Shown: one piece after another, positions 1 to 64,000 of the stretch | How positions within the stretch are numbered: the first letter of the stretch is position 1 | Layout: each line of letters starts with the position of its first letter | DNA from: Escherichia coli | GTDB lineage: Bacteria > Pseudomonadota > Gammaproteobacteria > Enterobacterales > Enterobacteriaceae | DNA: 64,000 nt | Reading direction: 5' to 3' (one strand) | NCBI RefSeq assembly: GCF_016903815.1 | Contig: NZ_CP069973.1 | Notes under the pieces: generated by a model | Database searches by the model: none | What the model was told of the DNA's origin: nothing | Seen by the model: the letters and a program-made list of their open reading frames with translations, nothing else | Program-made: the position numbers and the translations under genes

Positions 1-711
1 AGCGATATAAACAATACCTGCTAAACCAGTACCCAGCATGGTTGCCAGCGGAACGGTACGTTTCGGGTTTTTAACCATACCAGTACTTACAGCTGCGGAT
101 TCAACACCCACGAAGGCCCACAGGCAGAGCAGAATACTTTTAATGATCGCATGACCATCGGTGGTATCCGCAGTATTCCAGTTAGCAGCATAAGTCGCAG
201 CATCAAACCAATGCCAGCCAACAATAGCTGTCATTACCACAGGAATAAGAACCAGCACCAGACCAATAGTGGTTAAACGGCTTACCCAGGTACCGCCGAG
301 CATATTTACAAAGGTAAATACCCAGACGATAGCAATACAGGCGATACCCGCCGGAACAGGATCATTTAATACTGGGAAGAAGGTGGAAAGATAAGATACA
401 GCGGTAATACCAATCGCCAGGTTACCAATCCAGTTAGCATGGTAATAAAGAACACCTGTCTGAAAACCAAATGCAGGGGAAATTTCTCCGGCATAAGCAA
501 TTGGGCCACCTTGTTGCGGGTTTTTTGTTGCCAGTCGGGCATATACATACGCCAGCGACATTGCACCAATAATAGAGATAATCCAACCCCAGATAGCAAT
601 ACCACCGATACTTGCTAGGTTCGCAGGTAATAATGCAATACCGCTCCCCATCATATTACCGGCAACAACACCGGTACAGGCAAATAGCCCGATCTTCTTG
701 GCAGAACTCAT
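1..711 (-). CDS. cadB: Lysine/cadaverine antiporter CadB, N-terminal part (gene continues beyond window start)
   Basis: Minus-strand translation from ATG at 709..711 begins MSSAKKIGLFACTGVVAGNMMGSG, matching remembered CadB; sits downstream of cadC as in the cad locus. Confidence 0.93.
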   Translation of the reverse strand, partial: MSSAKKIGLFACTGVVAGNMMGSGIALLPANLASIGGIAIWGWIISIIGAMSLAYVYARLATKNPQQGGPIAYAGEISPAFGFQTGVLYYHANWIGNLAIGITAVSYLSTFFPVLNDPVPAGIACIAIVWVFTFVNMLGGTWVSRLTTIGLVLVLIPVVMTAIVGWHWFDAATYAANWNTADTTDGHAIIKSILLCLWAFVGVESAAVSTGMVKNPKRTVPLATMLGTGLAGIVYIA

Positions 712-1075
712 GCTCTTCTCCTAATTTCATTTTTGAATTTGGAGTCCGGGTCATGATGTATAACTATTTCCTGACCAGACCAAACTGGCGCTAAGAATAC
801 TCACAAAAAAGGATTAATCCTAAAGATTAGGTGAAATAACACAAAAGTTTCTGTAAGTGAGAACTTGAGGTTTTTTATTAACACATCAGGATCGCAAGTT
901 GATATCATGAAAAGATAAACATTCAATGTTTACAATGGATTGCGGGACATTTTCTGGTTAAATTTATGTAATAAAAATTATGCGGCAAATAAATTGCCGC
1001 AACATATTATACCAACAGGAACATACAAAAACTCAACAACAAATATTGCCGAGCATAAATCAACCCGGGAGTTAC
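712..1075 (-). promoter_or_regulatory. cadC-cadB intergenic region containing the Pcad promoter and CadC-binding region
   Basis: Position between cadC stop and cadB start; AT-rich; assignment from established knowledge of the cad locus, no sites mapped. Confidence 0.6.
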
Positions 1076-2614
1076 TTATTCTGAAGCGAGAAATTTGTCG
1101 AGATAAGGTACAACATAAGGAACAGAAGTCTGGAATATACCATTTTCAATCCAGTAAAGGGTGTTTGCCCCTGGGCGTAAATTAAAGGCGGTGAGATATG
1201 CATCAGCTGCTTCCCGGTTCATCCCCTTCATTTCATAAACCTTGCCAAGCAATACATAATTTAGCCAGGACATTTCAAGATCAATGCCAGTATTTATCGC
1301 CTGATAAGACTCATCTGTTTTACCTTTTACCAGAGCACTGACCGCTTTTATTTGATATATAATGGACAGGTTATTCAATTCCGGTAGTGTAACAATGTTA
1401 TCTATTTCTGTGTTCAGTGCTGCTAATTGTTTTTCATCTAAAGGATGTTGAGAATGGCGCACGATATCAACTAATGCTTTTTCTGCTCTCGCGTAGGTAA
1501 ATTCTGGGGATGATTGAACAATCTCACCTAATAATTCACTGGCACGGTTCAATGATTTATCATCGCCATGCAGTAAATAATCATGTGCCTGATAAAAATT
1601 AGTTAATAACGCACCACGATGAGGCAAAATTTGCTGGAGCATCTCCTGCATTCGTTGTGGCCACGGTTGGTTTAACGCTTTTGATAAACTCTCCAGTAAA
1701 TCATTTTGAATCGCCAGCTGATTACCGTTAGTGATGACATAACGTTTATCCAGCATGGTTGAACCATCTGCATTGTCTACCAATTTTACCGACATAAAGC
1801 ATTGTTGAGCACGGTATTGGCGCTGATTAACAAACGCAATAGATAATGTTTTACCGGAACTGCTCGGTTCATCAATGTTGTAGTTGATTTTGTCATGCAC
1901 CATAAAGGTGGAGAAGGTGTTAAGTGATGTCGCCACCAAATCACCCACGCCTATCGCGTAAGAGAGCTGATACGGGGAACTCCAGCTGTTACAACTTTTA
2001 TTTACCATATTAATGTCAATATCGCGTGGATTGAGCAAAATACGCGATTTGCTCATCGGAAGACGTGTATCAAGACTTGAAAACGCTACCAGTGCTACAC
2101 AGATACCTAACGACAACAGGAAAAAAAACCATACCCAAAAGGTAGTGAATCGTTTGCTTTTAACTGGGGATTGTTCAGGTGGCGTTGCGGTGTTTTGAAT
2201 GTTAAGACTGTGGGAGGGAGAATCTGTGTCAGGAACCGCCTCTGGTATAGGGGGAGGCGAAGATAGCATTATTTCCTCTCCCTCTTCTTCGCTGTACCAG
2301 ATAACCGGCACCATTAATTTATAGCCGCGCTTTGGTACAGTAGCGATATAGACAGGACTATCTTCATCATTATCTTTTAATGACTTACGTAGTTCTGAGA
2401 TACTCTGCGTCACAACGTGATTGGTGACAATACTTCTCTTCCAGACATTATCGATAAGTTCATCCCTGCTAAGTACTTCGCCACTGTGTTGAGCAAAGAA
2501 AACCAGAAGATCGATTAATCTCGGCTCAAGGGTAAGTTGACGCCCATTGCGGCTAATTTGGTTTATGGACGGAGTAACAAGCCATTCGCCAACGCGAACT
2601 ACAGGTTGTTGCAT
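1076..2614 (-). CDS. cadC: Transcriptional activator CadC (ToxR-like membrane-bound regulator), 512 aa
   Basis: ORF translation MQQPVVRVGEWLVTPSINQISRNGRQLTLEPRLIDLL... matches remembered E. coli CadC across its length. Confidence 0.97.
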   Translation of the reverse strand: MQQPVVRVGEWLVTPSINQISRNGRQLTLEPRLIDLLVFFAQHSGEVLSRDELIDNVWKRSIVTNHVVTQSISELRKSLKDNDEDSPVYIATVPKRGYKLMVPVIWYSEEEGEEIMLSSPPPIPEAVPDTDSPSHSLNIQNTATPPEQSPVKSKRFTTFWVWFFFLLSLGICVALVAFSSLDTRLPMSKSRILLNPRDIDINMVNKSCNSWSSPYQLSYAIGVGDLVATSLNTFSTFMVHDKINYNIDEPSSSGKTLSIAFVNQRQYRAQQCFMSVKLVDNADGSTMLDKRYVITNGNQLAIQNDLLESLSKALNQPWPQRMQEMLQQILPHRGALLTNFYQAHDYLLHGDDKSLNRASELLGEIVQSSPEFTYARAEKALVDIVRHSQHPLDEKQLAALNTEIDNIVTLPELNNLSIIYQIKAVSALVKGKTDESYQAINTGIDLEMSWLNYVLLGKVYEMKGMNREAADAYLTAFNLRPGANTLYWIENGIFQTSVPYVVPYLDKFLASE

Positions 2615-3189
2615 AATAGAAACTCATTCGAAAAGGGAATGATGCAATGATAATTGCCACAACCTATTTTTACCATCTATAGATGGTTTTATTTACATAT
2701 TATTGGTGAATGCAAGACGTTATTTTTACCAGCCATAAACTTCTTGATTACATAGTATTACGAAAGGATTTTACTGAGAACCAGAAGTAATATTCCTTAT
2801 CATCAAAATTCATCATCTTTGCCAAAGAAAAATGTTCAGAAAATAATCCATGGGAAATTGCCCGGCGCGCTTACTATTTTTATGGATTGTTAGTCTTTGC
2901 ATGAGCAAGCGGACTGATACATTTCTCTTTGTTCTCATTCAGAAAATCTCATCAGTCGGCGTTCAGACCGGTGTTGTGCTTTATGGATGCGTTACGCTCC
3001 TGATGACGTCATTTGACATTCAACAGCATCACGGGGTCGCACGACATTTCACGTCAGTCAGCGCTATAGCTCAGGAACAAATTTTCCCGAATTGGGATAT
3101 ACCCGCAAAATGCTGGTGTTGTGGGGAGAATTTGGTTGAGTTCGGTAGAAATGATTTTTAGGCAGAACGCTTAAATTGTGGCGTCCTGA

Positions 3190-3221
3190 AACGAAAAACG
3201 GACCTCCGTGGAGGTCCGTTT
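3190..3221 (-). terminator. Stem-loop (AAACGGACCTCC / GGAGGTCCGTTT) with T-rich tail on minus strand; likely the tRNA-Phe terminator
   Basis: Perfect 12-bp inverted repeat at 3196..3207 and 3210..3221 read directly from sequence. Confidence 0.5.
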
Positions 3222-3230
3222 ATATGAATT

Positions 3231-3252
3231 TGGTGCCGGACTCGGAATCGAA
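3231..3252 (-). repeat. 22-nt copy of the tRNA-Phe 3' end (island attachment-site direct repeat), not a full tRNA
   Basis: tggtgccggactcggaatcgaa is the reverse complement of the tRNA-Phe 3' end (GGTTCGATTCCGAGTCCGGGCACCA) with one C missing; homology stops after 22 nt. Confidence 0.7.
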
Positions 3253-3362
3253 AATTTCTTTTATCATATTGATATTAATCTGATTTGTTTGGTTTGATTA
3301 AAAATGTACCCTCAATTATACCCGCAGTCCCTTTTGATATCGAAAGGGAATCACACTCGGGA

Positions 3363-4205
3363 TCAGGCTGAGAGCACAGAAGGAAAGTGCCTGACTATTA
3401 TATCGTTAATTCTGTCAATCAGTTCCAGCCTTTTGAAAGTGATGTGTGCAGATCCCTTCTTAAAGTATTTAATGATAAACATTTCGTCTTCATAGTACTC
3501 TTTACCCTGAACAGACCGGATATGCTCATCCAGACGAATTATGATATTTTCCCGGTTGTCGGGAGTGGGGATGCCACTGAAGAGATGCAGCATCCTTTCC
3601 AGGTCGGCAACCCGGTCAGTCTGTGGTCCGGTGATAAGATGAAATCCCCACCGGCCCCATCTCACCAGATTGTTGACGATAATTTTACTGCCAAATTTAC
3701 AGGGAGAGTTGGTTTTATAATTCCAGCTCAGTCCCCTGAAGACGTTAATCACTCCCCGCTCAAACACCTCATCCTTATTCTGGTGCAGTTGTTCAAATGT
3801 GCTCATAATGTTCGCTTCACTGATTTCCGGAAAATTATCGTACTCCAGTGACCGGTACCATGTATCACGGGTCTGCGCATCCATTAATGACAGCATCCCG
3901 GAGCGTTGCATCAGGTCACGCCAGATTTCACGGTCAAGGTTGCGGGTAATGGCTTTCATTGCCGTTTCAGGTTTCTCCATGAGCCAGCAGCCGCAGCGAA
4001 AATCCTGTTTCATGGCCCAGTCCAGTGCGGTTTTACCGCCAATACTTTCTGTCATTGCTGAGATTTCAGCCAGTTGCCGGATAAGTATGTCGATTTGCAA
4101 CAGTGTACTCTTTCGTACAGCCAGAATGTGGCTGACTGAGGTTGAGCAGATAACGTCCGTATGTCCGTTGACCACTTCCGGACGGGAGACTGTGATTTCA
4201 GACAT
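3363..4205 (-). CDS. Hypothetical protein, DUF4942-like, last gene of the CP4-like module
   Basis: 280-aa ORF directly downstream of the YeeW-like gene; family assignment from memory only. Confidence 0.45.
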   Translation of the reverse strand: MSEITVSRPEVVNGHTDVICSTSVSHILAVRKSTLLQIDILIRQLAEISAMTESIGGKTALDWAMKQDFRCGCWLMEKPETAMKAITRNLDREIWRDLMQRSGMLSLMDAQTRDTWYRSLEYDNFPEISEANIMSTFEQLHQNKDEVFERGVINVFRGLSWNYKTNSPCKFGSKIIVNNLVRWGRWGFHLITGPQTDRVADLERMLHLFSGIPTPDNRENIIIRLDEHIRSVQGKEYYEDEMFIIKYFKKGSAHITFKRLELIDRINDIIVRHFPSVLSA

Positions 4206-4289
4206 AATCGTTTTTCCTTTTTGCAGATAAATGAAAACGCCAGCCCTGTTCAGGCTGGCGTCAGTGGAATGAAGTATGGTGAGTAATAT

Positions 4290-4712
4290 TTACCGGTTCT
4301 GGTGCAGAAGCTGCAGTTGGCGCAGGGTATGGATATCTTCCCTGGCCTGTTCAATGCAGGGCAACAGTGCTGCCGAATCCGTTTTATCCTCATCGTTGTC
4401 GAAGATAATCCCCGATTCGCAGTCGATATTGTCCTGCAGCCACACAATCAGAATATCCAGCGCCGTTTCTGTGGCTAATGGCATTACGCTCTGTATCACT
4501 GTATTGTCTTCCGGCAACTGATGAGGGCTGGCAGAGGTCGCCGGTGTTTCGGTAGTGACACGCTCATCCACCACGCGGAGTGAATAACCATTTTCCGCGA
4601 CTTTATTAAACAGTTCAGCGAGATTAACACCATCGACGTCAACGACAATGCGCCCCATGTTCAGTGCCTGCACGTTAATGCTGTCGGCTTCCAGCGTCAG
4701 GGCCAGTTTCAT
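4290..4712 (-). CDS. YeeW-like protein
   Basis: N-terminus [31 protein letters not shown] resembles YeeW; 4-bp overlap with the toxin gene. Confidence 0.6.
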
Positions 4713-5086
4713 TGTTTCGCCTCCGGATGCTTCCCCCGGGTAATGTTATTTACCGTTCTGTAGTTGCTGCGGGTCATCAGACCTGTTGCCCGGCGAGCCC
4801 GGAGAATATCAATGCTGTTGATTAACTGCGACGAGGCTCCTGCGCTGAATCCCGGCTGGTCAGTTCGTACCAGTGCGTATTTTTCCACGAGAAAGTTCAC
4901 TGCATCACACAGTGAAATGCCTGCCTCAATATGCTGCTCAATCACGCGTTCATCCACGAACGGTGTGTCATTCAGCGTAAGGCTGTAATGCTGGTCCAGT
5001 AACCGGGTGAGCAGTGTCTGCCAGATGGTGACGGGAGACGGGCAGCACGATACCTCCCGTACATGCGTGTCGGGTAATGTTTTCAT
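4709..5086 (-). CDS. CbtA/YeeV/YkfI-family toxin (type IV toxin-antitoxin)
   Basis: MKTLP...[42 protein letters not shown]... matches the CbtA family. Confidence 0.85.
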
Positions 5087-5175
5087 ACTGAAGATTTTCC
5101 TGATATGCAGAGATAAAAAATGGGACAGTGGTGTGGTGAAAACACCAGGCCGGAGCAGAAGGTTATTCTGGTGGT

Positions 5176-5544
5176 TTACTTTTTCGTTTCAGGTGTCGGA
5201 TAAACAGCCAGATAAACGTAACCACAGGAGCCGAGGGTGTCGGCTTCACAGGTCAGCCCCTTCGCATACAGTGTCACGGTATGCTGATGGCGGGGATTCA
5301 GTTCACCACTGGTGAGCATTAATTTCAGTTGTTTCATCAGCAGCGGAAAGGCCTGGTCCAGAGGGTACGCATCCGCATCTCTGAACCGGCCTCTGTTACC
5401 GGCACGGTCGGCAAGGTAATGCAACCGGTTACCCTCCTGCACCAGACGGGCGCCGAAACAGGGCGTCACTGTGCAGGGTAGTCCCCACCAGGGATGGTCG
5501 TGATTGTCATCGGGATGCGTTGTCCCGGAGAGTGTGTCTGACAC
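5176..5544 (-). CDS. CbeA/YeeU/YfjZ-family antitoxin; probable GTG start at 5544 (the in-frame ORF extends to 5652)
   Basis: [49 protein letters not shown]... matches the CbeA family. Confidence 0.8.
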
Positions 5545-5706
5545 GATAAAATCCTCACAGAAAATCGGTGAATGATAGTTTAACGATGACGGGTCAGCCG
5601 GCGCGCAGACCGGCTTCGGTAAAGGTGTATTCGTTGATGAGCAGGACCTCATCCACAGCGGCGTCTGAGCTCAGCCAGTCGTACTCGTTTTCCGGGTGAC
5701 GGAACA

Positions 5707-5928
5707 TCAGTTCAGGGTGACGCTCATCAGCCGGACATACGGACCAAAACTGTCCTTACGGCGTTCTGCAAACACGGCCAGCACACCGGGAATATCCTGC
5801 ACTTCACGACCGGTATACGCTTCAGCACTGCCGTGCCAGCGGTATTTGCCGGTACAGAACGGAAAAAGACGGGATGCCGGATGCTGACGGTGAATACGCA
5901 TGGCTTCGCCACGGGTGATGATTTTCAT
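5707..5928 (-). CDS. DUF987 protein (YeeT-like), 73 aa
   Basis: MKIITRGEAMRIHRQHPASRLFPFCTGKYRWHGSAEAYTGREVQDIPGVLAVFAERRKD matches YeeT; start at internal Met of the 109-aa ORF. Confidence 0.8.
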   Translation of the reverse strand: MKIITRGEAMRIHRQHPASRLFPFCTGKYRWHGSAEAYTGREVQDIPGVLAVFAERRKDSFGPYVRLMSVTLN

Positions 5929-5992
5929 AGTGGGATACCTCTGAAGACAGAAGATAAAAGTGAAAACAGGTGTGATGTGTGGTTGTGACGGG

Positions 5993-6469
5993 TTAAAGCA
6001 GACCATGTTCGGCAAAGGAGAAAACCTGGCTGCCACCGACTATCAGATGGTCCGGCACCCGGATATCCACCAGGCCCAGTGCCTGTACCAGACGTTCCGT
6101 GATAAGGCGGTCTGCCTTGCTGGGTGTGACTTCACCGGACGGGTGATTGTGTGCCAGCACCACAGCAGCGGCATTGTGATACAGGGCGCGTTTAATCACT
6201 TCCCGGGGATGGACTTCCGTGCGGTTGATGGTGCCGGTGAAGAGGGTTTCACCGGCAATCAGCTGATTCTGGTTATTCAGATACAGCACCCGGAATTCTT
6301 CACGCTCCAGTCCCGCCATGTTCAGAATCAGCCATTCCCGTGCCGCACGGGTGGAGGTGAAGGCCACGCCGGGTTCATGAAGATGGCGGTCCAGGGTTTT
6401 CAGGGCCCGCTGAATGAGACTGCGCTCGCCGGGCGTCATCGCTCCGGGCAGAAAGGAAATCTGTTGCAT
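5993..6469 (-). CDS. RadC-like JAB-domain protein (YkfG/YfjY/YeeS family)
   Basis: HNHPSGEVTPSKADRLITERL motif (JAMM/RadC). Confidence 0.85.
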   Translation of the reverse strand: MQQISFLPGAMTPGERSLIQRALKTLDRHLHEPGVAFTSTRAAREWLILNMAGLEREEFRVLYLNNQNQLIAGETLFTGTINRTEVHPREVIKRALYHNAAAVVLAHNHPSGEVTPSKADRLITERLVQALGLVDIRVPDHLIVGGSQVFSFAEHGLL

Positions 6470-6484
6470 TGTTCCTGCCCCCTT

Positions 6485-6964
6485 TCAGTCAATGATGCGC
6501 ATAATGGCGTCGTATTCCGGATGTTGCAGGGCGTAATCCCGCAGCCGGTAATAATGGACCGTCATGGCATAATTCTCCGTACGACAGGCATGATGACTGT
6601 ATGCCATCAGACAGGCTGCAATGCCGGCGGCTTCCGGACTCATTTCAGCGCGGTTACCGTTCATGGCATTGAACAGTACCCATGTTTCGTCATCATCGTC
6701 ATCCGGTTCGGGGGCCATAAATGCGCCACCGTTGTTCAGGGTGTACAGATTCCAGATGCCCCCGCAGTAGTCTTCGCACAGACGGTCCATCCAGCCGAAG
6801 ACACGGGGCTCCAGGGTCACCCACTGTGGAATGAGGCCAAAATGCTGCGGCCAGAAGCTGATACGTTGTTCATCAGGGACGGGAGTAGCAACCAGTTGGG
6901 GCTGGTTATTCCCTGGTGCTGTGGCTGAAGAAAGAGCAGTTGTGTTCTGAGAAACGATTTTCAT
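6485..6964 (-). CDS. Antirestriction protein, KlcA/ArdB family (YafX/YfjX-like)
   Basis: Acidic DDDDDE stretch and conserved C-terminus; start taken at internal Met (MKIVSQNTTAL). Confidence 0.75.
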   Translation of the reverse strand: MKIVSQNTTALSSATAPGNNQPQLVATPVPDEQRISFWPQHFGLIPQWVTLEPRVFGWMDRLCEDYCGGIWNLYTLNNGGAFMAPEPDDDDDETWVLFNAMNGNRAEMSPEAAGIAACLMAYSHHACRTENYAMTVHYYRLRDYALQHPEYDAIMRIID

Positions 6965-7229
6965 GAGTGAAATCCTTACAATGTGTATAAATGAGAGGAA
7001 ATAAAGGCCGGGGGCTGACAACATCACGTTCATCACTGACCGTGAGACCCGGCAATATCAGGGATGAATGATATTCGGCTGAAATTCCGGACAGCCGTAC
7101 GCGTAACCGTTCCGGTCACAGACGGATGGCCAGAAGATGCCATTGCCTGTACTCAGTCTGCACAGACTGAGTTCTCCGGGGCGTCGGGTGATTCTGGTGC
7201 CTGAATCACGCCTTCAGGGACAGATTGCA

Positions 7230-8048
7230 TCAGCGCAGGCTCTCCAGTAGCGTTTCTGCCATCACCCACAATGCGCGATTGAGCTTAATGTCGGTGTCGA
7301 TGCTGTGAATGGCACGGGTGTGGATACGTTTTCCTCTGGCACTGCGACCGGAAATTCCGCCTTTCAGCATATTCTCCTGGATGGTCTGATAAGTACTCCA
7401 CAGGTCCTTACCGTAATCCTCCCGGCGTCGTGGCGTCAGAATGTCGGTAGTGGTGACGGGCTGATGTTCATCACCATAACGGTAAGTCAGCGCCGCCTGT
7501 GCCAGCGCCTGGCGTGCCGGTGGCGGCAGGACCAGCGACTGCATGGCATCACGCTTTTCCTCAATCCGGTCAAACACGCCCACCACTTCGTAAGCACCTT
7601 CTATGACCCTGTCCACCACGTTTCCCCGGTGTGGCACCCGGACTTCTCCCAGCGACTGACCGCAGACCAGGCCATTGGTACAAATGGCACGAAAATATCC
7701 GGGTAACATCTGGTAGCTGGATGAACCGTCATGGGAGTTGAGCAGAATAATTTCAGGCACATGCTGACCGGTTATCTGTCCGGCCCGCCGCAGACGCAGC
7801 ATATGTTTGGTATATTCCCGGCGGCTCTGGTCGCGCACACGGGTCTGGCAGGCGAAGAACGGCTGAAAGCCTTCCCGCTGCAGATTTTCCAGGACGGTGA
7901 TGGTGGGAATGTACGCATACCGTTCACTGCGGGAGGTGTGCCGGTCTTCTCCAAAAATACTCGGGACGTGGTACATCAGTTCTTCGCGTGTCAGTGGGCG
8001 CTCCCGACGGATCTGATTTACATGACCAAAACGACTGGCTAATTGCAT
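7230..8048 (-). CDS. DUF932 protein (YafZ/YfjQ-like)
   Basis: 272 aa at the expected position in a CP4-like gene order. Confidence 0.7.
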   Translation of the reverse strand: MQLASRFGHVNQIRRERPLTREELMYHVPSIFGEDRHTSRSERYAYIPTITVLENLQREGFQPFFACQTRVRDQSRREYTKHMLRLRRAGQITGQHVPEIILLNSHDGSSSYQMLPGYFRAICTNGLVCGQSLGEVRVPHRGNVVDRVIEGAYEVVGVFDRIEEKRDAMQSLVLPPPARQALAQAALTYRYGDEHQPVTTTDILTPRRREDYGKDLWSTYQTIQENMLKGGISGRSARGKRIHTRAIHSIDTDIKLNRALWVMAETLLESLR

Positions 8049-8137
8049 ACTTTGCTCCTTATGAATGAATTAGCGGTATAAACGAAAAGGCCGCGTCTCC
8101 CGGAGAAGACGCGGCCTGATGGATGAAATGAAGACGT

Positions 8138-8371
8138 TTATTGCCTGAGAATTCCCTCACTGGCGAGGTACGAATTTAGCTGTTTTCCGGCGTCAGACTC
8201 AAAATTCCAGCACCGCCAGCGTAGCTGCCCTTCGGCATTGCGGATAACCAGCAGGAAATGCGTTCCATGGTCATCTTCAATAAGCACATTGCGGTAAGCT
8301 GTTGTGGCAGCCATTGCCTGTTTGCGTGAGAAAGGGCCTTCGGGCAATAAAACAGGGTGACAGTCCGACAT
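8138..8371 (-). CDS. Small hypothetical protein (77 aa)
   Basis: ORF in operon context between the lipoprotein and DUF932 genes. Confidence 0.45.
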
Positions 8372-8376
8372 ACCGG

Positions 8377-9054
8377 CTATTTTCCGATAAATTCAACGCT
8401 GGCACTGGTGGCATTACCGTCAGCACCAACCGTGACGGTCACTTTGTCGTACGCACGGTCTTCAGGATTGAATACTTCAAACTCAACCTTATTGCCTTTT
8501 ACTTCGTAAGAGCCAAAATCAGCGGTTTCTGTTGTTTCCTCGTCATATTCCCGGGCGTATGCCTGCCGGGCAGCCTGCAGGACGGAGTCTTTATTAATAG
8601 TGGTCGTCTGTTTCGGGGAAAAACCGGCAAGTGATGTGACAAATTTCGGACAGACCTTCAGCATATCACCGCGGGTGAATTCCATTCGTACACCAAATGC
8701 CTGTAAAACGGACACATCACGCTCTGCTATGGAGTGAACGGCTTTTTTGACCATTTCCGGCGCCTGTCCGATTTCCACCTCAACAGCCCTGAATCCCGTC
8801 TGCTGATTACACATTTGTGATGTGGGGATCAGGTTACCGTTAATACTGATACGGCTGCCCAGGAGCGTCTGTACGCCATTCGGGCATCCCTGCATCAGGC
8901 CGGTAATACCAATCGTGCCATTTTTCAGCATTACCAGCGCCTGACCATCTTCCGTCATGGTCTGACACCAGCCGTTTTTGACAGCCCAGTTGCCGGCGGA
9001 GGCGGAGAATGATGCCACAGTGAACAGCAGGGGAAAAAGAGCTCTGGTATTCAT
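8377..9054 (-). CDS. Putative lipoprotein (YafY/YfjS-like)
   Basis: Signal-peptide-like N-terminus [21 protein letters not shown] from internal Met; start codon at 9052..9054. Confidence 0.6.
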
Positions 9055-9201
9055 GACTGACCTCTGAAATGAACGTACGGTGTTATTGATAATGATGGAA
9101 GGTATGCAGTGACTGTTCAGGGAATGACGTAGCCGTATATTTAGTTTTCTGTTCAACATATTGTCTCCATACCTGTCGGGACGGCTTTGGCAGGCCGGCG
9201 A

Positions 9202-9882
9202 TCACAGGTTAAAGGTGTTGATAAGTTTATGGATGAAAGAGAAATGTGGCAGGGCGGAGATAAAACGCTCTTCAGCGACCAGACTGTGGATGTGGCCTCT
9301 CCGTTCAAACCGTTCTGATGTCAGGCTGACTGATTTGATATCTGCCAGAGGAAAGACCTGCAGTTTTCCCTTCTGTAACGCGATCAGATACCAGCTACCG
9401 CTGTAATAAATGAGCCGGCAGGGCTCCAGTGACGGATACCATCGCTCAGTCATCAGAGAGATGTGGATACACTGTCTTATTGCCAGGATGAGTTGCGAGA
9501 AACACTCGGGGAACGTTGCAGTGATATTCGGCGCCGGTAGCCAGATAAGGCAGGGAGAGGGCTCCTGGTTGTCGGTAAGACAGGTTATCAGTCGTCCGTT
9601 CCGGAGCGGAAGTATCCGTGCGATCCCGGTATTCTGTATAAAAGAAAGCATTTCAGGGATCGCACCTGGGCTGCTCTGTCGTCTGAGGCTGTACCTGCCA
9701 TTTCTGTACTCTAAATCCAGGTGAACCAGACGCTGATGAAAATCGCGCTGTAAAGTACGTTCTGTAACGCCAAATTCATCTGACAGTGCTTTTAGTGACA
9801 GAGATTCTCCGGCCATCAGTCGGCTGATAATGAGTGATAAGCGAACCGCCAGGCGATCATGCCGGGAACGATTATCAGACAT
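9202..9882 (-). CDS. HTH plus WYL-domain transcriptional regulator (YfjR-like)
   Basis: N-terminal HTH (LSLKALSDEFGVTERTLQRDF) and a C-terminal SWYLIA motif. Confidence 0.65.
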   Translation of the reverse strand: MSDNRSRHDRLAVRLSLIISRLMAGESLSLKALSDEFGVTERTLQRDFHQRLVHLDLEYRNGRYSLRRQSSPGAIPEMLSFIQNTGIARILPLRNGRLITCLTDNQEPSPCLIWLPAPNITATFPECFSQLILAIRQCIHISLMTERWYPSLEPCRLIYYSGSWYLIALQKGKLQVFPLADIKSVSLTSERFERRGHIHSLVAEERFISALPHFSFIHKLINTFNL

Positions 9883-10084
9883 AGATGTGCACTCCGTAAG
9901 AAAACATCTTTTATTTCATGATGTTATTATGCCTCATGGTGTTGAAAGGATGTGTCGTATCTGAATAATCAGGAATAAAATGCAGCAGAAAAAATATTCC
10001 TTTAATTATCTGATTTTTAATGATGATTTCATAAAAAGAAGAATACTCATTAATCCAGCGACACATCCTGTCGGCGTGAGTGTG

Positions 10085-10969
10085 TCAGAACAGACGATCC
10101 CACAGTGTTTCTAGCAGGCGGATAATGCGGTCCCGGGCTTTACGCAGAAGCTGTAACATCCAGACCGGAAAAGTGAACCGGGCAACGGCGTCGTCAAAAC
10201 TTTTCCCGATGGCGTCACCAAAAGTCTGTTGTGCGTGTTTCTGGGCCTGTTCAGAGCGGTTTTCCCCCCGGATATGTGAATAAACCGCACTGGTTGCCTG
10301 CGGTGGCAGGGCGTGGATCATCAGCGACACAAACGCCGGAAGATTCCAGCCGACAGGCGCAGCAACGGGGAGTACCGGAAATGATGACGGGAACAGGGTT
10401 GCCACCCTGGCTGTAACAGTTGCCAGTGAGAGTTCCTGGTGACGGGATGGGCATTTTTCTGTGGCATTCCATTCTTCAGCAGGAAACACGCGATCGGCAT
10501 GGCTGAGAACAAACAGAAAACGCGAGGGATCTGCACCTTCATTCAGTAAAAACTGATGCATGGCAATATCGGCAGCATACGCACGTTCATCAGCCCGCAG
10601 GATCCAGATAATCAGATCCAGTTCCGGCAGTAACTGACGGTAAAGCTCCCGGTATTCCTGATCATGCTGCGGTGTCTCACCAATGCCGGGCAGATCGACC
10701 AGCGTCATTCTGCGTTCACCAATCTGCAGGGTGAGGCGATGAGCCTGGCGGGTGCAGCCGTTCAGGGGATGCGTGGCGCAGATACGGGACTGAAAAATGG
10801 CATTACACAGACTGCTTTTGCCGGTGCCGGATTTACCCATAATGCCAATCACGGGCTCGTAATGAATAACACCGTGGAGATGTTCAAGGATTTTCTGGCG
10901 AATTTCTTCAGGAAGAAACGTCAGATATGATTTCACTTGCGCGGAGAGGGAAGAATTGCTGAATGGCAT
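10085..10969 (-). CDS. GTPase of the YeeP/YkfA/YfjP family
   Basis: P-loop GKSGTGKSS and DLPGIGE motifs. Confidence 0.85.
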   Translation of the reverse strand: MPFSNSSLSAQVKSYLTFLPEEIRQKILEHLHGVIHYEPVIGIMGKSGTGKSSLCNAIFQSRICATHPLNGCTRQAHRLTLQIGERRMTLVDLPGIGETPQHDQEYRELYRQLLPELDLIIWILRADERAYAADIAMHQFLLNEGADPSRFLFVLSHADRVFPAEEWNATEKCPSRHQELSLATVTARVATLFPSSFPVLPVAAPVGWNLPAFVSLMIHALPPQATSAVYSHIRGENRSEQAQKHAQQTFGDAIGKSFDDAVARFTFPVWMLQLLRKARDRIIRLLETLWDRLF

Positions 10970-11069
10970 ACCGGTATCCTGTTGATTTCACTGAACCGGA
11001 TCACACTAATCCGGTTTATCATTCAGGTAATATGGGTGTGAAAATTTTTCCATTGACGGGAAGAAGAGT

Positions 11070-12293
11070 ATGGCTAAAAACAAAGGTATCTGTCGGAATA
11101 AAAAATGCAGTAATCCTGTTTCAGAATTTGATGAGGCAAATGCCTTAAGGTTATGCGATGATCATTATAAGCTATGGAAGCGAAATAAAGAGAATCGTCG
11201 GGTCAGGAATATTTGTCGTATAATTAGTAGATATGACAAAAGTCTGGACTGGGAGATATTTTATAGAGTAAGAGATGCTGCAAAAAATAAAACGGGAAAG
11301 AGAATTATTGAGGACGCAAAAATATTACATCAATGGCGTGCTTCAAAGCAAGTAAGAAAAAGTTTTCACAAGGGTGTGCTTCGGTCACGGGAATGGCTTA
11401 ATACACAGGAGTTACTGAGCAGAAAACATATATCTGTTACAGGTGAACTATTTAAATTTTACATAAAAGATATTATCAGATTATATTGCTATAAGTTTCT
11501 CTACAGCAGAGAATATCTTAATGAAAACGCATACAAAAAACGATATCAGAGAGATATTCACCCCAGAAAAGTTAATGTTCCGATACTGCAACTTGAAGTT
11601 GCATGGATAAATAATAATTGCCGCTCAAGTGATTCAAGCACTGATATTATTATCCTTCCGAGGATGATAAGAAGAATGGTTGTATTTAATTATACGAAGA
11701 TAAATAAACAATTAGAGAAAGTGTTGGGGGGGATAGCACGAAAACAAACCTCAGAAAGAAATAAAGGCGGTCTCTATACCAGAATAAAAAAAGAAAGTGA
11801 CTTTCTTTCTATGGATAGATTTATGGTGGAAATAGAAAATATCATAAGACCTGAAAGGTTTCCTACATCAATTTATCCAGTCTTTTCACATTCATTTATT
11901 GAACGAGAGCTTCCGCTACTGAATCTTGCTCGATCACAGTATAAAAGAGCAATAAGTAAAAGAGTGGCGAATTCAATTTTTTATACTTTGCAAAAAACTA
12001 ACGTGGCATTATGGCTATATCTTGAAATGTTTGCTCTGGTGGCATTCATTAAACTGTATACAGGAAAAGGTTTTGAATTCATAAAGAACATGTGTGTATT
12101 TATCGATTATGAGAAAGGGATAATAAAATCCACACATGAAGAACTGCTGGGTGAAATTAAGCGTAACATTCAAGTGAATTTGAAGGTGAATCCTGATAAT
12201 TTTCCAGAGTTAATAGACATATACAATTCATGCTTTAGTGAAAATATATTGTCATATGATATTCAGGATGGTAATTTTAAATGGCGCTCATGA
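11070..12293 (+). CDS. Hypothetical 407-aa protein with Cys-rich N-terminus (C-x4-C ... C-x2-H), AT-rich gene
   Basis: Long uninterrupted ORF in a markedly AT-rich segment; no family recognised. Confidence 0.6.
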   Translation: MAKNKGICRNKKCSNPVSEFDEANALRLCDDHYKLWKRNKENRRVRNICRIISRYDKSLDWEIFYRVRDAAKNKTGKRIIEDAKILHQWRASKQVRKSFHKGVLRSREWLNTQELLSRKHISVTGELFKFYIKDIIRLYCYKFLYSREYLNENAYKKRYQRDIHPRKVNVPILQLEVAWINNNCRSSDSSTDIIILPRMIRRMVVFNYTKINKQLEKVLGGIARKQTSERNKGGLYTRIKKESDFLSMDRFMVEIENIIRPERFPTSIYPVFSHSFIERELPLLNLARSQYKRAISKRVANSIFYTLQKTNVALWLYLEMFALVAFIKLYTGKGFEFIKNMCVFIDYEKGIIKSTHEELLGEIKRNIQVNLKVNPDNFPELIDIYNSCFSENILSYDIQDGNFKWRS

Positions 12294-13455
12294 TGTAAAA
12301 ATATTAATTTCACATTACATATTAATTATTCACAAAAAACATATAATTAATTTCAATGAGTTACATATAAAAATGTTGATGATTAGCCAGCTTAGTATGG
12401 TTATGCAATGTGATGCTTAACGCTTACAGATAATAACACATTCATATGAGCTATATATCATAATATTCAATAATCATGATATGCTAATCTGATTATGGAT
12501 AAAAATTACTGAATGACGCCATATTATGATTGGCAGTGTTTCCTGTATACGATGACTTATCTCTCCCGCATCATATGGGGGCACGTTTCTTAGGAAAAGT
12601 GACGGGGTTACAGAAGCCAATTACGATAGTTTGTTGTAGAGTTATCACGAGTTTTTGTTGTTCTGAAGACGGAATCAAAAAAATAATTCCAGAGTAAACC
12701 TGTCTGTTTTTTGACCAGTAAAGATCCATGCTGGCCGTGAAAAACTGAAATCAACACTCAGTCTGCATGGATGTCTGAAGATATTGAGAATGTCGGGAAT
12801 GGTACTATATACGTATTATACAGACATATCTTCACTAAGTGTTATACACGCATTTTCATAGACAATCATACAAGTATTTTCATTAAGCATTGCTGTACAC
12901 ATTGCTTTGTCTGAAACACATCCAGTTTAGTAAATTTGTTAGTCCTTTTTTTACGATCGCTAAAATCAGTTAACCTCACTACAAAACCCTCTGTCCTGTT
13001 TAAGCAATCAAGATGATATTCGATTTTACTGAACCTGTGTTTAACCTTTTCTGAGTTTTCGTGTTTTAGTCGTTAACCTGAGAAAAGTATCTTTACGTAA
13101 AGCCCAGTGAATTAACTCAAATCCGATTGAGGTAACCTGATGCGATTTACTGTGAGTTTGCGATAACACTGTTAAATGGCTTATGGATGATTTTGTAACG
13201 GCGAGATTGATAAGGTGATTAACTGGCCCTGGTGTTTTTTCTCAGCGTAAGGTGATTATCTTCATCATAAGGCTCTTTTCAGAAAAAGTGTGATGATTGG
13301 TTGTGGTGTTTTGATTCAGATGAGGATCTGCCAATGATTATGATGTATTGTAAGAAATAACGCCTTCAGAATGTTGGAGCATGCACTTACACAAACTGTT
13401 TTTCTAAAATTAAGGGAACAGTTTAAAGAGTATAAACTGTTCATCTTCTTCAGGA

Positions 13456-13986
13456 TTAAGCTACATTGTTGTTATGACTGACAGGATTGTTTTCTTCCCC
13501 TGACTCTGGGCTTAACAGTCCCTGGCGTTGTAGATATTCACTGACTGACATTCCAGAACTACGGATCCTGTCAGAGATTTTACGAAATTGATCCTTCCAT
13601 TCTGCAGGTAATTTCTTAATTTGTCTGACTTTACAGGCTACACTGTACGGGGTTCGCCCTAGTTTCTCTGCTAGCCAGAAAAGGTGTTTACCAATTTCAT
13701 CGTCCGGTACATCCTCCAGAACATCTCGCAATAAACTCTCGTCTGCCTCATTCCATGCCACACCAGCATTTGGGAAACGAGGATCGATCTCTCTTTCCTT
13801 CTTCTCCTTCTTACTTTGCTCTTTTCGGGATGATACAGATACGACAGAACGTTCTTTTACCGCTGTAATTGCCATAACTGCATTGAGCAGAGATCTGCGC
13901 TCCACATCGTTCAGCATTTTTCCTTCACAGATCAAATCATTCAGGATGTCAATGACTAGATTCAGACTTTCTTCTGTTAGCTTCAT
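13456..13986 (-). CDS. Hypothetical 176-aa protein with Lys/Glu-rich linker
   Basis: ORF in AT-rich block; no family recognised. Confidence 0.5.
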   Translation of the reverse strand: MKLTEESLNLVIDILNDLICEGKMLNDVERRSLLNAVMAITAVKERSVVSVSSRKEQSKKEKKEREIDPRFPNAGVAWNEADESLLRDVLEDVPDDEIGKHLFWLAEKLGRTPYSVACKVRQIKKLPAEWKDQFRKISDRIRSSGMSVSEYLQRQGLLSPESGEENNPVSHNNNVA

Positions 13987-14655
13987 ATTTCAGACCTTGA
14001 AGTATGTAGATAATCAGCACAATTACTAATGTGATAAATATCAGAAGATAATTTACAGGTAAACCGGAAAATACATCTGAAGAATAAAGGCCTCAGCTTA
14101 ACGTTTCAGCCAGTTTGTGAGCTGATTGAGGTACGGCGATGACATTAACGGGAATTACTCCCCTATAGCTCTGAGCTTATTTTTCACCCTGGCAACATAT
14201 GGTGGCTACTGCGCATGGTTTTGGAGTAGATATCTTACTACTCGTAGAATTGTGCTTACTGGTCAGGCCAGCGCACAGGCATTCCGTGCAATCAATAGAA
14301 CACTGGTTTTTTAGTCTTCCGTTACCCATCAGGATGTTAGTGCAGATTCCGGTGTATTCGATCAGTTGTTCGGCGAATCAGCGATCGATCACGATGCGAT
14401 TTCGTATGTTAGGGATGCTGGTATGATTACTCGCTGAAAAATAATGTGAAAAGGCAGTTTTTCTTTAGACATTTAGCTCATTCATGCTGTTGTTTTACGT
14501 TTTGCTGTCGTGTGCAGGATTATCTTTTCGTTACGGGACGATTCATTCTGTTTTAATCAGGAGCCATTGGCGTTGCTCAATGGCGGGATGCCGTAAAGTT
14601 TTACCGCAGTGATTAATGATGTGAAGTCAATCCAAATCAACGGAGATCTCTCATC

Positions 14656-15387
14656 ATGAATCAACCAATACACAATGATTACTGGTTATCCCGTTTTGAA
14701 AGTATTCTCAACAGTGCCCTGGTGCAACACCGTGCCGTCTCGTTAATCCGGGTGGATTTACGTTTCCCTGAGTATATGCCTGTCACCATCATGGATCCCG
14801 ATCCGGATTCAGCGGTGATTTCCCGTTTTTTCGCATCCCTGAAAGCCAAAATTCAGGCTTACCAGCGGAAAAAAAGATGGGCCAATCAGCGTGTGCATGC
14901 AACCAGCCTGCGTTATTTCTGGTGCCGGGAGTTCGGCAAGATGTATGGCAGGAAACATTATCACGTGATATTACTGCTCAACAAAGATACCTGGTGCTCG
15001 CTCGGGGATTTCAGCGAACCGTCTTCGCTGGCGACGATGATCCAGGAGGCATGGTGCAGCGCCCTGCATCTTGAGCCCTGGCAAGGCGATGGCCTGGTCC
15101 ATTTTTCCAGGTGGACGCCTTCCCGTAAACCGACATCGTCTGATGCTCGCCCTTCTTCCGATGACACGCCTTTGTCGGGTGGATGTTCTGATACCAGGAA
15201 GGCTTCAGACAAAAAGCCAGGTGAAGCCGCTGTGCTCTGGATCAAGCGTGGTGATGTGGAAGCGCTGCAGAAAGCCCGGAACAGAGCCAGTTATCTCGTG
15301 AAATATGAGACGAAGCAGCATGACGGTTCCGGGCAACGTAATTATGGTTGCAGTCGTGGGCCGGGGCGTCTACTGGATGGCAGGTGA
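14656..15387 (+). CDS. YagK/YfjJ-family protein (Inovirus Gp2-like)
   Basis: N-terminal region resembles YfjJ/YagK of cryptic prophages; from memory. Confidence 0.5.
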   Translation: MNQPIHNDYWLSRFESILNSALVQHRAVSLIRVDLRFPEYMPVTIMDPDPDSAVISRFFASLKAKIQAYQRKKRWANQRVHATSLRYFWCREFGKMYGRKHYHVILLLNKDTWCSLGDFSEPSSLATMIQEAWCSALHLEPWQGDGLVHFSRWTPSRKPTSSDARPSSDDTPLSGGCSDTRKASDKKPGEAAVLWIKRGDVEALQKARNRASYLVKYETKQHDGSGQRNYGCSRGPGRLLDGR

Positions 15388-15907
15388 ACCCGGTAAAACA
15401 GCATCCGGTGCCTGAGCGTATACCACGGTCAGGACGTTGGCTGACGCCCTTAGCTCGTTTTCTGATAATCGCCCTGAAGTCATGAAACGGTATTTTTATC
15501 TGCTTCCATTCTCATGTTCATATTTCCCCTTACACTTTCACTGTCTGTCATTGGAAGTACCGATTTATTTTGGTGCTGCTCACTTACTGCCATTCACGGA
15601 AGAGGATAGTGGTGAACCGTACGATCCTGACTGCTGGCGAGGGAAGGTTCAGAACTGGTATGAGGTTTAGTGCTGGAAGATGACTTTGAATCCCGGACTG
15701 AGCAGTGAGGGGGCAGTGGGAGGATGCTCTGGTGTAACAGGCCTGGATTGCAAAATACAAAACCGGTTGTACACTCGTAACGGGCAAAAGGATACGGGCA
15801 ATAACACGTGGTACCCGGTGAGACAGGATCTTGTATCGCATTACCGGGAATATTCTGACAGGTGAAATGTTCTGATAAGAATCATCCTGAGGGAGGATAC
15901 AACGGAT

Positions 15908-16360
15908 ATGCACGTTATTAACAGCGGCATTCGTGATGTGAAATTTGGTGAAAATGTGAAAGTCGTCATGCCAGTAAACCTCTATGAATGTGAACTGGGG
16001 GATGATGTTTTTATCGGTCCCTTTGTGGAAATACAGAAGGGATGCATCATTGGCAAGCGGAGCCGAATTCAGTCCCACAGTTTCATCTGTGAGAACGTCA
16101 TTTTAGGTGATGGCTGTTTCATCGGTCATGGCGTAACTTTTGCTAATGATCTTTTTAAGTGTGGTGGTCCCGATGCCTCTGCAGAAAGCTGGATACGTAT
16201 CGTATTAGGTAACACTGTAACAGTGGGTAGCGGAGCGACTATTTTAACAACAGAAATTTGCAGTGGAGCAGTGATTGGGGCTGGTAGTGTGGTTACAAAG
16301 CCCGTGCTGGTAAAAGGCGTGTATGCCGGTAATCCAGCCAGACTTTTGAGAACGCTTTAA
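15908..16360 (+). CDS. Hexapeptide-repeat (left-handed beta-helix) acyl/acetyltransferase
   Basis: Repeated [LIV]G-x4 hexapeptide pattern (VILGDGCFIGHGVTF, IVLGNTVTVGSGATI). Confidence 0.75.
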   Translation: MHVINSGIRDVKFGENVKVVMPVNLYECELGDDVFIGPFVEIQKGCIIGKRSRIQSHSFICENVILGDGCFIGHGVTFANDLFKCGGPDASAESWIRIVLGNTVTVGSGATILTTEICSGAVIGAGSVVTKPVLVKGVYAGNPARLLRTL

Positions 16361-16895
16361 TTATTATATTTACAAATCGTAAGCCAGAATTGACTCCAGA
16401 CCATTATGTGTCTTATTCACCATGAGTGAAATGCGGGATGAGCCTGCAAGTTAAGAGGATATCGGAAACCAGCAACCAGGGCAGTGAGAGCGCTGTCGGG
16501 GTCATTGATATCTCCGAAGGGAAGCCCTGGTATAAGGTGTTTGCATAAAATTATTAAACAGGCTCATTTTTAGCGATCCTCATGAAATTCATCGTAACAT
16601 CCTGAATATCTTATGGTGTTTCCTGTCATCTCCGGTATTTATTCCGTTCATGCAAATAACCTGATGAAACAGGGCAACGCCATAAAACCGGATAAGGACA
16701 ACATGGATTAACGATAAAAATTGTGATCCTGTTTTCATTTTTCACTTTTTGATTCTGGACTGGTATTTACATTTCTAAAAACAGGCATAAAGTGAACACA
16801 TGTTTGATTTTGAATATATGTTCAACTCTATCTGCGTGGTCGAATAGAAATACAGATTTATTATTTTTGTGTTTTTAAATGTCAGGAGATGTGCC

Positions 16896-17831
16896 ATGTG
16901 TGATAAGGAATACATCATCACAATTGGCTCTGCCAATATAGATATAGCCGGATATTCGTATGCCTCCTTAAATTATGCTGATTCTAACCCGGGGAAGATT
17001 AAATTCACGCCCGGAGGTGTGGGGCGTAATATTGCACATAATCTTGCTCTGCTGGGTAAAAACTCATGGCTGATGTCAGCTGTGGGAGATGATTTCTACG
17101 GGCAATCATTATTAGCACAAACGACTCAGTCCGGCGTTAATGTTGATAAATGTCTGATTGTTAATGGAGAAAATACCTCAAGTTATTTATCACTTCTCGA
17201 TAAAACCGGTGAAATGTTGGTGGCAATAAATGACATGACGATTAGTGAACATATTTCAGCTGAGTTTTTATCACAGCATATTGATTTTATTCAGGGAGCG
17301 AAGGTTATTGTTGCAGACTGTAATATCAGTGAGTCAACACTTGTCTGGCTACTGAATAATGCAGGTAAGGTTCCGGTATTTGTTGACCCGGTATCTGCAT
17401 GGAAGTGTGTCAAAATTCGTGAACATTTAGCACAAATTCATACTCTCAAGCCCAACCGGCTTGAAGCAGAAACACTCAGTGGTATTTCGCTTTCAGATCG
17501 GAATGATGCTGAAAAAGTGGCGGTATGGTTCCATACACATGGTCTGAATCGCCTTGTGCTCAGCATGGGGGGGGATGGAGTTTATTACAGCGAACTGTAC
17601 GGAGCCAGCGGCTGGTCGCCGCCAGTAAAAACACAGGTGGTGAACGTTACGGGGGCAGGGGATGCCATGATGGCAGGGCTGGCTTCCTGCTGGGTTGATA
17701 ATATGCCATTTATTGATTCCATTCGATTTGCACAGGGGTGTTCATCAATGGCGCTGGCCAGTGAGTATACCAATAATCCTGAATTATCTGTTGCTAACGT
17801 TAAAAGCTTAGTGGAGAAACAGAATGTCTGA
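16896..17831 (+). CDS. psuK: PfkB-family kinase, pseudouridine kinase-like (YeiC/PsuK paralog)
   Basis: GGVGRNIAHNLALLG and GAGDAMMAG motifs; ATG at 16896 preceded by AGGAGA. Confidence 0.75.
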   Translation: MCDKEYIITIGSANIDIAGYSYASLNYADSNPGKIKFTPGGVGRNIAHNLALLGKNSWLMSAVGDDFYGQSLLAQTTQSGVNVDKCLIVNGENTSSYLSLLDKTGEMLVAINDMTISEHISAEFLSQHIDFIQGAKVIVADCNISESTLVWLLNNAGKVPVFVDPVSAWKCVKIREHLAQIHTLKPNRLEAETLSGISLSDRNDAEKVAVWFHTHGLNRLVLSMGGDGVYYSELYGASGWSPPVKTQVVNVTGAGDAMMAGLASCWVDNMPFIDSIRFAQGCSSMALASEYTNNPELSVANVKSLVEKQNV

Positions 17832-18759
17832 AATAACCATTTCTTCTGAATTACTGCAAATTTCACCGGAAGTACAGGATGCCATTAACAGTAAAAAACC
17901 TGTTGTTGCTCTCGAGTCAACAATTATCTCACATGGTATGCCTTTTCCTCAGAATGCTCAGACGGCTATTGAAGTCGAAGAAACTATACGTAAACACGGA
18001 GCAGTACCAGCCACCATTGCCGTTATTGGCGGTGTAATGAAAGTCGGGTTAAGTAAAGATGAGATTGAATTACTGGGTCGCGAAGGACATAACGTTACCA
18101 AAGTCAGTCGCCGGGATTTACCTTTCGTTATTGCTGAAGGAAAACATGGTGCAACAACGGTAGCTTCAACCATGATTATTGCTGCTCTTGCCGGAATTAA
18201 AGTTTTTGCCACAGGAGGAATTGGCGGCGTTCATCGCGGTGCAGAACACACTTTTGATATTTCAGCCGACCTACAGGAACTGGCACATACTAATGTCACC
18301 GTGGTTTGTGCAGGCGCGAAATCCATTCTCGATTTAGGGTTAACCACGGAATATTTAGAAACATTTGGTGTACCTTTAATTGGCTATCAGACAAGATCAT
18401 TGCCGGCATTTTTTTGCCGCACCAGTCCGTTTGAGGTCAGTATACGTCTGGACAGTGCAAAAGAGATTGCCCGCGCGATGGCAGTGAAATGGCAAACCGG
18501 CCTGAACGGTGGTCTGGTTGTTGCCAATCCGATTCCGGAAGCTTACGCCATGGCGGAAGAGAAAATTAATGCAGCAATTGACCAGGCCGTAAAAGAAGCG
18601 GAAGTGCAGGGCATTACCGGTAAAGAAAGCACACCGTTCCTGCTGGCACGGGTGGCAGAATTAACCGGTGGTGACAGTCTGAAATCAAATATTCAGCTGG
18701 TATTCAACAACGCAGTTCTGGCCTGTGAGATAGCAAAAGAATATCAACAAATTGTCTGA
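17824..18759 (+). CDS. psuG: Pseudouridine-5'-phosphate glycosidase-like (YeiN/PsuG paralog)
   Basis: 311 aa resembling YeiN; overlaps psuK stop by 8 bp. Confidence 0.75.
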   Translation: MSEITISSELLQISPEVQDAINSKKPVVALESTIISHGMPFPQNAQTAIEVEETIRKHGAVPATIAVIGGVMKVGLSKDEIELLGREGHNVTKVSRRDLPFVIAEGKHGATTVASTMIIAALAGIKVFATGGIGGVHRGAEHTFDISADLQELAHTNVTVVCAGAKSILDLGLTTEYLETFGVPLIGYQTRSLPAFFCRTSPFEVSIRLDSAKEIARAMAVKWQTGLNGGLVVANPIPEAYAMAEEKINAAIDQAVKEAEVQGITGKESTPFLLARVAELTGGDSLKSNIQLVFNNAVLACEIAKEYQQIV

Positions 18760-18842
18760 TATAAATGAACGGGCAGTGTGAGGTCGCCCGAAATTACCTG
18801 AACCAGATTCCGTGTCTGGTTCAGGTATAAGGGGAGAGCATT

Positions 18843-20093
18843 ATGGACATCATGAGAAGTATAGTGGGAATGGCAGTATTGCTGATAATTGCATTTCTAC
18901 TATCAGTGAATAAAAAACGTATCAGTTTACGTACCACAGGAGCTGCACTGGTTCTTCAAATCGCGATTGGTGGGATCATGCTCTATTTCCCCCCGGGGAA
19001 ATGGCTGGTTGAACAGGCTGCACTGGGCGTACATAAAATTATGTCTTACAGTGATGCGGGCAGTGCCTTTATTTTTGGCTCTCTGGTAGGGGACAAAATG
19101 GACGTACTGTTCGATGGGGCGGGTTTTATCTTCGCCTTCCGTGTACTTCCTGCCATCATTTTTGTTACAGCGCTTATCAGTCTGCTGTACTACATCAGAG
19201 TGATGGGGGGGCTTATCCGTATTCTGGGGGGGATTTTTCAGAAAGCTCTGAACATAAGTAAAGTTGAGTCATTTGTGGCAGTAACGACAATTTTCCTGGG
19301 GCAAAACGAGATCCCGGCAATTGTAAAACCGTTTATTAATCGTCTGAATCGTAATGAATTATTTACTGTCATCTGCAGTGGGATGGCTTCGATTGCCGGT
19401 TCAATGATGATCGGCTATGCCGGGATGGGGGTTCCGATTGACTATTTGCTGGCGGCGTCGTTGATGGCGATCCCGGGGGGGATCCTTTTTGCCCGTATTC
19501 TGAGTCCGGCCACAGAAGAATCAAAAGTCACTTTTGAAAATCTTTCTTTCACTGATACTCCTCCCAAAAGTGTTATTGAAGCAGTGGCCAGCGGGGCGAT
19601 GACCGGGTTGAAAATCGCTGTCGGAGTTGCAACGGTAGTGATGACCTTTGTTGCTATTATTGCTCTGATTAACGGTATAATCGGTGGTATCGGAGGCTGG
19701 TTTGGTTATGGTAATATTACCCTTGAGGGCATTTTCGGCTGGATTTTGGCTCCCCTTGCGTGGATCATGGGCGTTGACTGGGCGGATGCTTCACTGGCAG
19801 GAAGTCTGATTGGTCAGAAGCTGGCAATTAACGAATTTGTTGCTTATCTCAATCTTTCACCCTATTTACAGCCAGGCAGTACGCTTGATGTGAAAACCAC
19901 CGCAATTATTTCTTTTGCACTGTGTGGTTTTGCCAACTTTGGCTCCATTGGTGTGGTGGTGGGTGCCTTTTCAGCCATATCACCTCAGCGTGCACCTGAA
20001 ATTGCACAACTGGGCATGCGTGCACTGGCGGCGGCCACCCTGTCAAACCTGATGAGTGCGACTATCGCTGGTTTTTTCATTGGGCTGGCATAA
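18843..20093 (+). CDS. psuT: Concentrative nucleoside transporter (NupC family, PsuT-like)
   Basis: 416-aa polytopic membrane protein with NupC-like sequence. Confidence 0.75.
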   Translation: MDIMRSIVGMAVLLIIAFLLSVNKKRISLRTTGAALVLQIAIGGIMLYFPPGKWLVEQAALGVHKIMSYSDAGSAFIFGSLVGDKMDVLFDGAGFIFAFRVLPAIIFVTALISLLYYIRVMGGLIRILGGIFQKALNISKVESFVAVTTIFLGQNEIPAIVKPFINRLNRNELFTVICSGMASIAGSMMIGYAGMGVPIDYLLAASLMAIPGGILFARILSPATEESKVTFENLSFTDTPPKSVIEAVASGAMTGLKIAVGVATVVMTFVAIIALINGIIGGIGGWFGYGNITLEGIFGWILAPLAWIMGVDWADASLAGSLIGQKLAINEFVAYLNLSPYLQPGSTLDVKTTAIISFALCGFANFGSIGVVVGAFSAISPQRAPEIAQLGMRALAAATLSNLMSATIAGFFIGLA

Positions 20094-20102
20094 AAAATAC
20101 AA

Positions 20103-20130
20103 TCCCGGGTGTTACCCCCGGGATGTTTTT
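20103..20130. terminator. Bidirectional rho-independent terminator between convergent psuT and the regulator-kinase gene
   Basis: TCCCGGG-tgttacc-CCCGGGA hairpin flanked by an A-run and a T-run. Confidence 0.6.
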
Positions 20131-21206
20131 AACAGATATTGCGCGTTATTAACGGAAAGTGTTGGGTTATTGATGCTGGTGCTGGCACGTGACAGTGCTG
20201 CACATGCCATCGCAAAGTGAGCACTTTCCTGGAAACTACTTCCTTCCAGAAAACTGTAAAGCAGACCTGCCATAAAGCCATCATCTGCACCAAAGCTGTC
20301 CACAACGGCATGAACGGGCGGTGTGAGCAGAAATTGTTCTCCCTCTCTTTGGCTACAGAAAACGGATTCATCTCCCATCCAGACAAAAATCTGTTGCACA
20401 CCCTGCTGATGTAGTGCGTTCACTGCGGTGAGTAGATCGGTCTCATTGTTGACAGGGGAACCCCATAATATCTCCAGTTCTTTTTGTGTGGGTTTCAGGG
20501 TATGGATATGCGGAAGCCAGTTTTTTACATTAACAGCCTTAAATTTCGACACTGTATCAATAAAAACGGGAATGCCGTCAGCGACCGTAAAGATCCATTC
20601 AAGGGCGGCAGGTGTCAGATTACAGTCAGCCAGCACCACGCCAGCGTGACGGATTAACATACGTGAGGCGTCCAGCAACTGCGGCGTCAGTTGTTGCAGA
20701 ATATGGGTATCATTAATCGCCATCACTGTTTCTGCCTGTAGGTCGGCGATGGAGACATAAGTTGAAGTATTTTGTCCGTTCAGTCGAATACAATTGGTGA
20801 CATTAACGCCGGCCAGGCGGGTCTGCTCCAGTAATGTTTCGCCATAAAAATCATTGCCTACAGCAGATATCAGATGCACATTGCGGCCCAGAAGGGCGAG
20901 ATTATGGGCGATGTTGCGTCCGACACCTCCGGCAGAGCAGTAAATACTGCCCGGACTGGAGGATTTCTGTGGATAATGGATATCCGCCACCCCACGGATA
21001 TCCATGTTAATCGCCCCAAGAACAACACAGTATTCCTGTTCTGTCAGGATGTAGCCTTTCCCTTTAATCGCACCTTTGCGCATCAGATCCATAATGTGTG
21101 CAGCAACACGCGACCGACTGATTTGTAAAATCTCAGCAATTTCATTCTGCTGGATCAGTGGGTTGTGACGCAGGATCCTGAGTATCTCTTTTTCTCTGTT
21201 GTCCAT
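20112..21206 (-). CDS. HTH-domain fused to PfkB-family kinase (YeiI-like)
   Basis: N-terminal winged-helix (ILRILRHNPLIQQNEIAEILQISRSRV) plus GGVGRNIAHNLALLG kinase motif. Confidence 0.75.
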   Translation of the reverse strand: MDNREKEILRILRHNPLIQQNEIAEILQISRSRVAAHIMDLMRKGAIKGKGYILTEQEYCVVLGAINMDIRGVADIHYPQKSSSPGSIYCSAGGVGRNIAHNLALLGRNVHLISAVGNDFYGETLLEQTRLAGVNVTNCIRLNGQNTSTYVSIADLQAETVMAINDTHILQQLTPQLLDASRMLIRHAGVVLADCNLTPAALEWIFTVADGIPVFIDTVSKFKAVNVKNWLPHIHTLKPTQKELEILWGSPVNNETDLLTAVNALHQQGVQQIFVWMGDESVFCSQREGEQFLLTPPVHAVVDSFGADDGFMAGLLYSFLEGSSFQESAHFAMACAALSRASTSINNPTLSVNNAQYLLKTSRG

Positions 21207-21643
21207 GATTATGCAACTGCCTGTTCGGTTTTTCGTCAGCGATCATCAAAGTAAATAGCTTCGTTTTTCCCGGTGAACGTGAAGCTAGGGGAGATTATAC
21301 TTCCAGATGTTCATTCAGGGCAGAAGAATAATACATCAGTTAATTTTCTGTTAGTACTTTGTAGTCGAATGTTTGGGGAGTGTGTCTGAATGACAGCCAG
21401 ATGGAATGACTTTTTGTAGCCAGGTCATGACTACGACTCATACGCTATTCTTAATTCTTATTTCTTTCCATTATACGCAAGTATTTTTAATTTAGGTTTA
21501 TTACTATAATTATATTCACTTTGTCTTTATTCACTCTGTTTTTACTTACTCTCTATCTTTACTCATTCCATTACTCTGACCCTCACCCGATTATACTTAC
21601 TCCCTTCCTTGTCTAATCTTCATTGCCACCATTATCATGGTAT

Positions 21644-21697
21644 CCACCTTCTCCACCTTCTCCACCTTCTCCACCTTCTCCACCTTCTCCACCTTCT
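21644..21697. repeat. Tandem repeat, 9-bp unit CCACCTTCT x 6
   Basis: Counted directly in sequence; lies in a 1.3-kb AT-rich region without a convincing ORF. Confidence 0.9.
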
Positions 21698-22533
21698 CCT
21701 TCATTCAATCATAACTACTGTAATTCATACGATACTCAGATAAGTTATTTTACTACGTTGTTGCTAATATCTACCTGTTATCAGTCTTCACTGAAACAGC
21801 AATTGATTTTAGTCATTATCCATAATGAACTGTATTGACTTAACGATGATTGTTGTTGACCTGAAGTGTTTTAACTATTCTGGTAAATATCAATACTTCT
21901 GTCATCACTGATTAACTGGATGTTTACTCTTTGATAAGGTATCCATGATTTCGTCATGTTTAACAGCGCAGGATAAACAATGAAATTAACAGAGTGAATT
22001 CCTGATTATATTTGTTCGTTTCTGATTATCTTGTATGTTAAACAAAATGAAAATTATCCATCCATGGTATATTTTATTCTGGTGCCGTGTACCCGTTAAC
22101 GCTCATGTTTTGAAGTGAGTTGTTTTTAACAGATTAAATGAGAGTGTATGATTTTATCAGGTTACAGATATGTGTTGGCCTTGTACACGTTTTTGCAGAC
22201 TCACTGAGAGCAAGTTTGTAGTTTATGATGTGATTGGTCGCAATATGTTTCTTAATCTCCAGGTAGTGGGGTTTTAGCTCGTATTTTACAGTATTTCGTG
22301 ATGTTTTATTGAGTCTGTATTTTCTTTACTCCTCGTTTATCTCATCTCTTTAGCTAATACCATCAGATAATCCATTTCTTTCTGCATAATGCTGCGTATC
22401 GTTAATAACCCGTCGTATCCATTCTGCTACAGCATGCCTGATAAATACCATCTGTAAGTTATTACCGTTATGAGCGAAAGCATTAATTCGTTCACAGAGC
22501 TTAAAACATCATTAACTTTCAGGAGTCATCAAC

Positions 22534-23100
22534 ATGCCTAAATCTTACACACCAAACTGGTTTTTTACCGCTTTACTTGACAATCACATCAATCAAATGA
22601 TGGCACGCTATTCCTGCCTGCGGGCCTTACGGATGGATTTCTTCTACAGGAAAGATACGCCCGATTTCTTACAACCTGATCATCGCTGGCTTGAATTGCA
22701 GTTGCGTATGCTGCTGGAGCAGGTGGAACAATTTGAAAATATCGTTGGTTTCTTCTGGGTGATTGAATGGACGGCTGATCATGGTTTTCATGCGCATGCG
22801 GTTTTGTGGATCGATCGTCAGAGGGTTAAAAAAATATATCCCTTTGCGGAGCGGATTACGGAATGCTGGCGGTCTATTACACATAACAGCGGTTCGGCAC
22901 ACCGCTGTACATATCAGCCGCATTATACATACAACATCAACATTCCTGTGCGCCACAACGATCCTGAAAGCATCGATAATATTCGCGGTGCCCTGCATTA
23001 TCTGGCAAAAGAAGAGCAAAAAGACGGGCTGTGTGCCTATGGCTGCAATGAAGTTCCTGAACGTCCTGCTGCAGGGCGTCCTCGTAACCCTCACTTCTGA
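22534..23100 (+). CDS. YagK/YfjJ-family protein (Inovirus Gp2-like)
   Basis: 188-aa ORF with family resemblance; from memory. Confidence 0.5.
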   Translation: MPKSYTPNWFFTALLDNHINQMMARYSCLRALRMDFFYRKDTPDFLQPDHRWLELQLRMLLEQVEQFENIVGFFWVIEWTADHGFHAHAVLWIDRQRVKKIYPFAERITECWRSITHNSGSAHRCTYQPHYTYNINIPVRHNDPESIDNIRGALHYLAKEEQKDGLCAYGCNEVPERPAAGRPRNPHF

Positions 23101-23327
23101 AGCTTAAATCCTGAGCTTCCTGTCCTGGAAACATTCCGTCGGTAAAACCTTACCACCTTGCTTAATGATGTGAACTGAAGTCAACGGAGATCATTCACTC
23201 TTAACCACATCCGGTGTTCTGTCCCTTGTCGGTGACCTGATCTTCCCGTTCTGCTTCGGTTCTTCACTTATTCCATCAACCCCATCCGCAAGCTATAACA
23301 CGTCAGCTCATTCACGGGCAGGACGCA

Positions 23328-23933
23328 TTGTGGGCTGCGCATAACGGAGCATATCTTATGAATGCTATCCCTTATTTCGACTATAGCCTAGCACCCTTCT
23401 GGCCGTCTTATCAGAACAAAATCATCGGTGTCCTTGAGCGTGCGCTGCGTGAGCAGTCCGGCTCCCGGATACGACGGATCCTGCTTCGTCTGCCATGTGA
23501 ATATGACCGTACCTTCAGCAGCAGAAAGATCTGGTTCGGTATGGACTTTATCGAAACCGTCAGTGCGCTGATGAATGCAACACCTGGACGAGATCTCTGC
23601 TGGCTCCTGACCCGTCATCCTGAAAAGCCGGAATACCACGTGGTGCTGTGTGTCAGACAGGAGTATTTCGACGGCCCTGAACTGGACCGGCTGATTCTGG
23701 ATGCCTGGAGCAACGTACTGGGCTTCGCGTCACCGGGTGAAGCAAAGCAGTATCAGAAGCAGATCACCCGGGATGTGGTGCTGGACAGTCGTTCACCGGA
23801 CTGTGAAAACATCCTCAAAGAGTTGATATGGGCGTTCAGTGATTTCGCCCGCGATCGTCGTGGTGTGTGCGATCCGGAAGCCCGTTGCCTCGCCGGTAAT
23901 CCCGGCTATCCCGGATCTGCAGGACCGTTCTGA
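23328..23933 (+). CDS. Hypothetical protein, possibly a second YagK/YfjJ-like paralog; start may be the Met at 23358
   Basis: ORF adjacent to the YagK-like gene and AlpA. Confidence 0.45.
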   Translation: MWAAHNGAYLMNAIPYFDYSLAPFWPSYQNKIIGVLERALREQSGSRIRRILLRLPCEYDRTFSSRKIWFGMDFIETVSALMNATPGRDLCWLLTRHPEKPEYHVVLCVRQEYFDGPELDRLILDAWSNVLGFASPGEAKQYQKQITRDVVLDSRSPDCENILKELIWAFSDFARDRRGVCDPEARCLAGNPGYPGSAGPF

Positions 23934-24001
23934 AAGCTCGGTTCAGCATCTTTCCCTGCATTCGCACAAACTTCATAAATCTCACAAAGGACATTCTGAC
24001 C

Positions 24002-24235
24002 ATGTTGACCACAACAAGCCACGACAGCGTGTTACTGCGTGCCGACGATCCCCTGATCGACATGAACTACATCACCAGTTTCACCGGTATGACCGATAAA
24101 TGGTTTTACAAGCTGATCAGTGAAGGTCATTTCCCTAAACCCATCAAACTGGGGCGCAGCAGCCGCTGGTACAAAAGTGAAGTGGAGCAGTGGATGCAGC
24201 AGCGAATTGAGGAATCACGAGGAGCAGCAGCATGA
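24002..24235 (+). CDS. alpA: AlpA-family phage regulatory protein (MerR-like HTH)
   Basis: MNYITSFTGMTDKWFYKLISEGHFPKPIKLGRSSRWYKSEVEQW matches the AlpA pattern. Confidence 0.75.
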   Translation: MLTTTSHDSVLLRADDPLIDMNYITSFTGMTDKWFYKLISEGHFPKPIKLGRSSRWYKSEVEQWMQQRIEESRGAAA

Positions 24236-24357
24236 AACGTGTTGCAATGCCGGCGCTGGTATTGCGGAAATCAGCCCTGTCCCCGATGCTGGCGACACTC
24301 CCGCTCATCTTTCTGCTGACTCCTCTGGTCTGCCAACTGTTTGTCATCATTTCCTGA
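24232..24357 (+). CDS. Putative 41-aa hydrophobic peptide translationally coupled to alpA (ATGA overlap)
   Basis: ATG at 24232 overlaps the alpA stop; AGGAG-like motif upstream; below the ORF-track size cutoff. Confidence 0.3.
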   Translation: MKRVAMPALVLRKSALSPMLATLPLIFLLTPLVCQLFVIIS

Positions 24358-24526
24358 CTGATTCGTCATTCCCTTCGTCCCGCCAGTCACTGGTGTTTGT
24401 ATCGTACCGTCCGGTGTTGATGTGCGTTTTCCGTGTGTCTGCACCGGCTTAACAAAATTCAACAGGGTTTGAAAAGGAACATTTCGTGCAAATAACCGAA
24501 GCCTTAATTTCAGAGCCGGGAGACAT

Positions 24527-24891
24527 CCGGCGTTTTGTTCAGCAGGCGCTGGAGTTCTTTAATCTGCTTCATGGCAGCAGCAAGTTCAGAGGCAGGAACG
24601 ACCTGTTCTCCTGCGGCCACAGCAGTAAGACTTCCCTCCTGGTATTGCTTGCGCCAGAGAAATAACTGGCTGGCTGCCACACCGTGTTGCCGGGCAACAA
24701 GGGAGACCGTCATTCCCGGTTCAAAGCTCTGCTGAACAATAGCGATCTTTTCCTGTGTAGTACGCCGTCTGCGTTTCTCCGGTCCTAAGACATCAATCAT
24801 CTGTTCTCCAATGACTAGTCTAAAAACTAGTATTAAGACTATCACTTATTTAAGTGATATTGGTTGTCTGGAGATTCTGGGGGCTAGTCTA
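24527..24891 (-). mobile_element. IS2 fragment (left end with truncated insC)
   Basis: Near-identical to the IS2 left end seen intact at 53024; InsC translation diverges after LQRLL; terminal GGGGGCTAGTCTA. Confidence 0.85.
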
Positions 24892-24939
24892 GTTTTAAAA
24901 CGCCCCCTGCCGTATCAGAACTGGGGAATGCTACAGGGT

Positions 24940-26048
24940 TTGACCTGTTCCTCGAGGATCGTAGCGGAGCTGGCCATGAAAAAATGATCCAGGCCCGAAA
25001 TCAGCTTCTTGCTGAAGCGGCGAAAAGTCCAGCGTTAAACATGGTTCGTCCTAACGGCATGAACGATGAGCCTCAGTTCCAGATTCTGATTGATGACGAG
25101 AAAGTTCAGGCGCTTAAACTGAGCATGAGCGACGTCGACAACATAATGTCAGCAGCCTGGGGTTCGATGTATGTAAATGATTTTAACGATCGTGGACGGG
25201 TGAAAAAAGTCTATATTTAGGGCGAACCCGGCTCACGTATATCACCGCAGGATTTTGATAAATGGTATGTCCGTAACAGTGATGGCGACATGGTTTCCTT
25301 TGCCTCTTTTGCAACAGGCAAATGGATTTATGGCTCACCAAAACTGGAGCAATATAATGGTATCTCTGCTGTCGAAATCCTGGGGGAACCGGCACCAGGA
25401 TACAGTTCCGGGGATGCAATGAAAGCAATTGAGGATATTGCGGCAAGACTTCCCGAAGGTTTCCATATTTCCTGGACAGGTTTGTCTTTTGAGGAACGAC
25501 TTTCAGGTTCTCAGGCTCCTGCACTATATGCACTTTCACTGTTGATCGTCTTTCTGTGTCTGGCTGCACTGTATGAAAGCTGGAGCATTCCTTTCTCGGT
25601 CATGCTGGTTGTTCCGCTTGGTGTCCTGAGGGCTGTCTGTGCTACTTTGTTGCGCGGCCTTGGTAACGATGTCTTTTTCCAGGTCGGTTTATTAACAACA
25701 ATAGGGCTGTCTGCGAAAAATGCCATACTTATCGTGGAGTTTGCTCGTGAATTGCATGAGAAAGAAGGACTAAGCATTAAAGAGGCTGCTGTTGAAGCGG
25801 CGAGAGTGAGGTTAAGACCGATAATTATGACTTCGCTGGCATTTGTAATGGGGGTTATCCCACTGGCTGTCTCGACTGGAGCAAGTTCCGGAAGTAAACA
25901 TGCCATCGGTACTGGTGTGGTTGGAGGGATGATCACTGCTACGATACTGGCAATCTTTTATATTCCTCTCTTCTATATGTTAATTGCCGGGTTCTTCAGC
26001 CGCAGAAATAAGAAATCATCGGATAAGACTGAAGCTGAGCAATCATAA
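24940..26048 (+). pseudogene. RND efflux transporter (AcrB/MdtF family), 3' portion only, with in-frame TAG at 25218..25220
   Basis: Translation aligns to the C-terminal third of AcrB-like pumps in one frame across the stop; 5' end removed at the IS2 fragment. Confidence 0.8.
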
Positions 26049-26147
26049 GCATGAGTAAATATTCAGGTGCAGTAAACAACATACTGCGCCTGAGTAAATG
26101 GCTGTTGGGTTGGTACTAAATGCCCCAGAGATATTTCCTGAAATAAG

Positions 26148-26819
26148 ATGTCAATGGAGATTTCAACAGTGGTGCGGCACACAAAATTTGCAGCGGAAGA
26201 AACCCGCAAACAAATCCTGGATGCGGCAGAGTTCTGCTTTTGTGAGACGGGCTTTTCGAAGACGACACTGGAGATGATTGCGGTGCGCGCAGGTTGTACT
26301 CGGGGGGCCATATACTGGTATTTCAACGAAAAAAAAGATCTTCTGCGACAAGTCATCGAGCGGGTACCACTATCATTATTTGATGAGCTTACAGCCATCA
26401 AAAATGGGAGAGTTTCTGAACCGGTTAAAGCGATGTATCGTTGCTTATCACGTAGCCTGATTAAATTACAATATAATGTACACTTACGGAATGTAATTTA
26501 TATTGTGTTTTTTTGTGAAGAATGTCCGGATGATATAAGAATAAATTTCTTACAAAAAATGGTGGATGTCAATAATTTTGTGAAATTACTATGTTATATT
26601 TTCGAAAAAGGTAAGTTATATAGAGAAATATGTTCGGAAATTCGTAGTGAGGCTCTGGCGTTCCTGCTTTTTTCTTTGTTTACGGGGGTGGTGCGAAGTT
26701 GCATTCTGCAACCTGATAATAAATCCCTTTTCAGAGAGGGTTGCATAGTACTGGAGTTGACCCAATCAACCTTCACAGGCATCGATAAAAATGAACGCTA
26801 CTATAAAAAACAGCGCTGA
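26148..26819 (+). CDS. TetR-family transcriptional regulator
   Basis: N-terminal TetR HTH (RKQILDAAEFCFCETGFSKTTLEMIAVRAGCTRGAIYWYF). Confidence 0.75.
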   Translation: MSMEISTVVRHTKFAAEETRKQILDAAEFCFCETGFSKTTLEMIAVRAGCTRGAIYWYFNEKKDLLRQVIERVPLSLFDELTAIKNGRVSEPVKAMYRCLSRSLIKLQYNVHLRNVIYIVFFCEECPDDIRINFLQKMVDVNNFVKLLCYIFEKGKLYREICSEIRSEALAFLLFSLFTGVVRSCILQPDNKSLFREGCIVLELTQSTFTGIDKNERYYKKQR

Positions 26820-26937
26820 TATCAATGAGCTTGCTAAATGAATTGATGAAAATCTTGAGGTAGAACTCTCAATAAATATTGAGGCAAAAAAGCTGGATAT
26901 TCAAAATGGTATTTACAGAAATTGTTTAAACATATCA

Positions 26938-27135
26938 TTGGTATTTCTATTGGTAGGTATATTAATAAATGCAGCAGAAGAACTACGTTCTACTACTGAA
27001 TCGGTCACGACTATCACTTTTAAATATCAGTTTGATTTTCAGCAGACATTTACAAGGGCATTTACTCGCCGCTTTGGTATAGCTCCTATTGCATACCGAA
27101 AACTCGCTAAGGAAGAAGTGAGATGGAATAGTTAG
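26938..27135 (+). pseudogene. AraC-family regulator, C-terminal HTH fragment
   Basis: FTRAFTRRFGIAPIAYRK resembles the second AraC helix; upstream frame is broken. Confidence 0.45.
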
Positions 27136-27444
27136 TTATGTAAGCGTTATTTACTTAAGCGTGGATATATAAGAATGGTATTATCAATATGTTGCTCATG
27201 AGTTTTTAATAGCATATAGGCTTGTTAACATAGCCCAGCAATATAATTTGCAGTGGGAGCAGGTATGCATACAGAACAGTGGGCGAGGACGAGCGTCCCT
27301 TTTCGAACAAGGTAGCAAAAGAGGAAGAAGAAAGACAAATACAACTGGGCCTGAAAGGGTAGTGTTTAAGCCCCCTTTCAGGGGGCCGTGTCAAAGCCGC
27401 CCGCTATGCAGATGGTTTTTTACTTTATCTGTTAAGCAAAAAAA

Positions 27445-27474
27445 TGCCGCGATAAAGAAATTGTTATCGCGGCA
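27445..27474 (-). terminator. Rho-independent terminator ending the microcompartment operon
   Basis: 10-bp stem GCCGCGATAA/TTATCGCGGC followed by a T7 run on the minus strand. Confidence 0.65.
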
Positions 27475-27491
27475 GCGTCATAGCAATTTAC

Positions 27492-28037
27492 TTATTTTTT
27501 CTTGCCGCTGGAACGAGGACCTTTCTTTGCTGCCTCCTGCGGTACATCAGATTTTGTAGGTTTAGTGTTTTCTATTGAGGGTTTAACCGGTTGATGCTGC
27601 TCCATGGACTTCAGCGTTTCATCAGTGACATCCATACAGGATGCGCTGATTGACGTATCAAGGTTAACCACCGGGAATGTCTGTGAAGGCGCGTTTTCAG
27701 CCTGCAGTGTCGGTTGTGCAGCAGGCACTTCAGGTTGAGGTTCTGCGACGCCGGCGGTCACTTTAGAGTGAATAATCTGCTCGATATGCTGCGCGGTGCG
27801 GGCGATCACCTTATGGGCATACACCTCGCCAACCCGGCTTGCCGCGCTGATGGCTGCCGCTACCGCCGCGTTAATTGCGCCCACTTCCCCTTCCAGCTTC
27901 ACGGTCACCATCCCGCCGCCTTTCGTCAATTCATAGCCTACCAGACTAACGTTAGCGGATTTCATTGCGGCATCGGCGGCTTCTACCGCCGCAGACATCC
28001 CGACGGTTTCGATTAAGCCTAAACTTTTCCCAGACAT
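27492..28037 (-). CDS. BMC-H shell protein (PduA/EutM fold) with a long C-terminal extension (PduK-like)
   Basis: MSGKSLGLIETVGMSAAVEAADAAMKSANVSLVGYE... canonical BMC domain; start at internal Met with AGGAGA upstream. Confidence 0.85.
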   Translation of the reverse strand: MSGKSLGLIETVGMSAAVEAADAAMKSANVSLVGYELTKGGGMVTVKLEGEVGAINAAVAAAISAASRVGEVYAHKVIARTAQHIEQIIHSKVTAGVAEPQPEVPAAQPTLQAENAPSQTFPVVNLDTSISASCMDVTDETLKSMEQHQPVKPSIENTKPTKSDVPQEAAKKGPRSSGKKK

Positions 28038-28081
28038 AAATTTCTCCTGTAATAAATTCAACTGTGCTGCGCGTCGTCGGC

Positions 28082-29233
28082 TTAACGTCCAACGTCTTCG
28101 TATAATAGCGCCGCTTTGTCCGTAACTTCCCACGGAAAGCTGTCGCGACCAAAGTGACCATAGCAGGCTGTTTTACGATAGCGGGGGACCAGCAGATCAA
28201 GCGTAGTAATGATGCCGAACACGCTAAGATCGAAATGGCTGTTAACGCCTCTCAGCAACGCTTCAGATGACACTGTTTGTGTACCGAAGGTGTTAATCCT
28301 GACGGAAACAGGGCGGGGCAGGCCGATGGCCCATCCCAACTGGACTTCACAGCGTGAGGCAAGCCCAGCGGCGACGATGTTTTTCGCCACATAGCGAGCA
28401 GCGTAGGCGGCGGAACGATCGACTTTCGACGGATCTTTGCCTGAAAACGCGCCGCCGCCATGGCAAGCCGCGCCGCCATAGGTATCAACAATAATTTTAC
28501 GCCCCGTTAGCCCGCAGTCACCCACCGGCCCGCCAATCACAAAACTGCCTGCAGGGTTCACCAGAAAGCGGGTTTGTGGCGTGAGCCAGTGCGAAGGCAT
28601 CACAGGTTTAACAATTTCTTCGATGACCGCTTCCCGTAGCGCGTCCAGAGAAACGTCAGGGCTGTGTTGGGTAGACACCACAACGGTATCTACTGAATGA
28701 ACACGATTATCCTGATAGCGCAGGGTAACCTGGCTTTTGGCATCAGGGAGTAAAAATGGTAACCGTTGGGATTTACGCAACTGCGCCTGGCGCTCCATCA
28801 GACGATGGGCGTATACCAGCGTGGCGGGCATCAGTTCCGACGTTTCATCACAGGCGTAACCGAAGGTGATGCCCTGATCGCCCGCCCCCAGTTCTTCCAT
28901 CGAGTGGCCGCGAATGCCGTCAGCAATATTGGCGGACTGTTTGCCAAGGATATTTAATACACAGCAGGTATTGCCATCAAACCCCAATCGCGAATGGTCG
29001 TAACCAATCTCTTTTATGGTGTTGCGGACAATCTTCTCAATATCCACGGCGGCATGGGTAGATATTTCTCCGGCAACAATAGTGGCACCAGTTTTCACCA
29101 AGCATTCACAGGCAACCTTACCCCACGGGTCCTGTAGGAGTATCGCATCCAAAATGGCATCAGAAATTTGGTCCGCCATTTTATCGGGATGCCCTTCGGC
29201 AACGGATTCGGAGGTAAACAGGTAATCGTTCAA
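28082..29233 (-). CDS. S-adenosylmethionine synthetase (MetK paralog) embedded in the microcompartment locus
   Basis: [32 protein letters not shown]... and [19 protein letters not shown] motifs. Confidence 0.9.
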
Positions 29234-29361
29234 AGCGAGCCCACTTGTTTGGGAAGTTTATTCCTATCTTAGGATAGGAACCTGACAAGTGGGCGTAAAC
29301 TATCTTGCGGGCGTGTTGGACTATTTTGCTTTCATTATCGGGCCAATGCAAAATCACGCCA

Positions 29362-30417
29362 TCACCGTGTAATTCCCGGGGACACGACTTTTCGATAATC
29401 AGAGGGGGTCATGCCAGTATCTTTTTTGAAGATGCGGCAAAAATAGTTTGAATCCTGGTATGCCAGTTCCAGCGCAATGGTATTTACTTGTAAGTCACTG
29501 AACCGCAATAACGATTTGGCGATAGTAATTTTACGCGTGGCAATATAGTTCGAAAACCCGAACCCGGTAATTTTCTTAAAGGTACGGCTCAAATAGCAGG
29601 CACTGACAAACGATTTTGCTGCCACGTCATCGAGCGTCAAGTTTCTGAGAATATTTTTCTCAATATGGAATTTCGCTCGTTCGATAAAATCGATATTGCC
29701 TGTATAGCCTTTTAATGCGTAATCAAACAGTTCTTCGCTAATGGTCAGCAGGCTGATCATGATGCGGAAATAGCGGCTTTCCATCATGCCATACTGGTTG
29801 ATGTCTTTGATCAGCGCGGCGACTTTACGGTTAGTCGGCATTAACTTTTCCCCTTTGGCGGTCATATACTGGCTAACTATTTCCAGAAAATCGATCACGT
29901 CTTTGCGCTTATCCTCTTCTATCATATCCACCGGACAGGCACCGTTGATCGTGTCAAAAATAAAGTTGTGCCACTGGGTGTAATCGCAATCGTCTATCAT
30001 GGCGAACACTTTCTGTTTTAGGGCGCGGGATTTTTCATTTTCTCCTTCGTCGAATGCTAGGGTTTTTTTGATGGTGTCGGTCAAGATACATTTTTTCACT
30101 GGTTTGAGCAGATAATCATCCACTTTAAGGTTGTACATGCTGCGTACTATATCAAAGTCATCATTGGCCGTGATTACGATGATTTTAGTATCGCTGTTTT
30201 TTTTCTTCAGATATTCAATCACCTGTTTACCGTTCGGCAACGGAATATTAATATCCACTAAGATCATATTGATTTGACTCAGTTGGTCAATTAAGTGAAT
30301 CGCTTTTTTACCGGTTGAGGCTTCATGGATCGCAGCGTTTTCCACACACTGGGAGATAATCTGCCGCAGGGATTCTAATTCGATGGGCTCATCTTCAACG
30401 ATAACAATGGTAAACAT
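29362..30417 (-). CDS. Response regulator, REC domain plus AraC-type HTH output
   Basis: N-terminal receiver (IVIVEDEP ... LVDINIP) and C-terminal AraC HTH. Confidence 0.8.
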   Translation of the reverse strand: MFTIVIVEDEPIELESLRQIISQCVENAAIHEASTGKKAIHLIDQLSQINMILVDINIPLPNGKQVIEYLKKKNSDTKIIVITANDDFDIVRSMYNLKVDDYLLKPVKKCILTDTIKKTLAFDEGENEKSRALKQKVFAMIDDCDYTQWHNFIFDTINGACPVDMIEEDKRKDVIDFLEIVSQYMTAKGEKLMPTNRKVAALIKDINQYGMMESRYFRIMISLLTISEELFDYALKGYTGNIDFIERAKFHIEKNILRNLTLDDVAAKSFVSACYLSRTFKKITGFGFSNYIATRKITIAKSLLRFSDLQVNTIALELAYQDSNYFCRIFKKDTGMTPSDYRKVVSPGITR

Positions 30418-30433
30418 ATGTCTTTTTCCTGTA

Positions 30434-31696
30434 TCAGGCTTCCTGCATTGGGAACCGAAGTTTAATGGTTGTACCCATCCTGGGTTTGTTAGGGCTCATT
30501 ATTTCCAAGCCATAGCTCTCGCCAAATAACAACTTCAATCTATTTTTTATGTTGTTAATACCAATACTGCCTTTTTGCAATTTTTGGTCGCCTGATAAAA
30601 TGCGATTAATGGTATCTGGTGCGATGCCGTCGCCATTGTCAGTGACTTCAATAATCACGTTCAGGCCATCGTCCGTGGCACGGATCAGCAGATGACTATT
30701 GCTATCCCTTGGCTCCACTACGTAGTTAAAGAAGTTTTCCACCAGCGGTTGCAGGATCAAAAACGGGCAGACTACATCCAGATATTTTTCCGGGATATCG
30801 CACAGGTAATCGAAACGGTCTCTCATACGCACTTTTTGGATCGACATATAGTTGTTGACGTAATTTATTTCATTACGCAGAGTAATCAGGCCGTGACTAT
30901 TTTTACGTAACAAATAGCGCATCATGTCAGAGAAATCGTGCACCATTGTTTCGGTACGCTGCGCATCTTCAAGAAAAGCTAACCGGCCAATGGTATTTAA
31001 TACGTTAAATAAAAAGTGCGGATTTATCTGATAAGAGAGCGCTTTAAATTCAGCTTCATGTAGTGAGCGTTCTATCTCTACACGTTTTCTTAACTCATTA
31101 GCCAGTGCAAGATCCTTTTTACGAAGTTCGCGTTGGATATTATTGGTGTGCGCTTGTTCGACCAGATAAGACGATACGTGTAGTAACGTCGAGGCAGTAG
31201 ACTCAAAACGCTCATACGGCATGCGACGTGTATTCTGGTGCAAATTAATTAACCAAGGATTATCTTTCCAGACGTCATTATTATTCAGAATATAGGAAAT
31301 GCTCTGTTCTTTCTCTTCTTCGACTTTTACCTGACCGGAAATAAAAGCACCGAGATAATGATCGTTAATCATGATTGGGACAGCGAATTCGACAAAACCG
31401 CAGTGGCAGCGATAAACCACCGGTTTGCGAGCGTGCATCGCGGCACGGCCACCAGCGTTGTCGCTTTCATAACAGTGGTGCGCCAGTGTCGGGTTGAGAC
31501 GCGAACGCATGCAGAAGTCTGAAAAACCGCTGGGCTTAGTGACCGGGATACCATTCTCATCCACAACCACGAGCGCGATCATCATTGATTTTGAAAAGTT
31601 GTCCTGCAGGGTCTGAAGGCGTTTTACATCCAAAAACTCATTTAATTTGTATTTATTCTTCATACTTTCAGCCTGCATTTTTAAAAACATAATCAT
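30434..31696 (-). CDS. Sensor histidine kinase with PocR-like sensory domain; start may be a downstream Met (about 31663)
   Basis: His-kinase motifs ([13 protein letters not shown]) and HATPase region; N-terminal domain resembles PocR. Confidence 0.75.
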
Positions 31697-31965
31697 ATAT
31701 TTATAAATAATTTGTCACGAAAAAATTGAAATGGATCACAGCAACAAAAACAGCTCCGGCTCTGAAAGTAATGCTTCGGTTATTTGCAAGGGATACTCCT
31801 TTTCAAACCTTGCTGAACCAGTGCAGATACACAGGGAAACGTATACCAGAACTGCCACAATACAAACGCCAGTTACTGGCGATACGAATGGAATGACGAG
31901 GCAGTCTGTCAGAAAGCCCCACATGAACGATCACCACCTACATAGGAGGTGTTTTAAAATTGATC

Positions 31966-33769
31966 GAGTAGGAGGCGGGATCACTCCCGCCGTCCTCTCA
32001 CACCACCGTACGTGCGGTTCCGCATACGGCGGTTCATGTTAACTCTGGAACTGCCTCTACTGTTCCAGCAGTGATATCAGACCCTGCCTCCTGAACCATG
32101 CATTCTTTATCGCCTGATTCATATGGCTTGACCCTGAGTTCCACCATGGCCCGTGGTTGTTGTACGCAGAGATCATTGCCCTGTCCTTACTCAGTCCTGC
32201 TCTTTGCAGATTCTTTGCCCGGGTTCGCGGTCTCTTCCACTGCCGCTACAACAAGCAACGCAGTTTCCGTTTGATCCAGCCATCCAGCTCCTCCAGCACT
32301 CCTCTGACTTCCGTCAGCCTGAAGTAGCTTATCCATCCACACAGCACTGGTGTCAGAGCATTGATTGTCGCTTTCACTGATTTGCTCCGGTTTCCCGTCG
32401 TCAGACTGTGGACTTTCTCCTTCAGCCTGTTCACGCTCGTCAGGGCTATCTTCAGCTTCGCCTGTTTGTGCCATGTCACACTGTACCCGAGGAACTTCCG
32501 ATCCCACGGGCGCGCCACCGCGCTCTTCTTCTCATTCACCTTCAGTTTGTTCTCCACGAACGCCCTGATGTTCTTCAGCAGATGGTCGCCCGCTTTCCGG
32601 CTGCTTACGTAGATGTTGCAGTCGTCTGCGTAGCGGCAGAAGCTGTGTCCACGACGCTCTAGTTCTTTATCCAGTTCATCCAGCAGGATGTTCGACAGTA
32701 ACGGCGACAGTGGGCCGCCCTGCAGCATGCCCGCCTGCCGTTTCTCCCTTTGCCCGTCTTTAACCATTTCCACTTTCAGGTAGCGGCGTATCAGTCACAG
32801 CACCCGCCTGTCCTTTATCGTTCTGGCCAGACGCGTCATCAGGAGTCTGTGATCCACCCGGTCGAAGAACTTCTCCAGATCCATATCCACCACCCACCGT
32901 TTGCCACCCCGTATGTAACGCTGTGCCTGTTGCACCGCCTGCTGGATAAGCCTGTCCACCACCGTCGGGATGCCTGAGGTTCTCACGCCGCCATCCGGCT
33001 TCGGGATATCCATCCGGCGTATTGCCCGCGGCTGGTAGTTTCCGTCAATCAATGCCTGCCTGACGCTGCGCCAGTTCTTCTTCAGCCACGGTTTCAACTC
33101 CGCCACGCTGAGGTTATCCACCCCCGCCGTGCCTTTGTTTTCCAGCACGCGCTGATAAGCCAGCATCAGGTTTTCTCTCGTTATCACCGCTTCCATCGTC
33201 AGCGGCACTTCCGCTTTCGTTTGCCCACCCGCCGCCGTGCTGATTTCAGCGCCATCATGCAGCCCTGACGGATACTGTCCGTCTCCTCTGCCGCTGGTCG
33301 CAGTTGCCTGCGCTTGTGCTTCATTAATCATCATCGGGTTCGGATGTCCTAATCACAGTTAATCATGTTCGGCCCTTCATGCTGCCGGTTTTGCAGCACT
33401 ACTACGGCGTCGGCTGACTTCTGCCGCCCCATCCCGGCGCCTCACGGCGCCGGTAGCACACTGGCAGGGCGACAGATCTCCCGGGGTAATTCACGTGACT
33501 TTCCTGCTTATGCCTGTCGGCTTTACGTCACAGCGTTCCGTGTGAGTATCGGGCTTTGGTGATTTGTGCCACCTTACCCTGCTGCGCCGCCTTAACCGCT
33601 TCCTGTTCGTCAGGCCAGCATTTTGCATCCAGCTTCCTTCAGATTTCACCTCGCGATGAACACCCTTGCCTTCCGCTAACACTTCCCCTCACCGGGTGTG
33701 TGGAGGACTTTCACCTCTTAGTCGTTCTTCTGCCACCACAGTTGAAGAACAGCGCCAGTCACGGCGCAC
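31966..33769 (-). mobile_element. Degenerate group II intron (class C-like) inserted after a terminator hairpin
   Basis: 5' end GTGCGCC immediately after hairpin 33771..33810; domain V-like CCGTATGCGGAACCGCACGTACGG near 32000; disrupted RT ORF inside. Confidence 0.65.
32246..33334 (-). pseudogene. Group II intron reverse transcriptase, disrupted (in-frame stop, internal deletion, C-terminal truncation)
   Basis: Two abutting ORFs (179 and 175 aa) with RT motifs FCRYADDCNIY and GGPLSPLLSNILLDELD. Confidence 0.8.
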
Positions 33770-33770
33770 A

Positions 33771-33810
33771 TAACAAAAAGCCAGCAGGCAGACACTGCTG
33801 GCTTTTTGTT
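33771..33810 (-). terminator. Rho-independent terminator after the membrane-protein gene
   Basis: AAAAAGCCAGCAG...CTGCTGGCTTTTTGTT hairpin. Confidence 0.7.
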
Positions 33811-33819
33811 ATGGCGGGA

Positions 33820-34725
33820 TTAAAACAGGGGAACCAAGGTAAATAATCCAATGGTCGCCAACAGATTAATCATCGTGGTCATAATGGTGATGACCATCGC
33901 CGGCGGGTCAATATGTGTATCGCCGTGGATCAGGAAGATACGCGACATCAGTTCACCCAATATCGCGCAAATTATGCCAACGATAGCAGCCCAAATCAGG
34001 CTACCTGATGGCACCGCTACCAACGCGGCAGGCAGCGAAATATGATGTGACACCGGTACCTGAGTATTGAAATGCAGGAAAATCAGTGAGAACGCGGAAA
34101 TACCAAACGCCAGCAGCGCGCCGTTGCCGCCAAACTTCAGGCCTAAAAAGCCTGCCATCAAGCCAATACCCAAGCCCAGCACGGAAAGCTGCGGAATGCG
34201 GCTATGGTAAGGTATCCAGCACTTATCCTGCGGCGGATAGCAGTGACGAATTCCCTGCTCCGGTTTTCCAAACAGGCCAGTTTTACCGAAAACCAGACGC
34301 GAGACCACGCCAGAAATCACCACGGTTAGTGCCACGGTATCGGTCCAAGCATTGCCGGACGGGAAGGCCGGAATCTGGTTCAACCCCCAGGCGATGATGT
34401 AACCAACCGCCCCAAAAACCCCGCCTACCAGCAGCACATCGTAAGCCGCCAGACCGCTCAACCCGGCAGTGATATCACGCCCGGAACCCAGCTTGCCTTT
34501 CTTCGCTGCATACGCCGTCGCCGCAACCCCAGCGGCAAAGCCGCCGGTGTGCGGGCCAAACAGTCCAAACGGAAAAGTAATAAAGTCCGATGATGCTCCG
34601 GTAATAATTTGCACTACCGTCATGGCGATAACCAGAAGCCCAACGAATTCAAACGCCGCCAGCGCGCCAACAGCCGCACCAAATATGCCGCCGCCGAAGG
34701 CAACTACAATATCTAAGCTATTCAT
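33820..34725 (-). CDS. Integral membrane protein (putative substrate transporter of the locus)
   Basis: 301-aa highly hydrophobic, Gly/Ala-rich ORF. Confidence 0.6.
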   Translation of the reverse strand: MNSLDIVVAFGGGIFGAAVGALAAFEFVGLLVIAMTVVQIITGASSDFITFPFGLFGPHTGGFAAGVAATAYAAKKGKLGSGRDITAGLSGLAAYDVLLVGGVFGAVGYIIAWGLNQIPAFPSGNAWTDTVALTVVISGVVSRLVFGKTGLFGKPEQGIRHCYPPQDKCWIPYHSRIPQLSVLGLGIGLMAGFLGLKFGGNGALLAFGISAFSLIFLHFNTQVPVSHHISLPAALVAVPSGSLIWAAIVGIICAILGELMSRIFLIHGDTHIDPPAMVITIMTTMINLLATIGLFTLVPLF

Positions 34726-34861
34726 CTAGCTTACCTCTGTAATTAAATCAAATGACAATATAAGTAATGCAGATTGCTCTATATTTTTAAAATTGAAATA
34801 GTATTCATGCGTAACAAATAAACAAGTGCAGCATTTTTTCGCACTCTTATTACATCTTTTA

Positions 34862-35779
34862 TTAACCGCCGATATGGCAGTTAAAACCTAAGGATTCAAC
34901 CATTGCTTTTAACTCTGCCATTTGGGCTTCTTCGATACTTTTTGTATCGCCCATCGGATACTGGCGACCAAGCAGATTATATTTATTTTCACCGAAGCTG
35001 TGATAAGGCAATAAGTGAATGGTATCGACGTTCTGCATCAGGCGGGCGAACTCCGCAATATTATGGATTTCCTGCGAATTGTCATTCACTCCTGGGATCA
35101 CAGGAATACGCACAACCACTTTGGTTAAAAAGGAGATGCGCAGCAGATTCTCCAGAATCACTCTGTTATTCACGCCGGTGTTGCGCTCATGGATTTCCGG
35201 ATCGATGGCTTTAATATCGGTCAGAGCAAGATCGACATAGGGAAATACCTCATCAATCACCGCTTTGGTGGTGAAGCCGCTTGTTTCAATAGCGGTGTGC
35301 CAGCCTTTGGCTTTACAGGCTTTAAGCAACTCGCGGGCAAATTCCGGCTGCGCCAGCGGTTCACCACCGGACAGGGTAATCCCGCCGCCTGAACGCCGGT
35401 ATAAATTCTCTTCTTTTTCCAGTTCGCGCATCACTGCCGTTACCGACATACGCTTGCCCTTCATTTCCAGCGCACGGGTAGGGCAAATCTCAGTACATTT
35501 CCCACACTGAATACAGCGGTCGCGATTGATAAACCAGGCATTAGTAATGGAAAGAGCCTGTTGTGGGCAAGCATCAATACATTTTCCACAGCGGATGCAA
35601 TCATTCTTTTTAAATAATAACTCTGGGCTGTGACGTTGTGATTCAGGATTACTACACCATTTGCAGGACAGCGGGCAGCCTTTAAAAAAAGGAATGGTTC
35701 GAATGCCTGGACCATCATGCAAAGAATAGCGTTGAATATTAAATATGACGCCTTCGGTTTCGTATTCAACTTTATTCAT
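34862..35779 (-). CDS. Glycyl-radical enzyme activating enzyme (radical SAM, with ferredoxin-like insert)
   Basis: CPLSCKWCSNPE radical-SAM motif plus CIRCGKCIDACP and CIQCGKCTEICP clusters. Confidence 0.9.
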   Translation of the reverse strand: MNKVEYETEGVIFNIQRYSLHDGPGIRTIPFFKGCPLSCKWCSNPESQRHSPELLFKKNDCIRCGKCIDACPQQALSITNAWFINRDRCIQCGKCTEICPTRALEMKGKRMSVTAVMRELEKEENLYRRSGGGITLSGGEPLAQPEFARELLKACKAKGWHTAIETSGFTTKAVIDEVFPYVDLALTDIKAIDPEIHERNTGVNNRVILENLLRISFLTKVVVRIPVIPGVNDNSQEIHNIAEFARLMQNVDTIHLLPYHSFGENKYNLLGRQYPMGDTKSIEEAQMAELKAMVESLGFNCHIGG

Positions 35780-35887
35780 AACATCACTCTATATTTACCA
35801 GATGAATTACCTTTTCAGATAAAAGTAACAACCAGAAGTCGTGGAGAAAGTAACGGGCTATATATTGATACATAGCCCGTCTGGTAT

Positions 35888-38440
35888 TTACGACAGTTGT
35901 TGCTCAGTACGGCTGATTATGTCGTCCTGAACTTCTTTCGCTAAAACTACCCACTGGGCGCTATAGCCCGCAACGCGTACCACCAGATCCTGATGTTGCT
36001 CAGGATTTTTCTGGGCTTCGATCAAAGTGTTGCGGTCGATAACGTTAAATTGAACGTGCATCCCTTTCTTATCGAAGTAGTGACGTATCAGGCCGCTGAA
36101 GTTGCGCAGACCGTTCTCGCCAGCCAAAGAAGACGGCAGGAATTTCTGATTATAGAGCGTACCGTTGGAGGCGATAAAGTGATCCAGTTTGGCAACTGAG
36201 TTGGCTGCGGCGGTTGGGCCAAGGGTGTCTTTACCCTGACGTGGAGATACGCCATCCGCCAACGGCTCTTTCGCCAGACGGCCATCCGGCAGTGCGGCAA
36301 CGTCTTTACCAAACAGCACGTTCGCAGACACCGGATAGATACCAGCCTGGAACTGGCCACCGCGCGGGTTGGTATATTTCTCAACTTCCTGGCAGTAGAT
36401 CAGCGCACATTTACGCGCTACTAAATCCACGTCATCGATGTCGTTACCGAAGCACGGTGTGTTTTCCAGAATACGACGGATCTCCTCGTGACGGGACATA
36501 GTGCCGGATTGCACCGGTGCTGCACTGCCGGAAGTCAGCTGGCGATAAACTTCGTTTTTAATCGCTGCCGGATCCAGAGCGCCATGCTGTTCAATGATGC
36601 GTTTCACCACATCGTAGATATCCTGCTCGTTGAGCGAGGATTTCGCCGCTGGAGTGTGCGGGTTCGCACCCACCGGATAACCGAAGTTGGCGTCCAGTGC
36701 GCTTTTCAGTTCGCTCAAAGACAGTTTACGATCTTCGAATACCTGTTTCTGGATGGCATAGACGGAGTCGCCGGTATCGGCTACGCCGAATGCTTGCGGC
36801 CCAGTAAAGTTGTAAATCGCCCCGCCTTCCTGGAGAGATTTACCACGGCCGATACAGTCGTCGACCAGTGCTGATAGGAACGGCAGCGGGCAGCGTTCGC
36901 CGTGGGCAATATCCACGCTGTTACAGGCTTCAACCAGTTGATGAACGAAGTGCGCCATCTGTTTCTGGAACGCGGTGTAGAAGTCCTCCATGCTGGTGAA
37001 CTGAGTCAGTTCGCCAGTCACTGGGCCTAGCTGTTTATTGCCAACGCGACCGTTGTTCAGGGTGATTTCCAGCACTTTTGCAACGTTAAAGAACGCGGCG
37101 TCATGCCAGCCCTCGGTGCGATGCGGTGCCTGCGGCTCTACGCAGCCGATGATACAGTAATCACGCGCATCACGCAGCGAAATGCCACGGTTCTGCAGCG
37201 CCGGGATGATTACTTCATCGTTGTACATTGCCGGAACGCCCAGGCCCATACGCACCAGCTCGCAAGCGCGATACAGAAACTCATCCGGAGTACCCTGCCA
37301 TACGCGGATTGAGAAGGATGGCTGCGGCAGACGCACATGGGCAGTCGCTTCCATACACATGTAGCTCAGATCGTTAGTTGCGTCGCGACCGTCTTCTGTC
37401 TGGCCGCCACAGCACAGGTTCTGGAACACTGCGTAACCGGCAAACGCCTGGGCAGAGACTTCGTCACGCGTTTTGTTAATGTCGTTAAGCTTGATCCAGC
37501 AGCAATCCACCAGTTCCTGCGCGAATTCACGCGAGATAGATTTGTCCGACTCCAGATACGGGTACATATACTGGTCGAAACGCCCCGGGGAGATAGAATG
37601 ACCGCTGGATTCAATCTGTAACATGCTCTGAATAAACCAGAATGTCTGGCATGCTTCCCAGAATGTGGTAGCACCGTATTCCGGCACGCGAGTACAGTTT
37701 TGAGCAATCTGCTCCAGTTCGCGTTTACGGGTCGGATTGCTCTCCTGCTGCGCCAGACGGGATGCTTCTTCAGCGTAACGATGGGCGAAACGGATCGCTG
37801 CGTTATAACTGATCAGCACCGCATTATAGAACTGTTCTTTCTTTATATATCCTGGTTCAGTGCGATCTAATGATTCCAAGGCACGGCTAACTTCATTAAT
37901 GATACCACGGAAACCAATTTTCAGCACTTTACCGTAGTCAACACTGACATGACCGACGCCCCCGAAGAAGTAGTTACCAACAGTGAATACACCGCTCGCC
38001 ATACTCTCTTTAGTGCCTTCTGACATGTAAGATGCCGCCAGAGCACTGGTAGTTTTACCCGGCCAGTATTTAAATGCTTCATGAAGCTCCTGAGCAGTCT
38101 TTTTCGGGATAACAAACGGGTCGGCAATACGGTGTTCCATAGTCTCAAACTCTTTTTCCACCCAGTCGTAGGAGAACTCAGGGCAGATTTCAGTTGAGCG
38201 AGGATTAATAGTTACCGCTCCAACGATTAATTCGTCTGGGCGAATTGTTACCGGTAATTGGTTAAAGATTTTTTCCACCACTTTAGCACGACGCATAATC
38301 GCGGGCAGTTGTTCTGTTTCTTTATATGCTTCGGTTGCTAACACCGCGCGTTCTGATTCCACATACGGCTTCGCCGTCAGGATCATATTTCTCAGTCTTA
38401 CAACACGGTCTGTCGGATTAGAAAAGCCTTTCTCTAACAT
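35888..38440 (-). CDS. Glycyl radical enzyme (PFL-like), 850 aa, probable 1,2-propanediol dehydratase-type
   Basis: C-terminal glycine-radical motif RVAGYSAQWV and catalytic loop GCVEP; substrate is inferred from locus type. Confidence 0.85.
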   Translation of the reverse strand: MLEKGFSNPTDRVVRLRNMILTAKPYVESERAVLATEAYKETEQLPAIMRRAKVVEKIFNQLPVTIRPDELIVGAVTINPRSTEICPEFSYDWVEKEFETMEHRIADPFVIPKKTAQELHEAFKYWPGKTTSALAASYMSEGTKESMASGVFTVGNYFFGGVGHVSVDYGKVLKIGFRGIINEVSRALESLDRTEPGYIKKEQFYNAVLISYNAAIRFAHRYAEEASRLAQQESNPTRKRELEQIAQNCTRVPEYGATTFWEACQTFWFIQSMLQIESSGHSISPGRFDQYMYPYLESDKSISREFAQELVDCCWIKLNDINKTRDEVSAQAFAGYAVFQNLCCGGQTEDGRDATNDLSYMCMEATAHVRLPQPSFSIRVWQGTPDEFLYRACELVRMGLGVPAMYNDEVIIPALQNRGISLRDARDYCIIGCVEPQAPHRTEGWHDAAFFNVAKVLEITLNNGRVGNKQLGPVTGELTQFTSMEDFYTAFQKQMAHFVHQLVEACNSVDIAHGERCPLPFLSALVDDCIGRGKSLQEGGAIYNFTGPQAFGVADTGDSVYAIQKQVFEDRKLSLSELKSALDANFGYPVGANPHTPAAKSSLNEQDIYDVVKRIIEQHGALDPAAIKNEVYRQLTSGSAAPVQSGTMSRHEEIRRILENTPCFGNDIDDVDLVARKCALIYCQEVEKYTNPRGGQFQAGIYPVSANVLFGKDVAALPDGRLAKEPLADGVSPRQGKDTLGPTAAANSVAKLDHFIASNGTLYNQKFLPSSLAGENGLRNFSGLIRHYFDKKGMHVQFNVIDRNTLIEAQKNPEQHQDLVVRVAGYSAQWVVLAKEVQDDIISRTEQQLS

Positions 38441-38488
38441 ATAAAACTCCCGAATATATTTTGTTAACCTTGCGGAGATGCCAGGGTA

Positions 38489-39064
38489 TTAATGAATAAT
38501 GCTAGTGCCCATTTGAGTAATAAAGTGACGTAATATTGCTGGATGCCCCATCCAGGTAGTCGCGGTTATTAAATTACCATCCACAATGGCTTCATCATCT
38601 GCGGCAGTGACCCACTGGCCACCCGCCATTTCCACTTCCGGTTTTACCGTAAAATATCCCGTCAGTTTCCGGCCTTTTAATACCCCAGCAGCGGCCAGAA
38701 TTTGTGGGCCATGACAAATTGCAGCAACAGGTAATGTTAAATTCATCGCGTAATGCACGATATCCAATACTGACTTATTTAATCGCAAGTATTCCGATGA
38801 ACGCCCACCAGAAATATAAACACCACTATATTCCTGTAACCTTATGTCATCAAATGATGCAGTTAATCTAAAAAGATGTCCGGGTTTTTCGGTGTAGGTC
38901 TGATCACCTTCAAAATCATGAATCGCGGTTTTAATAAACTCGCCGGTACGTTTTCCCGGACACACTACATCCACTCTGAAACCTAACATGTTTAATGCCT
39001 GCCATGGCACCATGACTTCATAGTCTTCAGAGAAATCGCCTGTGATAAGTAATATCTTCTTCAT
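38489..39064 (-). CDS. DJ-1/PfpI-family protein
   Basis: Nucleophile-elbow motif AICHGPQIL; start at internal Met MKKILLITGD. Confidence 0.7.
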   Translation of the reverse strand: MKKILLITGDFSEDYEVMVPWQALNMLGFRVDVVCPGKRTGEFIKTAIHDFEGDQTYTEKPGHLFRLTASFDDIRLQEYSGVYISGGRSSEYLRLNKSVLDIVHYAMNLTLPVAAICHGPQILAAAGVLKGRKLTGYFTVKPEVEMAGGQWVTAADDEAIVDGNLITATTWMGHPAILRHFITQMGTSIIH

Positions 39065-39074
39065 AAGCGGACTC

Positions 39075-39374
39075 TCAAAACTGGTTATCGTCTTCCTCAA
39101 TGATTCGCATGGCTTCATGCACCGCCGCGACTTCGCCAAAAATGGCCAATGTGGTGATATGCTGAGGGCAACTGCCAAAGATTTCTGATACCACCACATT
39201 GGCGCTTTTACTGGCTACGTCGGCATAAAAATAGAGATCCGGAACCGGCAGTATTAACAAACCAATGGCGTCGATGCGAATCAAATCCAAACGCGAACGA
39301 AACTCCCCGGGCATACGCCGTTTCAACATAGCCAAAATATCCGGGGTCGGTGCGTTTATGATTCGTTTTTTCAT
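39075..39374 (-). CDS. EutS/PduU-type permuted BMC shell protein, GrpU-like, with GSCPQ motif
   Basis: Permuted BMC pattern similar to EutS; GxCPQ motif associated with Fe-S binding in GrpU. Confidence 0.7.
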   Translation of the reverse strand: MKKRIINAPTPDILAMLKRRMPGEFRSRLDLIRIDAIGLLILPVPDLYFYADVASKSANVVVSEIFGSCPQHITTLAIFGEVAAVHEAMRIIEEDDNQF

Positions 39375-39397
39375 CTTTAAGTCACCCTTCGCGATAG

Positions 39398-40915
39398 TTA
39401 GCGAATATTCAGCGCTTCAACCATTACACAGCGACGACGGCGTGCAAACGAACGCGCTGACGTAAGTCCCTCGCCGGTCGGTCCGGCAATCGTAAAGGTG
39501 GCATGCCCTTCACCGCCCACCCCCAGCCCTGCATAAGAGGGACCATTTTTAACAAAGATGGTGGTCTGGATCAGGCGCGCCATTTTGGTCAGCTTTTCGA
39601 CGTTGGTGGAGTGCATAACCGCGGTATGACGATTGCCGTGCTCCACTTTCACCGCCAGCTCAATGGCTTCATCAACATTGTCTACGCGCACCACCGGCAG
39701 GACCGGCATCATCAGCTCATGCACCACAAACGGATGTGTTTTCTCAGCCTCAATTAAGATGACTTTGATATCGTCGCCAACCTGGATTCCCAGTTGTTGC
39801 AGGATATAGCGCGCATCTTTGCCGACAAAGGCGGTATTCGGCCCAGTGCCTTTTTCATTAAGCACCAACGATTGCAGTTGTTGACTTAACTTCTTATCGC
39901 ACAACAGATAGGCACCGCTTTTCTTCATGCAGTGAATCAGATAGTCCGCTACCTGGTTCACAACAATCACCTCTTTTTCCGCCACGCACGGCAGGTTGTT
40001 GTCGAAGCTACAGCCCTTAATGATGTCGCGGGCTGCTTTTTCGATATCCGCCGTTTCATCTACCACAGCTGGCGGGTTACCTGCGCCTGCACCAATCGCT
40101 TTTTTACCTGATGACATCACGGTTTTCACGATGGCTGGACCGCCAGTCGCTACCAGCATGTTGATACGTGGGTCGTTGATCAGGACGTTGGTATTGTCGA
40201 TGGACGGTTTGGTCACCGTTACCACCATGTTAGCCGGTGCGCCCAACTGGGCAAGCTTGTTGTTGATCAGCTCAACCGCGTACAGCGACACTTTGCGCGA
40301 GCGCGGATGTGGACTGAACACCACAGTGTTGCCTGCCGCCAGCATGCCTATGCTGTTGTTGATAATGGTTTCGGTCGGGTTAGTCGTTGGTGTAATCGAA
40401 CCAATCACTCCGAACGCAGAGTATTCGATCAACGTTAAACCCCCGTCTCCGGAAACCGCGCTGGTGGTCAGATCTTCGATACCTGGCGTTTTCAGCGCTG
40501 CGACGCGGTTTTTGATCAGTTTGTCCTCGTAATTCCCCATGCCGGTCTCTTCCACCGCCATACGGGAAAGGGCACACAGCACATCTTCCTGCAGGAAGAC
40601 ATCGCGAATGCCATTGATAAACGAGGCGCGGTCTTGCATAGAACAGTGGCGATACTGCACTTGTGCCAAGACGGCGGCGGAAATCGCCTCATCCATGGTA
40701 TCGAATGCTCCAGTGCTAGCATTCGCTACCTTCGCTACCTGAGAGATCGCACTGGCGTCGCGCACGGAAGAGTGCTGCGCCAACGCCTTAGCGACAATTT
40801 CATCCAACCCGTCGACCCGCGCTGCTTCTGACGTGGCGGGAGCTTCATCCGGTGTTGCTTTGGTGAATTTGCTCAGAATGGTCGAGACAGCCTGAGCGAT
40901 TTCAATATCATTCAT
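39398..40915 (-). CDS. CoA-acylating aldehyde dehydrogenase (PduP/EutE family)
   Basis: 505-aa aldehyde dehydrogenase-like sequence with N-terminal extension typical of encapsulation peptides. Confidence 0.85.
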   Translation of the reverse strand: MNDIEIAQAVSTILSKFTKATPDEAPATSEAARVDGLDEIVAKALAQHSSVRDASAISQVAKVANASTGAFDTMDEAISAAVLAQVQYRHCSMQDRASFINGIRDVFLQEDVLCALSRMAVEETGMGNYEDKLIKNRVAALKTPGIEDLTTSAVSGDGGLTLIEYSAFGVIGSITPTTNPTETIINNSIGMLAAGNTVVFSPHPRSRKVSLYAVELINNKLAQLGAPANMVVTVTKPSIDNTNVLINDPRINMLVATGGPAIVKTVMSSGKKAIGAGAGNPPAVVDETADIEKAARDIIKGCSFDNNLPCVAEKEVIVVNQVADYLIHCMKKSGAYLLCDKKLSQQLQSLVLNEKGTGPNTAFVGKDARYILQQLGIQVGDDIKVILIEAEKTHPFVVHELMMPVLPVVRVDNVDEAIELAVKVEHGNRHTAVMHSTNVEKLTKMARLIQTTIFVKNGPSYAGLGVGGEGHATFTIAGPTGEGLTSARSFARRRRCVMVEALNIR

Positions 40916-40975
40916 CTTTAAATTCCTTACTACTCTTCATCTGCCGACCGCGCCGCGTGCATCGTCATCAGATGC

Positions 40976-41761
40976 TTAGATATATGGCGTCGTGGTGGAT
41001 TTAATTTCCACCGGATCTAACGTGGAGAGCAGTTGTAGACCGACTTCACGCGCGGCAATCACCGCCTGACGTACTGCACCGGAATCACCGGAGAAGGTGA
41101 AGATCACTTCGTTACTAAAGCTGGTGCCTTGCGACGGGCTGGCATAACCCACCGGGTCAATCACGGCGGATTTCGCCGCAGCGTCGGCAATCACCAGGCC
41201 AATCGCCGCAGGCGAGGCACAGGTCATCCCGAAGGATTTACCAATCGGCGCACCCAGCGCTTTATTCAGCGCGTAGCTGGCACGAGCGGTGTACTGGAAT
41301 TCAAGATGTCCGGCTGACGAGCCATAAACGTCACCCATGGTGCGTTCAATTTCAGACAGCGCCACTTCAACCGCACGCCTGACGTCGGAAACATCAGACG
41401 CACCGAAAATAATTAAGCAACCGTGTCCGCCACCTCCTTCGGTATCGCGGGCCAGCTCAATAGAAATAATTTCGCTGTTGGTTGCTTTAATCGCTTCGTC
41501 AGCCGCAAAAATTTGCGGGCCTGCGCCAGTACGTGCGCCAAGAATACCGATAGAGCGATATTTCTTGTCGATATTCATGACTTCATGCAATTGATTATCA
41601 ACATTGGCAATCACTAGGCCGATAGTGTGGCCCAACGCAGTGCCGACAAATTCCGTAATACCGCAACCAGCGAAATTCGCTGCTGTTTTAGCTTCCGGTG
41701 AGATATCGGTTTGTTTATTCATTACGTCAGATATAATCTGCTCAACAAGATTATCTCTCAT
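40976..41761 (-). CDS. Tandem-BMC-domain shell protein (BMC-T, PduB-like)
   Basis: 261-aa protein with PduB-like N-terminus MRDNLVEQIISDV. Confidence 0.75.
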   Translation of the reverse strand: MRDNLVEQIISDVMNKQTDISPEAKTAANFAGCGITEFVGTALGHTIGLVIANVDNQLHEVMNIDKKYRSIGILGARTGAGPQIFAADEAIKATNSEIISIELARDTEGGGGHGCLIIFGASDVSDVRRAVEVALSEIERTMGDVYGSSAGHLEFQYTARASYALNKALGAPIGKSFGMTCASPAAIGLVIADAAAKSAVIDPVGYASPSQGTSFSNEVIFTFSGDSGAVRQAVIAAREVGLQLLSTLDPVEIKSTTTPYI

Positions 41762-41782
41762 GATCAGTATCCTTTATTGTTA

Positions 41783-42064
41783 TTAACCGATAGCCTTCGG
41801 TAGAATTTTTTCCACCTCAATGTGTGGGCGTGGAATAACATGTACGGAGACCAGTTCTCCCACTTTACTCGCAGCAGCGGAGCCCGCATCTGTCGCGGCT
41901 TTCACTGCGCCAACGTCGCCGCGAACCATCACAGTCACCAAGCCGGAGCCGATTTTTTCATAACCCACTAGGGTCACGTTGGCAGATTTCACCATGGTAT
42001 CTGCAGCTTCAATTGCAGAAACCAGACCTTTCGTTTCAACCATTCCTAATGCTTCTTGTTGCAT
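41783..42064 (-). CDS. BMC-H shell protein (PduA/PduJ-like)
   Basis: [45 protein letters not shown] canonical BMC domain; start at internal Met. Confidence 0.9.
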
Positions 42065-42348
42065 AACGACCTCAATATTTCCGATAGAAAGAAAACGTGC
42101 ACAGAGGAATAGCAATCTACGGATTCACCCATGTGCATTAATTATTTAATTATCATAATGCTAAGGTTATTCAGACAAAATGTTTTGCGCGTCAGTGGGA
42201 CTATCTTGCTTTTGCATTCCCGCAATTGACAATAAAATCCACCCGAGGTTTGTAATAAAAGATCTGCGTTTAAACTTCCTTGCAAAATAGCCCCGCTCTG
42301 AATAGCGATCATAATTACTGTTAAAACTGTCGTATTTTTGCCAATTAG

Positions 42349-43545
42349 TTATGCCGTGCGGGCAATCTCCGCTGCATCTATAGCAATCATTTTTTCTTCA
42401 TTGGTTGGGATGACCGCAATCTTCGTGGTGTCGGTTTTAGAAATCAGTCCGCTACGTCCGCCGAACAGCTGCTGGTTACGTTCTTTATCCAGTTCCAATC
42501 CCAGCGCCTGAAGGCGTTGCACGGTAAGTTCTCGAATTAACGCCGAGTTTTCGCCAATTCCACCGGTGAAAATCAGCGCATCGAAGCGTTTAAGCGAGGT
42601 CACGTGGCCGCCGATATGTCGTGCGAGACGATGTACTAACACGTCGATGGCTAACGCTGCCCGTTCGTGGCCCTCATCACGCGCCTGCTGAAGGGTGCGG
42701 CAATCGCTGGATAAGCCGGAAATCCCCATTAGGCCGGACTGGTTATTGAGCATTTTGTACAGCGTGTCGAATGTTTGACCTGTGCGTTTCGCCAGATATG
42801 CGACGACACCAAAATCAAGATCCCCGCAGCGCGTGCCCATTACCAGCCCTTCCAGCGGGGTCATACCCATTGAGGTGTCAATGCTCGTGCCGTTTTGCAC
42901 CGCACATAGCGATGAACCGTTGCCCAAGTGGGCAATCACGATGCCATGATCCGCCGGGTCGAGATCTAGTGATGCAAGCGCTTCTGCGGCAATATAGCGG
43001 TGAGATGTTCCGTGAAAGCCGTAACGTCGCACCATATAATCTTGCTGGAACTCCAGCGGGATCGCATAGGTGTAAGCAGCCGGAGACAAGGTCTGGTGGA
43101 ACGCAGTATCGAACACCGCAATATGCGGCAACGCGGGCAACAGAGCCCGAGCCGCTTCAATACCAATCAGGTTGGCAGGGTTATGCAAAGGGGCCAGCAC
43201 CGACAGCGCGCGGACTTTTTCGATCACATCATCGGTAACCAGTACTGATCTTTTGAAGTCGCTGCCGCCATGAGCCACGCGGTGCCCAACGGCGTTGATG
43301 GCTTCCAACAGTTGCTGTTCGTCGAGCTTCGCGAAGAGCACTTTGAGCGCATGCTGATGGCTGGCGTCATCCAGCGCGACAGTGGATTTATGGCCGTCTC
43401 GGTCTTTAAACGTTATGACAGCATGATCAATACCCAGTCGTTCCGCTAGGCCCGACAGCAACGGCTGATCTGCATCCTGAGGAATGACGGAGAATTTCAT
43501 TGATGAGGAACCACAATTAATCACTAATACACAAGCTAAAGACAT
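42349..43545 (-). CDS. Acetate/propionate kinase (AckA/PduW family)
   Basis: VLVINCGSSSMKFSV N-terminal motif; start codon at 43543..43545. Confidence 0.85.
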   Translation of the reverse strand: MSLACVLVINCGSSSMKFSVIPQDADQPLLSGLAERLGIDHAVITFKDRDGHKSTVALDDASHQHALKVLFAKLDEQQLLEAINAVGHRVAHGGSDFKRSVLVTDDVIEKVRALSVLAPLHNPANLIGIEAARALLPALPHIAVFDTAFHQTLSPAAYTYAIPLEFQQDYMVRRYGFHGTSHRYIAAEALASLDLDPADHGIVIAHLGNGSSLCAVQNGTSIDTSMGMTPLEGLVMGTRCGDLDFGVVAYLAKRTGQTFDTLYKMLNNQSGLMGISGLSSDCRTLQQARDEGHERAALAIDVLVHRLARHIGGHVTSLKRFDALIFTGGIGENSALIRELTVQRLQALGLELDKERNQQLFGGRSGLISKTDTTKIAVIPTNEEKMIAIDAAEIARTA

Positions 43546-43573
43546 GATGCCCCCTGAAATGGACTGCAAAAAA

Positions 43574-44071
43574 TTAACGGGTTGTTGTGAGGGGATAACG
43601 CAGAACGCTAAACTGCGCCATCGCCTGGCGGGCGATGAGCATATCTTCCTCAACACTGCCGCCGCTGATGCCGATGCCGCCTAGTAAGCGCCTGCCCGAC
43701 CAGCAGGGAAAACCACCGCCGAAGCAGCAGATATCTTTTTCTTTCTCAAGGCCGTACAAATCACCACCCGGCTGTACCAGCGTTGCCAGTTCGTGAGTTG
43801 GCATTTTGAGAGCTACCGCGGTCCAGGCCTTTTGTGGTGCCAAGGTATGGCTGACCAGCAGGGCGTTATCCATGCTGAAGAAAAAACGCTGCTGACCGCA
43901 GGCATCCACTAGGCTAAAAACGATCGATACATTGCTGGACTGTGCCATTTCCCGGGCCAACTTTGCCAGCAGTTCACTGTCCTCCAGGCTCAGCGACATC
44001 CGGAGTTCCGGTAACTGCGTGGCAATAGCCTCATTAATCCAGTTGTCGAGTGAAGCCTCATTCGCAGACAT
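43574..44071 (-). CDS. GlcG/HbpS-like (DUF336, PduO C-terminal domain-like) protein
   Basis: 165-aa ORF with GGIGISGG motif. Confidence 0.6.
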   Translation of the reverse strand: MSANEASLDNWINEAIATQLPELRMSLSLEDSELLAKLAREMAQSSNVSIVFSLVDACGQQRFFFSMDNALLVSHTLAPQKAWTAVALKMPTHELATLVQPGGDLYGLEKEKDICCFGGGFPCWSGRRLLGGIGISGGSVEEDMLIARQAMAQFSVLRYPLTTTR

Positions 44072-44098
44072 AAGTATTCCTCAGCGTACGCGCCGCTA

Positions 44099-44368
44099 TT
44101 AACCGTTAAGTTCGAGCGTGTCGACGATACCCACCACGGCAGCGTCAATCACCGAGTGATCTTTGTTGTTGCTCATACGCGCCGAACTGCCGGTGGTGAT
44201 GATCACAATCTCTCCATTGCCCGCGCCGACAGTATCAACTGCCACCTGGGCATGGACAGTCGGCTGATAGTTTTCATCGAGCCGCGCCACTATCAGCAGT
44301 TTTGAGCCATTCAGCGAGGCGTGTTTGGTGGTGGAAACCAATGCGCCAGTAACTTTAGCGAGGTACAT
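44099..44368 (-). CDS. BMC vertex protein (BMC-P, EutN/PduN/CcmL family)
   Basis: MYLAKVTGALVSTTKHASLNGSKLLIV... matches the EutN/PduN pattern. Confidence 0.85.
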   Translation of the reverse strand: MYLAKVTGALVSTTKHASLNGSKLLIVARLDENYQPTVHAQVAVDTVGAGNGEIVIITTGSSARMSNNKDHSVIDAAVVGIVDTLELNG

Positions 44369-44379
44369 ATTTCCTCCGG

Positions 44380-45105
44380 TTAACCATGGATAACAGTGAG
44401 ATTACGCCGCTGGATTTCATCTCTGGCAGCAGGGGTAATCAGCGTGTCGCTCTCAATGCGCAGCACTGTGCCAATGGTCAGTAGGCGGATATCGCTCTGG
44501 GTGATTAAACGTTTTTTACCGGCTACTGTCAGGGTGGATTGGCTTCCTTGCACCGACTTGACATGGGCTGCACGTTTACCGAAAAGCGTAATGCCATAGC
44601 TCTCTAGGACCTGAGCGTAACCTTCCAGACAAGACAGCAGTGGCATCGGTAATTCGCTATCGACGCATTGTTGATGCAGCGTGGCGATAATCTGTTTACG
44701 GTGCTGTAACGCCTGAAATACAGTTTCACAGGCCAGATTATCGCGAATGCCCAGCGCAATTTTGCTCATGCTGTTGACAGAGAGCGCAGGCAGATAGAGC
44801 ACCTCATAGTGAGGCGGCGATCTGTCAAATCCAGCACGAGAACCACGCTGAATTAGCGCATCCATGCAGACAGATTTCAGCGCCGACTGGCTGGCGCTGT
44901 GAGAAAAATTTACCCACAACTGATAGCCCGCCAGCTCAAGCGCCTCAAGGCAGTTCAGCGTTTCCGGCAGCGAGGAGATATCCTCACCAGTCACCACTAC
45001 GCAGACATTTTTCTGCGCGACGGATTGTGCCAACACTTCAGCGATGACCCGGTCCAGCAGTTGCGATAAGGTTTGATTGTCCATTGATTTACCCCTGGTC
45101 CGCAT
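44380..45105 (-). CDS. Microcompartment-locus protein of unrecognised family (241 aa); alternative start at 45084
   Basis: ORF inside the operon between the eutJ-like and vertex genes; no motif recognised. Confidence 0.55.
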   Translation of the reverse strand: MRTRGKSMDNQTLSQLLDRVIAEVLAQSVAQKNVCVVVTGEDISSLPETLNCLEALELAGYQLWVNFSHSASQSALKSVCMDALIQRGSRAGFDRSPPHYEVLYLPALSVNSMSKIALGIRDNLACETVFQALQHRKQIIATLHQQCVDSELPMPLLSCLEGYAQVLESYGITLFGKRAAHVKSVQGSQSTLTVAGKKRLITQSDIRLLTIGTVLRIESDTLITPAARDEIQRRNLTVIHG

Positions 45106-45909
45106 TCATGGCGATGCCTAATGGTGTGACCAATAGTGGCTCTGCCGAAGGAATCACATTTTTACCGGTTTGTTTACTGAACACGTTGGCAAACTGGCTG
45201 AAGCTGCTCGCGCCACCTACCAAATAAATATTTTTTACCTGCTGGGTAGCGAACCATCCCGACACCAAGCTGGCCATTTTCTGGGCCACCGGTAGCACCA
45301 GGGTAAAGACCTGCGCTTCCTGCCCGTTTTTTTTCATTTCTTCCGCCTCGGCATAAGGCAAGCCCAGCGCGCCAGCGATCACCAACTTCATATGGCTTCC
45401 ACCGGTGGGCTCATCGGCACTGAACGTCACTTTACCGCTTTTCAAAATGCTCATGCCGGTGGTGCCTCCTCCGACATCCACCACCGCCCCGTTTTTAATA
45501 TTCAGCGCGCTGGCAGCGGCTACCGGTTCATCTAGTACTTGGGTCACGATAAAACCCGCCAACTCCACTACGTTGACGATCACTTTTGTGTTGCCTTCAG
45601 AGATCCCCGGTGGGACTGCGATCGCCGCGCGCTCCAGCGTGCAGCCCTGTTTCTGTTCAAGAATTTGTTTGAGACGTGCTACTACCCGGCTGGCGGTCAG
45701 GTAATCCACCACCACGCCGTCTTTCACCACATTGGAGGGATACATTACCCCTGCCACCGGCTGGTTATCTTCATCCAGCACCACGATTGCGATATTGGCG
45801 GTACCGAGATCCCCCCCACCTTCAACGCGCCGGAGTAGGGCCGACATTCGCCGCTGTCAATCAGCGCGGCCAATTCGTGAAATCGGCAGTTTTCGGGGCT
45901 GTTAGCCAT
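45089..45909 (-). CDS. EutJ-like actin-fold (Hsp70-type) protein with an apparent frameshift at a 7-nt C run (45811..45817)
   Basis: ORF from 45847 starts at the DLGT phosphate-binding motif; an ATG at 45909 in another frame encodes ...ALKVGG, which would precede DLGT after a 1-nt shift. Confidence 0.6.
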
Positions 45910-46588
45910 GGCGCGCAGCCTGTTTTATGCCGCGAACGGTATCGCCATTACGCAGACCGACGCCGTTAGCTTCTTCCATATCAATATGCAGTTCCAGCAC
46001 TGCATCCGCCGTGACGCGTACCACTACATGGCTGAGCACACCACCGCGCGGACCGTTTGTTTGCACATCGATTTCCATTCCGTCATGCAGGCCGTGCAAT
46101 TCGGCTTCTTCGGGCGAGATATGGATATGGCGCCAGGCGACAATCATGCCGTTGTGTTTCACCACCCGCCCTTTCGGACCGATGATTTCAATGCCCGGCG
46201 AATCCAGCAGATCCCCCGACATGCGCACCGGAGCTTTAGTGCCCAGCGCAAAGCCGTCGGCCACAGAGATTTCCACCTGCGTGGCATTACGCAGTGGCCC
46301 TAACACGCGCACTTTGTTGAGCTCGCCTTTTGGCCCGCGCAGCGTCACCATCTCTTCGGCGGCATACTGACCGGGCTGTTTCAACGCTTTAGAACGGGTT
46401 AGCGTAGAGCCGTAGCCAAACAGAATGTCCATATCTTCACGGCACAGATGAACATGGCGGTTGGACACGCCCACCGGAATATTCAGCGCGACGGGCGCGG
46501 CAGCAGGCGCTGCCGTTTTTTTACTGGTGGCAAGTTCCTGCAAAATTTGTTGGGTAATCCACTCGGCTTGTTGTTCGGTGTAATTCAT
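45902..46588 (-). CDS. Phosphotransacylase, PduL type
   Basis: GVSNRHVHL ... ALKQPGQYAAEE ... AWRHIHISPEEA motifs. Confidence 0.85.
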   Translation of the reverse strand: MNYTEQQAEWITQQILQELATSKKTAAPAAAPVALNIPVGVSNRHVHLCREDMDILFGYGSTLTRSKALKQPGQYAAEEMVTLRGPKGELNKVRVLGPLRNATQVEISVADGFALGTKAPVRMSGDLLDSPGIEIIGPKGRVVKHNGMIVAWRHIHISPEEAELHGLHDGMEIDVQTNGPRGGVLSHVVVRVTADAVLELHIDMEEANGVGLRNGDTVRGIKQAARHG

Positions 46589-46727
46589 AATGGGTACGAC
46601 CTGATTATTGGGTTATCTTATGGGTAATGGGCGTCTAACGATCAGGATAGGGAGTAACGACGCCCGGTTTTTGTTTATCAGCAGGACTTTTTTGACTGCT
46701 TCACGGAGGCTGAACAAAGTTATCCAG

Positions 46728-47846
46728 CTAGCCGGTAATCAGGTCGATCAACCCTTCGACATCATGCGTCGTCACCTGCCGCGGGTTCGACGCGGTACAA
46801 CCGTCGGCCAGCGTCGAATTCACCAGTGCGCTGCGCAACTCGATGATTTTTGCACGGTCGATACCCAGTTCGCTGAGAGTGACGGGGATGCAGAAATGGC
46901 GATTGATCTGGCGGATCTCCTGAGTCATCAGCGCGATGGCCTGCTCCGGTACCGCATGGTCAATGCCTATGATTTGCGCGCAACGGTGATAGCGATCGCG
47001 GGTTTCAGTGCTGGCCCGTTTGCTGTTGAAGTCGATGACAATCGGCAGCAGCATGGCGTTAATTTTGCCATGAGGAATATGCAGCATCCCGCCGATGGCG
47101 TGTGCCATGCCGTGTACCAACCCCAGCCCGGCGGAGTTAAATGCCATGCCTGCCATACAGGAGGCATTGTGCATGTGGGTGCGCGCCGCAATGTCTTTTT
47201 CGTCGTTAAACACCTGCGGCAGATAGCGCCAGGTCAACGCGATGGCTTTTTCCGCCAGCGCATCGCTAAAGTCATTTGAGCCAGTAGAGACAAAGGCTTC
47301 AATGGCATGGGTCAGCACGTCCATGCCGGTATCTACCGCGACATGACGCGGCGCGGTTAACACTAGGTTAGGATCGAGAATGGCGATTTCCGGCACCAGT
47401 TGCCCGGAGATCAACGGATATTTGCGGCCATTTTGCGGATCAGAGATGATCGCGTAGGACGTCACTTCAGAGCCGGATCCGCTGGTTGTGGGAATAGCAA
47501 TGAGATCGATTTGATGATCTCCAAAATACTCTTCCAATGTGACTTTAATTCCTTTCGCAGCGTCCAGCGACGAGCCGCCGCCGAGGGCGATAATAACGTC
47601 GGGCTTAAAGGCTTTAAAACGCGCCGCGCCGGAAGTCAGAATATCAATATCTGGATCCGGAGTAACCTCGCCGAAAATGCATACCGATGCCTCAGGCATA
47701 TGGCTTATTAAATAACGAGTTTTACCTGATGACATCATAAAATCATCGGTGACAATACCGACTCGTTTATTATTAAATTGGCATAGAGAGGTTATTGCCT
47801 CTTCACCAAAATAAATTTTGGGGCACGAAAAATAATAGCGGGCCAT
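46728..47846 (-). CDS. Iron-containing alcohol dehydrogenase (PduQ/EutG-like), first gene of the operon
   Basis: GGGSSLDAAK and His-rich metal site (HGMAHAIGGMLHIPHG). Confidence 0.85.
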   Translation of the reverse strand: MARYYFSCPKIYFGEEAITSLCQFNNKRVGIVTDDFMMSSGKTRYLISHMPEASVCIFGEVTPDPDIDILTSGAARFKAFKPDVIIALGGGSSLDAAKGIKVTLEEYFGDHQIDLIAIPTTSGSGSEVTSYAIISDPQNGRKYPLISGQLVPEIAILDPNLVLTAPRHVAVDTGMDVLTHAIEAFVSTGSNDFSDALAEKAIALTWRYLPQVFNDEKDIAARTHMHNASCMAGMAFNSAGLGLVHGMAHAIGGMLHIPHGKINAMLLPIVIDFNSKRASTETRDRYHRCAQIIGIDHAVPEQAIALMTQEIRQINRHFCIPVTLSELGIDRAKIIELRSALVNSTLADGCTASNPRQVTTHDVEGLIDLITG

Positions 47847-48064
47847 GTGTAACTACCTTAATCATGGTAAACGACCAAATTTGATGTCGTTAACCTAACA
47901 TGGCGATTTTTTTAATGGACTGAGGATGTTTGTGCAGGTGAAGGATTATTTTGCGGTATTGTTTTGCCTTGAGCAAAAAAGTCCTTTTCTAGGAAATACC
48001 TAAAATCTGATACAGTCAAACTCAATATTTATTGTCAGAGAATGAATAAAAGCGGGGTGTTTTT

Positions 48065-48703
48065 TTGCCGCTGCACTGCTTCAGGAATGTATTCACCCCT
48101 CATAAAGGCTTCAATGACTCTCCGCCATGGCAAACATGCCATAGGGGGAGATTTTCAGATAATGATAATAATGTTCGCCCACATCCGATTGTAAATGGAT
48201 CAGAAAAACGGCCGCGTATTGCCCTGCTGAATGTGGATTACGTCACCAGTTTTGAACTGCCTTTTCGCTTGCTGCTTACCCGGACACCACAACTGATTGC
48301 CGCGCTGCGTGAAGAATGGGGCATCAGCCAGAAAAATGTGGTGTTTAACGATAAACGGTTTGGTTGCGTGTACAGCCTGAAGGCCAGCCTTTCTGGTGTG
48401 CCGGATACATTCCGGTATCATCTGTCTCACCGTATTCGTCGCGTGGTTGGGAATGAAAACACATCATTGCCATATCAGCAGGTTGCCCGGGAAGTGAAAG
48501 CGCCCCGTGAACGGCTGAAGTATGCACTGGAGGCGGGTTTACTGGTGACTGCACTGGACGGCCTGTTCTGGTTTGGCAGTCAGCGTATTGCGGCTGATGT
48601 TCTGAGGCTGAGAAAGGCCGGAATGCCGGTGGTGACCACGACCGTGGAGGTGCACGATAACCTGACAGGAACAACCCGCAAAGTACCGGCATACCATCTC
48701 TGA
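48065..48703 (+). CDS. Hypothetical protein (start uncertain)
   Basis: 212-aa ORF, no family recognised. Confidence 0.4.
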   Translation: MPLHCFRNVFTPHKGFNDSPPWQTCHRGRFSDNDNNVRPHPIVNGSEKRPRIALLNVDYVTSFELPFRLLLTRTPQLIAALREEWGISQKNVVFNDKRFGCVYSLKASLSGVPDTFRYHLSHRIRRVVGNENTSLPYQQVAREVKAPRERLKYALEAGLLVTALDGLFWFGSQRIAADVLRLRKAGMPVVTTTVEVHDNLTGTTRKVPAYHL

Positions 48704-48798
48704 TACAACCATCAAGGGGAATATTGCTCTGGCAGCAGCAGTACGACATTCTTTATACTTTATCCCCGTGCCTGAAAATATGTGCTAAGGAAACGGGA

Positions 48799-49032
48799 AT
48801 GGCAAGGTCCGATTATGATATTATTAATCTGTCTCTGAAACATGAACTGAATGAGTGGCTGACAGAGAGAGGTTATGCCGGACTGGCGGATAACCGGAAC
48901 CGCTTGGCAGAGGTGGTTACCCGGAAATTGCAGGACAGCTTTTATATAAACGTTTCCTGGGATGCGCTGAACACGGCATACAGTGAACACCCTGAGTGGT
49001 TTTCAGGGCTTGTCTCCGGAGATGAGAATTAA
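48799..49032 (+). CDS. Small hypothetical protein (77 aa from the Met with AAGGA Shine-Dalgarno; ORF extends to 48724)
   Basis: ORF with plausible ribosome-binding site. Confidence 0.4.
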   Translation: MARSDYDIINLSLKHELNEWLTERGYAGLADNRNRLAEVVTRKLQDSFYINVSWDALNTAYSEHPEWFSGLVSGDEN

Positions 49033-49084
49033 TAAGTGGATTATGCTGCCATCAGGCAGTGTGATTGCCGGCAGGGATTTCGTT

Positions 49085-49276
49085 TTATTCTGTTTCTTCC
49101 CGGGGGGCGGGTTTGAATTTTCCCAGAAAGTTGTACATCGGTCGCATGCAGGGATGCGGATAGCCGTCCCGCATAAACACCACCCGGGTTTCCTCAACAC
49201 TGGTCACGGTGACAAGCGCACCATGATCGTCTTTGTATCGCTGATTGACTTTCGGTAATGGAACATCTTCTGACAT
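49085..49276 (-). CDS. Small hypothetical protein (63 aa)
   Basis: ORF only. Confidence 0.35.
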   Translation of the reverse strand: MSEDVPLPKVNQRYKDDHGALVTVTSVEETRVVFMRDGYPHPCMRPMYNFLGKFKPAPREETE

Positions 49277-49906
49277 AAATTTTAGTACGGTAACAGTTAA
49301 CTAAATTTTCATGTGGTAGCACTGAATCAGGAGACTGCGTTTCCTGATGTGCGCTGTTAATTTTCTGTTTTTACGAAACATTTTCCCCTTCTTCCTGTAT
49401 ATTTTATTGCGCTCCTCCTTTCATGTCCTTCCCATATCCTGAAACTCACTTAAATGCTGTTGAATCGTCATGCATTGCAATTTTCAATGACTGAAATCAA
49501 AAATTGCTATTTTTTTAGCTAACCAACTGTATTAAAAGCATTCAGTGGAATAATTTTCTGCACTTTTCCATTAATTATGGTTATAAATTTTGCAATGTGC
49601 TGTTTTTGCGATATATGGCAGAATAAAGAACTGTTCATTTGTGTTATATCGATCGATAAATCTGTCACATTGCTGTAGTTCAGATCATTATTCTATAATG
49701 ATCAAAAATAAGTCAGCTAAAAATTGGCAGATTTATTGCTCAGCATTCTGGTACCGGTTGATGCGGGTAAATACCGGAAGGGCGGTAGCGTGCCATCGCA
49801 AAACATGGTGGGAGGTATCGTCAGGAGGCTGGTGATTGTTGGTATGACATGAATAAAAGGTTTTTCGTTTGACTGGAAAATTATGTTGCAGGAACGAGAG
49901 GGCTGA

Positions 49907-50257
<351 letters not shown>

Positions 50258-50357
50258 CCACTTCAGTTTTTTTATTTCTGAATAAAGCGACATCCACGAT
50301 ATAACGTCGTGGGTGTCGGTGATGATTCTTTTTTTGTTCGCAGATTAAGGTGCGTTT

Positions 50358-52145
<1,788 letters not shown>

Positions 52146-52538
52146 TACCGGACCATTTCTTTATTCCGGACTTTCCCCATACTGTTATTATCAGGTTTAT
52201 TTAATTCGCCATGAACCCGTTATTTAACGATATTCAGATGCGTCTTTTTCATCTGAACCACTCGCCGTACTCCTGGTACTGGAATGTAAGATTCATACCT
52301 CTGGAAGCCGTGTATATTGGCAACGATACCTGTCATATCACCATTACCTGTAATCAGTCCGGTTTTCACTGAGCGTTATATCAGAAACCTTAATGAGCTG
52401 TTACCGGTTCTGAAACGGCGGTGGGATGTGACACCGGCAATCATCTGCGCAGTGGAATACCTTTCCTGGGTAACGGTATCGCACTGACTCTCTCCCTATA
52501 ATTAACAATGGTTTAATACCTAAACACTGAATCTGCCG

Positions 52539-52979
52539 ATGACTTCTGAAGTGAAACTGAAAACCGGTGGTGACCCCCGGTCATTACCGGATTATGCTGC
52601 CCTGCGCGATGAAATCAGCAAACTGACCCACCCGGCACGCCCTGATGTGGACTGGCGTTACGTGGAAACGCTCTGCCTGCGTCTGTATGAACACAATGGC
52701 GTGGAATTACAGACGGCATCCTGGTACACCATTGCCCGGATGCATACAACAGGGTTAAGTGGTCTGAATGAAGGGCTGGCTCTGATTGCTGCGCTGACCC
52801 GGCATCACTGGTCAGTGATGTGGCCGCTGAATACACACTCCCGGCTGGAAATTATTACCGGTCTGTTCAACCGTCTGCAAAAAACGCTCCGGGCCATGCC
52901 TCCGGATAACCGTGACAACCTGCCCCTGCTGTATCAGACCGAAACATTCCTGAAGACACTGAGTGATCTCCTTCCATGA
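52539..52979 (+). CDS. ImpA_N-domain protein (T6SS-associated TssA/VasL-like N-terminal domain)
   Basis: [40 protein letters not shown] fits the remembered ImpA_N pattern. Confidence 0.45.
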
Positions 52980-53114
52980 AAATACGCAGGCTTGGCACGA
53001 ACTTAAACAGAGCAGTAAAGTGGTAGACTGGCCCCCTGAATCTCCAGACAACCAATATCACTTAAATAAGTGATAGTCTTAATACTAGTTTTTAGACTAG
53101 TCATTGGAGAACAG

Positions 53115-53480
53115 ATGATTGATGTCTTAGGGCCGGAGAAACGCAGACGGCGTACCACACAGGAAAAGATCGCAATTGTTCAGCAGAGCTTTGAACCGGG
53201 GATGACGGTCTCCCTCGTTGCCCGGCAACATGGTGTAGCAGCCAGCCAGTTATTTCTCTGGCGTAAGCAATACCAGGAAGGAAGTCTTACTGCTGTCGCC
53301 GCCGGAGAACAGGTTGTTCCTGCCTCTGAACTTGCTGCTGCCATGAAGCAGATTAAAGAACTCCAGCGCCTGCTCGGCAAGAAAACGATGGAAAATGAAC
53401 TCCTCAAAGAAGCCGTTGAATATGGACGGGCAAAAAAGTGGATAGCGCACGCGCCCTTATTGCCCGGGGATGGGGAGTAA
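53115..53480 (+). CDS. insC: IS2 transposase InsC (orfA)
   Basis: [56 protein letters not shown]. Confidence 0.95.
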
Positions 53481-54343
53481 GCTTAGTCAGCCGTTGTCTC
53501 CGGGTGTCGCGTGCGCAGTTGCACGTCATTCTCAGACGAACCGATGACTGGATGGATGGCCGCCGCAGTCGTCACACTGATGATACGGATGTGCTTCTCC
53601 GTATACACCATGTTATCGGAGAGCTGCCCACGTATGGTTATCGTCGGGTATGGGCGCTGCTTCGCAGACAGGCAGAACTTGATGGTATGCCTGCGATCAA
53701 TGCCAAACGTGTTTACCGGATCATGCGCCAGAATGCGCTGTTGCTTGAGCGAAAACCTGCTGTACCGCCATCGAAACGGGCACATACAGGCAGAGTGGCC
53801 GTGAAAGAAAGCAATCAGCGATGGTGCTCTGACGGGTTCGAGTTCTGCTGTGATAACGGAGAGAGACTGCGTGTCACGTTCGCGCTGGACTGCTGTGATC
53901 GTGAGGCACTGCACTGGGCGGTCACTACCGGCGGCTTCAACAGTGAAACAGTACAGGACGTCATGCTGGGAGCGGTGGAACGCCGCTTCGGCAACGATCT
54001 TCCGTCGTCTCCAGTGGAGTGGCTGACGGATAATGGTTCATGCTACCGGGCTAATGAAACACGCCAGTTCGCCCGGATGTTGGGACTTGAACCGAAGAAC
54101 ACGGCGGTGCGGAGTCCGGAGAGTAACGGAATAGCAGAGAGCTTCGTGAAAACGATAAAGCGTGACTACATCAGTATCATGCCCAAACCAGACGGGTTAA
54201 CGGCAGCAAAGAACCTTGCAGAGGCGTTCGAGCATTATAACGAATGGCATCCGCATAGTGCGCTGGGTTATCGCTCGCCACGGGAATATCTGCGGCAGCG
54301 GGCTTGTAATGGGTTAAGTGATAACAGATGTCTGGAAATATAG
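53438..54343 (+). CDS. insD: IS2 transposase InsD (orfB)
   Basis: 301-aa ORF with the IS3-family DDE core; overlaps insC in the frameshift arrangement. Confidence 0.95.
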
Positions 54344-54355
54344 GGGCAAATCCAA

Positions 54356-55084
54356 GTGGCTTTACCGGAAGCCATGGTGAAGGGATATATCACCCGCCTG
54401 GAGAACCAGCCTGTGCAGGGGGAAGTATCGTCTCCGGTAACGCTACTGGCGCAGGCACTCAGGCTTGAAGCTCCGGATGTGCAGGAACATCAGACCCTGC
54501 CGCACTCCCGTCTGGTGTATGTTGTTTCTGAAACAAAAACAGAGCCCACACTCTTCCTTCAAAAATCCCCGCTCACGTTTCTGAAAACGTTTGTTACAGG
54601 TGTCTGTACGGCATTGCTGGCGGTCTGCGTGGCCATTCCGGGATGGCAGTTTCTGACACAGCCATCACCGGCGGAGCAGCAACTCAGGGCGCTGCTGACA
54701 CCCTCACCGGATGTGCTTTCAGCAGACCAGATGATGCAGCTCAGCAGAACACTGTTAAATCATGCGTCAGAGTGGATAACCCTTTCCGGTCAGCAGATAA
54801 CGCGACTGACAGAATTCCCCCCGGCATACAACCTGCAACGCAGTGTGCAATTGCTGCAGCAACTGATGGTACTTTTCCCCGACAATCCTCGTGTTCAGGA
54901 AATGGTGGATAACTGGCAGAAGAGTGCAAGGAGTCGTGCGCTCCCGGAAGAGGCGATGACTGGCTGGAACGAAGGCATGACCCGCTTACAGCTGTTGGCT
55001 GAGCGCCTGAACCGTCCGGATGAACAGCGGGGAAAATACATGACGGTCAGTGAGCTGAAAACGGAGGTGTCTGGCATCATGTAG
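54356..55084 (+). pseudogene. Membrane protein gene split by IS2 (5' 60 bp at 52964..53023, remainder here); possible VasL-like C-terminal part
   Basis: Reading frame is continuous across the IS2 target duplication; contains a transmembrane segment. Confidence 0.55.
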
Positions 55085-55275
55085 GCTTTTAACCGGCATA
55101 TCCTGGCAGAAGAACAGTTGTGTCACTATGGTGAAGTCCGCAACCAGAATGGAAGCGAGCAGCAGCAAAAACAAATGAAAGATGCATTTGTTAAGCTGAT
55201 TCACGTTTACTGTTTTATATAAAGCCTTTAGGATGTGGGGGAAGGGGAGTGTTGCAATTTATTCGGTGAGATAGT

Positions 55276-55983
55276 TTGTTTGTGGAGTGTTTAAGCGCTT
55301 TTGGATGTTCGTCTGTTGTTTCGAATAGTATGGTGAATATGAATGGTAAATATAATGTCAGGAGTGAATTGTTAGCTCGTTGTATCGGAACTGGTAGATT
55401 GAAAGGAGATGTGAGAAGTGATTTTATTGGGTTTAATGGTAGTAAACAGGTAGGTTATGTTTTATTAACTTTGTTCTTAACGAAAGTAATAAATTCTGAT
55501 TTGCTCTCTCATTATCGTATATTTAATCGTTTTTTGCATTATGAGAGAAAAGTTATGGACATATATAATTCTTTGAGTGATATAGAAGTTGATTGTATTT
55601 GCCAGGAAGTGATGGCTATATATGAACATACTCAGCGATGCTGCAACGAAAAGAAAATCACAACTATCCAGTTAGGCAGGAAACTTAATGGCAGGTATGC
55701 AGATACGATTGCTGAGTTAAAAGAAACAGCAGAGATAAGAGGGGAGGATGTGATTTCTTTTGAGATGGATATATTGAATTCTTTTAATGATGCGGATGAA
55801 TATCACGGACGTGTTAAACTGGAGTTGGATATACCTGCTTCAGATATATTATATTGCCATGATTTTATTGATTCAAAACATGTAAACTCCTGGTTGGTTG
55901 AACCACATGAGTGGGTGGTTATAAATCGTTCTCTCAATGGGATTGTTACAGTGCCAGTATCATCAATAAAGATTCTTTATTGA
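55276..55983 (+). CDS. Hypothetical protein, AT-rich gene (start uncertain)
   Basis: ORF only. Confidence 0.45.
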   Translation: MFVECLSAFGCSSVVSNSMVNMNGKYNVRSELLARCIGTGRLKGDVRSDFIGFNGSKQVGYVLLTLFLTKVINSDLLSHYRIFNRFLHYERKVMDIYNSLSDIEVDCICQEVMAIYEHTQRCCNEKKITTIQLGRKLNGRYADTIAELKETAEIRGEDVISFEMDILNSFNDADEYHGRVKLELDIPASDILYCHDFIDSKHVNSWLVEPHEWVVINRSLNGIVTVPVSSIKILY

Positions 55984-56123
55984 TAAATATGTTTGTAATA
56001 TGTTTTATATGTTCATCAGGATGAAAGTAAGCAATTTTAGTAGTGGCTAATTAAACGTCATTTAATGTTTGTTGCTATATGTTGAAAGCATAAACAGGTT
56101 TCTTTTGCATAAAGTAAAAATAA

Positions 56124-57356
56124 ATGAATGATAATTTTTTAACGGAGAAAGTCCTTACTGGAGAGAATGTTCTGCGTGCAGCAATTGCTCGTATTGAGTG
56201 GATTTTTGAAATATTTCCATCAGTTTGTCTCTCTTTTTCCGGTGGTAAAGATTCCACCGTGCTTTTCCATCTTGTGGCTGATGTGGCCCGCAGGAAAAGA
56301 CGTCGTTTCTCTGTACTGTTCATTGACTGGGAGGCTCAGTACCAGTGCACCATTGAACATATTCAGAAGATGCGGGAAATGTACCATGATGTGACGGAAA
56401 CCTTTTACTGGGTGGCGCTTCCCCTGACCACGGTAAACGGTGTCTCGCAGTTTCAACCGGAGTGGATATGCTGGGAGCCTCGTGTGACCTGGGTTCGCCA
56501 GCCACCGGAAGAGGCCATTACGGATATGGCGTATTTTCCCTTTTACCGGTATGCCATGACGTTTGAAGAATTTGTTCCGGCATTTTCTTCCTGGTTTGCT
56601 GGCAACCGGTGTGGAGTGGCAGTGCTGACCGGTGTCCGGGCGGATGAATCCCTCAACCGCTTTATGGGACTGGTGTCCCAGCGCAAACTGAGATATGCCG
56701 ATGATAAGCCTTGGACCACGGCATCGCCTGAAGGGTTTTACTACACTATGTATCCGCTGTATGACTGGAAAACTCGTGATATCTGGATATATCACACCAG
56801 AACCCGTGCCATCTACAATCCCCTGTATGATCTGATGTACCGTGCCGGCGTACCGTTACGCAACATGCGTGTCTGTGAACCTTTTGGTCCTGAACAACGT
56901 AAGGGACTGTGGCTTTACCATGTTCTGGAACCGGAAACCTGGGCCAGGATGTGTGAGCGGGTGTCAGGGGCTGCCAGCGGGGCACTTTATGCCAATGAAA
57001 GCGGGGCTTATTTTGCCCTGCGTAAGCGCATATCAAAACCAGCCCATCATACCTGGCGCAGCTATGCGATGTTTCTGCTGGATGTGATGCCGGAAAGAAC
57101 GGCAGAACATTACCGCAACAAGATAGCTGTCTATCTGCGCTGGTATCAGACGCGGGGCTTCCCGGATGACATCCCGGATGAACAGGAGAATGACCTGGGG
57201 AGCCGGGATATTCCGTCCTGGCGACGTATCTGTAAGACTCTCATAAAGAATGATTTCTGGTGCCGTACCCTCTCCTTCAGTCCGAACAAACCCCGGCACT
57301 ATGAACGTTATCTGCAGCGTATGAAAGAAAGGAGGAAGGAATGGGGGATTCTGTGA
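56124..57356 (+). CDS. PAPS-reductase-family PP-loop protein with C-terminal extension (IbrA/YbdN-like)
   Basis: PP-loop motif SFSGGKDST; 410 aa; followed by an overlapping ParB-like gene. Confidence 0.75.
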   Translation: MNDNFLTEKVLTGENVLRAAIARIEWIFEIFPSVCLSFSGGKDSTVLFHLVADVARRKRRRFSVLFIDWEAQYQCTIEHIQKMREMYHDVTETFYWVALPLTTVNGVSQFQPEWICWEPRVTWVRQPPEEAITDMAYFPFYRYAMTFEEFVPAFSSWFAGNRCGVAVLTGVRADESLNRFMGLVSQRKLRYADDKPWTTASPEGFYYTMYPLYDWKTRDIWIYHTRTRAIYNPLYDLMYRAGVPLRNMRVCEPFGPEQRKGLWLYHVLEPETWARMCERVSGAASGALYANESGAYFALRKRISKPAHHTWRSYAMFLLDVMPERTAEHYRNKIAVYLRWYQTRGFPDDIPDEQENDLGSRDIPSWRRICKTLIKNDFWCRTLSFSPNKPRHYERYLQRMKERRKEWGIL

Positions 57357-57979
57357 CACCGGAGATACTGAGCAACATGATTCGTCAGTACTTCAGCCAG
57401 GAACGACCAGAAGAAGAGGCCATACAGGCCCTGAATCATCTGCGCAGGGTGCTTCATGAGGTCAGTCCATTTGCACAGGAGCCTGTGGACTGTGTGCTGT
57501 GGGTGAAAGCAGATGAGGTGGTGGCCAACGATTATAACCCCAATGTCATGGCGCCGGGTGAGAAGAAACTGCTGAAACATTCACTGGAGCAGGATGGGTT
57601 CACGCAGCCTGTGGTTGTCTCGGAAGAGAAGGAGCATTATCTGGTCGTGGATGGTTTTCATCGTCAATTACTGGGCAGGGAAGCAGGTACGGGAAAACGC
57701 CTGAAGGGCTGGTTGCCAGTGACCTGTATTAATCCGGAAAGAAAGGGACAGGCCTCACGTATTGCTGCAACCATTAGACATAACCGGGCCAGGGGGAAGC
57801 ACCAGATAACTTCAATGTCTGATATTGTCAGGGACCTGTCGCGGCTGGGCTGGACGGATGAACGTATTGGTACGGAGCTGGGTATGGACCAGGATGAAGT
57901 TCTCAGGTTGAAACAGATTAGCGGGCTGACGGAGCTGTTTCTGGAAGAGGATTTCAGTCCGGCATGGACGATTCGCTGA
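57341..57979 (+). CDS. ParB-like nuclease-domain protein (IbrB/YbdM-like)
   Basis: ParB/Srx-type motif VVDGFHRQ; 16-bp overlap with the upstream gene. Confidence 0.7.
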   Translation: MGDSVTPEILSNMIRQYFSQERPEEEAIQALNHLRRVLHEVSPFAQEPVDCVLWVKADEVVANDYNPNVMAPGEKKLLKHSLEQDGFTQPVVVSEEKEHYLVVDGFHRQLLGREAGTGKRLKGWLPVTCINPERKGQASRIAATIRHNRARGKHQITSMSDIVRDLSRLGWTDERIGTELGMDQDEVLRLKQISGLTELFLEEDFSPAWTIR

Positions 57980-58018
57980 GACCGTCATATATGTATATTA
58001 TTTCAGTGAGTTAATGTT

Positions 58019-58327
58019 TTGAGCAGGAAAAAGAGTACCCCGGAAGTCGTGGAATACATGGTTGCACAGAAGCTGGAGGCTGCGGGTTGCTGGCGCAGAG
58101 CTTCCGCCCGCTGGCTTTTTGTTATGGGAAATGTTGAATGTACAGAAGCACAACGGGAGTGGTTGTTGTTGCGCAGGAATTATTGCCTGGCGCAGATATC
58201 GTCCCCGCCGCTACCTGAAAAGCTGGATATCAGCGAAGTGGCGAAAGCTGCAGATGCCACGCTGAGGCGAATGGGGATTGCCAGTCCGTCCGGGGAGGTA
58301 TTCAGAAAAGGTACACCGGTCTGTTGA
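58019..58327 (+). CDS. PerC-family transcriptional regulator-like small protein; start uncertain (TTG 58019 or ATG 58058)
   Basis: KLEAAGCWRRASARW resembles the conserved PerC-family core; from memory. Confidence 0.5.
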   Translation: MSRKKSTPEVVEYMVAQKLEAAGCWRRASARWLFVMGNVECTEAQREWLLLRRNYCLAQISSPPLPEKLDISEVAKAADATLRRMGIASPSGEVFRKGTPVC

Positions 58328-58347
58328 TATTCAGGTAACAGGTATTA

Positions 58348-58992
58348 ATGATGAAGAAAGGAATGGCAAACAGTATATCAATGACATGGCAACTTTTATG
58401 CGATGATCATGGTTTTACCCGGGAGCACTACAATCAGCTGAAGAAATTCAGCCCGGAGGCATTACGTGAAATTATTGCTGAAATAGCCTGCTGCCATCCG
58501 TCAACCAGTATATTGCTCAGGAATAAGTGGCTGACACTGCCGGAGGATATTCCGGAGCAGGTTACCCGTGAATACGAACGAAGAATACAGAACTGTCCAT
58601 CTTTCAGGAGCGAGAAAGAGGCGGAATCCTGGCTAAATGAACTGTTTTTTGCTGTGATTGCGCCGCTATACCGGGTTGTCCCCGGACAATCAGAACAGGT
58701 TGAATCCTTTGTTCTGCAGCTTATTGCCGAACAGGAGCGGGTTTGGGAGCTTATTCTAACCAATGATGGTTATTCATGGCATTGCGCACTTTATGATATA
58801 TTATTTCATCTGGTTTTACGAAATATGGAAGACCAGCCTGAACATCAGAGACAGCGAATAACAAAAATACTTAATGAGTCCGATACAAGGCGGGTTGCAG
58901 AAGAGATTAAATTCCGGATTCAATATCTTCAGGATGAAGAACAAAAGAGAGTTTTAAGTGAGTTGGTAAATGTCCTGATTTCAAAAAGATAA
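58348..58992 (+). CDS. Hypothetical protein (214 aa)
   Basis: ORF in the same-strand cluster. Confidence 0.5.
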   Translation: MMKKGMANSISMTWQLLCDDHGFTREHYNQLKKFSPEALREIIAEIACCHPSTSILLRNKWLTLPEDIPEQVTREYERRIQNCPSFRSEKEAESWLNELFFAVIAPLYRVVPGQSEQVESFVLQLIAEQERVWELILTNDGYSWHCALYDILFHLVLRNMEDQPEHQRQRITKILNESDTRRVAEEIKFRIQYLQDEEQKRVLSELVNVLISKR

Positions 58993-59056
58993 AACATGTC
59001 GGAGTAATTTTTCTATATATTAAAAAAACAGGTTTGTATTACCATAAAGGAGATCG

Positions 59057-59380
59057 GTGAATAACCGTTATTGGATGATCTCCTTCCATAAAAATACGCG
59101 CAATCTAACGGTTCGCTCTGTGCCAAAAAAAGACATTGCTCACAATATCGAGTTAATCATTCGGCCGTTGAACATTCCCATTGAAAAATTTCTCAGTATA
59201 GAATATACCAATGTTGAGGGCATTCCTCTTACATCTCGAAGGATAACTATCATGGGTCTAAAACCAGGTCCAAAACCAATTGCTAAGTCAACAGGAAAAC
59301 CGGATCAACGCCGACGCGATAATAAAGATACTCCTGGCAATACTCCGGGATTAAAGCCAAGTAAGTCCACAGGTAAGTAA
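59057..59380 (+). CDS. Hypothetical small protein with Lys/Pro-rich C-terminus; start uncertain (GTG 59057, ATG 59075 or ATG 59252)
   Basis: ORF only. Confidence 0.3.
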   Translation: MNNRYWMISFHKNTRNLTVRSVPKKDIAHNIELIIRPLNIPIEKFLSIEYTNVEGIPLTSRRITIMGLKPGPKPIAKSTGKPDQRRRDNKDTPGNTPGLKPSKSTGK

Positions 59381-59388
59381 AAAATAAG

Positions 59389-59412
59389 GGTATAAATACT
59401 TATTTATACCCT
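59389..59412 (-). terminator. Rho-independent terminator (perfect 11-bp stem GGGTATAAATA / TATTTATACCC) with T-run on the minus strand
   Basis: Hairpin read directly from sequence. Confidence 0.65.
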
Positions 59413-59427
59413 GACTACATATCCAGT

Positions 59428-60210
59428 CTACTGAAGGTGTTTCTGCAGCCAGATGCACGTTCCTTCTATATCATACGCCTGTGCCCCATACCCTTTAGCA
59501 AGCAAAGTCTCTGGTAAATACTCGTCATATTTATCCAGATACTTGTCGGGAACAACTGCAGCAAGCTCAAACTCTGAAGGTAGCCCCGACAATAGCATTT
59601 TCTTAAGTGCACGCTGGACAGAGGCAACGCCTGAGTCCTCTACCTCTATCACACCTGCAAATGAACTGGCTTTAAAGCCACAACGTATAATCAGGGACGT
59701 AATTGTATTGACAATTTTATCCCCCATCCACGGGATCACGTAGCAGTTCTGACCACTGGCAATAAAACAGTCATTTTGTAGATTGTAGCGTTGGAAGTTG
59801 TCACTTCCTTCCGCGAAGAGGCTTCTGGCTGCGGCATCAGCATAATCGACTCTCTTGTTGCCTACCGCGATACGGTAATCATTTTCCCTGTAGATAGTGA
59901 GCATTTCCTGGCGAACAACATCATGAACAGACATCCCGGTACCACTGAATAGTGGCGGCTGACCGCCTTTAGTCGTCTCAACATAGATAACCTTTTTTTC
60001 AACCTCGATCTCTGTCACTTTCCAGCGCCGTCCGCCGAAGATGATGTGCTGCTCCGGCAAAAGTGGGGAGTCTACAGGCACTGTGCCAAGAGTTCGGTTT
60101 CCCGTTACAATGCGAAACTCCTCAGGTGTATTGAATACGGCATAAAACGTGTAGTGATTAGTCAGCTTCTCCCCCTCAGCCCCGACAACTATTTCACCGC
60201 TGGTTAGTTG
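59428..60210 (-). pseudogene. 3' remnant of a gene truncated by the IS629-like element; function unknown
   Basis: The ORF's first ~14 codons are read from IS sequence, so the native 5' end is missing. Confidence 0.5.
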
Positions 60211-60604
60211 AGTGAGCAGTACGGGGTCGGACCGGTATGCAGCGAACTGCATATTGCCCCGTCAACGTATTACCATTGTCAGCAACAGCGACATCATCCG
60301 GATAAACGCAGTGCCCGTGTGCAGCACGATGACTGGCTGAAGAGAGAGATACAGCGCGTATACGATGAAAATCATCAGGTGTACGGTGTGCGTAAAGTCT
60401 GGCGTCAGTTGTTACGGGAAGGAATCAGGGTGGCCAGATGTACAGTGGCGCGCCTCATGGCGGTTATGGGACTTGCCGGTGTTCTCCGGGGTAAAAAGGT
60501 CCGTACGACCATCAGCCGGAAAGCCGTTGCCGCAGGCGACCGCGTAAACCGTCAGTTCGTGGCAGAACGTCCTGACCAGTTGTGGGTGGCTGATTTTACT
60601 TACG

Positions 60605-63344
<2,740 letters not shown>

Positions 63345-63389
63345 TGAGTTCACAGATAAAACACTCTCCAGGAAACCCGGGGCGGTTCA

Positions 63390-63532
63390 TTCCTAAAAAG
63401 ACATGTCTTGCCCAATATACTCAACATGAACTAGATCTGGTTGCTGCTCAGCTAAACAACAGACCGAGAAAGACACTGAAATTCAAAACACCGAAAGAGA
63501 TAATTGAAAGGGGTGTTGCATTGACAGATTGA
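63390..63532 (+). pseudogene. IS30-family transposase, C-terminal fragment
   Basis: Translation ...[29 protein letters not shown] matches the IS30-family C-terminal motif. Confidence 0.6.
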
Positions 63533-63538
63533 ATCTAC

Positions 63539-63874
63539 AGTAGCCTTTTTTAATATTTCATTCTCCATTTCAATGCGTTGTAGCTTTTTCCTCAGCTTAC
63601 GTATTTCGATTTGTTCTGGTGTTATCGGAGAGGCTTTTGGTGTTTTGCCCTGATGCTCATCACGCAGTTGTTTGACCCATCTTGTCATTGTGGAAAGGCC
63701 AACATCCATAGCTTTGGCGGCATCTGCCACCGTGTATTTCTGGTCAACAACCAGTTGAGCGGATTCGCGTTTAAACTCTGCGCTAAAATTTCTTTTTTTC
63801 ATTGGAGCACCTGTGTTGTTCTGAGGTGAGCATATCACCTCTGTTCAGGTGGCCAAATTCAGTGTGCCACTTCA
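63539..63874 (-). mobile_element. IS911 fragment (left inverted repeat and 5' part of orfA)
   Basis: [49 protein letters not shown] matches IS911 OrfA, diverging after ILKKAT; terminal ...AGTGTGCCACTTCA. Confidence 0.8.
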
Positions 63875-64000
63875 AGCCGGGAGCGGCGTCAGCCAGTCTC
63901 CCTTTACCCGCGCTTTTTCGGAAAGCCCACCCCAATGTTTTTCTCCTACACCCCAGCCGGTCAGCAGGACCTTATCCCCGGTCTGATATTCAGGATGTGA

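Follow-up and report, generated by a model that had tools for sequence, protein, structure and literature searches.

A Hydrophobic ORF Coupled to alpA in Escherichia coli Is Most Probably a Frameshift Allele of a Conserved Mini Zinc-Ribbon Gene

Introduction

Phages and their satellites encode small zinc-finger regulators, among them the transcription activators Ogr of P2 and Delta of P4 and the translational activator Com of Mu. An uncharacterized zinc-ribbon family of enterobacterial islands is described in Pfam as PF11682 (Zn_ribbon_11, "probable zinc-ribbon"), whose larger proteins, about 137–140 aa long and carrying DUF7828, lie beside alpA in the same islands as the locus analyzed here and end in ACWYCRQCRHAYYGERYCTHC. 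A literature search on PF11682, DUF3279, and Zn_ribbon_11, on the peptides described below, on AlpA in combination with a zinc ribbon, and on UCP030791 and DUF7828 returned nothing relevant. A further point of comparison is the class of type I toxins represented by Hok, Ldr, Ibs, and TisB, which are short and hydrophobic and belong to a type of gene that is often missed.

We analyzed a stretch of 64,000 nucleotides from E. coli, hereafter the window, in which a short ORF follows directly on a gene of the AlpA family. A reading made from the sequence alone had proposed that this ORF is an unannotated gene for a single-pass membrane peptide, translationally coupled to alpA and possibly a toxin or a regulator; in its short length and hydrophobicity it resembles the type I toxins. 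Comparison with homologous loci leads us to conclude that the ORF is, with high probability, a frameshift allele, created by a 26-bp deletion, of a conserved alpA-coupled Cys4 mini zinc-ribbon gene that resides in CP4-like islands across Enterobacterales.

Results

The ORF behind alpA and its setting

The ORF begins at the very end of alpA, its ATG (24232–24234) overlapping the TGA of alpA (24233–24235) to give ATGA at 24232–24235, and is preceded by an AGGAG motif (Table 1). All three elements of the sequence-only reading, the ORF, the overlap, and the upstream motif, are present in the sequence. The description of the ORF as unannotated did not hold, as PGAP/RefSeq already lists an identical ORF as the hypothetical protein WP_001342704.1 (E. 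coli M217, 100% identity over 551 nt). The 41-aa peptide has a GRAVY of 1.43 and a maximum of 2.35 in a 19-residue Kyte–Doolittle window, reached at the C terminus. The length of the ORF is no evidence by itself because dinucleotide-preserving shuffling of the 300 nt that follow produced an ORF of at least 41 codons after the fixed ATG in 34% of cases. In fact, the three forward frames are nearly stop-free around 24120–24452, the third frame holding an ORF of 110 aa, and ORF calls in this region are therefore unreliable.

Table 1. Positions of the features of the alpA locus in the window
Feature	Position	Strand	Details
AlpA-family HTH gene, 77 aa	24002–24235	+	PF05930 Phage_AlpA, E = 2e-10, 40.8 bits against a cut-off of 21
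ORF of 110 aa, third forward frame	24120–24452	+	Spans the 3′ end of alpA and the whole spacer
Shine–Dalgarno-like AGGAG	24220–24224	+	7 nt 5′ of the ATG at 24232; read from the sequence
41-codon ORF	24232–24357	+	Translation MKRVAMPALVLRKSALSPMLATLPLIFLLTPLVCQLFVIIS
Junction of the 26-bp deletion	24245–24253	+	Sole remaining ATGCCGG repeat at 24247–24253
Remnant of the ancestral zinc-ribbon frame	24248–24319	+	CRRWYCGNQPCPRCWRHSRSSFC*; frame +1 relative to the 41-codon ORF
Next module gene, 84-nt 5′ stub	24486–24569	+	PGAP pseudogene, L001 6537–6620
IS3-family transposase orfA fragment	24510–24845	−	PF01527 HTH_Tnp_1, E = 1.3e-19; PGAP partial transposase

A Pfam scan matched the 41-aa peptide to no family. 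Rfam, searched over positions 22000–26000 on both strands at E ≤ 1, gave no match and hence no known small RNA, leader, or antitoxin or regulatory RNA, and a scan of positions 23800–24600 found no promoter-like site. The same 23800–24600 interval contains three weak terminator-like hairpins, of which one (24381–24395) lies 3′ of the ORF, inside an 11-bp segment missing from four of the seven other aligned copies.

The alpA module is part of an island segment with, in order, a YagK/YfjJ (inovirus Gp2-like) gene, a hypothetical gene, alpA, the spacer, and a gene for a 182-aa UCP030791/Gp2-like protein, followed by a ProQ/FinO gene on the opposite strand. Of 5,426 complete E. coli genomes, 2,697 carry the module, frequently as several diverged copies (76–100% identity). 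The AlpA-family protein of the window is identical to WP_000958492.1. In the window, the gene after the spacer is reduced to a stub: its intact homologues, encoding the 182-aa family, are 549 nt long, and the IS3-family fragment cuts the gene at 24569. The window's island copy is a decayed remnant, and the interrupted neighbor and decaying module fit a loss of the small gene without consequence. Beyond the insertion sequence fragment, an RND efflux permease pseudogene and a TetR gene are found at about 24.9–26.8 kb.

Some islands have a different arrangement around alpA. Two or three of the larger PF11682/DUF7828 proteins flank the gene at L011 229–1018 and L057 457–1333, lying 5′ of alpA in the former and 3′ in the latter, and they replace the 201-aa hypothetical protein of the window (23328/23358–23933). 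These variants suggest that the zinc-ribbon proteins around AlpA form a modular family.

A conserved cysteine-rich frame starts at the same ATG

Translated from the ATGA, the eight aligned E. coli copies all begin with MKRV(A/V)M and then continue in two different frames. From the same start codon, L002, L004, L005, L007, and L008 read MKRVVMPVRWQCAKCRRWYCGNQPCPWCWR... and the window, L003, and L006 read hydrophobic peptides; among the intact E. coli copies, the MKRVVMPVRWQCAKCRRWYCGNQPCPWCWR-type reading is seen in L002, L004, L005, and L008–L014. The sequence-only reading had stated that its proposal would fall if homologous alpA regions did not share the reading frame, and on this count the membrane peptide fails, since after codon 5–6 most homologues read a different frame from that of the window. 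The start site and its coupling to alpA fared better and appear both genuine and conserved, with ATGA in all eight aligned E. coli copies, in every E. coli copy examined except one, and equivalents elsewhere.

We scanned the AlpA protein against a collection of one genome per species and obtained 44 loci. A Cys-rich mini-protein homologous to the second frame of E. coli follows alpA in at least 10 other enterobacterial genera, the hosts including Citrobacter, an unclassified Enterobacteriaceae isolate, Superficieibacter, Siccibacter, Yokenella, Kosakonia, Tenebrionibacter, Rosenbergiella, Hafnia, and Serratia microhaemolytica (for example, MKKWNNVKSGSIPPRWICERCRRQYCGEKPCPFCWRVISRM and MEKRRRTQPWKIPPRWTCARCQRRYCGAGPCPVCFRPSGTPAQP). 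The intact product is basic, about 30–50 aa long, and carries the motif (I/M)PxRWxCxxCxRxYCGxxPCPxC. An alignment of 21 sequences has three invariant residues, the Trp and two ligand Cys, and conservation of a Pro and of the remaining two ligand Cys is at least 90%; the ligands are spaced C-x2-C-x9-C-P-x-C, and a fifth, central Cys is variable.

The Cys frame carries a clear coding signature. Computed from 19 distinct sequences across 23 core codons, its pN/pS is 0.36, and the two alternative frames give 1.22 and 1.17. Third codon positions have a summed entropy of 24.0, in comparison with 11.8 and 11.4 for the first and second, and Cys is encoded now by TGT, now by TGC. This bears on the reading that no protein is coded at all and that the spacer between alpA and the next gene is regulatory DNA or RNA with incidental small ORFs, either because the imperfect 24–26-bp direct repeats serve as operator sites or because the spacer is a leader for the downstream Gp2-like gene. 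The imperfect tandem repeat of the intact copies (ATGCCGGTACGCTGGCAATG / ATGCCGG-CGCTGGTATTG), several non-triplet indels, and the high conservation of the 3′ part before the next gene would suit such a spacer. However, the coding signature extends across genera, the starts preceded by a Shine–Dalgarno motif are conserved, there is little or no variation in the four ligand Cys, the Trp, or the Pro, members match PF11682, and the non-triplet indels either come after the zinc-ribbon core or are what defines the broken alleles. We therefore regard a purely regulatory spacer as highly improbable.

The link between the start codon and alpA takes several forms: the overlap is ATGA in E. coli, TGATG in Citrobacter, and TAATG in Serratia, and Superficieibacter, Yokenella, Hafnia, and Siccibacter have the ATG behind AGGAG or GAGG, at most about 20 nt past the alpA stop. 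One Tenebrionibacter copy (L037) starts 114 nt downstream of the alpA stop. The E. coli copies have a purine-rich motif of the A/GGGAG type where the window has AGGAG, and AGGAG, GGAGGA, or GAGG stands before the start in other genera. We take the AGGAG of the window to be the site at which ribosomes bound for the ancestral mini zinc-ribbon gene.

Not all copies in the Cys frame are complete. In the E. coli sequences L007 (1800–1868) and P0072, Tyr stands in place of the second ligand Cys (TGC to TAC) and the rest of the copy is intact; this appears to be another route of inactivation, and the small gene seems to have been lost in several ways. A start codon is missing from the zinc-ribbon frame of Rosenbergiella metrosideri (L024 1711–1850) and of Kosakonia arachidis (L021). 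In the former, it lies in frame with alpA right behind the TGA and the expected ATGGAAA start is off by 1 nt. Such start-less frames could be frameshift pseudogenes, sequencing errors, or cases of read-through. Separately, two records labeled as distant taxa, the Bacteroidota genome Chryseobacterium sp. 18061 (L026) and a metagenome-assembled Collinsella sp. of the Actinomycetota (L014), contain enterobacterial modules of alpA and the zinc ribbon. The junction and peptide of the first are nearly identical to those of Citrobacter L018 and the second is E. coli-like, and both are probably products of contamination or mis-binning.

Family, fold, and annotation of the intact protein

Judged by its motif and profile matches, the intact mini-protein appears to be a short stand-alone form of PF11682, a Cys4 zinc ribbon. 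The PF11682 HMM matched 11 of the 21 members at E ≤ 0.01 (best 1.2e-11), L037 scoring 30.9 bits against a cut-off of 24 bits and L016 falling below it at 20.5 bits. The 30–37-aa forms of E. coli gave no match to the HMM, though the motif is present in all members. The window's own ORF also gave no match to PF11682, the two knuckles not being in one open frame with a start. Like the family, the intact homologues share W-x-C-x2-C followed by C-x2-C, and the larger PF11682 proteins terminate in a similar pair of knuckles. Unlike the larger PF11682 proteins, the mini-protein is a lone module, coupled to alpA directly downstream of it and with CPxC as its second knuckle; the window copy differs from the family further in having lost the first knuckle and the frame.

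Scans of the intact peptides against NCBIfam and PHROGs gave nothing significant. A profile search of 1.84 billion representative sequences found only 27 clusters, several of which are frameshift or fusion variants from E. coli, and the Cys profile retrieved named relatives across Enterobacterales, some of them with PF11682. A few members, from Serratia fonticola and Klebsiella michiganensis, carry the NCBI name "putative zinc ribbon protein". An AlphaFold2 model of the intact mini-protein shows a beta-hairpin followed by a helix at a moderate pLDDT of 74.5, a predicted fold compatible with a zinc knuckle or ribbon. Foldseek comparison of this model with the PDB gave nothing at E < 1, with only generic zinc-ribbon ribosomal proteins at E > 1, and when the profile of the intact mini-protein was searched against PDB sequences, no match reached an E-value below 0.06.

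PGAP tends to call the broken ORF and to pass over the intact gene. In a spread sample, PGAP placed a hypothetical protein under the match in 19 of 20 broken copies versus 1 of 15 intact ones; intact zinc-ribbon ORFs (30–51 aa) left without a PGAP call are found, for example, at L002 4282–4374, L005 1778–1891, L008 1756–1908, and L009 2785–2940.

A 26-bp deletion separates the two allele types

Relative to the other aligned E. coli copies, exactly 26 bp are missing from the window, L003, and L006 (alignment columns 70–95), with further indels of 4, 1, and 11 bp downstream of the gap. Since the outgroups are intact, the 26 bp represent a deletion in the window's lineage and not an insertion elsewhere. 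The intact copies read ...GTTGT[AG]ATGCC[AG]GTACGCTGGCAATGTGC[AG]AAATGCCGGCGCTGG... at the junction, and the 5′ part of the intact E. coli gene contains an imperfect direct repeat, ATGCCGG-TA-CGCTGGCAATG ... ATGCCGG-CGCTGGTATTG. The deletion corresponds to exactly one interval from ATGCC[AG]G to ATGCC[AG]G. Deletion between short direct repeats is the pattern expected from slippage.

The missing segment encodes PVRWQCAK, including the first ligand Cys, and as 26 is not a multiple of three the frame is shifted. What follows the junction in the window is a remnant of the ancestral frame that keeps the second half of the motif, PCPxC, and has no start codon of its own in proper context; of the ancestral product the frame retains only CRRWYCGNQPCPRC. 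The first five codons of the 41-codon ORF (MKRVA) are the true N terminus of the ancestral gene and the remainder is out of frame.

The deletion allele is common. Using a 103-nt junction probe and requiring the best copy to be gap-free and at least 90% identical, we found it in 948 of 5,426 genomes (17%), or 37% of the carriers. An evenly spread sample of 60 records contained 20 with the deletion and 15 of full length with the extra 26 (or 23) bp. The allele occurs on three backgrounds, each nearest to a different intact copy: the window allele is closest to L002 (identity 0.93–0.94), that of L003 to L005 (0.97–0.98), and that of L006 to L007 (0.92–0.94). Either the deletion arose more than once, or paralogous islands passed it on by recombination or gene conversion; a GTTGC variant beside the junction, present in lineages A and B, argues for some shared history.

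Short direct repeats can provoke errors in assembly and polishing, and a gap between them could in principle be an artefact hiding an intact locus. However, 509 complete genomes, sequenced in independent projects, match the 551-nt region at 99% identity or more, and the same deletion is found on diverged backgrounds with later substitutions. An artefact has practically no chance of being the explanation, and we rejected this candidate because hundreds of complete genomes carry the deletion allele independently of one another.

A coding signature is missing from the hydrophobic frame

The 41-aa ORF might be a functional small membrane protein, a toxin or regulator co-expressed with AlpA, that was perhaps born by frameshift and kept by selection. 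The Shine–Dalgarno motif and the ATGA coupling are intact, the C terminus is strongly hydrophobic, the frame is open for 41–52 codons in all three deletion lineages, and PGAP annotates the product. The frequency of the allele (948 of 5,426 genomes), its three backgrounds, and the frame that is open in all of them could hint at selection, as opposed to a mutational hot spot and drift. These points are outweighed by the behavior of the sequence itself. The frame is not common to most homologues and bears no mark of purifying selection in its own right. Among the deletion alleles, its pN/pS is 0.67 in comparison with 0.30 for the ancestral frame, which the substitutions thus still fit better, the sample here being small (three sequences, about 96 nt). 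The hydrophobic ORFs of the three lineages are 41, 52, and 41 aa long with unrelated C-terminal halves: PLVCQLFVIIS is limited to lineage A, and lineages B and C end in SGQPADCSSFLTDSSFHSHCL and SSQPAGYSYS, which are polar and differ because of a further 1-nt indel. The start has been lost in L061 (ATG to ATA), another copy has a weakened Shine–Dalgarno motif, and the variants of the peptide include many nonconservative changes, among them L to Q, V to G, R to W, and R to P. A homology search gave 24 matches, all from E. coli or from metagenome and read assemblies, with no other species named; the chance length of the frame, reached in 34% of shuffles, and the empty Rfam search point the same way. 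Nothing in these comparisons indicates a selected function for the peptide, and we consider a functional membrane protein very unlikely.

Of the proposed membrane peptide, the hydrophobicity stands, and the transmembrane half fails to be conserved among the deletion lineages. The suggestion of a toxin or regulator found no support, as the searches gave no toxin-type features and neither an Rfam match nor a Pfam family. Unlike the type I toxins, the frame is unconserved, comes with no antisense or leader RNA family and no dedicated promoter or structure, and has a sequence that most probably arose by frameshift of another gene. As the ancestral initiation signals are intact, the 41-aa peptide may plausibly still be synthesized as a by-product whenever the alpA mRNA is translated.

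A variant of the functional reading holds that the recurrent deletion is more than decay, namely an adaptive, repeat-promoted switch that turns the AlpA-associated zinc-ribbon regulator off and at the same time, from the same coupled start, yields a hydrophobic membrane peptide that is new, expressed, and kept. If true, it could for example lock the island in the chromosome and would amount to gene birth by frameshift in three lineages; we rate such a switch as highly doubtful.

Discussion

The deletion, its polarity, and the coding signature of the Cys frame are observed directly, as is the absence of such a signature in the hydrophobic frame, and together they place the ORF as a broken allele of the mini zinc-ribbon gene. 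The history of the locus may be pictured as follows. The intact gene would be translated by coupling to alpA through its overlapping or close start and its own Shine–Dalgarno motif. Slippage during replication between the two ATGCC[AG]G repeats 26 bp apart would be the simplest cause of the deletion, which took out the first CxxC knuckle and shifted the frame. Ribosomes entering from the intact coupled ATG would then read the Cys, Arg, and Trp codons out of frame as a sequence rich in Ala, Leu, Val, and Pro, and would end at a chance stop at 24355–24357.

The locus is a caution for the annotation of small proteins: it combines perfect coupling signals, a hydrophobic profile, and hundreds of RefSeq annotations, and yet the ORF is most probably a by-product of a frameshift. 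The positive result is an uncharacterized Cys4 zinc-ribbon gene, coupled to regulators of the AlpA family in very common CP4-like islands and mostly unannotated where it is intact.

From its ligand pattern, the intact mini-protein is predicted to bind zinc. It may act with AlpA, by analogy probably as an accessory that binds nucleic acid or RNA polymerase, in the control of island genes or in excision. Such a partnership is suggested by the obligate adjacency of the two genes, their coupled translation, the high basic charge of the product, and natural in-frame fusions. Several independent fusions of AlpA with the zinc ribbon are found, in E. coli with three different deletion junctions (P0062, P0068, and P0073, that of P0068 on 16 contigs) and in a metagenomic enterobacterial sequence (P0034 / L057 30–320, from a JGI metagenome), and they are possible Rosetta-stone evidence of joint action. 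The intact mini-protein is thus a testable candidate for an AlpA partner in island regulation or excision, and the E. coli population supplies natural knock-outs, in the form of the 26-bp deletion and the Cys-to-Tyr change, together with natural alleles fused to AlpA.

Among small regulators, the closest known systems are Ogr, Delta, and Com, which offer a plausible analogy for the action of the mini-protein through contact with nucleic acid or RNA polymerase. The mini-protein differs from them in that the Foldseek and PDB profile searches gave no sequence or fold match, its C-x2-C-x9-C-x2-C spacing is another one, and it is about half their size. Like them, it is a tiny, basic Cys4 protein that is encoded by a mobile element beside regulatory genes.

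Follow-up and report, generated by a model that had tools for sequence, protein, structure and literature searches.

Inverted copies of a probable island-gene leader bracket the grpPQRS block of an Escherichia coli grp island

Why should a segment of about 170 bp occur twice, in opposite orientation, within one Escherichia coli island, with each copy placed at a boundary between modules? The question is raised by the window analysed here, a stretch of 64,000 nucleotides of E. coli DNA (contig NZ_CP069973.1), in which one copy (copy A) lies downstream of an alpA-like gene and the other (copy B) falls between grpO and grpP of the glycyl-radical propanediol microcompartment (grp) operon. The first-pass annotation had noticed the pair and offered a menu of readings: a recombination- or attachment-associated sequence, an intron homing target, or a small RNA or leader. 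The leader comes closest. Both copies are very probably paralogous remnants of the front end of a conserved island gene, comprising its upstream leader, its start codon and a few codons beyond; this gene is labelled X throughout (a gene for an island protein of 166-182 aa; PF27752, "UCP030791 family").

The inverted pair and its relatives

The inverted duplication is real. A find_repeats-type search of the window recovered two pairs of inverted arms, one of 62 nt at 85% identity (24458-24519/31756-31817) and one of 50 nt at 84% (24356-24405/31857-31906). When positions 24352-24519 of the plus strand were globally aligned with the reverse complement of 31756-31912, 125 of the 154 ungapped columns were identical (81%; MAFFT was also used), a value that becomes 73% when the 17 gap columns are counted, and the longest perfect stretches were 16, 13 and 12 nt. 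The local alignment score of 77 is far above that of about 290 random segments of the window (9.9 +/- 1.6, maximum 19), and BLAST with copy A over 28 Gb of E. coli genomes retrieves the copy B loci (L015 in our numbering of loci) with E = 2e-19. The window contains exactly two occurrences of the core that had been quoted as common to both copies, TGCAAATAACCGAAGC.TTA.TTTCAGAGCCGG, where none would be expected. Similarity between the copies spans ~24352 to 24519 in copy A, the likeness of copy A to a wider family goes on to 24548, and copy B extends from 31912 (perhaps 31930) down to 31756. The placement at module boundaries holds as well, since copy A is followed by an IS2 fragment from 24549, and ~50 bp separate copy B from a group II intron whose 3' end is at 31963. 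Neither copy is part of these elements, both lying outside the IS2 remnant (24549-24891) and the intron (31963-33769), and their identity of 81% is well beyond chance level.

The nature of the segment becomes evident from its relatives. With copy A as BLAST query, matches were obtained at 7,611 places in 3,691 of 5,426 complete E. coli genomes, almost all of them chromosomal, with a median of two and up to seven family copies per genome. At intact loci, examples of which are found in Nissle 1917, O157:H7, 23CRST013, 17MR471, TUM14697, E15, AH21B066, HY220605 and SM107, the match lies directly 5' of X and overlaps the X start, and it usually lies downstream of alpA as well. The usual order of this module is YfjI, YagK/YfjJ, a hypothetical protein of ~190 aa, an AlpA-like HTH protein, a small ORF, the leader, X, an ECs1377-family gene, a 77-aa protein and DUF4222, with the leader extending roughly 190 nt after alpA and the small Cys-rich ORF. 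Both window copies align with 11 other loci of the family, and their common core consists of the Shine-Dalgarno region, a GTG or TTG start and the first 11 codons of X (M-Q-I-T-E-A-L-I/L-S-E-P), in frame. It is because of this nucleotide homology to the region upstream of, and overlapping, intact X starts that the segment can be read as the leader and 5' end of X.

The X reading frame runs for 21 codons in copy A (GTG at 24486) and for 11 codons in copy B (TTG at 31789). The full X ORF of 166-182 aa is missing from both, being cut at 24548 by the IS2 remnant and at 31756 by the sequence upstream of grpP, and family similarity of copy B ends at this latter position in all comparisons. Truncated in this way, both copies are remnants rather than functional members of the X family, and they very probably derive from the backbone segment of E. 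coli islands of the CP4-57/P4-integrase type. Copy A occupies the customary place after alpA and the small ORF, whereas copy B is preceded by 50 bp and the intron instead; alpA is likewise absent upstream of some intact family members (Nissle, O157).

X belongs to a narrow family, found mostly in Escherichia and Salmonella, whose members are at least 80% identical. Searches of X against Pfam-A, NCBIfam and PHROGs gave no match, and its labels derive from the PF27752 assignment precomputed in the protein database and from the RefSeq name "UCP030791 family putative phage-derived protein" carried by some members. By BLASTP, there is no similarity between X and the YagK/YfjJ protein of the same module. 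A scan of genome contigs with protein X gave two loci, and the diversity of the family was therefore sampled from E. coli records.

The surroundings of the two copies

The features adjoining the copies, and those that mark the ends of the grp locus, are collected in Table 1.

Table 1. Features at and around the two copies, in window coordinates.
Feature	Position	Strand	Basis and remarks
alpA-like HTH/excisionase-family gene	24002..24235	+	ORF list; RefSeq annotation of M217; weak TIGR01764 "excise" hit
Small ORF overlapping the alpA stop	24232..24357	+	ORF list; comparison with other loci
Copy A, leader (non-coding)	24352..24485	+	Between alpA/small ORF and X; alignments, comparison with SM107
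Copy A, X start	24486..24548	+	GTG and first 21 codons of X, then truncated; alignment with intact X genes
IS2 left-end remnant (IRL and 5' part of orfA)	24549..24891	-	ORF translation is IS2 InsC; "transposase, incomplete" annotation; IRL end read
Decayed cargo: RND permease pseudogene, TetR-family gene, AraC-type HTH fragment	24903..27135	+	Annotation; genome search
T2, native terminator 3' of grpS	27438..27473	-	Homologous to grpS-side terminator of the Atlantibacter grpO-grpS spacer
grpS, grpR, grpQ, grpP	27492..31696	-	Block inverted relative to all outgroup grp loci
Sole retained native grpP upstream sequence	31697..31755	-	Atlantibacter homology
Copy B, X start	31756..31789	-	TTG at 31789, 11 codons and 1 nt of X; ends at junction with native grpP upstream sequence
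Copy B, leader	31790..31912	-	Repeat search and alignments; family similarity may reach ~31930
~50 bp between intron 3' end and copy B	31913..31962	-	Contains hairpin CACCTCCTA-TG-TAGGTGGTG
Degenerate terminator-targeting group II intron, RT ORF split	31963..33769	-	Rfam RF00029, RF01998, RF02001; boundaries by alignment to other copies
T1, native intrinsic terminator of grpO	33775..33802	-	Hairpin 33802-33780 and T-run; 80% to Atlantibacter grpO 3' end and terminator
5'-truncated ECs1377-family gene	48197..48696	+	Normally follows X; other end of the grp insertion

Copy A is the native copy following alpA, with X cut after codon 21 by a deletion that ended inside an IS2. The alpA gene belongs to the island backbone module YagK/YfjJ - hypothetical - AlpA, and from YagK through X codon 21 the window is ~97% identical to the intact module of SM107, with seven differences falling within 24340-24548. 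The small ORF, which elsewhere encodes a Cys-rich peptide of 30 aa, is 41 aa long in the window, its frame having been shifted by a 26-bp deletion at ~24246. The IS2 remnant, fused by deletion to X codon 21, retains its left end at 24891. In the M217 record, with which the window is collinear from about 21.8 to 49 kb, the RefSeq pipeline (PGAP) presents the stretch corresponding to 24486-24569 as an incomplete pseudogene. The RND'-TetR part of the cargo beyond IS2 is found in 528 E. coli genomes, always inside the grp island and in no other context, and this segment, like each of the two copies, recurs at 99% identity or more in 528 to 535 records, or some 530 genomes.

At copy B, the junctions can be read against the grp locus of Atlantibacter. 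The native upstream sequence of grpP (window 31754-31604 versus outgroup locus L017, 84%, E 3e-42) starts at the base adjoining the end of copy B. In E. coli the native sequence left upstream of grpP amounts to only 58 bp, beyond which come copy B, the 50-bp stretch and then the intron; the annotated start of grpP is probably 33 nt too far upstream. The 50 bp at 31913-31962 have no other match in E. coli. On the grpO side, the 3' end of grpO and T1 match Atlantibacter over 33879-33775, and this match stops at the T-run, ~5 bases before the intron begins with GTGCG at 33769. T2 and the 3' end of grpS match L017 at 70% (window 27440-27524, E 0.003). A weakly aligned T1-like stretch lies beside T2, at 27392-27420. 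Just past grpA, at the far end of the locus, the ECs1377-family gene at 48197 is without about 44 codons.

Orientation of grpPQRS and the history of the pair

The order of the grp genes provides the key to the orientation of the copies. In all four enterobacterial outgroup loci (L017, L018, L019 and L026), grpM, grpN and grpO are followed, 85-115 bp on, by grpS, grpR, grpQ and grpP on the opposite strand, an arrangement that is convergent. These outgroups are Atlantibacter hermannii (GrpO 91% identical), two further assemblies (85% and 81%) and Mixta tenebrionis (76%). In E. coli, about 10% of whose complete genomes carry the locus in this form, grpO and grpP to grpS are collinear. Since the four outgroups are convergent, the collinear order was in all likelihood derived by inverting grpPQRS, and the segment between the inverted repeats is inverted relative to the outgroup order. 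Such an inversion would also explain why the copies are inverted relative to each other. Undoing it places the leader, the X fragment and the truncated ECs1377 gene on the plus strand, like alpA, which points to a clean replacement by a complete grp locus. From these orientations and junctions, the boundary between X codon 11/12 and position -58 of grpP would represent one end of the inserted locus and the truncated ECs1377 gene the other, such that the whole convergent grp locus would have replaced the stretch from X codon 12 to about codon 44 of ECs1377. A synthetic version of the alternative, pre-inversion junction (J1) matched none of the 5,426 complete E. coli genomes. The un-inverted T1-T2 adjacency was found in no complete genome and, with an exact-match pattern that provides a weak negative, in no metagenome contig, and the same kind of pattern, a similarly weak negative, found no A-type leader fused to X'|grpP in the metagenome contigs. 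Whichever history holds, the present arrangement is fixed.

The best overall explanation, which we favour with modest confidence from the sequence comparisons, is that the repeats were passengers of the inversion. The island would first have held two modules in tandem: alpA, leader A and 21 codons of X, then the IS2'/RND'/TetR/HTH' cargo, then the 50 bp, leader B and 11 codons of X, leading into grpP, grpQ, grpR and grpS on the same strand, T2 and T1, grpO through grpA on the opposite strand and, finally, the truncated ECs1377 gene. The stretch bounded by the 50 bp and T2 would then have flipped, converting direct repeats into inverted repeats, and a terminator-targeting intron would have inserted behind T1. 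In this history T2 and T1 are neighbours up to the time of the inversion, an arrangement that the outgroups show as well. Tandem leader copies around cargo have a precedent because strain A12 carries, on one strand, alpA, a leader and about 15 codons of X, a microcin H47/M cluster of ~12 kb, a partial leader, X, an ECs1377-like gene and the 77-aa gene, the two copies being direct. In the microcin island of Nissle 1917, IS elements have removed the upstream part and a tandem arrangement is not visible. The tandem state that we infer for the window is a reconstruction, the un-inverted E. coli-type locus being absent from the complete genomes and metagenome contigs scanned, and the passenger history, which puts the endpoints of the inversion outside the repeats, gives no mechanism for it. 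If the copies were passengers, they would have no function of their own and would be ordinary scars of island evolution.

It is also possible, albeit doubtful in our estimation, that the repeats served as the substrate of the inversion. In that case the copies would already have been inverted, and homologous recombination between them would have flipped a 7.2-kb segment running from one X fragment through IS2', RND', TetR, HTH', grpS, grpR, grpQ and grpP to the other. The state before the flip would have had alpA, the leader and 11 codons of X leading straight into grpP, grpQ, grpR and grpS, with a 3.2-kb foreign piece (the 50 bp, a leader, 21 codons of X, IS2', RND', TetR and HTH') inverted between T2 and T1. 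The attraction of such a scheme is that the repeats exactly bracket the block that is inverted relative to the four outgroups, and that reversing it leaves a single-module replacement in which alpA, the leader and 11 codons of X adjoin the grp locus, followed by the truncated ECs1377 gene. It comes at the cost of an earlier 3.2-kb insertion into the ~15-bp spacer between T1 and T2, which is without precedent, and its predicted pre-inversion junction is in no genome (of 5,426) or metagenome contig. Efficient RecA-dependent recombination in E. coli requires longer perfect homology, roughly 20-30 bp, and copies that are 81% identical with perfect runs as short as those given above would make a poor substrate. 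The family is certainly mosaic at the start of X, as L003 and L014 are 98% identical in the coding sequence and 70% in the leader, with the reverse being true of L002 and L003, which shows that recombination near the X start is frequent. However, copy A is a uniform allele of the SM107 type in which chimerism is not visible, unless the crossover fell within the conserved first 11 codons. The proposal of a recombination-associated sequence may still hold for the inversion of grpPQRS, the flipped block being bracketed by the inverted copies.

Hardly credible is the notion that the segment is itself a mobile or site-specific element, be it an intron homing site, an att or recombinase site or a MITE-like repeat. 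Its multiple copies, up to seven per genome, its proximity to mobile elements and the fairly recurrent limits of its remnants (left about 24326-24352, right about 24519-24548) could be taken in this sense, but these limits differ by tens of bases between remnants, and at intact loci the neighbours are constant, the segment lying upstream of X and usually downstream of alpA. A role as an intron homing target is contradicted by the position of the intron, which lies right after the grpO terminator, as the copy at L024 also lies after a hairpin and T-run, and copy A is without an intron altogether. The 3' flanks of three intron copies (window, L023 and L024) are unrelated, whereas the 5' flanks of the window and L024 copies share the terminator hairpin and T-run, such that the target is the upstream terminator. 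The attachment-site reading fares no better. Both copies are internal to the island and inverted, the window holds no tRNA, and annotation places no recombinase gene or integrase near either copy; the only integrase remnant seen lies at ~856,164-856,349 of the M217 record, past the end of its collinearity with the window. Furthermore, no orientation polymorphism is seen among the 5,426 genomes.

Function, consequences and parallels with known systems

Given that the leader has been carried along with cargo more than once, one may ask whether it has been retained for a regulatory function in cis, as a promoter, attenuator, 5'-UTR or small RNA that governs the genes behind it, in which case copy B would drive or regulate the transcription of grpPQRS. 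We regard this as unlikely. Several independent remnants keep the leader and ~11-21 codons of X directly upstream of cargo and in cargo orientation (window copies A and B and L016), and L013 keeps the leader too, with a longer, degenerate X fragment; copy A, on the other hand, is directed into the antisense IS2 remnant and pseudogenes. Two blocks stand out as well conserved, namely GTCTGCACCGGCTT (conservation 0.83-0.88) and the first 60 nt of X (identity 0.92-0.95). Across nine or ten intact loci, the leader has a mean pairwise identity of 0.79, compared with 0.88, 0.90 and 0.82 for the first, second and third codon positions of X; the leader has thus drifted like synonymous sites, its conservation being no higher than theirs. 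The first 60 nt of X are matched by an X block at +216 to +250, with an identity of 0.97, and protein constraint is therefore enough to explain the first codons. The near-invariant first 11 codons were accordingly ruled out as a nucleotide-level signal.

The search for RNA or promoter elements led to a similar outcome. The leader of copy A contains a weak hairpin, CGCCAGTCACTGGTG followed by TTTGTAT, as well as a conserved block, GTCTGCACCGGCTTAACAAAAT; this alpA-proximal hairpin with its TTTGTAT is common to both copies, but it is missing from many family members. A terminator-like hairpin, GCCGG-N7-CCGGC with a T-run, is present at X codons 10-17 and would suit a regulatory role. A small RNA, which the first-pass annotation had proposed to check by folding and an Rfam scan, finds no backing in either. 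With Rfam 15, only the intron models reached the gathering score, and nothing credible was found at E <= 10 in copy A or the intact Nissle leader. Single-sequence folds did no better than shuffles (z = -0.63 and -0.78), and RNAalifold on 13 family members, which are few and fairly similar and therefore give limited power, returned one hairpin in which a single pair out of 23 is compensatory, the covariation term being -0.64 kcal/mol. A promoter scan found no sigma-70-like site in either copy, the only promoter-like site being GTGACA-18-GATTAT at 31718-31689, in the native upstream sequence of grpP. Two further candidates were set aside: an antisense ORF of about 30 aa, which both copies have in frame, is interrupted in L010-L012, where 11 nt are deleted, and Esr41, considered as an island small RNA, sits elsewhere (between z1181 and z1182) in a different architecture. 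Among the readings on the original menu, the leader is thus retained, and the homing target, attachment site and small RNA are not. The segment is neither a known IS, an intron nor an Rfam family; it is an ordinary truncated paralogous leader and gene start, with no sign of an independent function.

What makes copy B of wider interest is the gene pair that follows it. As described in the available text of PMC11724981, GrpP/GrpQ of UPEC CFT073 is a working two-component system. Its genes share a transcript, D-serine induces them, and they are active on being cloned "with its own promoter"; the system is reported to control type 1 fimbriae in UPEC; the grpPQ promoter is not mapped in that text (PMC11724981). 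Expression of grpPQ from "its own promoter" in UPEC, inducible by D-serine (PMC11724981, as far as its available text goes), with as little as 58 bp of native upstream sequence remaining, could be read in favour of a regulatory part of the island-derived sequence. An effect of copy B on grpPQ expression, as a putative part of the chimeric region 5' of these genes, is conceivable, though we think it quite improbable. The same low probability would apply to the broader proposal that the leader and first X codons are a preferred docking or recombination point for cargo, and that copy B and the intron have rewired grpPQ. If the rewiring reading were true, grpPQ expression would depend upon copy B and the intron, since so little native upstream sequence is left, and E. 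coli-specific expression of the virulence-linked grpPQ, such as its induction by D-serine, would depend upon island-derived sequence.

The element itself matters little, as it is a pseudogene-like scar, and the fragment in copy A has already been flagged as incomplete by the RefSeq pipeline. Its value lies in the junctions, which are precise to the base and allow the assembly of the E. coli grp island to be reconstructed. There is a practical consequence as well for any mapping of the grpP promoter, as the region upstream of grpP beyond its native portion is island remnant and intron, and the start of the gene is itself in question.

Comparison with known systems places these observations in context. 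As in inversions between IS elements, rrn operons or prophages, two inverted homologs bracket a segment whose orientation is unlike that of relatives; the repeats of the window, however, are ~170 bp long and 81% identical, and the orientation is fixed in the 5,426 genomes. Invertible switches of the fimS or hin type likewise have inverted repeats flanking a segment with regulatory genes, but the window has no adjacent recombinase, its long, diverged repeats contrast with the short, exact ones of such switches, and its 7-kb segment is seen in one orientation. The intron, which we take to be class C-like, resembles terminator-targeting group II introns in its insertion only a few bases beyond the grpO terminator and its T-run, and its relative at L024 similarly follows a terminator hairpin, whereas the repeat is found on the side of the 3' exon, other intron copies do not share it, and so it falls outside both the intron and its target. 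The closest parallel to the duplicated remnants is provided by the microcin H47/M island of strain A12, where a leader with a few X codons, cargo, and a second leader with X share one island; the cargo of the window is RND/TetR and grp, and its second copy is inverted where that of A12 is direct. Lastly, the backbone of islands of the CP4-57/CP4-44 type (P4-family integrase) harbors the same leader, X and ECs1377-family gene in SM107, 23CRST013 and 17MR471, among others. Both copies of the window differ from these in being truncated, and copy A is found in exactly this module, after alpA.

The X 5' region and its leader

In E. coli A12, a microcin H47/M gene cluster is inserted downstream of alpA after approximately 15 codons of X (the 166-182-aa product of the island gene that normally follows alpA and its leader), which is the same place as the cargo of the window. 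This shared position suggests that the X 5' region serves as a recurrent cargo junction in this alpA-leader-X island family. Beyond the microcin cluster, the A12 island carries another leader-X-ECs1377-like set, with cdiBA after it.

Separately, sharp mosaicism is evident at the start of X among the family loci (L003 vs L014, L002 vs L003), as the members of these pairs have either a nearly identical X preceded by leaders that are 70% identical or the reverse. Three variants of the Shine-Dalgarno region (GGTTTGAAAAGGAAC, GGGGATAAAATA, and AGTCTGAAGGAGT) are likewise shuffled among otherwise similar leaders. At the alpA stop codon, most family loci encode a small overlapping ORF, whose product is a 30-aa Cys-rich peptide, such as MKRVVMPVRWQCAKYQRWYCGNQPCPWCWR, with the Cys spacing CxxC...CxxxxxCxxC. 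The window version of this ORF has lost 26 bp at ~24246, and the resulting frameshift yields the annotated product of 41 aa.

Features of the window and of E. coli A12
Feature	Coordinates	Strand	Setting or comparison
Tandem repeat of a 9-bp unit, 6.3 perfect copies of TCCACCTTC	21643-21699		Intergenic spacer flanked by the sugar-kinase and YagK/YfjJ genes
Small ORF overlapping the alpA stop codon	24232-24357	+	Compared with family loci L005 (3862-3960), L009, and L010
Strong 10-bp hairpin, CCTGAAAGGG...CCCTTTCAGG	27349-27390	+	Just before the T1-like stretch 27392-27430
GrpP start	Annotated 31696 (420 aa) vs ATG at 31663	-	Outgroup comparison
Group II intron	31963-33769	-	Directly after the grpO terminator, within the grp operon, sense orientation
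3' end of a second, different group II intron	62788-62874, flank to 62960	+	Rfam Intron_gpII, 64.9 bits
Region with the microcin H47/M gene cluster, E. coli A12 (L028/L030)	NZ_CP028762.1 4434520-4451055		

The grp locus and group II introns

The true start of GrpP is probably located 33 nt downstream of the annotated one. GrpP is 409 aa long in the outgroups (enterobacterial grp loci) vs the 420 aa annotated in the window, and both nucleotide and protein similarity to the outgroups begin at the downstream ATG. The annotated ATG is itself overlapped by a promoter-like -10 sequence, GATTAT. Adjoining T2, the terminator downstream of grpS, the plus-strand stretch 27392-27430 bears a weak, gapped likeness to the outgroup T1 (grpO) terminator and spacer, and it is possibly a decayed second T1. 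Models for the inversion of the grpPQRS block account for neither this stretch nor the adjacent hairpin.

The grp operon intron is present in all E. coli grp loci among those listed, and it is ~100 nt shorter than intact plasmid-borne copies, to which it is 95% identical. Its RT/maturase ORF is in two pieces (32246-32773 and 32795-33334). The second intron is inverted relative to the first, and translation of its flank reveals an IS3-family transposase encoded directly after the intron 3' end, which indicates that this intron lies inside an IS.

Comparison with E. coli M217

Strain M217, which has a record collinear with the window from approximately 21.8 to 49 kb, carries only 3 copies of the 9-bp repeat vs 6.3 in the window (a 27-nt difference), and thus the repeat exhibits a length polymorphism. 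The window also contains an extra 1.3 kb at ~53023-54354 and diverges completely from M217 past 60219. Based upon these two differences, the window strain is related to M217, but distinct from it, and the island varies in its right-hand part.

Follow-up and report, generated by a model that had tools for sequence, protein, structure and literature searches.

Known efflux systems and an intact counterpart of the locus

Efflux operons of the AcrAB/AcrEF type (HAE-1, PF00873), TetR-family efflux repressors such as SmeT, TtgR and AcrR, and the small activators RamA, MarA, SoxS and Rob are the described systems closest to the locus considered here. The acrAB and acrEF efflux systems use TolC. Among the activators, RamAp of Salmonella, a plasmid-borne, horizontally acquired RamA (PMC13253676), is the nearest published analogue, being likewise a mobile accessory copy of a RamA-type regulator.

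We analysed a stretch of 64,000 nucleotides of Escherichia coli DNA, hereafter the window, and conclude with high confidence that its positions 24901–27303 are a remnant without function, namely the right-hand end of an efflux module of five genes that was acquired horizontally and is carried as island cargo beside cadC. An intact five-gene locus, in the order TetR regulator, adaptor, RND permease, second TetR regulator and RamA-like activator, occurs in 4 of 5426 complete E. coli genomes and in Citrobacter koseri. In E. coli STO_Bone1B and three other genomes the products have 210, 374, 1044, 221 and 119 aa, the last being a helix–turn–helix (HTH) protein; in C. koseri a divergent TetR gene (210 aa) is followed by genes for the adaptor (374 aa), the RND permease (1044 aa), the second TetR (221 aa) and an AraC-type protein (115 aa). 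We reached these loci through TetR orthologues in the protein database, the contigs that encode them and searches of E. coli genomes; a scan of genome contigs with TetR peptide patterns found no relative. The earlier note had proposed to identify the closest intact pump and regulator locus together with its host, and the answer is E. coli itself, at about 92% nucleotide identity (blastn, window 24901–27303), followed by C. koseri, at 88% (window 24901–27139).

How does the intact locus compare with the described systems? First of all, it resembles AcrAB/AcrEF-type operons in combining a 1044-aa permease with a MexA/AcrA-like adaptor and a divergent TetR gene. Like those operons, neither the E. 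coli nor the C. koseri locus contains an outer-membrane gene, and the pump thus presumably used TolC. It differs from them in that a second TetR gene and a RamA-like gene follow downstream, while the permease of the window keeps only codons 663–1044, with a stop codon among them. The permease is none of AcrB, AcrD or OqxB; for the AcrB equivalog (NCBIfam NF011706), where the cut-off is 2150 bits, the intact E. coli orthologue reaches 1512. Second, the intact RamA-like protein (115–119 aa) shares two HTH motifs with RamA, MarA, SoxS and Rob and aligns with them over 99–100 residues. Its gene, on the other hand, translationally overlaps the TetR gene and is not divergent from ramR, and three lesions mark the window copy as a pseudogene. 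Third, the second TetR protein has a TetR_N domain and full-length similarity to SmeT (E = 4e-25) and also to TtgR, NalD and AcrR; it differs in falling under the AcrR and EnvR cut-offs and in being encoded downstream of the pump gene, in the same orientation. Finally, the state of the window copy matches IS-associated decay in E. coli islands: an IS repeat abuts the cut gene, the IS is itself cut, and later lesions and IS insertions have followed. Nothing here is unusual beyond the well-resolved intact and intermediate alleles. The intact module would mediate drug efflux through TolC, the TetR proteins acting as repressors and the RamA-like protein as activator.

The TetR and RamA-like genes of the intact loci overlap by 11–29 nt, which suggests co-translation. 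In four other E. coli genomes the permease gene is interrupted near codon 61 by another IS3-family element, which is complete. More distantly, a Klebsiella IncFIB plasmid carries a version with an outer-membrane factor and a 299-aa Rob-like regulator, its RND protein being 82% and its TetR protein 41% identical at the amino acid level. A recent plasmid origin of the remnant was considered and rejected; the plasmid collection yielded nothing closer than distant relatives, of which this Klebsiella plasmid was the best. Neither the remnant nor its intact form was found described in the literature searched on pheU islands, RND pumps of C. koseri, E. coli RamA-like genes and the grp locus.

Extent and prevalence of the remnant

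The features of the remnant, and the positions of the intact modules, are collected in Table 1; its anatomy, junctions, lesions and the distribution of those lesions are directly observed.

Table 1. Positions of the remnant's features in the window and of the intact modules used for comparison
Feature	Position	Strand	Evidence
IS2-family (IS3 family) left-end fragment, nt 1–351 of ~1.33 kb	24541..24891	-	96% identity to the IS2 copy in the window
9-bp filler GTTTTAAAA between IS2 terminus and pump homology	24892..24900	.	Base-by-base comparison with intact L010 and L006
RND (AcrB-family) permease pseudogene, codons 663–1044 of 1044	24901..26048	+	Pfam ACR_tran; alignment with intact orthologues
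TetR/AcrR-family regulator, 223 aa, intact here	26148..26819	+	TetR_N E = 6e-14; full-length alignment
Small RamA/MarA/SoxS-type (AraC/XylS family) activator pseudogene, full gene extent	26791..27135	+	DNA alignment with intact genes
First 13 codons of SLC13-family permease gene	27265..27303	+	blastn to L008/L009/L010; translation
Intact module, E. coli STO_Bone1B (L010, CP054169)	9001–15111 of L010; 34957–41067 of CP054169
Intact module, C. koseri (L005–L007)	4893–11003

The earlier note had described positions 24940–27135 as a decayed remnant of a pump pseudogene, a TetR regulator and an AraC-type piece. That content is real; the limits needed correction at both ends, with pump homology beginning at 24901 and the remnant continuing to 27303. 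Its remark that the 3′ half is AT-rich agrees with our measurements, in which GC falls from 0.46–0.49 across the pump part to 0.32–0.37 across 26350–27250. Inside the remnant, neither Rfam nor tRNA scans detected an RNA feature. In E. coli 7/2 (CP023820) the region is annotated by PGAP as an incomplete transposase, an RND permease pseudogene, a TetR/AcrR regulator and a 61-aa HTH protein.

The region matches many complete E. coli chromosomes at 100% identity, and segment 24903–27135 is found in 538 of the 5426 complete genomes, one copy each. The efflux module is thus carried by only about 10% of E. coli genomes. One of the roughly 530–538 matches lies on a record classed as a plasmid; either a replicon assigned wrongly or a genuine transfer could explain this.

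The junctions and the island context

At the left edge, the terminal inverted repeat of an IS2 fragment ends at 24891, and the break inside the element lies at 24541. The fragment retains the N-terminal part of orfA (Pfam HTH_Tnp_1, E = 1.3e-19) and lacks the second end and a full orfAB; PGAP labels it 'transposase, incomplete'. IS2 and other IS3-family transposase loci in 4866 E. coli genomes match it (query positions 62–412). Its counterpart in the window is 53024–53374, the left end of a complete IS2 copy (~53024–54350, plus strand) that lies amid type VI secretion gene remnants, namely an ImpA N-terminal fragment, VasL and a POTRA fragment; since the two are only 96% identical, they are different IS2 variants. 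We considered whether the junction could derive, through an adjacent deletion, from the truncation near codon 61 of the L009/L011 type, and rejected this, as that IS3-family element is a different, complete one that shows no similarity to the IS2 fragment of the window; the alleles also differ by about 8% in nucleotide sequence.

A 62-bp inverted repeat (24458–24519 and 31756–31817, 85% identity) is also present. Its left copy lies just left of the IS2 fragment and overlaps a truncated 'UCP030791 family' gene (24486–24569), and its right copy adjoins the 3′ end of a group II intron inside the grp locus. The repeat might mark a shared target or recombination site.

At the right edge, blastn homology to L008, L009 and L010 stops at 27303/27304. 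The translation of the last stretch before it, MHTEQWART, matches the start of the SLC13 permease of the intact L010 locus, and the intact E. coli loci are followed by genes for this permease, a histidine kinase and a response regulator. To the right of 27303 lies sequence flanking the grp locus, which encodes a glycyl-radical propanediol microcompartment.

The remnant is genomic island cargo. Prophage-like genes and psuK-psuG-nupC lie to its left (E. coli 7/2, CP023820), the intact E. coli loci share psuK-psuG-nupC and a sugar kinase gene upstream with the window's island, and the entire block adjoins cadBC in accessory DNA rich in mobile elements. The C. koseri locus lies in an island adjoining a phage-type (P4-type) integrase, by dsbD-cutA-dcuA. 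The description of the segment as backbone-like was therefore mistaken, given its presence in about a tenth of genomes, the mobile-element-rich DNA beside cadC and the integrase next to its C. koseri counterpart.

Several other features of the island were noted. The left end of the window (1–2600) holds cadB and cadC, after which the island genes start (DUF4942, a CbtA/YeeU toxin–antitoxin system, antirestriction). No tRNA gene was found anywhere in the 64 kb; the attachment tRNA of the island is presumably pheU, beyond the window, as the K-12 map and the context in C. koseri suggest. A group II intron (31963–33660, minus strand) lies between grpP and grpO of the grp operon, with Rfam matches to D1–D4 and to domain V/VI, and looks degenerate, its reverse-transcriptase gene being split in the annotation into two short ORFs (483 and 540 nt). 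Another group II intron (~61276–62874, plus strand; Rfam Intron_gpII 62788–62874), with an intact ltrA reverse transcriptase/maturase gene, lies amid a patch of IS3- and IS30-family fragments into which it has inserted.

An allelic series of truncated copies

Nine truncated E. coli alleles were compared with the intact loci. All nine share the IS2 junction, a 14-bp deletion in the RamA-like gene and the loss of permease codons 1–662, of the adaptor gene and of the upstream region. Beyond these common changes, two sublineages can be told apart. One, comprising the window, L001, L014 and L016, has an in-frame TAG in the permease fragment and, in the RamA-like gene, a TGA codon and a deletion in an A-run; within it, the window and L001 also share a Gly-to-Arg change at 25629–25631. 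The other (L002, L003, L015, L017 and L018) keeps CAG at the position of the TAG and has a +1 frameshift in a T-run of the TetR gene (T7 to T8, 26508–14) together with further indels. All six sampled alleles without the TAG have CAG there. Further, independent damage includes an inserted IS903B (H26), a deletion that leaves 58% (H55), an IS1 insertion accompanied by a deletion (L019) and, in an allele of the TAG type (L014), a TetR gene shortened to 312 nt. Some of the differences in homopolymer length (T-run, G-run, A-run) could be assembly errors, although they recur in several independent genomes. The secondary lesions, differing as they do across sublineages, fit neutral decay.

In the CAG-type alleles two T-to-G changes (26686–26692 and the equivalents in L002, L003, L015, L017 and L018) create a G-run, whose length varies between genomes (G9, G8, G7); slippage or homopolymer assembly error could account for this variation.

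The TetR gene

The TetR gene had been said to look intact, and in the window it is intact: the ORF has the TetR_N domain and aligns end to end with intact 221-aa orthologues, at 91% identity to the E. coli L009/L010-type protein and 76.5% to that of C. koseri. Its best relatives of solved structure are SmeT (2w53), TtgR, NalD and AcrR, and it remains below the equivalog cut-offs for AcrR (81.7 against 271 bits, NCBIfam) and EnvR (62.5 against 274 bits). On sequence similarity, we place the protein in the SmeT/TtgR/AcrR-like clade of efflux repressors. Its 3′ end overlaps the start of the RamA-like gene by 29 nt.

This intactness raises the question of whether the remnant is wholly dead. The boldest reading would make TetR a working orphan regulator kept from the lost pump locus and, separately, would see in the intact module of rare E. 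coli and C. koseri an AcrAB-type pump, island-borne and uncharacterised, whose own RamA-like activator could raise intrinsic multidrug resistance by also inducing the acrAB-tolC regulon of the host, as RamAp does in Salmonella; we regard this reading as improbable. The narrower proposal, that selection keeps the TetR gene of the remnant as an orphan regulator, for example for cross-repression of chromosomal efflux operons or of adjacent island genes, we consider very unlikely, and the evidence on it can be set out as follows. The ORF is full length (223 against 221 aa), and the segment with the T-run is exact in 343 of the 459 genomes that match it, the remaining 116 differing (by an indel in the examples checked). 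The gene is open in the window and in about two thirds of carriers, and residual selection, not chance, could be the reason. Against this, the large minority in which it is broken includes L002, L003, L014, L015, L017, L018 and L019, where it is frameshifted or disrupted. The dN/dS of 0.31–0.41, although below 1 in all comparisons, is the same between two intact loci and thus reflects the history before truncation. Furthermore, the TetR gene has lost the partner with which it was co-transcribed and the operon that its product presumably controlled. The promoter scan gave no more promoter-like matches in the region than shuffled sequences would lead one to expect, and none between the pump stop and the TetR start. 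The surviving TetR gene probably has no function at all, its frequent disruption in sister lineages arguing against one.

The RamA-like gene

The piece that the earlier note had called an AraC fragment is not a truncated one. Both its start (26791) and its stop (27135) align with those of the intact genes, of 119 codons in E. coli (L009/L010) and 115 in C. koseri (L006), and the gene is broken internally by three lesions: a TGG-to-TGA change at 26839–26841, a 1-bp deletion in an A7 run (26886–26891) and the 14-bp deletion, which lies between 26960 and 26961. The first HTH of the window copy is out of frame, and no ORF encodes both HTH motifs. Because the 1-bp and 14-bp deletions jointly restore the frame, a deceptively open ORF of 114 codons arises, which is annotated in some strains.

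One could instead suppose that the piece is the C-terminal end of a large AraC/Rob-type regulator that has lost its 5′ part. In the window only the last 65 codons (26938–27135) form an ORF with an HTH_18/AraC-type match (Pfam), and the distant Klebsiella plasmid cluster has its Rob-like protein at the corresponding position. Yet the whole length of the RamA-like gene is present bar 15 deleted bases and one nonsense codon, with both ends alignable, and the HTH domain of the Rob-like protein is N-terminal, so that even this comparison would not make the piece 5′-truncated. We judge such an origin highly improbable and read the piece as a complete but broken RamA/MarA-like gene.

Of solved structures, RamA (7bef) is the closest to the intact orthologue of this gene (E = 1.3e-29, residues 11–109), followed by Rob, SoxS and MarA. 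The orthologue remains below every equivalog cut-off (RamA 122.9 against 180 bits, SoxS 120.4 against 174, MarA 92 against 202–250), and the RamA-like protein is for this reason taken as a separate paralogue. A search of the L010 locus for the very degenerate marbox consensus AYNGCACNNWNNRYYAAAY, allowing at most one mismatch, gave no match against 0.6 expected by chance.

The permease pseudogene and its stop codon

The permease fragment matches Pfam ACR_tran (PF00873) with E = 6.5e-131 (438 bits), far beyond chance, over profile positions 657–1020 of 1021; only the C-terminal third of the protein is left. It is 95–96% identical to the intact E. coli and C. koseri orthologues and 80–82% identical to the Klebsiella plasmid pump. 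Homology starts nine bases from the IS2 terminus, at codon 663, and agrees with the earlier description of an AcrB-family gene cut at its 5′ end beside an IS2 fragment. Measured against a complete permease (~1040 aa, 12 TM segments), the copy lacks codons 1–662 and with them the N-terminus and the start codon, and what remains of the reading frame is interrupted by the TAG; PGAP notes 'internal stop; missing N-terminus'. In RND permeases, TM4 holds the proton-relay aspartates (AcrB D407/D408). The pump part cannot work, because TM1–7 and any adaptor partner are missing; the activator is lost as well, and efflux by the window copy is thus impossible.

Two secondary lesions were found in the fragment, the CAG-to-TAG change (25218–25220) and the Gly-to-Arg change (GGG to AGG). 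As had been reported, the TAG is the only stop in a frame that is otherwise intact: translation of 24849–26048 gives a single AcrB-like frame with this one stop, and no other frame is open. That the pump gene is really open, the TAG being either an artefact of sequencing or assembly or a codon that is read through, can be dismissed, for although the TAG is the sole stop in an otherwise open frame of 382 codons, the 61-bp stretch that contains it is identical in 319 independently assembled complete genomes (319 of 530 exact and 211 with one mismatch, by short query), no alternative frame is open, and even without the TAG the gene would have neither codons 1–662 nor a start codon, nor its adaptor gene. 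The two outcomes that would have overturned the earlier interpretation, a sequencing error or completeness in another frame, are thereby excluded.

The suggestion that the TAG had recently inactivated the gene holds in its timing only. The dN/dS of the fragment against intact orthologues is 0.074–0.086, the value between two intact copies being 0.072, which indicates that constraint was lost only recently; as dN/dS is unchanged for the pump and TetR genes alike, nearly all of their divergence predates the loss of function. The inactivating event was the truncation, which all nine truncated alleles share, and the TAG is real but secondary.

A proposed history

What follows is a reconstruction, not an observation, of the order in which the IS2 insertion and the deletions took place. 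The ancestral module would have consisted, in order, of a divergent TetR gene, a MexA/AcrA-like adaptor gene, an AcrB-like RND permease gene, a second TetR gene and a gene for a small RamA/MarA-like activator. An IS2-family element would have ended up at permease codon 663 in the ancestor of the grp-linked E. coli island. A leftward loss would then have removed IS2 past nt 351, permease codons 1–662, the adaptor gene, the divergent TetR gene and the region upstream of the operon. On the right side, the SLC13 permease gene would have lost everything beyond codon 13, its stump becoming joined to the grp locus. The remaining genes would subsequently have drifted: in the sublineage of the window the permease fragment probably gained its TAG and its Gly-to-Arg change, and the RamA-like gene its TGA and its 1-bp deletion, in addition to the shared 14-bp deletion. 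That the TetR gene of the window is still intact would be a matter of chance.

Significance

The remnant is a case of ordinary gene decay, and the pseudogene status of its pump is already in the RefSeq annotation. As a textbook IS-associated truncation followed by neutral decay of island cargo, it matters little in itself. Our analysis does correct the annotation of the small HTH ORF, which is part of a broken RamA/MarA-like gene and not a separate protein. The allelic series (intact, IS-cut at codon 61, IS2-cut at codon 663, and with secondary lesions) could mark lineages of the grp-bearing island. Furthermore, the remnant draws attention to an accessory efflux module, so far uncharacterised, that includes a RamA-like regulator and is found in C. 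koseri and in rare E. coli.

Follow-up and report, generated by a model that had tools for sequence, protein, structure and literature searches.

An intact grp microcompartment locus in an Escherichia coli genome matches the known glycyl radical propanediol cluster of uropathogenic strains

[quoted passage not shown] The outer coordinates correspond to the grpA start codon (47846) and to the final base of the intrinsic terminator 3' of grpS (27445). All 19 open reading frames are free of internal stops and equal in length to their counterparts in strain CFT073. With high confidence, we identify it as the grp locus known from extraintestinal pathogenic E. coli, a GRM3-type microcompartment for B12-independent fermentation of 1,2-propanediol, a compound that arises from the breakdown of fucose and rhamnose; no feature of the sequence contradicts this reading. 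Gene content, intactness, near-identity to CFT073, active-site residues and locus type are established in the present sequence, while the physiological role and induction are taken from the literature. The intact locus and its near-identity to the studied CFT073 locus are ordinary and already known. Many E. coli genomes are 100% identical across the region, and their RefSeq annotation reads grpA–grpS, in agreement with the first-pass annotation, which had considered the locus probably not new. Because the literature covers the locus and RefSeq names every gene, the window adds no new system; its contribution is limited to intactness in the present strain and to the minor observation that the regulatory block is inverted in E. 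coli, where a dead intron lies at the junction. We found the locus in 456 of 5426 complete E. coli genomes, so that it would provide B12-independent 1,2-propanediol fermentation to about 1 in 12 sequenced E. coli; a published survey reports it in 28% of UPEC genomes.

Table 1 Features of the grp locus, ordered by position in the window.
Feature	Position	Strand	Assignment	Basis
T2	27445–27474	-	intrinsic terminator after grpS	11-bp stem and T7
grpS	27492–28037	-	BMC-H shell protein	Pfam BMC, residues 5–80 of 181
grpR	28082–29233	-	methionine adenosyltransferase (MetK paralogue, TTG start)	TIGR01034, 588 bits
grpQ	29362–30417	-	response regulator with AraC-type HTH output	receiver residues 1–127, AraC-family 243–345
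grpP	30434–31696	-	cytoplasmic PocR-domain histidine kinase	Pfam PocR 20–182, His_kinase 215–295, HATPase_c 313–418
Left repeat arm	31756–31906	.	left arm of ~150-nt inverted repeat	partner at 24356–24519, about 84% identity
Group II intron	31963–33769	- (co-oriented with the operon)	decayed, 1.8 kb, in grpO–grpP spacer	Rfam matches
T1	33770–33812	-	hairpin and T-run terminator directly 3' of grpO	fold energy -26.6 kcal/mol
grpO	33820–34725	-	polytopic membrane protein of family DUF7973 (PF25928)	homologues all carry PF25928
grpN	34862–35779	-	radical-SAM activating enzyme	TIGR02494, 414 bits
grpM	35888–38440	-	glycyl radical enzyme (GRE)	PDB ranking 9rco > 1r8w > 5i2a; residue table
grpL	38489–39064	-	DJ-1/PfpI family protein	TIGR01382, 153 bits
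grpK	39075–39374	-	GrpU-type shell protein with GSCPQH motif	PDB 4olp (GrpU), full-length, E 1.4e-48; also 4olo
grpJ	39398–40915	-	CoA-acylating propionaldehyde dehydrogenase	NF011927, 732 bits
grpI	40976–41761	-	PduB-type BMC-T tandem-domain shell protein	NF011944 PduB, 423 bits
grpH	41783–42064	-	BMC-H hexameric shell protein	EutM/CsoS1-type matches; intact
grpG	42349–43545	-	propionate/acetate kinase	NF009045 propionate kinase, 694 bits vs cutoff 580
grpF	43574–44071	-	HbpS-like (formerly DUF336) protein	Pfam PF03928, E 4e-30
grpE	44099–44368	-	BMC-P pentameric vertex protein	CcmL/EutN family matches
grpD	44380–45105	-	flavoprotein-fold protein	Pfam Flavoprotein PF02441, E 6e-6, residues 33–142; weak TIGR02536 match
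grpC	45089–45847	-	EutJ-family actin/Hsp70-fold protein	TIGR02529 EutJ, 384 bits
grpB	45902–46588	-	PduL-type phosphotransacylase	NF011652 phosphate propanoyltransferase, 257 bits vs cutoff 209
grpA	46728–47846	-	iron-containing alcohol dehydrogenase (propionaldehyde to 1-propanol, NAD+ recycling)	Fe-ADH family matches, RefSeq name

In CFT073, the 19 genes, their order and their orientation are the same, and DNA identity is 99.2% over 26.9 kb. Twelve of the 19 proteins are identical, among them GrpA, GrpJ and, residue for residue, GrpM; six differ by one or two residues, and the seventh is encoded by grpH, which is intact here and frameshifted in the CFT073 RefSeq record, where two extra bases occur. 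Beyond 23115–49997 the flanks are unlike those of CFT073, and the island here abuts cadC/cadB. Pseudogenes and IS remnants are common in the island around the locus. One reading of these surroundings is that the locus is itself a decaying, non-working relic of a mosaic island, as pseudogenes and IS remnants border it, a dead intron lies inside it, and grp genes are frameshifted elsewhere (grpQ in strain 98228, grpH in the CFT073 record). We regard this as very unlikely, since all 19 genes are full length with at most two substitutions per protein relative to CFT073 (the grpH record frameshift apart), the intron sits in an intergenic spacer and breaks no gene, and CFT073 has the same intron in a locus that is functional according to the literature.

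The gene content is that of a complete GRM3/grp-like locus, as had been proposed. The glycyl radical enzyme GrpM, with PFL-like and Gly_radical domains, adjoins its activating enzyme GrpN; shell proteins of the H, T and P types (GrpH and GrpS, GrpI, and GrpE, respectively) occur in the cluster together with GrpK; and the acylating aldehyde dehydrogenase GrpJ, the phosphotransacylase GrpB and the alcohol dehydrogenase GrpA make up the metabolosome core. The ancillary set described for GRM3 (Axen 2014), i.e., acetate kinase, peptidase, flavoprotein, EutJ homologue, SAM synthetase, two-component pair and DUF336 protein, is represented in full by GrpG, GrpL, GrpD, GrpC, GrpR, GrpP/Q and GrpF. GrpK is a roughly 100-residue protein with a divergent BMC domain and a conserved G-x-C-P-Q loop, and the GSCPQH/GSCPQN stretch is shared by GrpK, 4olp and 4olo, which by sequence identifies it as a GrpU orthologue. 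Profile matches gave no PduS or PduT homologue among the 19 genes, and with GrpU present the pattern is as in the GRM3b description (GrpU in 53 of 55 loci, PduS/PduT mostly absent; Ferlez 2019), although assignment to the subtype itself goes by locus arrangement and GRE phylogeny. GrpB has an N-terminal extension of about 36 residues, the NF011652 match beginning at residue 37, and grpD occupies the same position in related loci. ORF calls and family matches place every gene of the first-pass annotation on the minus strand and in the order given; its inventory had passed over grpD and the decayed group II intron. Roles assigned to GrpC, GrpD, GrpF, GrpL and GrpO are putative. Searches of GrpO against the Pfam and NCBIfam copies used returned zero matches, and its homologues occur in Atlantibacter, Mixta and Rhodopseudomonas palustris, within loci of the GRM3 type.

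GrpM is closest to the Raoultella planticola GRM3 1,2-propanediol dehydratase among PDB structures (1662 bits), and it exceeds the TIGR01774 cutoff (788 vs 678 bits). In alignment with solved dehydratases, H164, S282, C433, E435, D447 and G825 are conserved, the catalytic residues being Gly825 (encoded at 35966–35968), Cys433 (37142–37144) and Glu435. Assignments to other classes failed: as CutC choline trimethylamine-lyase (GRM1/GRM2), GrpM scored 555 bits against a TIGR04394 cutoff of 1050, with CutC structures far below the dehydratases; as HypD, 608 bits against the NF043068 equivalog cutoff of 1100; and as sulfopropanediol dehydratase it also fell below the curated cutoffs. The second-best PDB match, C. 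butyricum glycerol dehydratase (1r8w), has the same fold and catalytic Gly/Cys/Glu, and its score (1063 bits) is higher than that of R. inulinivorans propanediol dehydratase (964 bits). Since GrpM is nearer to the glycerol enzyme than to the R. inulinivorans enzyme over its full length, the substrate call depends on few residues and on orthologues. The overall scores would fit a compartment in which GrpM acts as a glycerol dehydratase and converts glycerol to 3-hydroxypropionaldehyde. However, F339 and V704 of GrpM agree with both structurally characterised propanediol dehydratases, whereas glycerol dehydratase has Tyr339 and Ser642; the two positions (339 and 704 in GrpM numbering) reportedly determine substrate specificity. 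Moreover, the R. palustris orthologue gave no product from glycerol, and the CFT073 locus is reported to serve 1,2-propanediol degradation, so that the glycerol reading is extremely improbable. The active-site residues are thus of the propanediol type, within a described GRM architecture.

An insertion at about residues 594–648 of GrpM (~55 residues, encoded at 36497–36661) is absent from the C. butyricum enzyme, which operates without a microcompartment, and was removed from the 9rco construct. It agrees with the internal insertion of about 60 residues that the 1,2-propanediol dehydratase clade has in place of an N-terminal encapsulation peptide, and it is the counterpart of the intramolecular encapsulation peptide described in the literature. 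A close orthologue, approximately 89–90% identical to GrpM as estimated from the alignment, has been crystallised with 1,2-propanediol bound. In CFT073, the locus was genetically shown to serve 1,2-propanediol fermentation, and anaerobic growth on 1,2-propanediol, polyhedral bodies and a dependence of 1,2-propanediol degradation on GrpP/GrpQ were reported (Lundin et al. 2020, J Bacteriol 202:e00017-20, as cited elsewhere). The earlier view that the substrate is only inferred is therefore out of date, as CFT073 genetics and the biochemistry and structures of close orthologues exist.

In the proposed pathway, GrpN, which contains a CX3CX2C motif as well as two Cys clusters of the ferredoxin-like type, would set the glycyl radical on Gly825 with S-adenosylmethionine, for which GrpR can be the source. 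GrpM, whose internal insertion probably directs its packaging, would then convert 1,2-propanediol to propionaldehyde via Cys433 and Glu435 inside a shell presumably built from GrpH, GrpI, GrpE, GrpK and GrpS, the last with a low-complexity C-terminal tail of about 100 residues. GrpJ would oxidise the aldehyde to propionyl-CoA, while GrpA would reduce part of it to 1-propanol and recycle NAD+; GrpB would form propionyl phosphate and recycle CoA, and GrpG would yield propionate and ATP.

Expression would be turned on by GrpP and GrpQ, and the predicted PocR-type two-component control is borne out by the PocR, His_kinase and HATPase_c domains of the former and the receiver and AraC output of the latter. 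The same pair has been tied to bladder invasion, and a 2025 study reported that activation depends on D-serine, that GrpQ binds fimS directly and that grpP/grpQ are enriched in UPEC (87 of 307 genomes). From these data one could argue that selection in uropathogens acts mainly on a regulatory function, in which GrpP/GrpQ sense urinary D-serine and switch on type 1 fimbriae, while the metabolic genes are secondary cargo. We consider this unlikely. It is compatible with a metabolic role. Metabolic and shell genes are all intact and almost invariant, and the same regulator pair lies beside GRM3 loci of the non-pathogens Rhodopseudomonas and Mixta. The published fimS footprint has no match upstream of the grp genes; the two GrpP/GrpQ targets are therefore unlinked by sequence. 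Instead of a single operon, the genes probably form at least two transcription units (grpA–O and grpPQRS) because strong terminator hairpins follow grpO and grpS. T1 has an A-tract on the opposite side, and T1 and T2 are homologous to the first and second hairpins, respectively, of the Atlantibacter grpO–grpS spacer.

The intron behind T1 is probably E.c.I6, which is already catalogued, and it is identically placed between grpO and grpP in CFT073. Rfam matches cover domains D1–D4 (33372–33660) and D5/D6 (31963–32034), and, relative to an intact 462-aa protein, the reading frame of the intron-encoded protein has lost 29 codons by deletion and contains two nonsense codons. Its GTGCG start lies 5 nt after T1, and in three of three independent intron copies this start is found 4–6 nt past a strong hairpin and T-run. 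Ribozyme domains and insertion a few bases past a Rho-independent terminator assign it to bacterial class C (IIC), an assignment of which the ORF class is not part. The inner edge of the left repeat arm coincides with 31754, where Atlantibacter homology resumes.

In related loci outside E. coli (Atlantibacter hermannii, Mixta tenebrionis and three further assemblies), grpPQRS is convergent on grpO in all five cases, with grpS-R-Q-P on the opposite strand and an intron-free spacer of 85–130 bp to grpO. In E. coli, the block instead runs in the same direction as the structural genes, has the intron and a repeat arm between itself and grpO, and is flanked by the 150-nt inverted repeats; this inversion with an intron at the junction may be a small undescribed point. 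One speculative scenario, which we consider unlikely, derives the single-strand layout from a convergent ancestor: foreign DNA would have inserted behind the grpO terminator, as would a group II intron that targets terminators, and recombination between the ~150-nt repeats would have flipped grpPQRS to its position downstream of the structural genes. If so, and if grpPQ now receive transcription that reads through the grpO terminator, an E. coli-specific positive feedback would have arisen from the inversion, which could bear on how grpPQ gained control of type 1 fimbriae in uropathogens.

The five Enterobacterales loci agree with E. coli in gene content and order from grpD through grpO (81–86% DNA identity for Atlantibacter), and two of them (L011 and L012) have no called counterpart of grpL. 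The GRM3 locus of R. palustris BisB18 (Zarzycki et al. 2017) likewise encodes the same enzyme set, i.e., a GRE with internal encapsulation peptide, activase, aldehyde dehydrogenase, PduL, kinase and MetK, and it shares the PocR kinase, AraC regulator, HbpS-like protein, EutJ and DUF7973 membrane protein. However, its gene order differs: the DUF7973 gene (product only 56% identical to GrpO) converges on the other genes, and the main gene string includes the kinase and regulators. The Pdu system of Salmonella enterica acts on the same substrate and shares the aldehyde dehydrogenase, PduL, propionate kinase, alcohol dehydrogenase and PduA/PduB/PduN-type shell, but it employs the B12-dependent dehydratase PduCDE, whereas Grp uses a glycyl radical enzyme that requires strict anaerobiosis.

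The string of minus-strand ORFs filling window 27445-47846 is a real and intact grp locus, already known down to its gene names, and the first-pass annotation interpreted it rightly. Many complete E. coli chromosomes match the sequence between 27000 and 48500 at 100% identity, and at least 80% of this interval was found in one place in 456 of 5426 complete E. coli genomes. In strain 222, whose sequence is identical here, RefSeq annotates 19 genes, grpA to grpS, together with two unnamed reverse-transcriptase fragments between grpO and grpP; internal stops are absent from all grp genes in the window. Both limits proposed in the first pass fall on functional borders, since 47846 is the start codon of grpA and 27445 the last base of an intrinsic terminator (11-bp stem, T7) 3' of grpS.

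Family searches bore out each of the earlier gene-by-gene calls. That inventory holds for the genes it listed, but it skipped grpD and missed a group II intron between grpO and grpP. The entire length of GrpK aligns with 4olp, a crystal structure of GrpU, and the GSCPQH stretch is conserved. GrpO yielded no family match in Pfam or NCBIfam searches; all of its homologues are assigned to PF25928/DUF7973 and belong to the sampled GRM3-type loci of Atlantibacter, Mixta, Rhodopseudomonas palustris and other assemblies. The protein is labelled a permease, and DUF7973 is a family without known function. A lone GrpO homologue in Serratia microhaemolytica (L013) stands outside any microcompartment locus.

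Products of the grp genes and the intron in the grpO-grpP spacer, with window positions and basis of assignment.
Feature	Assignment	Window position	Basis
GrpA	iron-type alcohol dehydrogenase		family search
GrpB	PduL		257 bits, cutoff 209
GrpC	EutJ		family search
GrpD	flavoprotein fold, weak match		Pfam
GrpE	BMC-P vertex protein		family search
GrpF	HbpS-like, former DUF336		Pfam
GrpG	propionate kinase		694 bits, cutoff 580
GrpH	BMC-H	41783-42064	family search
GrpI	BMC-T protein, PduB-type		family search
GrpJ	acylating aldehyde dehydrogenase		family search
GrpK	divergent BMC domain		Pfam
GrpL	DJ-1/PfpI protein		family search
GrpM	glycyl radical enzyme, PFL2/glycerol-dehydratase family		family search
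GrpN	activase of GrpM		family search
GrpO	DUF7973 (PF25928)	33820-34725	annotations precomputed on homologues
GrpP	PocR + His_kinase + HATPase_c		Pfam
GrpQ	receiver domain + AraC-type output		family search
GrpR	MetK		family search
GrpS	BMC domain, then tail of about 100 residues		Pfam
grpO-grpP spacer	decayed group II intron (minus strand, operon orientation)	31963-33769	

Among solved structures, GrpM matches best (1662 bits) 9rco, the GRM3-type 1,2-propanediol dehydratase of Raoultella planticola, which was crystallised without its encapsulation peptide and whose active site holds 1,2-propanediol or ethylene glycol. The glycerol dehydratase of C. butyricum (1063 bits) and the propanediol dehydratase of R. 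inulinivorans (964 bits) rank second and third, and CutC, HypD and the other structures remain below 600 bits. GrpM also scores far under the curated cutoffs for CutC, HypD and the sulfopropanediol dehydratases. Mapped from the numbering of glycerol dehydratase, His164, Ser282, Cys433, Glu435, Asp447 and the radical Gly825 are conserved in GrpM, and the active-site residues do not fit a different class of glycyl radical enzyme. Phe339 and Val704 replace Tyr339 and Ser642 of glycerol dehydratase, and both propanediol dehydratases agree with GrpM in this respect. In LaMattina's 2016 account, residues 339 and 704 reportedly swap the contacts to the C3-hydroxyl of glycerol for a hydrophobic pocket. 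Residues 594-648 of GrpM form an insertion that glycerol dehydratase lacks and that had been removed in making the 9rco construct; this insertion corresponds to the published intramolecular encapsulation peptide of GRM3/4/5 enzymes.

The first-pass description of twenty kilobases on one strand stands with regard to the co-directional genes, but its single operon has to be qualified. Because strong terminators follow both grpO and grpS, the arrangement suggests at least two transcription units. A scan for promoter-like sequences remained at background level (24 found vs. 22.4 expected from shuffles). According to a 2025 study, D-serine is a further signal for GrpP/GrpQ, which bind fimS and favour invasion of the bladder, and the grpP/grpQ pair occurs in 87 of 307 UPEC genomes and in none of the commensal or gut-pathogenic genomes of its set. 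The published 29-bp GrpQ footprint at fimS was sought upstream of grpA, grpH and grpP, where the best matches (13-16 of 29 positions) do not rise above the background of the whole window, i.e., a maximum of 19/29 and 100 sites at 16 or more.

The spacer between grpO and grpP is occupied by the remains of a group II intron, whose domains D1-D4 (33372-33660) and D5/D6 (31963-32034) were located with Rfam. Its first bases, GTGCG, lie five bases past the hairpin of the grpO terminator (-26.6 kcal/mol plus a T-run), and no gene is interrupted. Relative to an intact copy in strain M6 (1.9 kb, 462-aa protein), the window copy lacks 29 codons in its reverse-transcriptase domain and another two codons, and two nonsense codons interrupt its reading frame. 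All three independent copies of the intron lie 4-6 nt past a strong hairpin and T-run, and insertion just behind terminator hairpins is a habit of class C introns. CFT073 also carries the intron, and none of the grp loci viewed in spread samples from the E. coli collection lacked it. Leclercq and Cordaux (2012) listed E.c.I6 as a single, inactivated intron of CFT073, ED1a, S88 and APEC_O1, located at an orthologous site within a genomic island found at different chromosomal loci; the spacer intron is probably E.c.I6. Spread samples of 1380 matching records contained no E. coli grp locus that was intron-free or un-inverted. Records with about 33% coverage proved to be intron-only copies elsewhere, and the class with 75% coverage (H59) shares the layout of the window, apart from a slight difference in length close to the 3' end of the intron. 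A second, different group II intron is found at window 61276-62874 (plus strand), between fragments of IS3-family transposases, and encodes an intact 502-aa reverse transcriptase/maturase. Its resemblance to E.c.I4, an intron that targets IS3-like elements, is judged solely by where it is inserted.

The orientation of the regulatory block grpPQRS distinguishes E. coli from related loci. These genes are co-directional with grpA-O in E. coli, whereas they are convergent in Atlantibacter, Mixta and three other related loci, a sample of five loci outside E. coli that encode close GrpO homologues (76-91% identity). In each of the five, grpS, grpR, grpQ and grpP are on the opposite strand and run toward grpO across a spacer of 85-130 bp, and there is no intron between grpO and grpS. 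The Atlantibacter locus is co-linear with the window from within grpD, where the fetched stretch starts, through grpO and its terminator to 33775; beyond this point, homology picks up again at window 31754 and runs inverted to 27631. Its spacer contains two hairpins, the first homologous to the E. coli grpO terminator and the second to the grpS terminator. Just past the grpS terminator, window 27393-27426 holds a degraded version of the hairpin that follows grpO (similarity reached by 1 of 2000 shuffles). It would be expected at this position had the two hairpins formerly lain side by side, as they do in Atlantibacter. Furthermore, inverted repeats of about 150 nt (24356-24519 and 31756-31906, about 84% identical and 7.2 kb apart) bracket grpP-grpS together with a TetR gene, an RND pseudogene and an IS remnant, and the inner edge of the pair coincides with the Atlantibacter homology breakpoint. 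Each repeat arm includes a small terminator-like hairpin.

On the simplest reading of these alignments, we infer an inversion between the ~150-nt repeats as the origin of the E. coli layout. Foreign DNA and the intron would have entered behind the grpO terminator before the inversion, and a recombination-type inversion between the repeats would then have yielded the co-directional layout. The inverted regulatory block is possibly an undescribed detail of the locus.

The left end of the window consists of the core genes cadB (19-711, truncated where the window begins) and cadC (1076-2614), both on the minus strand, which mark the left edge of an island. The rest is a mosaic island holding toxin-antitoxin, antirestriction, IS and T6SS remnants. 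No tRNA genes were found within the window, nor was a 3' remnant of pheU that would mark an attachment site, at up to 3 mismatches. A transposase remnant is present as 351-bp inverted copies (24541-24891 and 53024-53374, 96% identical) that flank grp about 28 kb apart. Other contents include a small catabolic module at about 16.9-21.2 kb (pseudouridine kinase, pseudouridine-5'-phosphate glycosidase, nucleoside transporter and sugar kinase) and, at 56124-57979, a PAPS-reductase-like gene paired with an IbrB-like one, after which comes a PerC-family regulator. The G+C minimum of the window (0.33) lies at about 11000-13000, and window 15018-27000 is at some point 18 bases shorter than in strain 222 and otherwise identical to it. 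In strain 98228, the 43 kb fetched from NZ_CP173464.1 contain grp and flanking island genes in the same layout, with grpQ frameshifted. This contig was deposited as a 64.9-kb circular 'plasmid' and may represent either an excised form of the island or an artefact of assembly.

The gene content and layout of the locus fit GRM3 as described. The ancillary genes of this type (acetate kinase, peptidase, flavoprotein, EutJ homologue, SAM synthetase, two-component pair and DUF336; Axen 2014) are all present, and homologous GRMs had already been noted in pathogenic E. coli (Zarzycki 2017); the reading as a glycyl radical microcompartment is therefore supported. The presence of GrpU and absence of PduS/PduT would fit the subgroup named GRM3b by Ferlez 2019. 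The closest comparison is the grp cluster of CFT073 (4306029-4326385), in which gene set and gene order are unchanged and identity is 99.2% over 26.9 kb (window 23115-49997); the module lies there in another chromosomal context. Twelve of 19 proteins are identical, including the glycyl radical enzyme, aldehyde dehydrogenase, PduL, kinase and most shell proteins, and another six show one or two substitutions each. The window carries an intact grpH. In the CFT073 RefSeq record, the gene (11811-12094 of the fetched locus, L004) contains two additional single bases and is annotated as frameshifted, a discrepancy that may be genuine or may go back to an early sequencing error. According to papers that cite the primary report (Lundin 2020), the name grp stands for glycyl radical propanediol, and the CFT073 cluster is reported to convert 1,2-propanediol to propionate and 1-propanol inside a microcompartment and to need GrpP/GrpQ for its expression.

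Follow-up and report, generated by a model that had tools for sequence, protein, structure and literature searches.

GrpR, a second S-adenosylmethionine synthetase encoded within the grp microcompartment locus of Escherichia coli, and its probable role in supplying the glycyl-radical enzyme activase

The window analysed here, meaning the whole 64,000-nt stretch of Escherichia coli DNA, carries a gene for a methionine adenosyltransferase (MAT, SAM synthetase) within a microcompartment locus. According to RefSeq and family scans, the surrounding 20 kb represent the annotated grpA-grpS operon, which encodes, beside GrpM and GrpN, an aldehyde dehydrogenase, a phosphotransacylase, a kinase and an alcohol dehydrogenase, as well as five shell proteins and the GrpP/GrpQ two-component system (Table 1). 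The source genome matches strain M217 and others at 100% over the 2 kb compared (positions 27400-29400 of the window), and in a 100%-identical genome the same coordinates are annotated by RefSeq as grpR. The copy of strain CFT073 (NZ_CP158446.1) is the same gene: it shows 99.9% nucleotide identity over 1152 nt, is likewise flanked by grpQ and grpS, carries an identical RefSeq product name and does not differ in any substantial way. The grp genes were reportedly named by Lundin et al. 2020 (J Bacteriol 202:e00017-20) in a description of the GRM3-type 1,2-propanediol microcompartment of uropathogenic E. coli CFT073.

The first-pass annotation of this DNA had placed the gene between the two-component system and the last shell gene, and this position is correct: grpQ lies upstream and grpS downstream, all on the minus strand. 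The activase gene, which was described there as adjacent, is in fact separated from grpR; grpN is located 5.6 kb upstream, with grpO, a group II intron, grpP and grpQ in between. The protein encoded by this intron is split between two reading frames, 32795..33334 (annotated as a 'maturase') and 32246..32767 (a reverse-transcriptase domain protein). The 3′ end of a second group II intron was also detected in the window (RF00029, 62788..62874, plus strand), following an ORF of 507 aa (61261..62784) that presumably represents an intact intron-encoded reverse transcriptase/maturase.

Table 1. Features of the grpR region and of the neighbouring part of the grp locus (positions in the window).
Feature	Position	Strand	Description
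Terminator-like hairpin and T-run	27445..27474	minus	Directly after grpS; putative end of the unit; consensus match only
grpS	27492..28037	minus	Shell protein of the BMC-H type, extended by a long C-terminal tail; strong SD (AGGAG) and ATG start; always after the MAT gene
grpR CDS	28082..29233	minus	383-aa methionine adenosyltransferase (SAM synthetase) paralogue; TTG start; uninterrupted ORF
Nested hairpin, outer stem CCCACTTGT / ACAAGTGGG	29240..29293	minus	Pairs the sole SD-like motif AAGTGGG (29246..29240)
TAAGAT	29266..29271	minus	Resembles a -10 hexamer; 23 nt separate it from the proximal repeat upstream
Tandem direct repeat GCAAAATAGTCCAA / GCAAGATAGTTTAC	29295..29329	minus	21-bp period; putative operator of AraC type (GrpQ?)
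grpQ	29362..30417	minus	Response regulator with AraC-type DNA-binding domain; family scan and RefSeq
grpP	30434..31696	minus	PocR-domain sensor histidine kinase; family scan and RefSeq
Group II intron	31963..33660	minus	grpO-grpP spacer, in operon orientation; Rfam D1-D4 at 33372..33660, domain V/VI at 31963..32034
grpN	34862..35779	minus	Glycyl-radical enzyme activase (radical SAM); TIGR02494, 414 bits; RefSeq; presumed SAM consumer
grpM	35888..38440	minus	Glycyl-radical diol dehydratase; TIGR01774, 788 bits; RefSeq

The claim that grpR is a full-length gene of the MetK type is borne out by the intact ORF, by a profile scan and by alignment with MetK. The NCBIfam metK equivalog model TIGR01034 matches residues 5-377 of 383 with 588 bits, at a cut-off of 309.4, and the three-domain N/M/C architecture of MATs (PF00438, PF02772 and PF02773) is recorded in the precomputed Pfam annotation of an identical protein (P0001). 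GrpR and E. coli MetK share 64% identity and 78% similarity in an alignment that is free of gaps from end to end, and residues 3-381 align without a gap to the solved structures of E. coli MetK (PDB 1FUG, 1P7L, 1RG9 and 7LL3), which belong to the same fold family and have 384 aa. At the DNA level, grpR and metK are 65.5% identical. Eighteen positions of MetK, which we take to be catalytic or ligand-binding (H14, D16, K17, E42, E55, Q98, D118, D163, K165, S186, F230, D238, R244, K245, K265, K269, D271 and I302 in E. coli numbering without Met1), were compared, and all 18 are identical in GrpR, in 13 other members of its clade and in MetK. The dN/dS ratio of grpR is 0.05-0.09 in comparisons with six to nine relatives (Nei-Gojobori, where dS is unsaturated), and the gene is under strong purifying selection. 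It is most likely that GrpR is a catalytically competent SAM synthetase, which would produce SAM from methionine and ATP.

As revealed by a megablast search, grpR DNA is present in 538 of 5426 complete E. coli genomes, with at least 99% identity in 535 of them. All 538 carriers have the gene over its full length, and every copy is annotated grpR and flanked by grpQ and grpS. A distant blastn search with grpR also gave metK matches in 5425 of the 5426 genomes (the matches of about 65% identity carry the annotation metK), and two matching places each, grpR and metK, were seen in the listed grpR-positive records (H16, H17). The gene is thus a second copy beside the chromosomal metK, as the first-pass annotation had supposed, and the notion that it is the sole metK of the genome is ruled out by the same matches. 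A pseudogene, the other finding that would have spoken against a functional paralogue, is ruled out by purifying selection, the retained catalytic residues and the full-length coverage. No other MetK-like sequence was found within the window. Unlike metK with its chromosomal context, grpR belongs to an accessory island carried by about 10% of E. coli, where it stands behind an AraC-type regulator module. One copy with 100% identity is located on NZ_CP173464.1 (64,877 bp, classed as a plasmid), which may carry a plasmid-borne or mis-assembled grp island.

A large protein search found relatives 70-96% identical to GrpR in Enterobacter, Atlantibacter, Leclercia, Silvania, Buttiauxella, Pectobacterium, Brenneria, Rahnella, Raoultella, Klebsiella and Vibrio, all of which resemble GrpR more closely than E. 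coli MetK does. The genomic context was checked for three relatives, and in all three the order of genes is PocR-kinase, response regulator, MAT and BMC shell gene, adjoined by genes of a glycyl-radical enzyme, its activase and other BMC proteins. To avoid conditioning on the MAT, loci were also fetched via the regulator GrpQ, a full-length relative of which was found in 11 species. In ten of these species the MAT gene lies immediately downstream and is followed by a GrpS homologue, the MATs being 67-96% identical to GrpR and 58-64% identical to E. coli MetK. Counted over the loci compared, the order grpQ-MAT-grpS of the window recurs in 13 others, and the pair of MAT and shell gene is present in 14 of 15. 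Clade loci with GrpP, GrpQ and GrpS together with glycyl-radical enzyme, activase and BMC genes were found in Atlantibacter, Citrobacter, Silvania, Rahnella, Raoultella, Klebsiella indica and Vibrio. Judging by the loci compared, the GrpR clade appears to be confined, across Enterobacterales and Vibrio, to a module consisting of PocR-kinase, regulator, MAT and shell gene.

Comparison of GrpR with chromosomal MetK, proposed earlier as a check of identity and phylogeny, placed the two proteins in separate lineages. In bit scores with solved structures, GrpR scores 552 to E. coli MetK, and MetK scores 579 to the MATs of Burkholderia or Neisseria; from each of the other MATs, GrpR is consistently more distant by 25-80 bits. 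Since the distance of GrpR to MetK is about that of MetK to beta-proteobacterial MATs, GrpR is not a recent duplicate of metK. A recent duplication is ruled out by the DNA and protein identities given above and by a bit-score distance on the gamma-versus-beta-proteobacterial scale. In comparison with MetK, GrpR belongs to a faster-evolving lineage with a weak TTG start codon and with 21 substitutions that are invariant across the clade and differ from MetK; the proteins of the clade contain 5-10 cysteines each versus 4 in MetK. It appears that GrpR represents an old and faster-evolving MAT lineage of the proteobacterial type, which has been horizontally spread and moves together with the locus.

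The orientation of the module differs between the loci. The grpP-Q-R-S genes and grpO/N/M converge from opposite strands in Atlantibacter, Citrobacter, Silvania, Rahnella, Raoultella, K. indica and V. salinus, and also in the rare E. coli allele PK5074 (90.9% identity), which is devoid of the group II intron. In two Vibrio loci the grpP-Q-R-S genes constitute a separate unit upstream of grpA. In all of these loci the module is transcribed apart from the enzyme genes. Among the loci compared, only the common CFT073-type island of E. coli has these four genes co-oriented with the enzyme genes, and the group II intron sits exactly at the junction where they are inverted relative to other genera and PK5074. 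Since neither the other genera nor PK5074 show co-orientation, the common E. coli layout is probably derived and points to an inversion in the CFT073-type lineage. The co-orientation of the gene with the operon, which had been pointed out in the first reading, is therefore true of the window, where all these genes lie on the minus strand, but is not a general trait. As its neighbourhood in the different genera suggests, the MAT gene is part of the module of regulators and shell protein and not of the enzyme operon.

A natural loss of the MAT gene was found in Rahnella perminowiae. Alignment of its locus (L013, 2230..2470, on a short contig of 3.9 kb) with that of Rahnella sp. AA (L012, 11040..12420) is continuous up to the MAT start codon and resumes 36 nt before grpS, with no MAT remnant between. 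The kinase, the regulator, the operator repeats, the leader and grpS are all kept. Such a clean excision of the ORF indicates that the MAT can be dispensed with, at least in this lineage.

The spacer between grpQ and grpR contains a tandem direct repeat. Each of the 14 MAT-bearing loci scanned, Vibrio included, has the pair, with one copy 87-96 nt and the other 66-75 nt ahead of the MAT start. In 13 loci the two copies lie at -93 to -96 and at -72 to -75, and in Vibrio EJY3 at -87 and -66. The Vibrio spacers are otherwise barely alignable, yet the repeat pair is kept. The repeats follow the motif GCAA(A/G)A(A/T)A(G/A)T(C/T)(C/T), and related copies are located upstream of grpA (about 47941..47985) and in the grpG-grpH spacer (34810/34830 in locus L001). 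The motif is a candidate GrpQ operator that would define three grp promoters; with the published GrpQ footprint on fimS it shows a loose resemblance only. In the aligned leaders of nine Enterobacterales and of V. salinus, a TAnnAT block follows the proximal repeat after 22-23 nt; in V. methylphosphonaticus the block is shifted, and in Vibrio EJY3 its placement is ambiguous. In the class II mode of activation by AraC (araI1-I2), direct-repeat half-sites two helical turns apart abut the -35 region. Because the geometry of the grp repeats corresponds to this arrangement, we infer a GrpQ-dependent promoter for grpR-grpS, and the conserved features suggest that these two genes have an inducible promoter of their own. 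A generic sigma-70 scan of the grpQ-grpR spacer reported no promoter, as is expected of an activator-dependent promoter with a poor -35 region; the promoter is deduced here from conservation.

The start codon of grpR is the TTG at 29233. An in-frame TAA precedes it by 27 nt, and no in-frame ATG follows until codon 19, beyond the essential GHPDK motif, which leaves TTG as the sole workable start. The MAT gene also begins with TTG in Atlantibacter, Citrobacter, Silvania and Rahnella, as in Escherichia, and with GTG in Raoultella, K. indica and V. salinus; ATG was found only in two Vibrio species. The SD sequence of grpR is weak, whereas grpS, 44 nt downstream, has the strong combination of AGGAG and ATG. 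This difference suggests a low output of MAT relative to the shell protein.

The only SD-like motif of the leader is paired in a nested hairpin (Table 1), the inner stem of which is formed by TTCCTATC / GATAGGAA; the leader as a whole has a predicted folding energy of -43.5 kcal/mol (z = -3.87). The outer stem is kept only in the close group of Escherichia, Atlantibacter, Citrobacter and Silvania. Since its 5′ arm would lie upstream of the deduced transcription start, the hairpin would form only in transcripts reading through from grpQ. No Rfam match was obtained in the grpR leader at the gathering threshold or at E <= 10, and the consensus structure of leaders from 11 genera or alleles amounts to -2.08 kcal/mol in RNAalifold with negligible covariation. 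A SAM riboswitch or related RNA element (SAM-I to SAM-VI, SMK box, SAM/SAH) in the 128-nt spacer was considered and rejected, as there is no Rfam match and no structure shared across genera. For these reasons the leader is not read as a riboswitch, and the motifs at the DNA level are preferred. As a sign of MetJ control, tandem met boxes (AGACGTCT repeats, 3 mismatches at most) were looked for and found neither in the grpR leader nor in the metK leader used as a positive control, and the graded met-box scores of both leaders are at the level of shuffled sequences.

An encapsulation peptide, which had been proposed as a feature to look for, was taken to be an N-terminal, C-terminal or inserted extension of about 18 aa, comprising an amphipathic helix and a linker and absent from homologues outside compartments. 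No such extension is present in GrpR compared with MetK, and none is conserved among 13 relatives. The single N-terminal extension in the clade is an artefact of the start call (a valine, encoded by GTG, stands at the aligned start), and the C-terminal tails of 7-14 aa seen in a few species are not conserved. The lack of an encapsulation-peptide-like extension leaves a supply of SAM inside the compartment without support. The partner GrpS has a C-terminal tail of about 90 residues, of low complexity and with a lysine-rich end, which diverges fast between genera: tblastn covers 58-77% of GrpS in distant loci, and the tail is shorter in R. perminowiae.

The gene is already known and is named in RefSeq; publications of 2014 and 2020 had introduced it and the supply hypothesis. 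SAM synthetase was listed as an ancillary gene of GRM3 loci on the basis of Pfam co-occurrence, with the same inference of SAM supply (Axen, Erbilgin and Kerfeld 2014, PLoS Comput Biol, PMC4207490); neither Zarzycki 2017 nor the Ferlez 2019 review mentions it. In comparison with the work of Axen et al. 2014, the clade structure, the organisation of the module, selection, the start codon, the operator and the natural deletion were worked out here. In a 2025 study (PMC11724981), grpR served as the qRT-PCR reporter of the grp cluster: deletion of grpP/grpQ lowered grpR expression with 1,2-propanediol under anaerobic conditions and left it unchanged under aerobic conditions (PMC11724981). Neither a phenotype of a grpR mutant nor a report of a need for grpR in 1,2-propanediol fermentation or in GrpM activation was found in the accessible literature, the naming paper, Lundin et al. 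2020, being outside its scope.

A supply of SAM encoded in the locus and serving the glycyl-radical activase is a reasonable reading of this gene content. We assign a probability of roughly 65% to GrpR being the MAT of the grp island that supplies SAM to the activase GrpN on induction by 1,2-propanediol. PocR-kinase GrpP, regulator GrpQ, MAT GrpR and shell protein GrpS travel together as a four-gene module, which would be induced when 1,2-propanediol is sensed anaerobically. GrpR would then add SAM-making capacity under the control of grp rather than of metK. GrpN presumably cleaves one SAM for each glycyl radical installed or re-installed on GrpM, and the extra SAM would serve as the co-substrate during a burst of new glycyl-radical enzyme that needs activation. 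The weak TTG or GTG start, the weak SD sequence and the lack of a targeting extension are consistent with a soluble, cytosolic enzyme of low abundance. This reading draws on the genomic linkage, the purifying selection and the induction known from the literature; the SAM need of GrpN, the GrpQ-dependent promoter at the repeats and the cytosolic location of the enzyme are deduced.

The size of the demand has a bearing on this role. Activases of this type use one SAM per activation event and not per turnover, so the demand for SAM is small and the housekeeping MetK might suffice. The faster evolution of GrpR than of MetK would fit with a relaxed importance. GrpR could be a largely redundant passenger between the promoter and an essential shell gene, contributing little to physiology, which would be in line with the almost universal presence of housekeeping metK, the faster divergence, the clean loss in R. 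perminowiae and the stoichiometrically small SAM demand of activation. A pure passenger would be expected to decay, however, and grpR has kept its dN/dS ratio low across divergences, its 18 catalytic positions invariant, its place in ten of 11 species from Vibrio to Escherichia and its full length in every E. coli carrier; this reading is therefore disfavoured and appears unlikely. Another alternative, a neofunctionalised MAT with altered substrate preference, product inhibition or oxygen/redox sensitivity, or with a moonlighting regulatory function, is very unlikely. The clade-invariant substitutions, the additional cysteines and the long branch would agree with it, but the methionine-, adenine-, phosphate- and metal-binding positions checked are unchanged, the isoleucine of the gating loop is kept, and the profile score is well above the cut-off of the metK equivalog model.

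Location is the other point at which the readings part. GrpR might reside in or on the microcompartment, perhaps recruited via the GrpS tail, and regenerate SAM from ATP and the methionine released by GrpN, with ATP coming for example from the acyl kinase of the locus; by analogy, the internal recycling of B12 in Pdu compartments would be the parallel. The strict retention of the pair of MAT and shell gene (14 of 15 loci) favours such a location, and a luminal need for SAM is conceivable, as a review (PMC6325248) takes GRM activases to enter the compartment by piggy-backing on the glycyl-radical enzyme. The absence of N- and C-terminal extensions from GrpR, with the few short tails of its relatives not conserved, speaks against it, although other cargo is known to be encapsulated without a canonical peptide. 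The weak TTG start argues for low abundance, and the GrpS tail is poorly kept and persists in the MAT-less Rahnella. A luminal MAT would, moreover, release PPi and Pi, and 5′-deoxyadenosine would still need to be removed. On balance a location in or on the compartment seems rather unlikely. A bolder combination, in which grpR-grpS is a separate GrpQ-activated unit and the MAT is coupled to the compartment by docking on GrpS or by luminal regeneration of SAM, is quite improbable; if it were true, radicals could be re-installed inside a closed shell, and SAM would be recycled there much as B12 is within Pdu compartments. Supply of SAM to GrpN by a cytosolic GrpR remains the preferred reading.

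The Pdu locus encodes the adenosyltransferase PduO, the reductase PduS and the reactivase PduGH, which keep the radical cofactor of diol dehydratase available. By analogy, GrpR may be regarded, like these recycling enzymes, as a locus-encoded supply of a cofactor. The Pdu enzymes differ in being associated with the compartment, whereas GrpR shows no targeting feature and its SAM would be spent in activation and not in each turnover. The gene touches on the open question of how glycyl-radical enzymes acquire and regain their activity within or near a protein shell, and for which cofactors a local supply is needed. The clade, the weak start, the putative operator, the lack of a targeting peptide and the deletion in Rahnella refine this picture and do not change it. 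The locus is also of relevance to uropathogenic E. coli, in which GrpP/GrpQ have been tied to virulence.

Follow-up and report, generated by a model that had tools for sequence, protein, structure and literature searches.

Position and extent of the intron

The window, a 64,000-nt stretch of Escherichia coli DNA, carries on its minus strand the grp locus (grpA–grpS) of a glycyl-radical 1,2-propanediol microcompartment. Between grpO, with its stop at 33820, and grpP, which starts at 31696, positions 33769–31963 of the minus strand constitute a 1807-nt class C (IIC) group II intron of the E. coli grp island. The intron and its 5' exon contain the following features.

33771–33811, minus strand: T1, the hairpin of the grpO intrinsic terminator, AUAACAAAAAGCCAGCAG / CUGCUGGCUUUUUGUUA(U), which is the 5' exon of the intron; from folding
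31963–33769, minus strand: the whole intron, E.c.I6, from GUGCG to CUACUCGAU; from Rfam, and coextensive with the published E.c.I6-1a
33491–33660, minus strand: core of domain I including an epsilon-prime region of IIC type; RF02001, 141.1 bits
33564–33567, minus strand: EBS1 (ACAA), in the loop of the hairpin GGUGG-CACAAAU-CACC at 33573–33558; from covariation
33372–33456, minus strand: distal domain I to the domain III/IV region; RF01998, 73.8 bits
32039–33334, minus strand: RT/maturase pseudogene in domain IV; from alignment with the intact M9 copy (462 aa) and comparison of the codons
32003–32032, minus strand: domain V, 30 nt; from the RF00029 alignment and folding
31963–32002, minus strand: domain VI, its branch-point A bulged out at 31969, with AU as the 3' end; from RF00029 and folding

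The limits of the intron follow from the Rfam matches, the 5' junction and the fold of T1. Three Rfam models match at the gathering threshold, all of them on the minus strand between the grpO stop and the grpP start, namely RF02001 (group-II-D1D4-3) at 33660–33491 with an E value of 3.6e-29, RF01998 (group-II-D1D4-1) at 33456–33372, and RF00029 (domain V/VI) at 32034–31963 with 50.4 bits. The 5' junction reads ...AUAACAAAAAGCCAGCAGUGUCUGCCUGCUGGCUUUUUGUUAU|GUGCGCC..., where the GTGCG starts at 33769 and the final exon base is the T at 33770, and the 3' end (...CUACUCGAU) is placed at 31963, the point at which four independent copies diverge, in agreement with published coordinates. The general hallmarks of group II introns are present: the GUGCG, a domain V, a domain VI with a bulged A, a 3' AU, and the remnant of an ORF between D1–D4 and domain V. 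The three matches bear out an earlier note on this DNA, which had called a group II intron here, but its 3' limit of 31966 was 3 nt short.

The intron is not new. A query of 1808 nt shows 100% identity to E. coli strain ECE204, and the segment 4320108–4321914 of strain CFT073, which is likewise flanked by grpO and grpP, matches the window intron in length and at both ends and is identical at 1798 of 1807 bases (9 mismatches, 99.5%). This segment is listed by Leclercq & Cordaux 2012 (PMC3522654) as E.c.I6-1a, with an ORF of class C and a location "in PAI SelC-Island", and all four E.c.I6 copies found in that study have a disrupted ORF. The window element is the catalogued E.c.I6 in the nomenclature of Zimmerly.

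The intron begins right behind the T1 hairpin and its T-rich tail. The hairpin (33811–33771) folds with -25.5 kcal/mol and a z-score of -7.1, and an insertion directly after a terminator hairpin, as first noted from the letters alone, is confirmed by this fold. A terminator scan of the minus strand missed T1, which was instead established by folding, probably because the palindrome is extended by A/U pairs and leaves no T tail after the stem. The separation of the enzyme and shell genes from the regulatory genes also holds, with grpO on one side of the intron and grpP on the other, but the intron had been placed inside the operon, and it sits past the terminator that ends grpA–O, between two transcription units.

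Ribozyme structure and target site

In IIC introns (PMC1702495) the distal stem of domain V is 2 bp shorter than in IIA and IIB, with a CGC instead of an AGC triad, the epsilon-prime region has an 11-nt bulge and a conserved AGGAA, and the EBS1–IBS1 pairing is just 3–4 bp. EBS2 and IBS2 are lacking and a terminator or another stem-loop takes that place in the 5' exon, while the EBS3–IBS3 interaction pairs the first base of the 3' exon, as in IIB introns. Domain V of the window copy is CCGCCGUAUGCG-GAAC-CGCACGUACGGUGG, with the CGC triad, a GAAC loop, an AC bulge and a distal stem of 3 bp, and four model positions of this stem are absent in the RF00029 alignment. Folding gives the same short stem and a single bulged A in domain VI. 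In the RF02001 alignment the 11-nt unpaired stretch is AAUCUGAAGGAA, and the AGGAA of epsilon-prime is found at 33638–33634.

EBS1 was assigned to window positions 33567–33564 because a domain I loop, at intron positions 203–206, covaries with the last four exon bases (-1 to -4); the pairs are AUAC/GUAU in M9 and strain 4848, and ACAA/UUGU in plasmid pMADE-3 and VE-T10. An alternative EBS1, GAUAC in the unpaired CCCGAUACUCAC, was ruled out as it is invariant with respect to the exon, while the loop at 203–206 varies. At the window site the EBS1 ACAA faces the IBS1 UUAU (33773–33770) with three of four bases paired. The first base of the 3' exon is C in the window, in M9, in strain 4848 and at the empty sites described below, and G in pMADE-3, where an IS200/IS605 element abuts the intron. 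This element (positions 4356–4487 of locus L035; Rfam STnc490, 124 bits, with tnpA downstream) is flush with the intron 3' end.

Further insertion sites of the family were found in M9 (after a terD-family gene), strain 4848, pMADE-3, WP2-W18 and VE-T10, together with the site of an intron with 77% identity on an IncC plasmid. Upstream of IBS1, no sequence is common to the six independent 5' exons. A hairpin precedes the intron at six of six sites, ending 7–14 nt before it, or at the junction when A–U pairs are counted; stable hairpins were folded for T1 of the window and four sites, and those of WP2-W18 and the IncC plasmid were recognized by reading the sequence only. All the further E.c.I6-family sites and that of the IncC intron follow a hairpin, at most sites with a T run.

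The three Rfam scores of the window copy, 141, 74 and 50 bits, compare with 139, 72 and 48.5 bits for the intact M9 copy, and the density of substitutions between the two is 3.5% in the ribozyme and 3.4% in the ORF. The ribozyme cores score as well as those of intact relatives, and look better kept than the RT gene.

The reverse transcriptase pseudogene

Compared with the M9 copy, the RT/maturase gene of the window is interrupted by three nonsense codons, R209 to TGA (32797–32795), W394 to TAG (32248–32246) and Q457 to TAG (32059–32057). An in-frame deletion of 87 nt between 32943 and 32942, flanked by GCAGGCG repeats, removes codons 131–160 including ..SYGFRPGR.., and a second one of 6 nt between 32549 and 32548 removes one AAACTG repeat. 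There are in addition 17 other amino-acid changes, among them P233L at 32725, a change of Pro to Leu in the PQG motif. The earlier note was right that the gene is broken by a stop and by deletions but undercounted the lesions, and its description of the intron as degenerate suits the RT gene, which is a pseudogene, but not the ribozyme cores. An intact RT/maturase frame is required for autonomous mobility and is lacking in the window copy, which cannot move by itself because this gene has decayed.

Among proteins of solved structure, the intact M9 protein (462 aa) matches GsI-IIC with 473 bits and the Eubacterium rectale IIC RNP with 364 bits, followed by a match of 293 bits, all IIC reverse transcriptases. 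LtrA, the IIA protein, gives 150 bits, and 6me0 ("Maturase reverse transcriptase"), the IIB protein T.el4h, gives 119 bits. Pfam finds RVT_1 and GIIM only in the M9 protein, and no endonuclease domain. By these matches of the intact relative, the E.c.I6 family encodes a protein of class C descent that has RT and maturase domains. Together with the short domain V and its CGC triad, the AGGAA of epsilon-prime, the EBS1–IBS1 pairing of 3–4 bp and the upstream hairpin, this IIC-type RT upholds the assignment to class C made when the sequence was first read.

Distribution and origin of the grp copy

Of 5426 complete E. coli genomes, 1248 contain members of the E.c.I6 family, and about 525 copies reach 99% identity or more to that of the window. 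The 5426 genomes were also searched for the empty site with an artificial query that joins the end of grpO and T1 to the DNA downstream; the empty junction between T1 and the segment that follows the intron (X2, see below) would read ...GGCTTTTTGTTATCAATTTTAAAACACC... No genome had the two halves of this query joined, about 535 had both halves split, and a main-type grp locus lacking the intron was found in 0 of 5426. At least 80% of the intron is found on 166 of 72,556 plasmids. Intact copies of ltrA with 93–99% identity are common on E. coli plasmids and are also found in some chromosomes, and the intact relatives sit at other terminators. These population data indicate that the grp copy is a fossil that has become fixed and that its family remains active elsewhere.

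An active ancestor would, by analogy with other IIC introns, have been transcribed and spliced, and would then have reverse-spliced into the DNA directly behind the grpO terminator. The target may have been recognized by the hairpin, by an EBS1–IBS1 pairing of 3–4 bp (ACAA with UUAU) and by the C at +1, and the DNA copy was probably made by the endonuclease-less reverse transcriptase of the intron itself, as expected for this class. The RT/maturase gene has decayed through the three stops, the two in-frame deletions and the change of a catalytic-motif residue, and the copy probably spread by being carried along with the grp island. We consider it very probable that the element is E.c.I6, a class C group II intron, here in the state of an immobile fossil. 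Homing of IIC introns to terminators followed by decay has already been described for Enterobacterales, and the window copy is one more confirmation of this pattern. Against the fossil reading stand the undegraded ribozyme cores, with scores equal to or slightly above those of the intact copies, and the fact that just three of four EBS1 bases pair at the window site.

Because the cores are undegraded, splicing, or mobilization by the protein of a relative, might still occur. The copy would then be non-autonomous and not dead, and would splice or retrohome with an intact E.c.I6-family maturase supplied in trans from a plasmid or a chromosome, which we regard as doubtful. The equal Rfam scores for D1–D4 and for domains V and VI speak for this, as does the abundance of closely related intact ltrA genes. 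On the other hand, EBS1 differs among the grp copies (in CFT073 at intron position 205), arguing against constraint, and outside grp the 87-nt deletion was seen in no copy, in a search that separated deleted and undeleted copies poorly. A count of such copies outside grp was discarded as uninformative since the search joins the two halves of undeleted copies.

The 5' end bears on the same question, as the window copy lacks one of the two 5' hairpin units of its intact relatives. Immediately behind the 5' GU, copies of the family have one, two or three 19-nt units, each GCGCC-6 nt-GGCGC followed by GUA (L002 3982–4000, L036 2463–2519). The window has one unit, with the gap at 33768/33767, and the intact relatives, including the IncC plasmid intron, have one more. 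The varying number of units looks like the result of slippage between GCGCCG repeats. We had at first taken the gap for a crippling deletion, but this view was softened, as the unit is a tandem repeat of variable number and the single-unit form recurs in VE-T10 at an independent terminator. For this reason the missing unit is not counted as proof of damage to the ribozyme, and the VE-T10 form is a point in favor of a copy that can act in trans.

Intron-free loci and the inverted regulator block

Orthologous loci were searched for with GrpO in species-representative genomes and were found in Atlantibacter (three species), Silvania (two), Citrobacter freundii, Superficieibacter, Mixta, Symbiopectobacterium, Serratia, Budvicia and an Enterobacteriaceae MAG. 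None of the orthologous grp loci of other genera contains the intron. Both grp blocks were seen in 13 of 15 enterobacterial loci, and grpPQRS is convergent with grpA–O in all 13; the other two loci are from Budvicia, and one of them is without a match to grpPQRS. The convergent order is grpO, T1, spacer and T2, followed by grpS to grpP on the opposite strand. A divergent grp allele in two of the 538 grp-positive E. coli is likewise convergent and intron-free, and in one of these two, strain L73, grpO and grpS are 112 nt apart. An orthologous T1 is found at the empty sites of Atlantibacter, Citrobacter and Silvania, where the sequence is GGCUUUUUGUU(UU)AU|C, that is T1 followed by C, so that the comparison with intron-free orthologues reveals the empty terminator site.

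The main E. coli type is different. On the grp-sense strand its order is grpO, T1, the intron, a segment called X2, the grpP-proximal ~55 nt of its upstream region, grpP–grpS, T2 with its spacer, a copy of the T1 tail and then unrelated DNA. The segments concerned are as follows.

31755–31962, minus strand: X2, 208 nt, with no homologue in the orthologous grp loci; homology to relatives stops at 31750–31754
31697–31754, minus strand: retained proximal part of the grpP upstream region, 55–58 nt; from homology to relatives
27413–27473, minus strand: the grpS terminator T2 (27473–27446), then the spacer, then the T1 tail once more, empty (27430–27413); from alignment to Atlantibacter

From the convergent, intron-free order in the relatives and the junctions of the main type, the regulator block has been inverted in E. 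coli. By comparison of the sequences, grpPQRS (27413–31754) has in the main E. coli type the opposite orientation to that in the 13 loci of other genera and the two atypical E. coli. No description of this rearrangement was found in the literature examined, and it is possibly unreported. At the far end of the block the T1-tail copy, 17 nt long and empty, adjoins T2, and the whole aligns contiguously with T2, spacer and T1 of Atlantibacter. At the near end, homology to the empty sites stops 0–1 nt from the 5' end of the intron and resumes only 208 nt beyond its 3' end. The region upstream of grpP is conserved over ~150–200 nt in six relatives and over ~55 nt in the main E. coli type, which has lost a further 100–150 nt of conserved sequence. 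The context of the regulator promoter is unlike that in all relatives, because only ~55 nt of the upstream region are left and foreign DNA adjoins them.

Positions 51–207 of X2 are a diverged copy, with 70–76% identity, of an element from the backbone of genomic islands in E. coli, present in 3491 of 5426 genomes of this species and usually located downstream of a module of YagK/YfjJ, a hypothetical gene and an HTH gene. A second copy of this element, ~150 nt, is located at 24363–24547 (plus strand), inverted relative to that at 31756–31912 (minus strand), and the element overlaps the start of a gene of the "UCP030791 family". Between the island backbone and grpS, at 24533–27384, lie an IS3 fragment, a pseudogene of an RND efflux permease, a TetR-family gene and an AraC-type C-terminal fragment, and the backbone resumes only at 48197. 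The short HTH gene beside grpS had been considered an AlpA-like backbone gene and is this AraC-type fragment. The start of X2 was considered as a third copy of T1, but the similarity is not significant (p about 0.08). An apparently contiguous Y–X2 junction in strain JSWP006 is a BLAST over-extension, and the usual arrangement is found there.

X2, which flanks the intron at its 3' side, is not what natively follows the terminator region, and the history of the insertion is therefore not a simple retrohoming into the ancestral locus. The intron, or an intermediate of its insertion, might have taken part in the inversion of grpPQRS, marking and perhaps causing the switch to a co-directional order. 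The convergent and intron-free loci, the break of homology exactly at the intron 5' end with its return past X2, and the empty T1-tail copy beside T2 speak for this, and still we find it improbable. There is no second, inverted intron remnant at the other breakpoint, where alignment was no better than with shuffled sequences and Rfam found nothing at E values up to 10, and duplication of the target is not known for group II retrohoming. The inversion could have come first, with the intron then simply inserting into the one T1 left intact, and X2 and the truncated grpP upstream region are further breakpoints that do not depend on the intron. Inversion by recombination between two inverted intron copies was rejected on the lack of a remnant near the T1-tail relic, and a chimera of two grp cassettes was rejected since both blocks rank the relatives in identical order. 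An extended version, that insertion of a IIC intron at the palindromic terminator triggered the inversion and that read-through across T1 and the intron now couples expression of the regulators to the operon, is a more improbable speculation still.

Transcription and regulation

With the block now co-directional, read-through of T1 would run through the intron toward grpPQ, which was impossible in the ancestral arrangement. The sole σ70-like match on the grp strand between the intron and grpP, at 31718–31689, falls in the retained native region, and no promoter-like site on this strand was detected within the intron or at its 3' end. Located behind a strong terminator and ahead of the retained proximal promoter region of grpP, the intron is most likely little transcribed and neutral DNA between two transcription units. 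Nothing in the analysis pointed to a function of the intron.

That the intron was co-opted as a regulatory spacer, acting as an insulator or as the source of a promoter or a processed RNA for grpPQ, is very improbable, even though it is present in every main-type locus, outward promoters are reported for IIC-attC introns (PMC3001079), and it now lies upstream of a two-component system with known roles, whose genes grpP and grpQ are co-transcribed according to PMC11724981, where the intron is unmentioned: the only promoter-like match is native, fixation is explained by one insertion in the ancestor of the island, and the RT gene decays neutrally while the copies vary by point changes, EBS1 included.

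The preferred reading, an immobile fossil between two transcription units, has practical value for annotation. Hundreds of RefSeq genomes have two short CDSs annotated as "maturase", "RT-domain" or "hypothetical" between grpO and grpP, and both are pieces of a single pseudogene. The comparison of loci has a by-product that may help those who work on GrpP and GrpQ more than the intron, which matters little. CFT073, the model locus for GrpP/GrpQ of uropathogenic E. coli, has the rearranged form, in which the orientation of the regulator block is opposite to that in every other genus examined and its upstream region of ~55 nt is fused to foreign DNA and to a 1.8-kb intron.

Comparison with known group II introns

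A second and intact group II intron is located in the window at 60605–62875 (plus strand), with 99.8% identity over 2271 nt to E.c.I4 of plasmid pETEC_74 from E24377A. Its ltrA (503 aa) is found at 61276–62784, and it is inserted in a transposase gene of the IS3 family, fragments of which flank it. Although located in the same island, E.c.I4 is of another lineage than E.c.I6, with an intact ltrA and with IS3-family transposase genes as targets instead of terminators, and the copy in the window shows a domain V/VI match without the D1D4-1 and D1D4-3 matches seen in E.c.I6.

The intact protein of the E.c.I6 family aligns end to end with the GsI-IIC RT and the Eubacterium rectale IIC RNP (PDB 6AR1, 7UIM) and has the same RT and maturase architecture, whereas the window gene lacks 29 codons of the RT fingers and has three stops. 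B.h.I1 of Bacillus halodurans (PMC1702495) shares with the window copy the insertion at a terminator, the EBS1–IBS1 pairing of 3–4 bp, the short domain V with CGC and the AGGAA, but is an active ribozyme with an intact ORF, while the ORF of the window copy is dead. E.c.I6-1a of CFT073, in a selC-associated island, agrees with the window copy in length, boundaries, position between grpO and grpP, class C assignment and disrupted ORF, and differs from it by nine point changes, one of them in the EBS1 loop.
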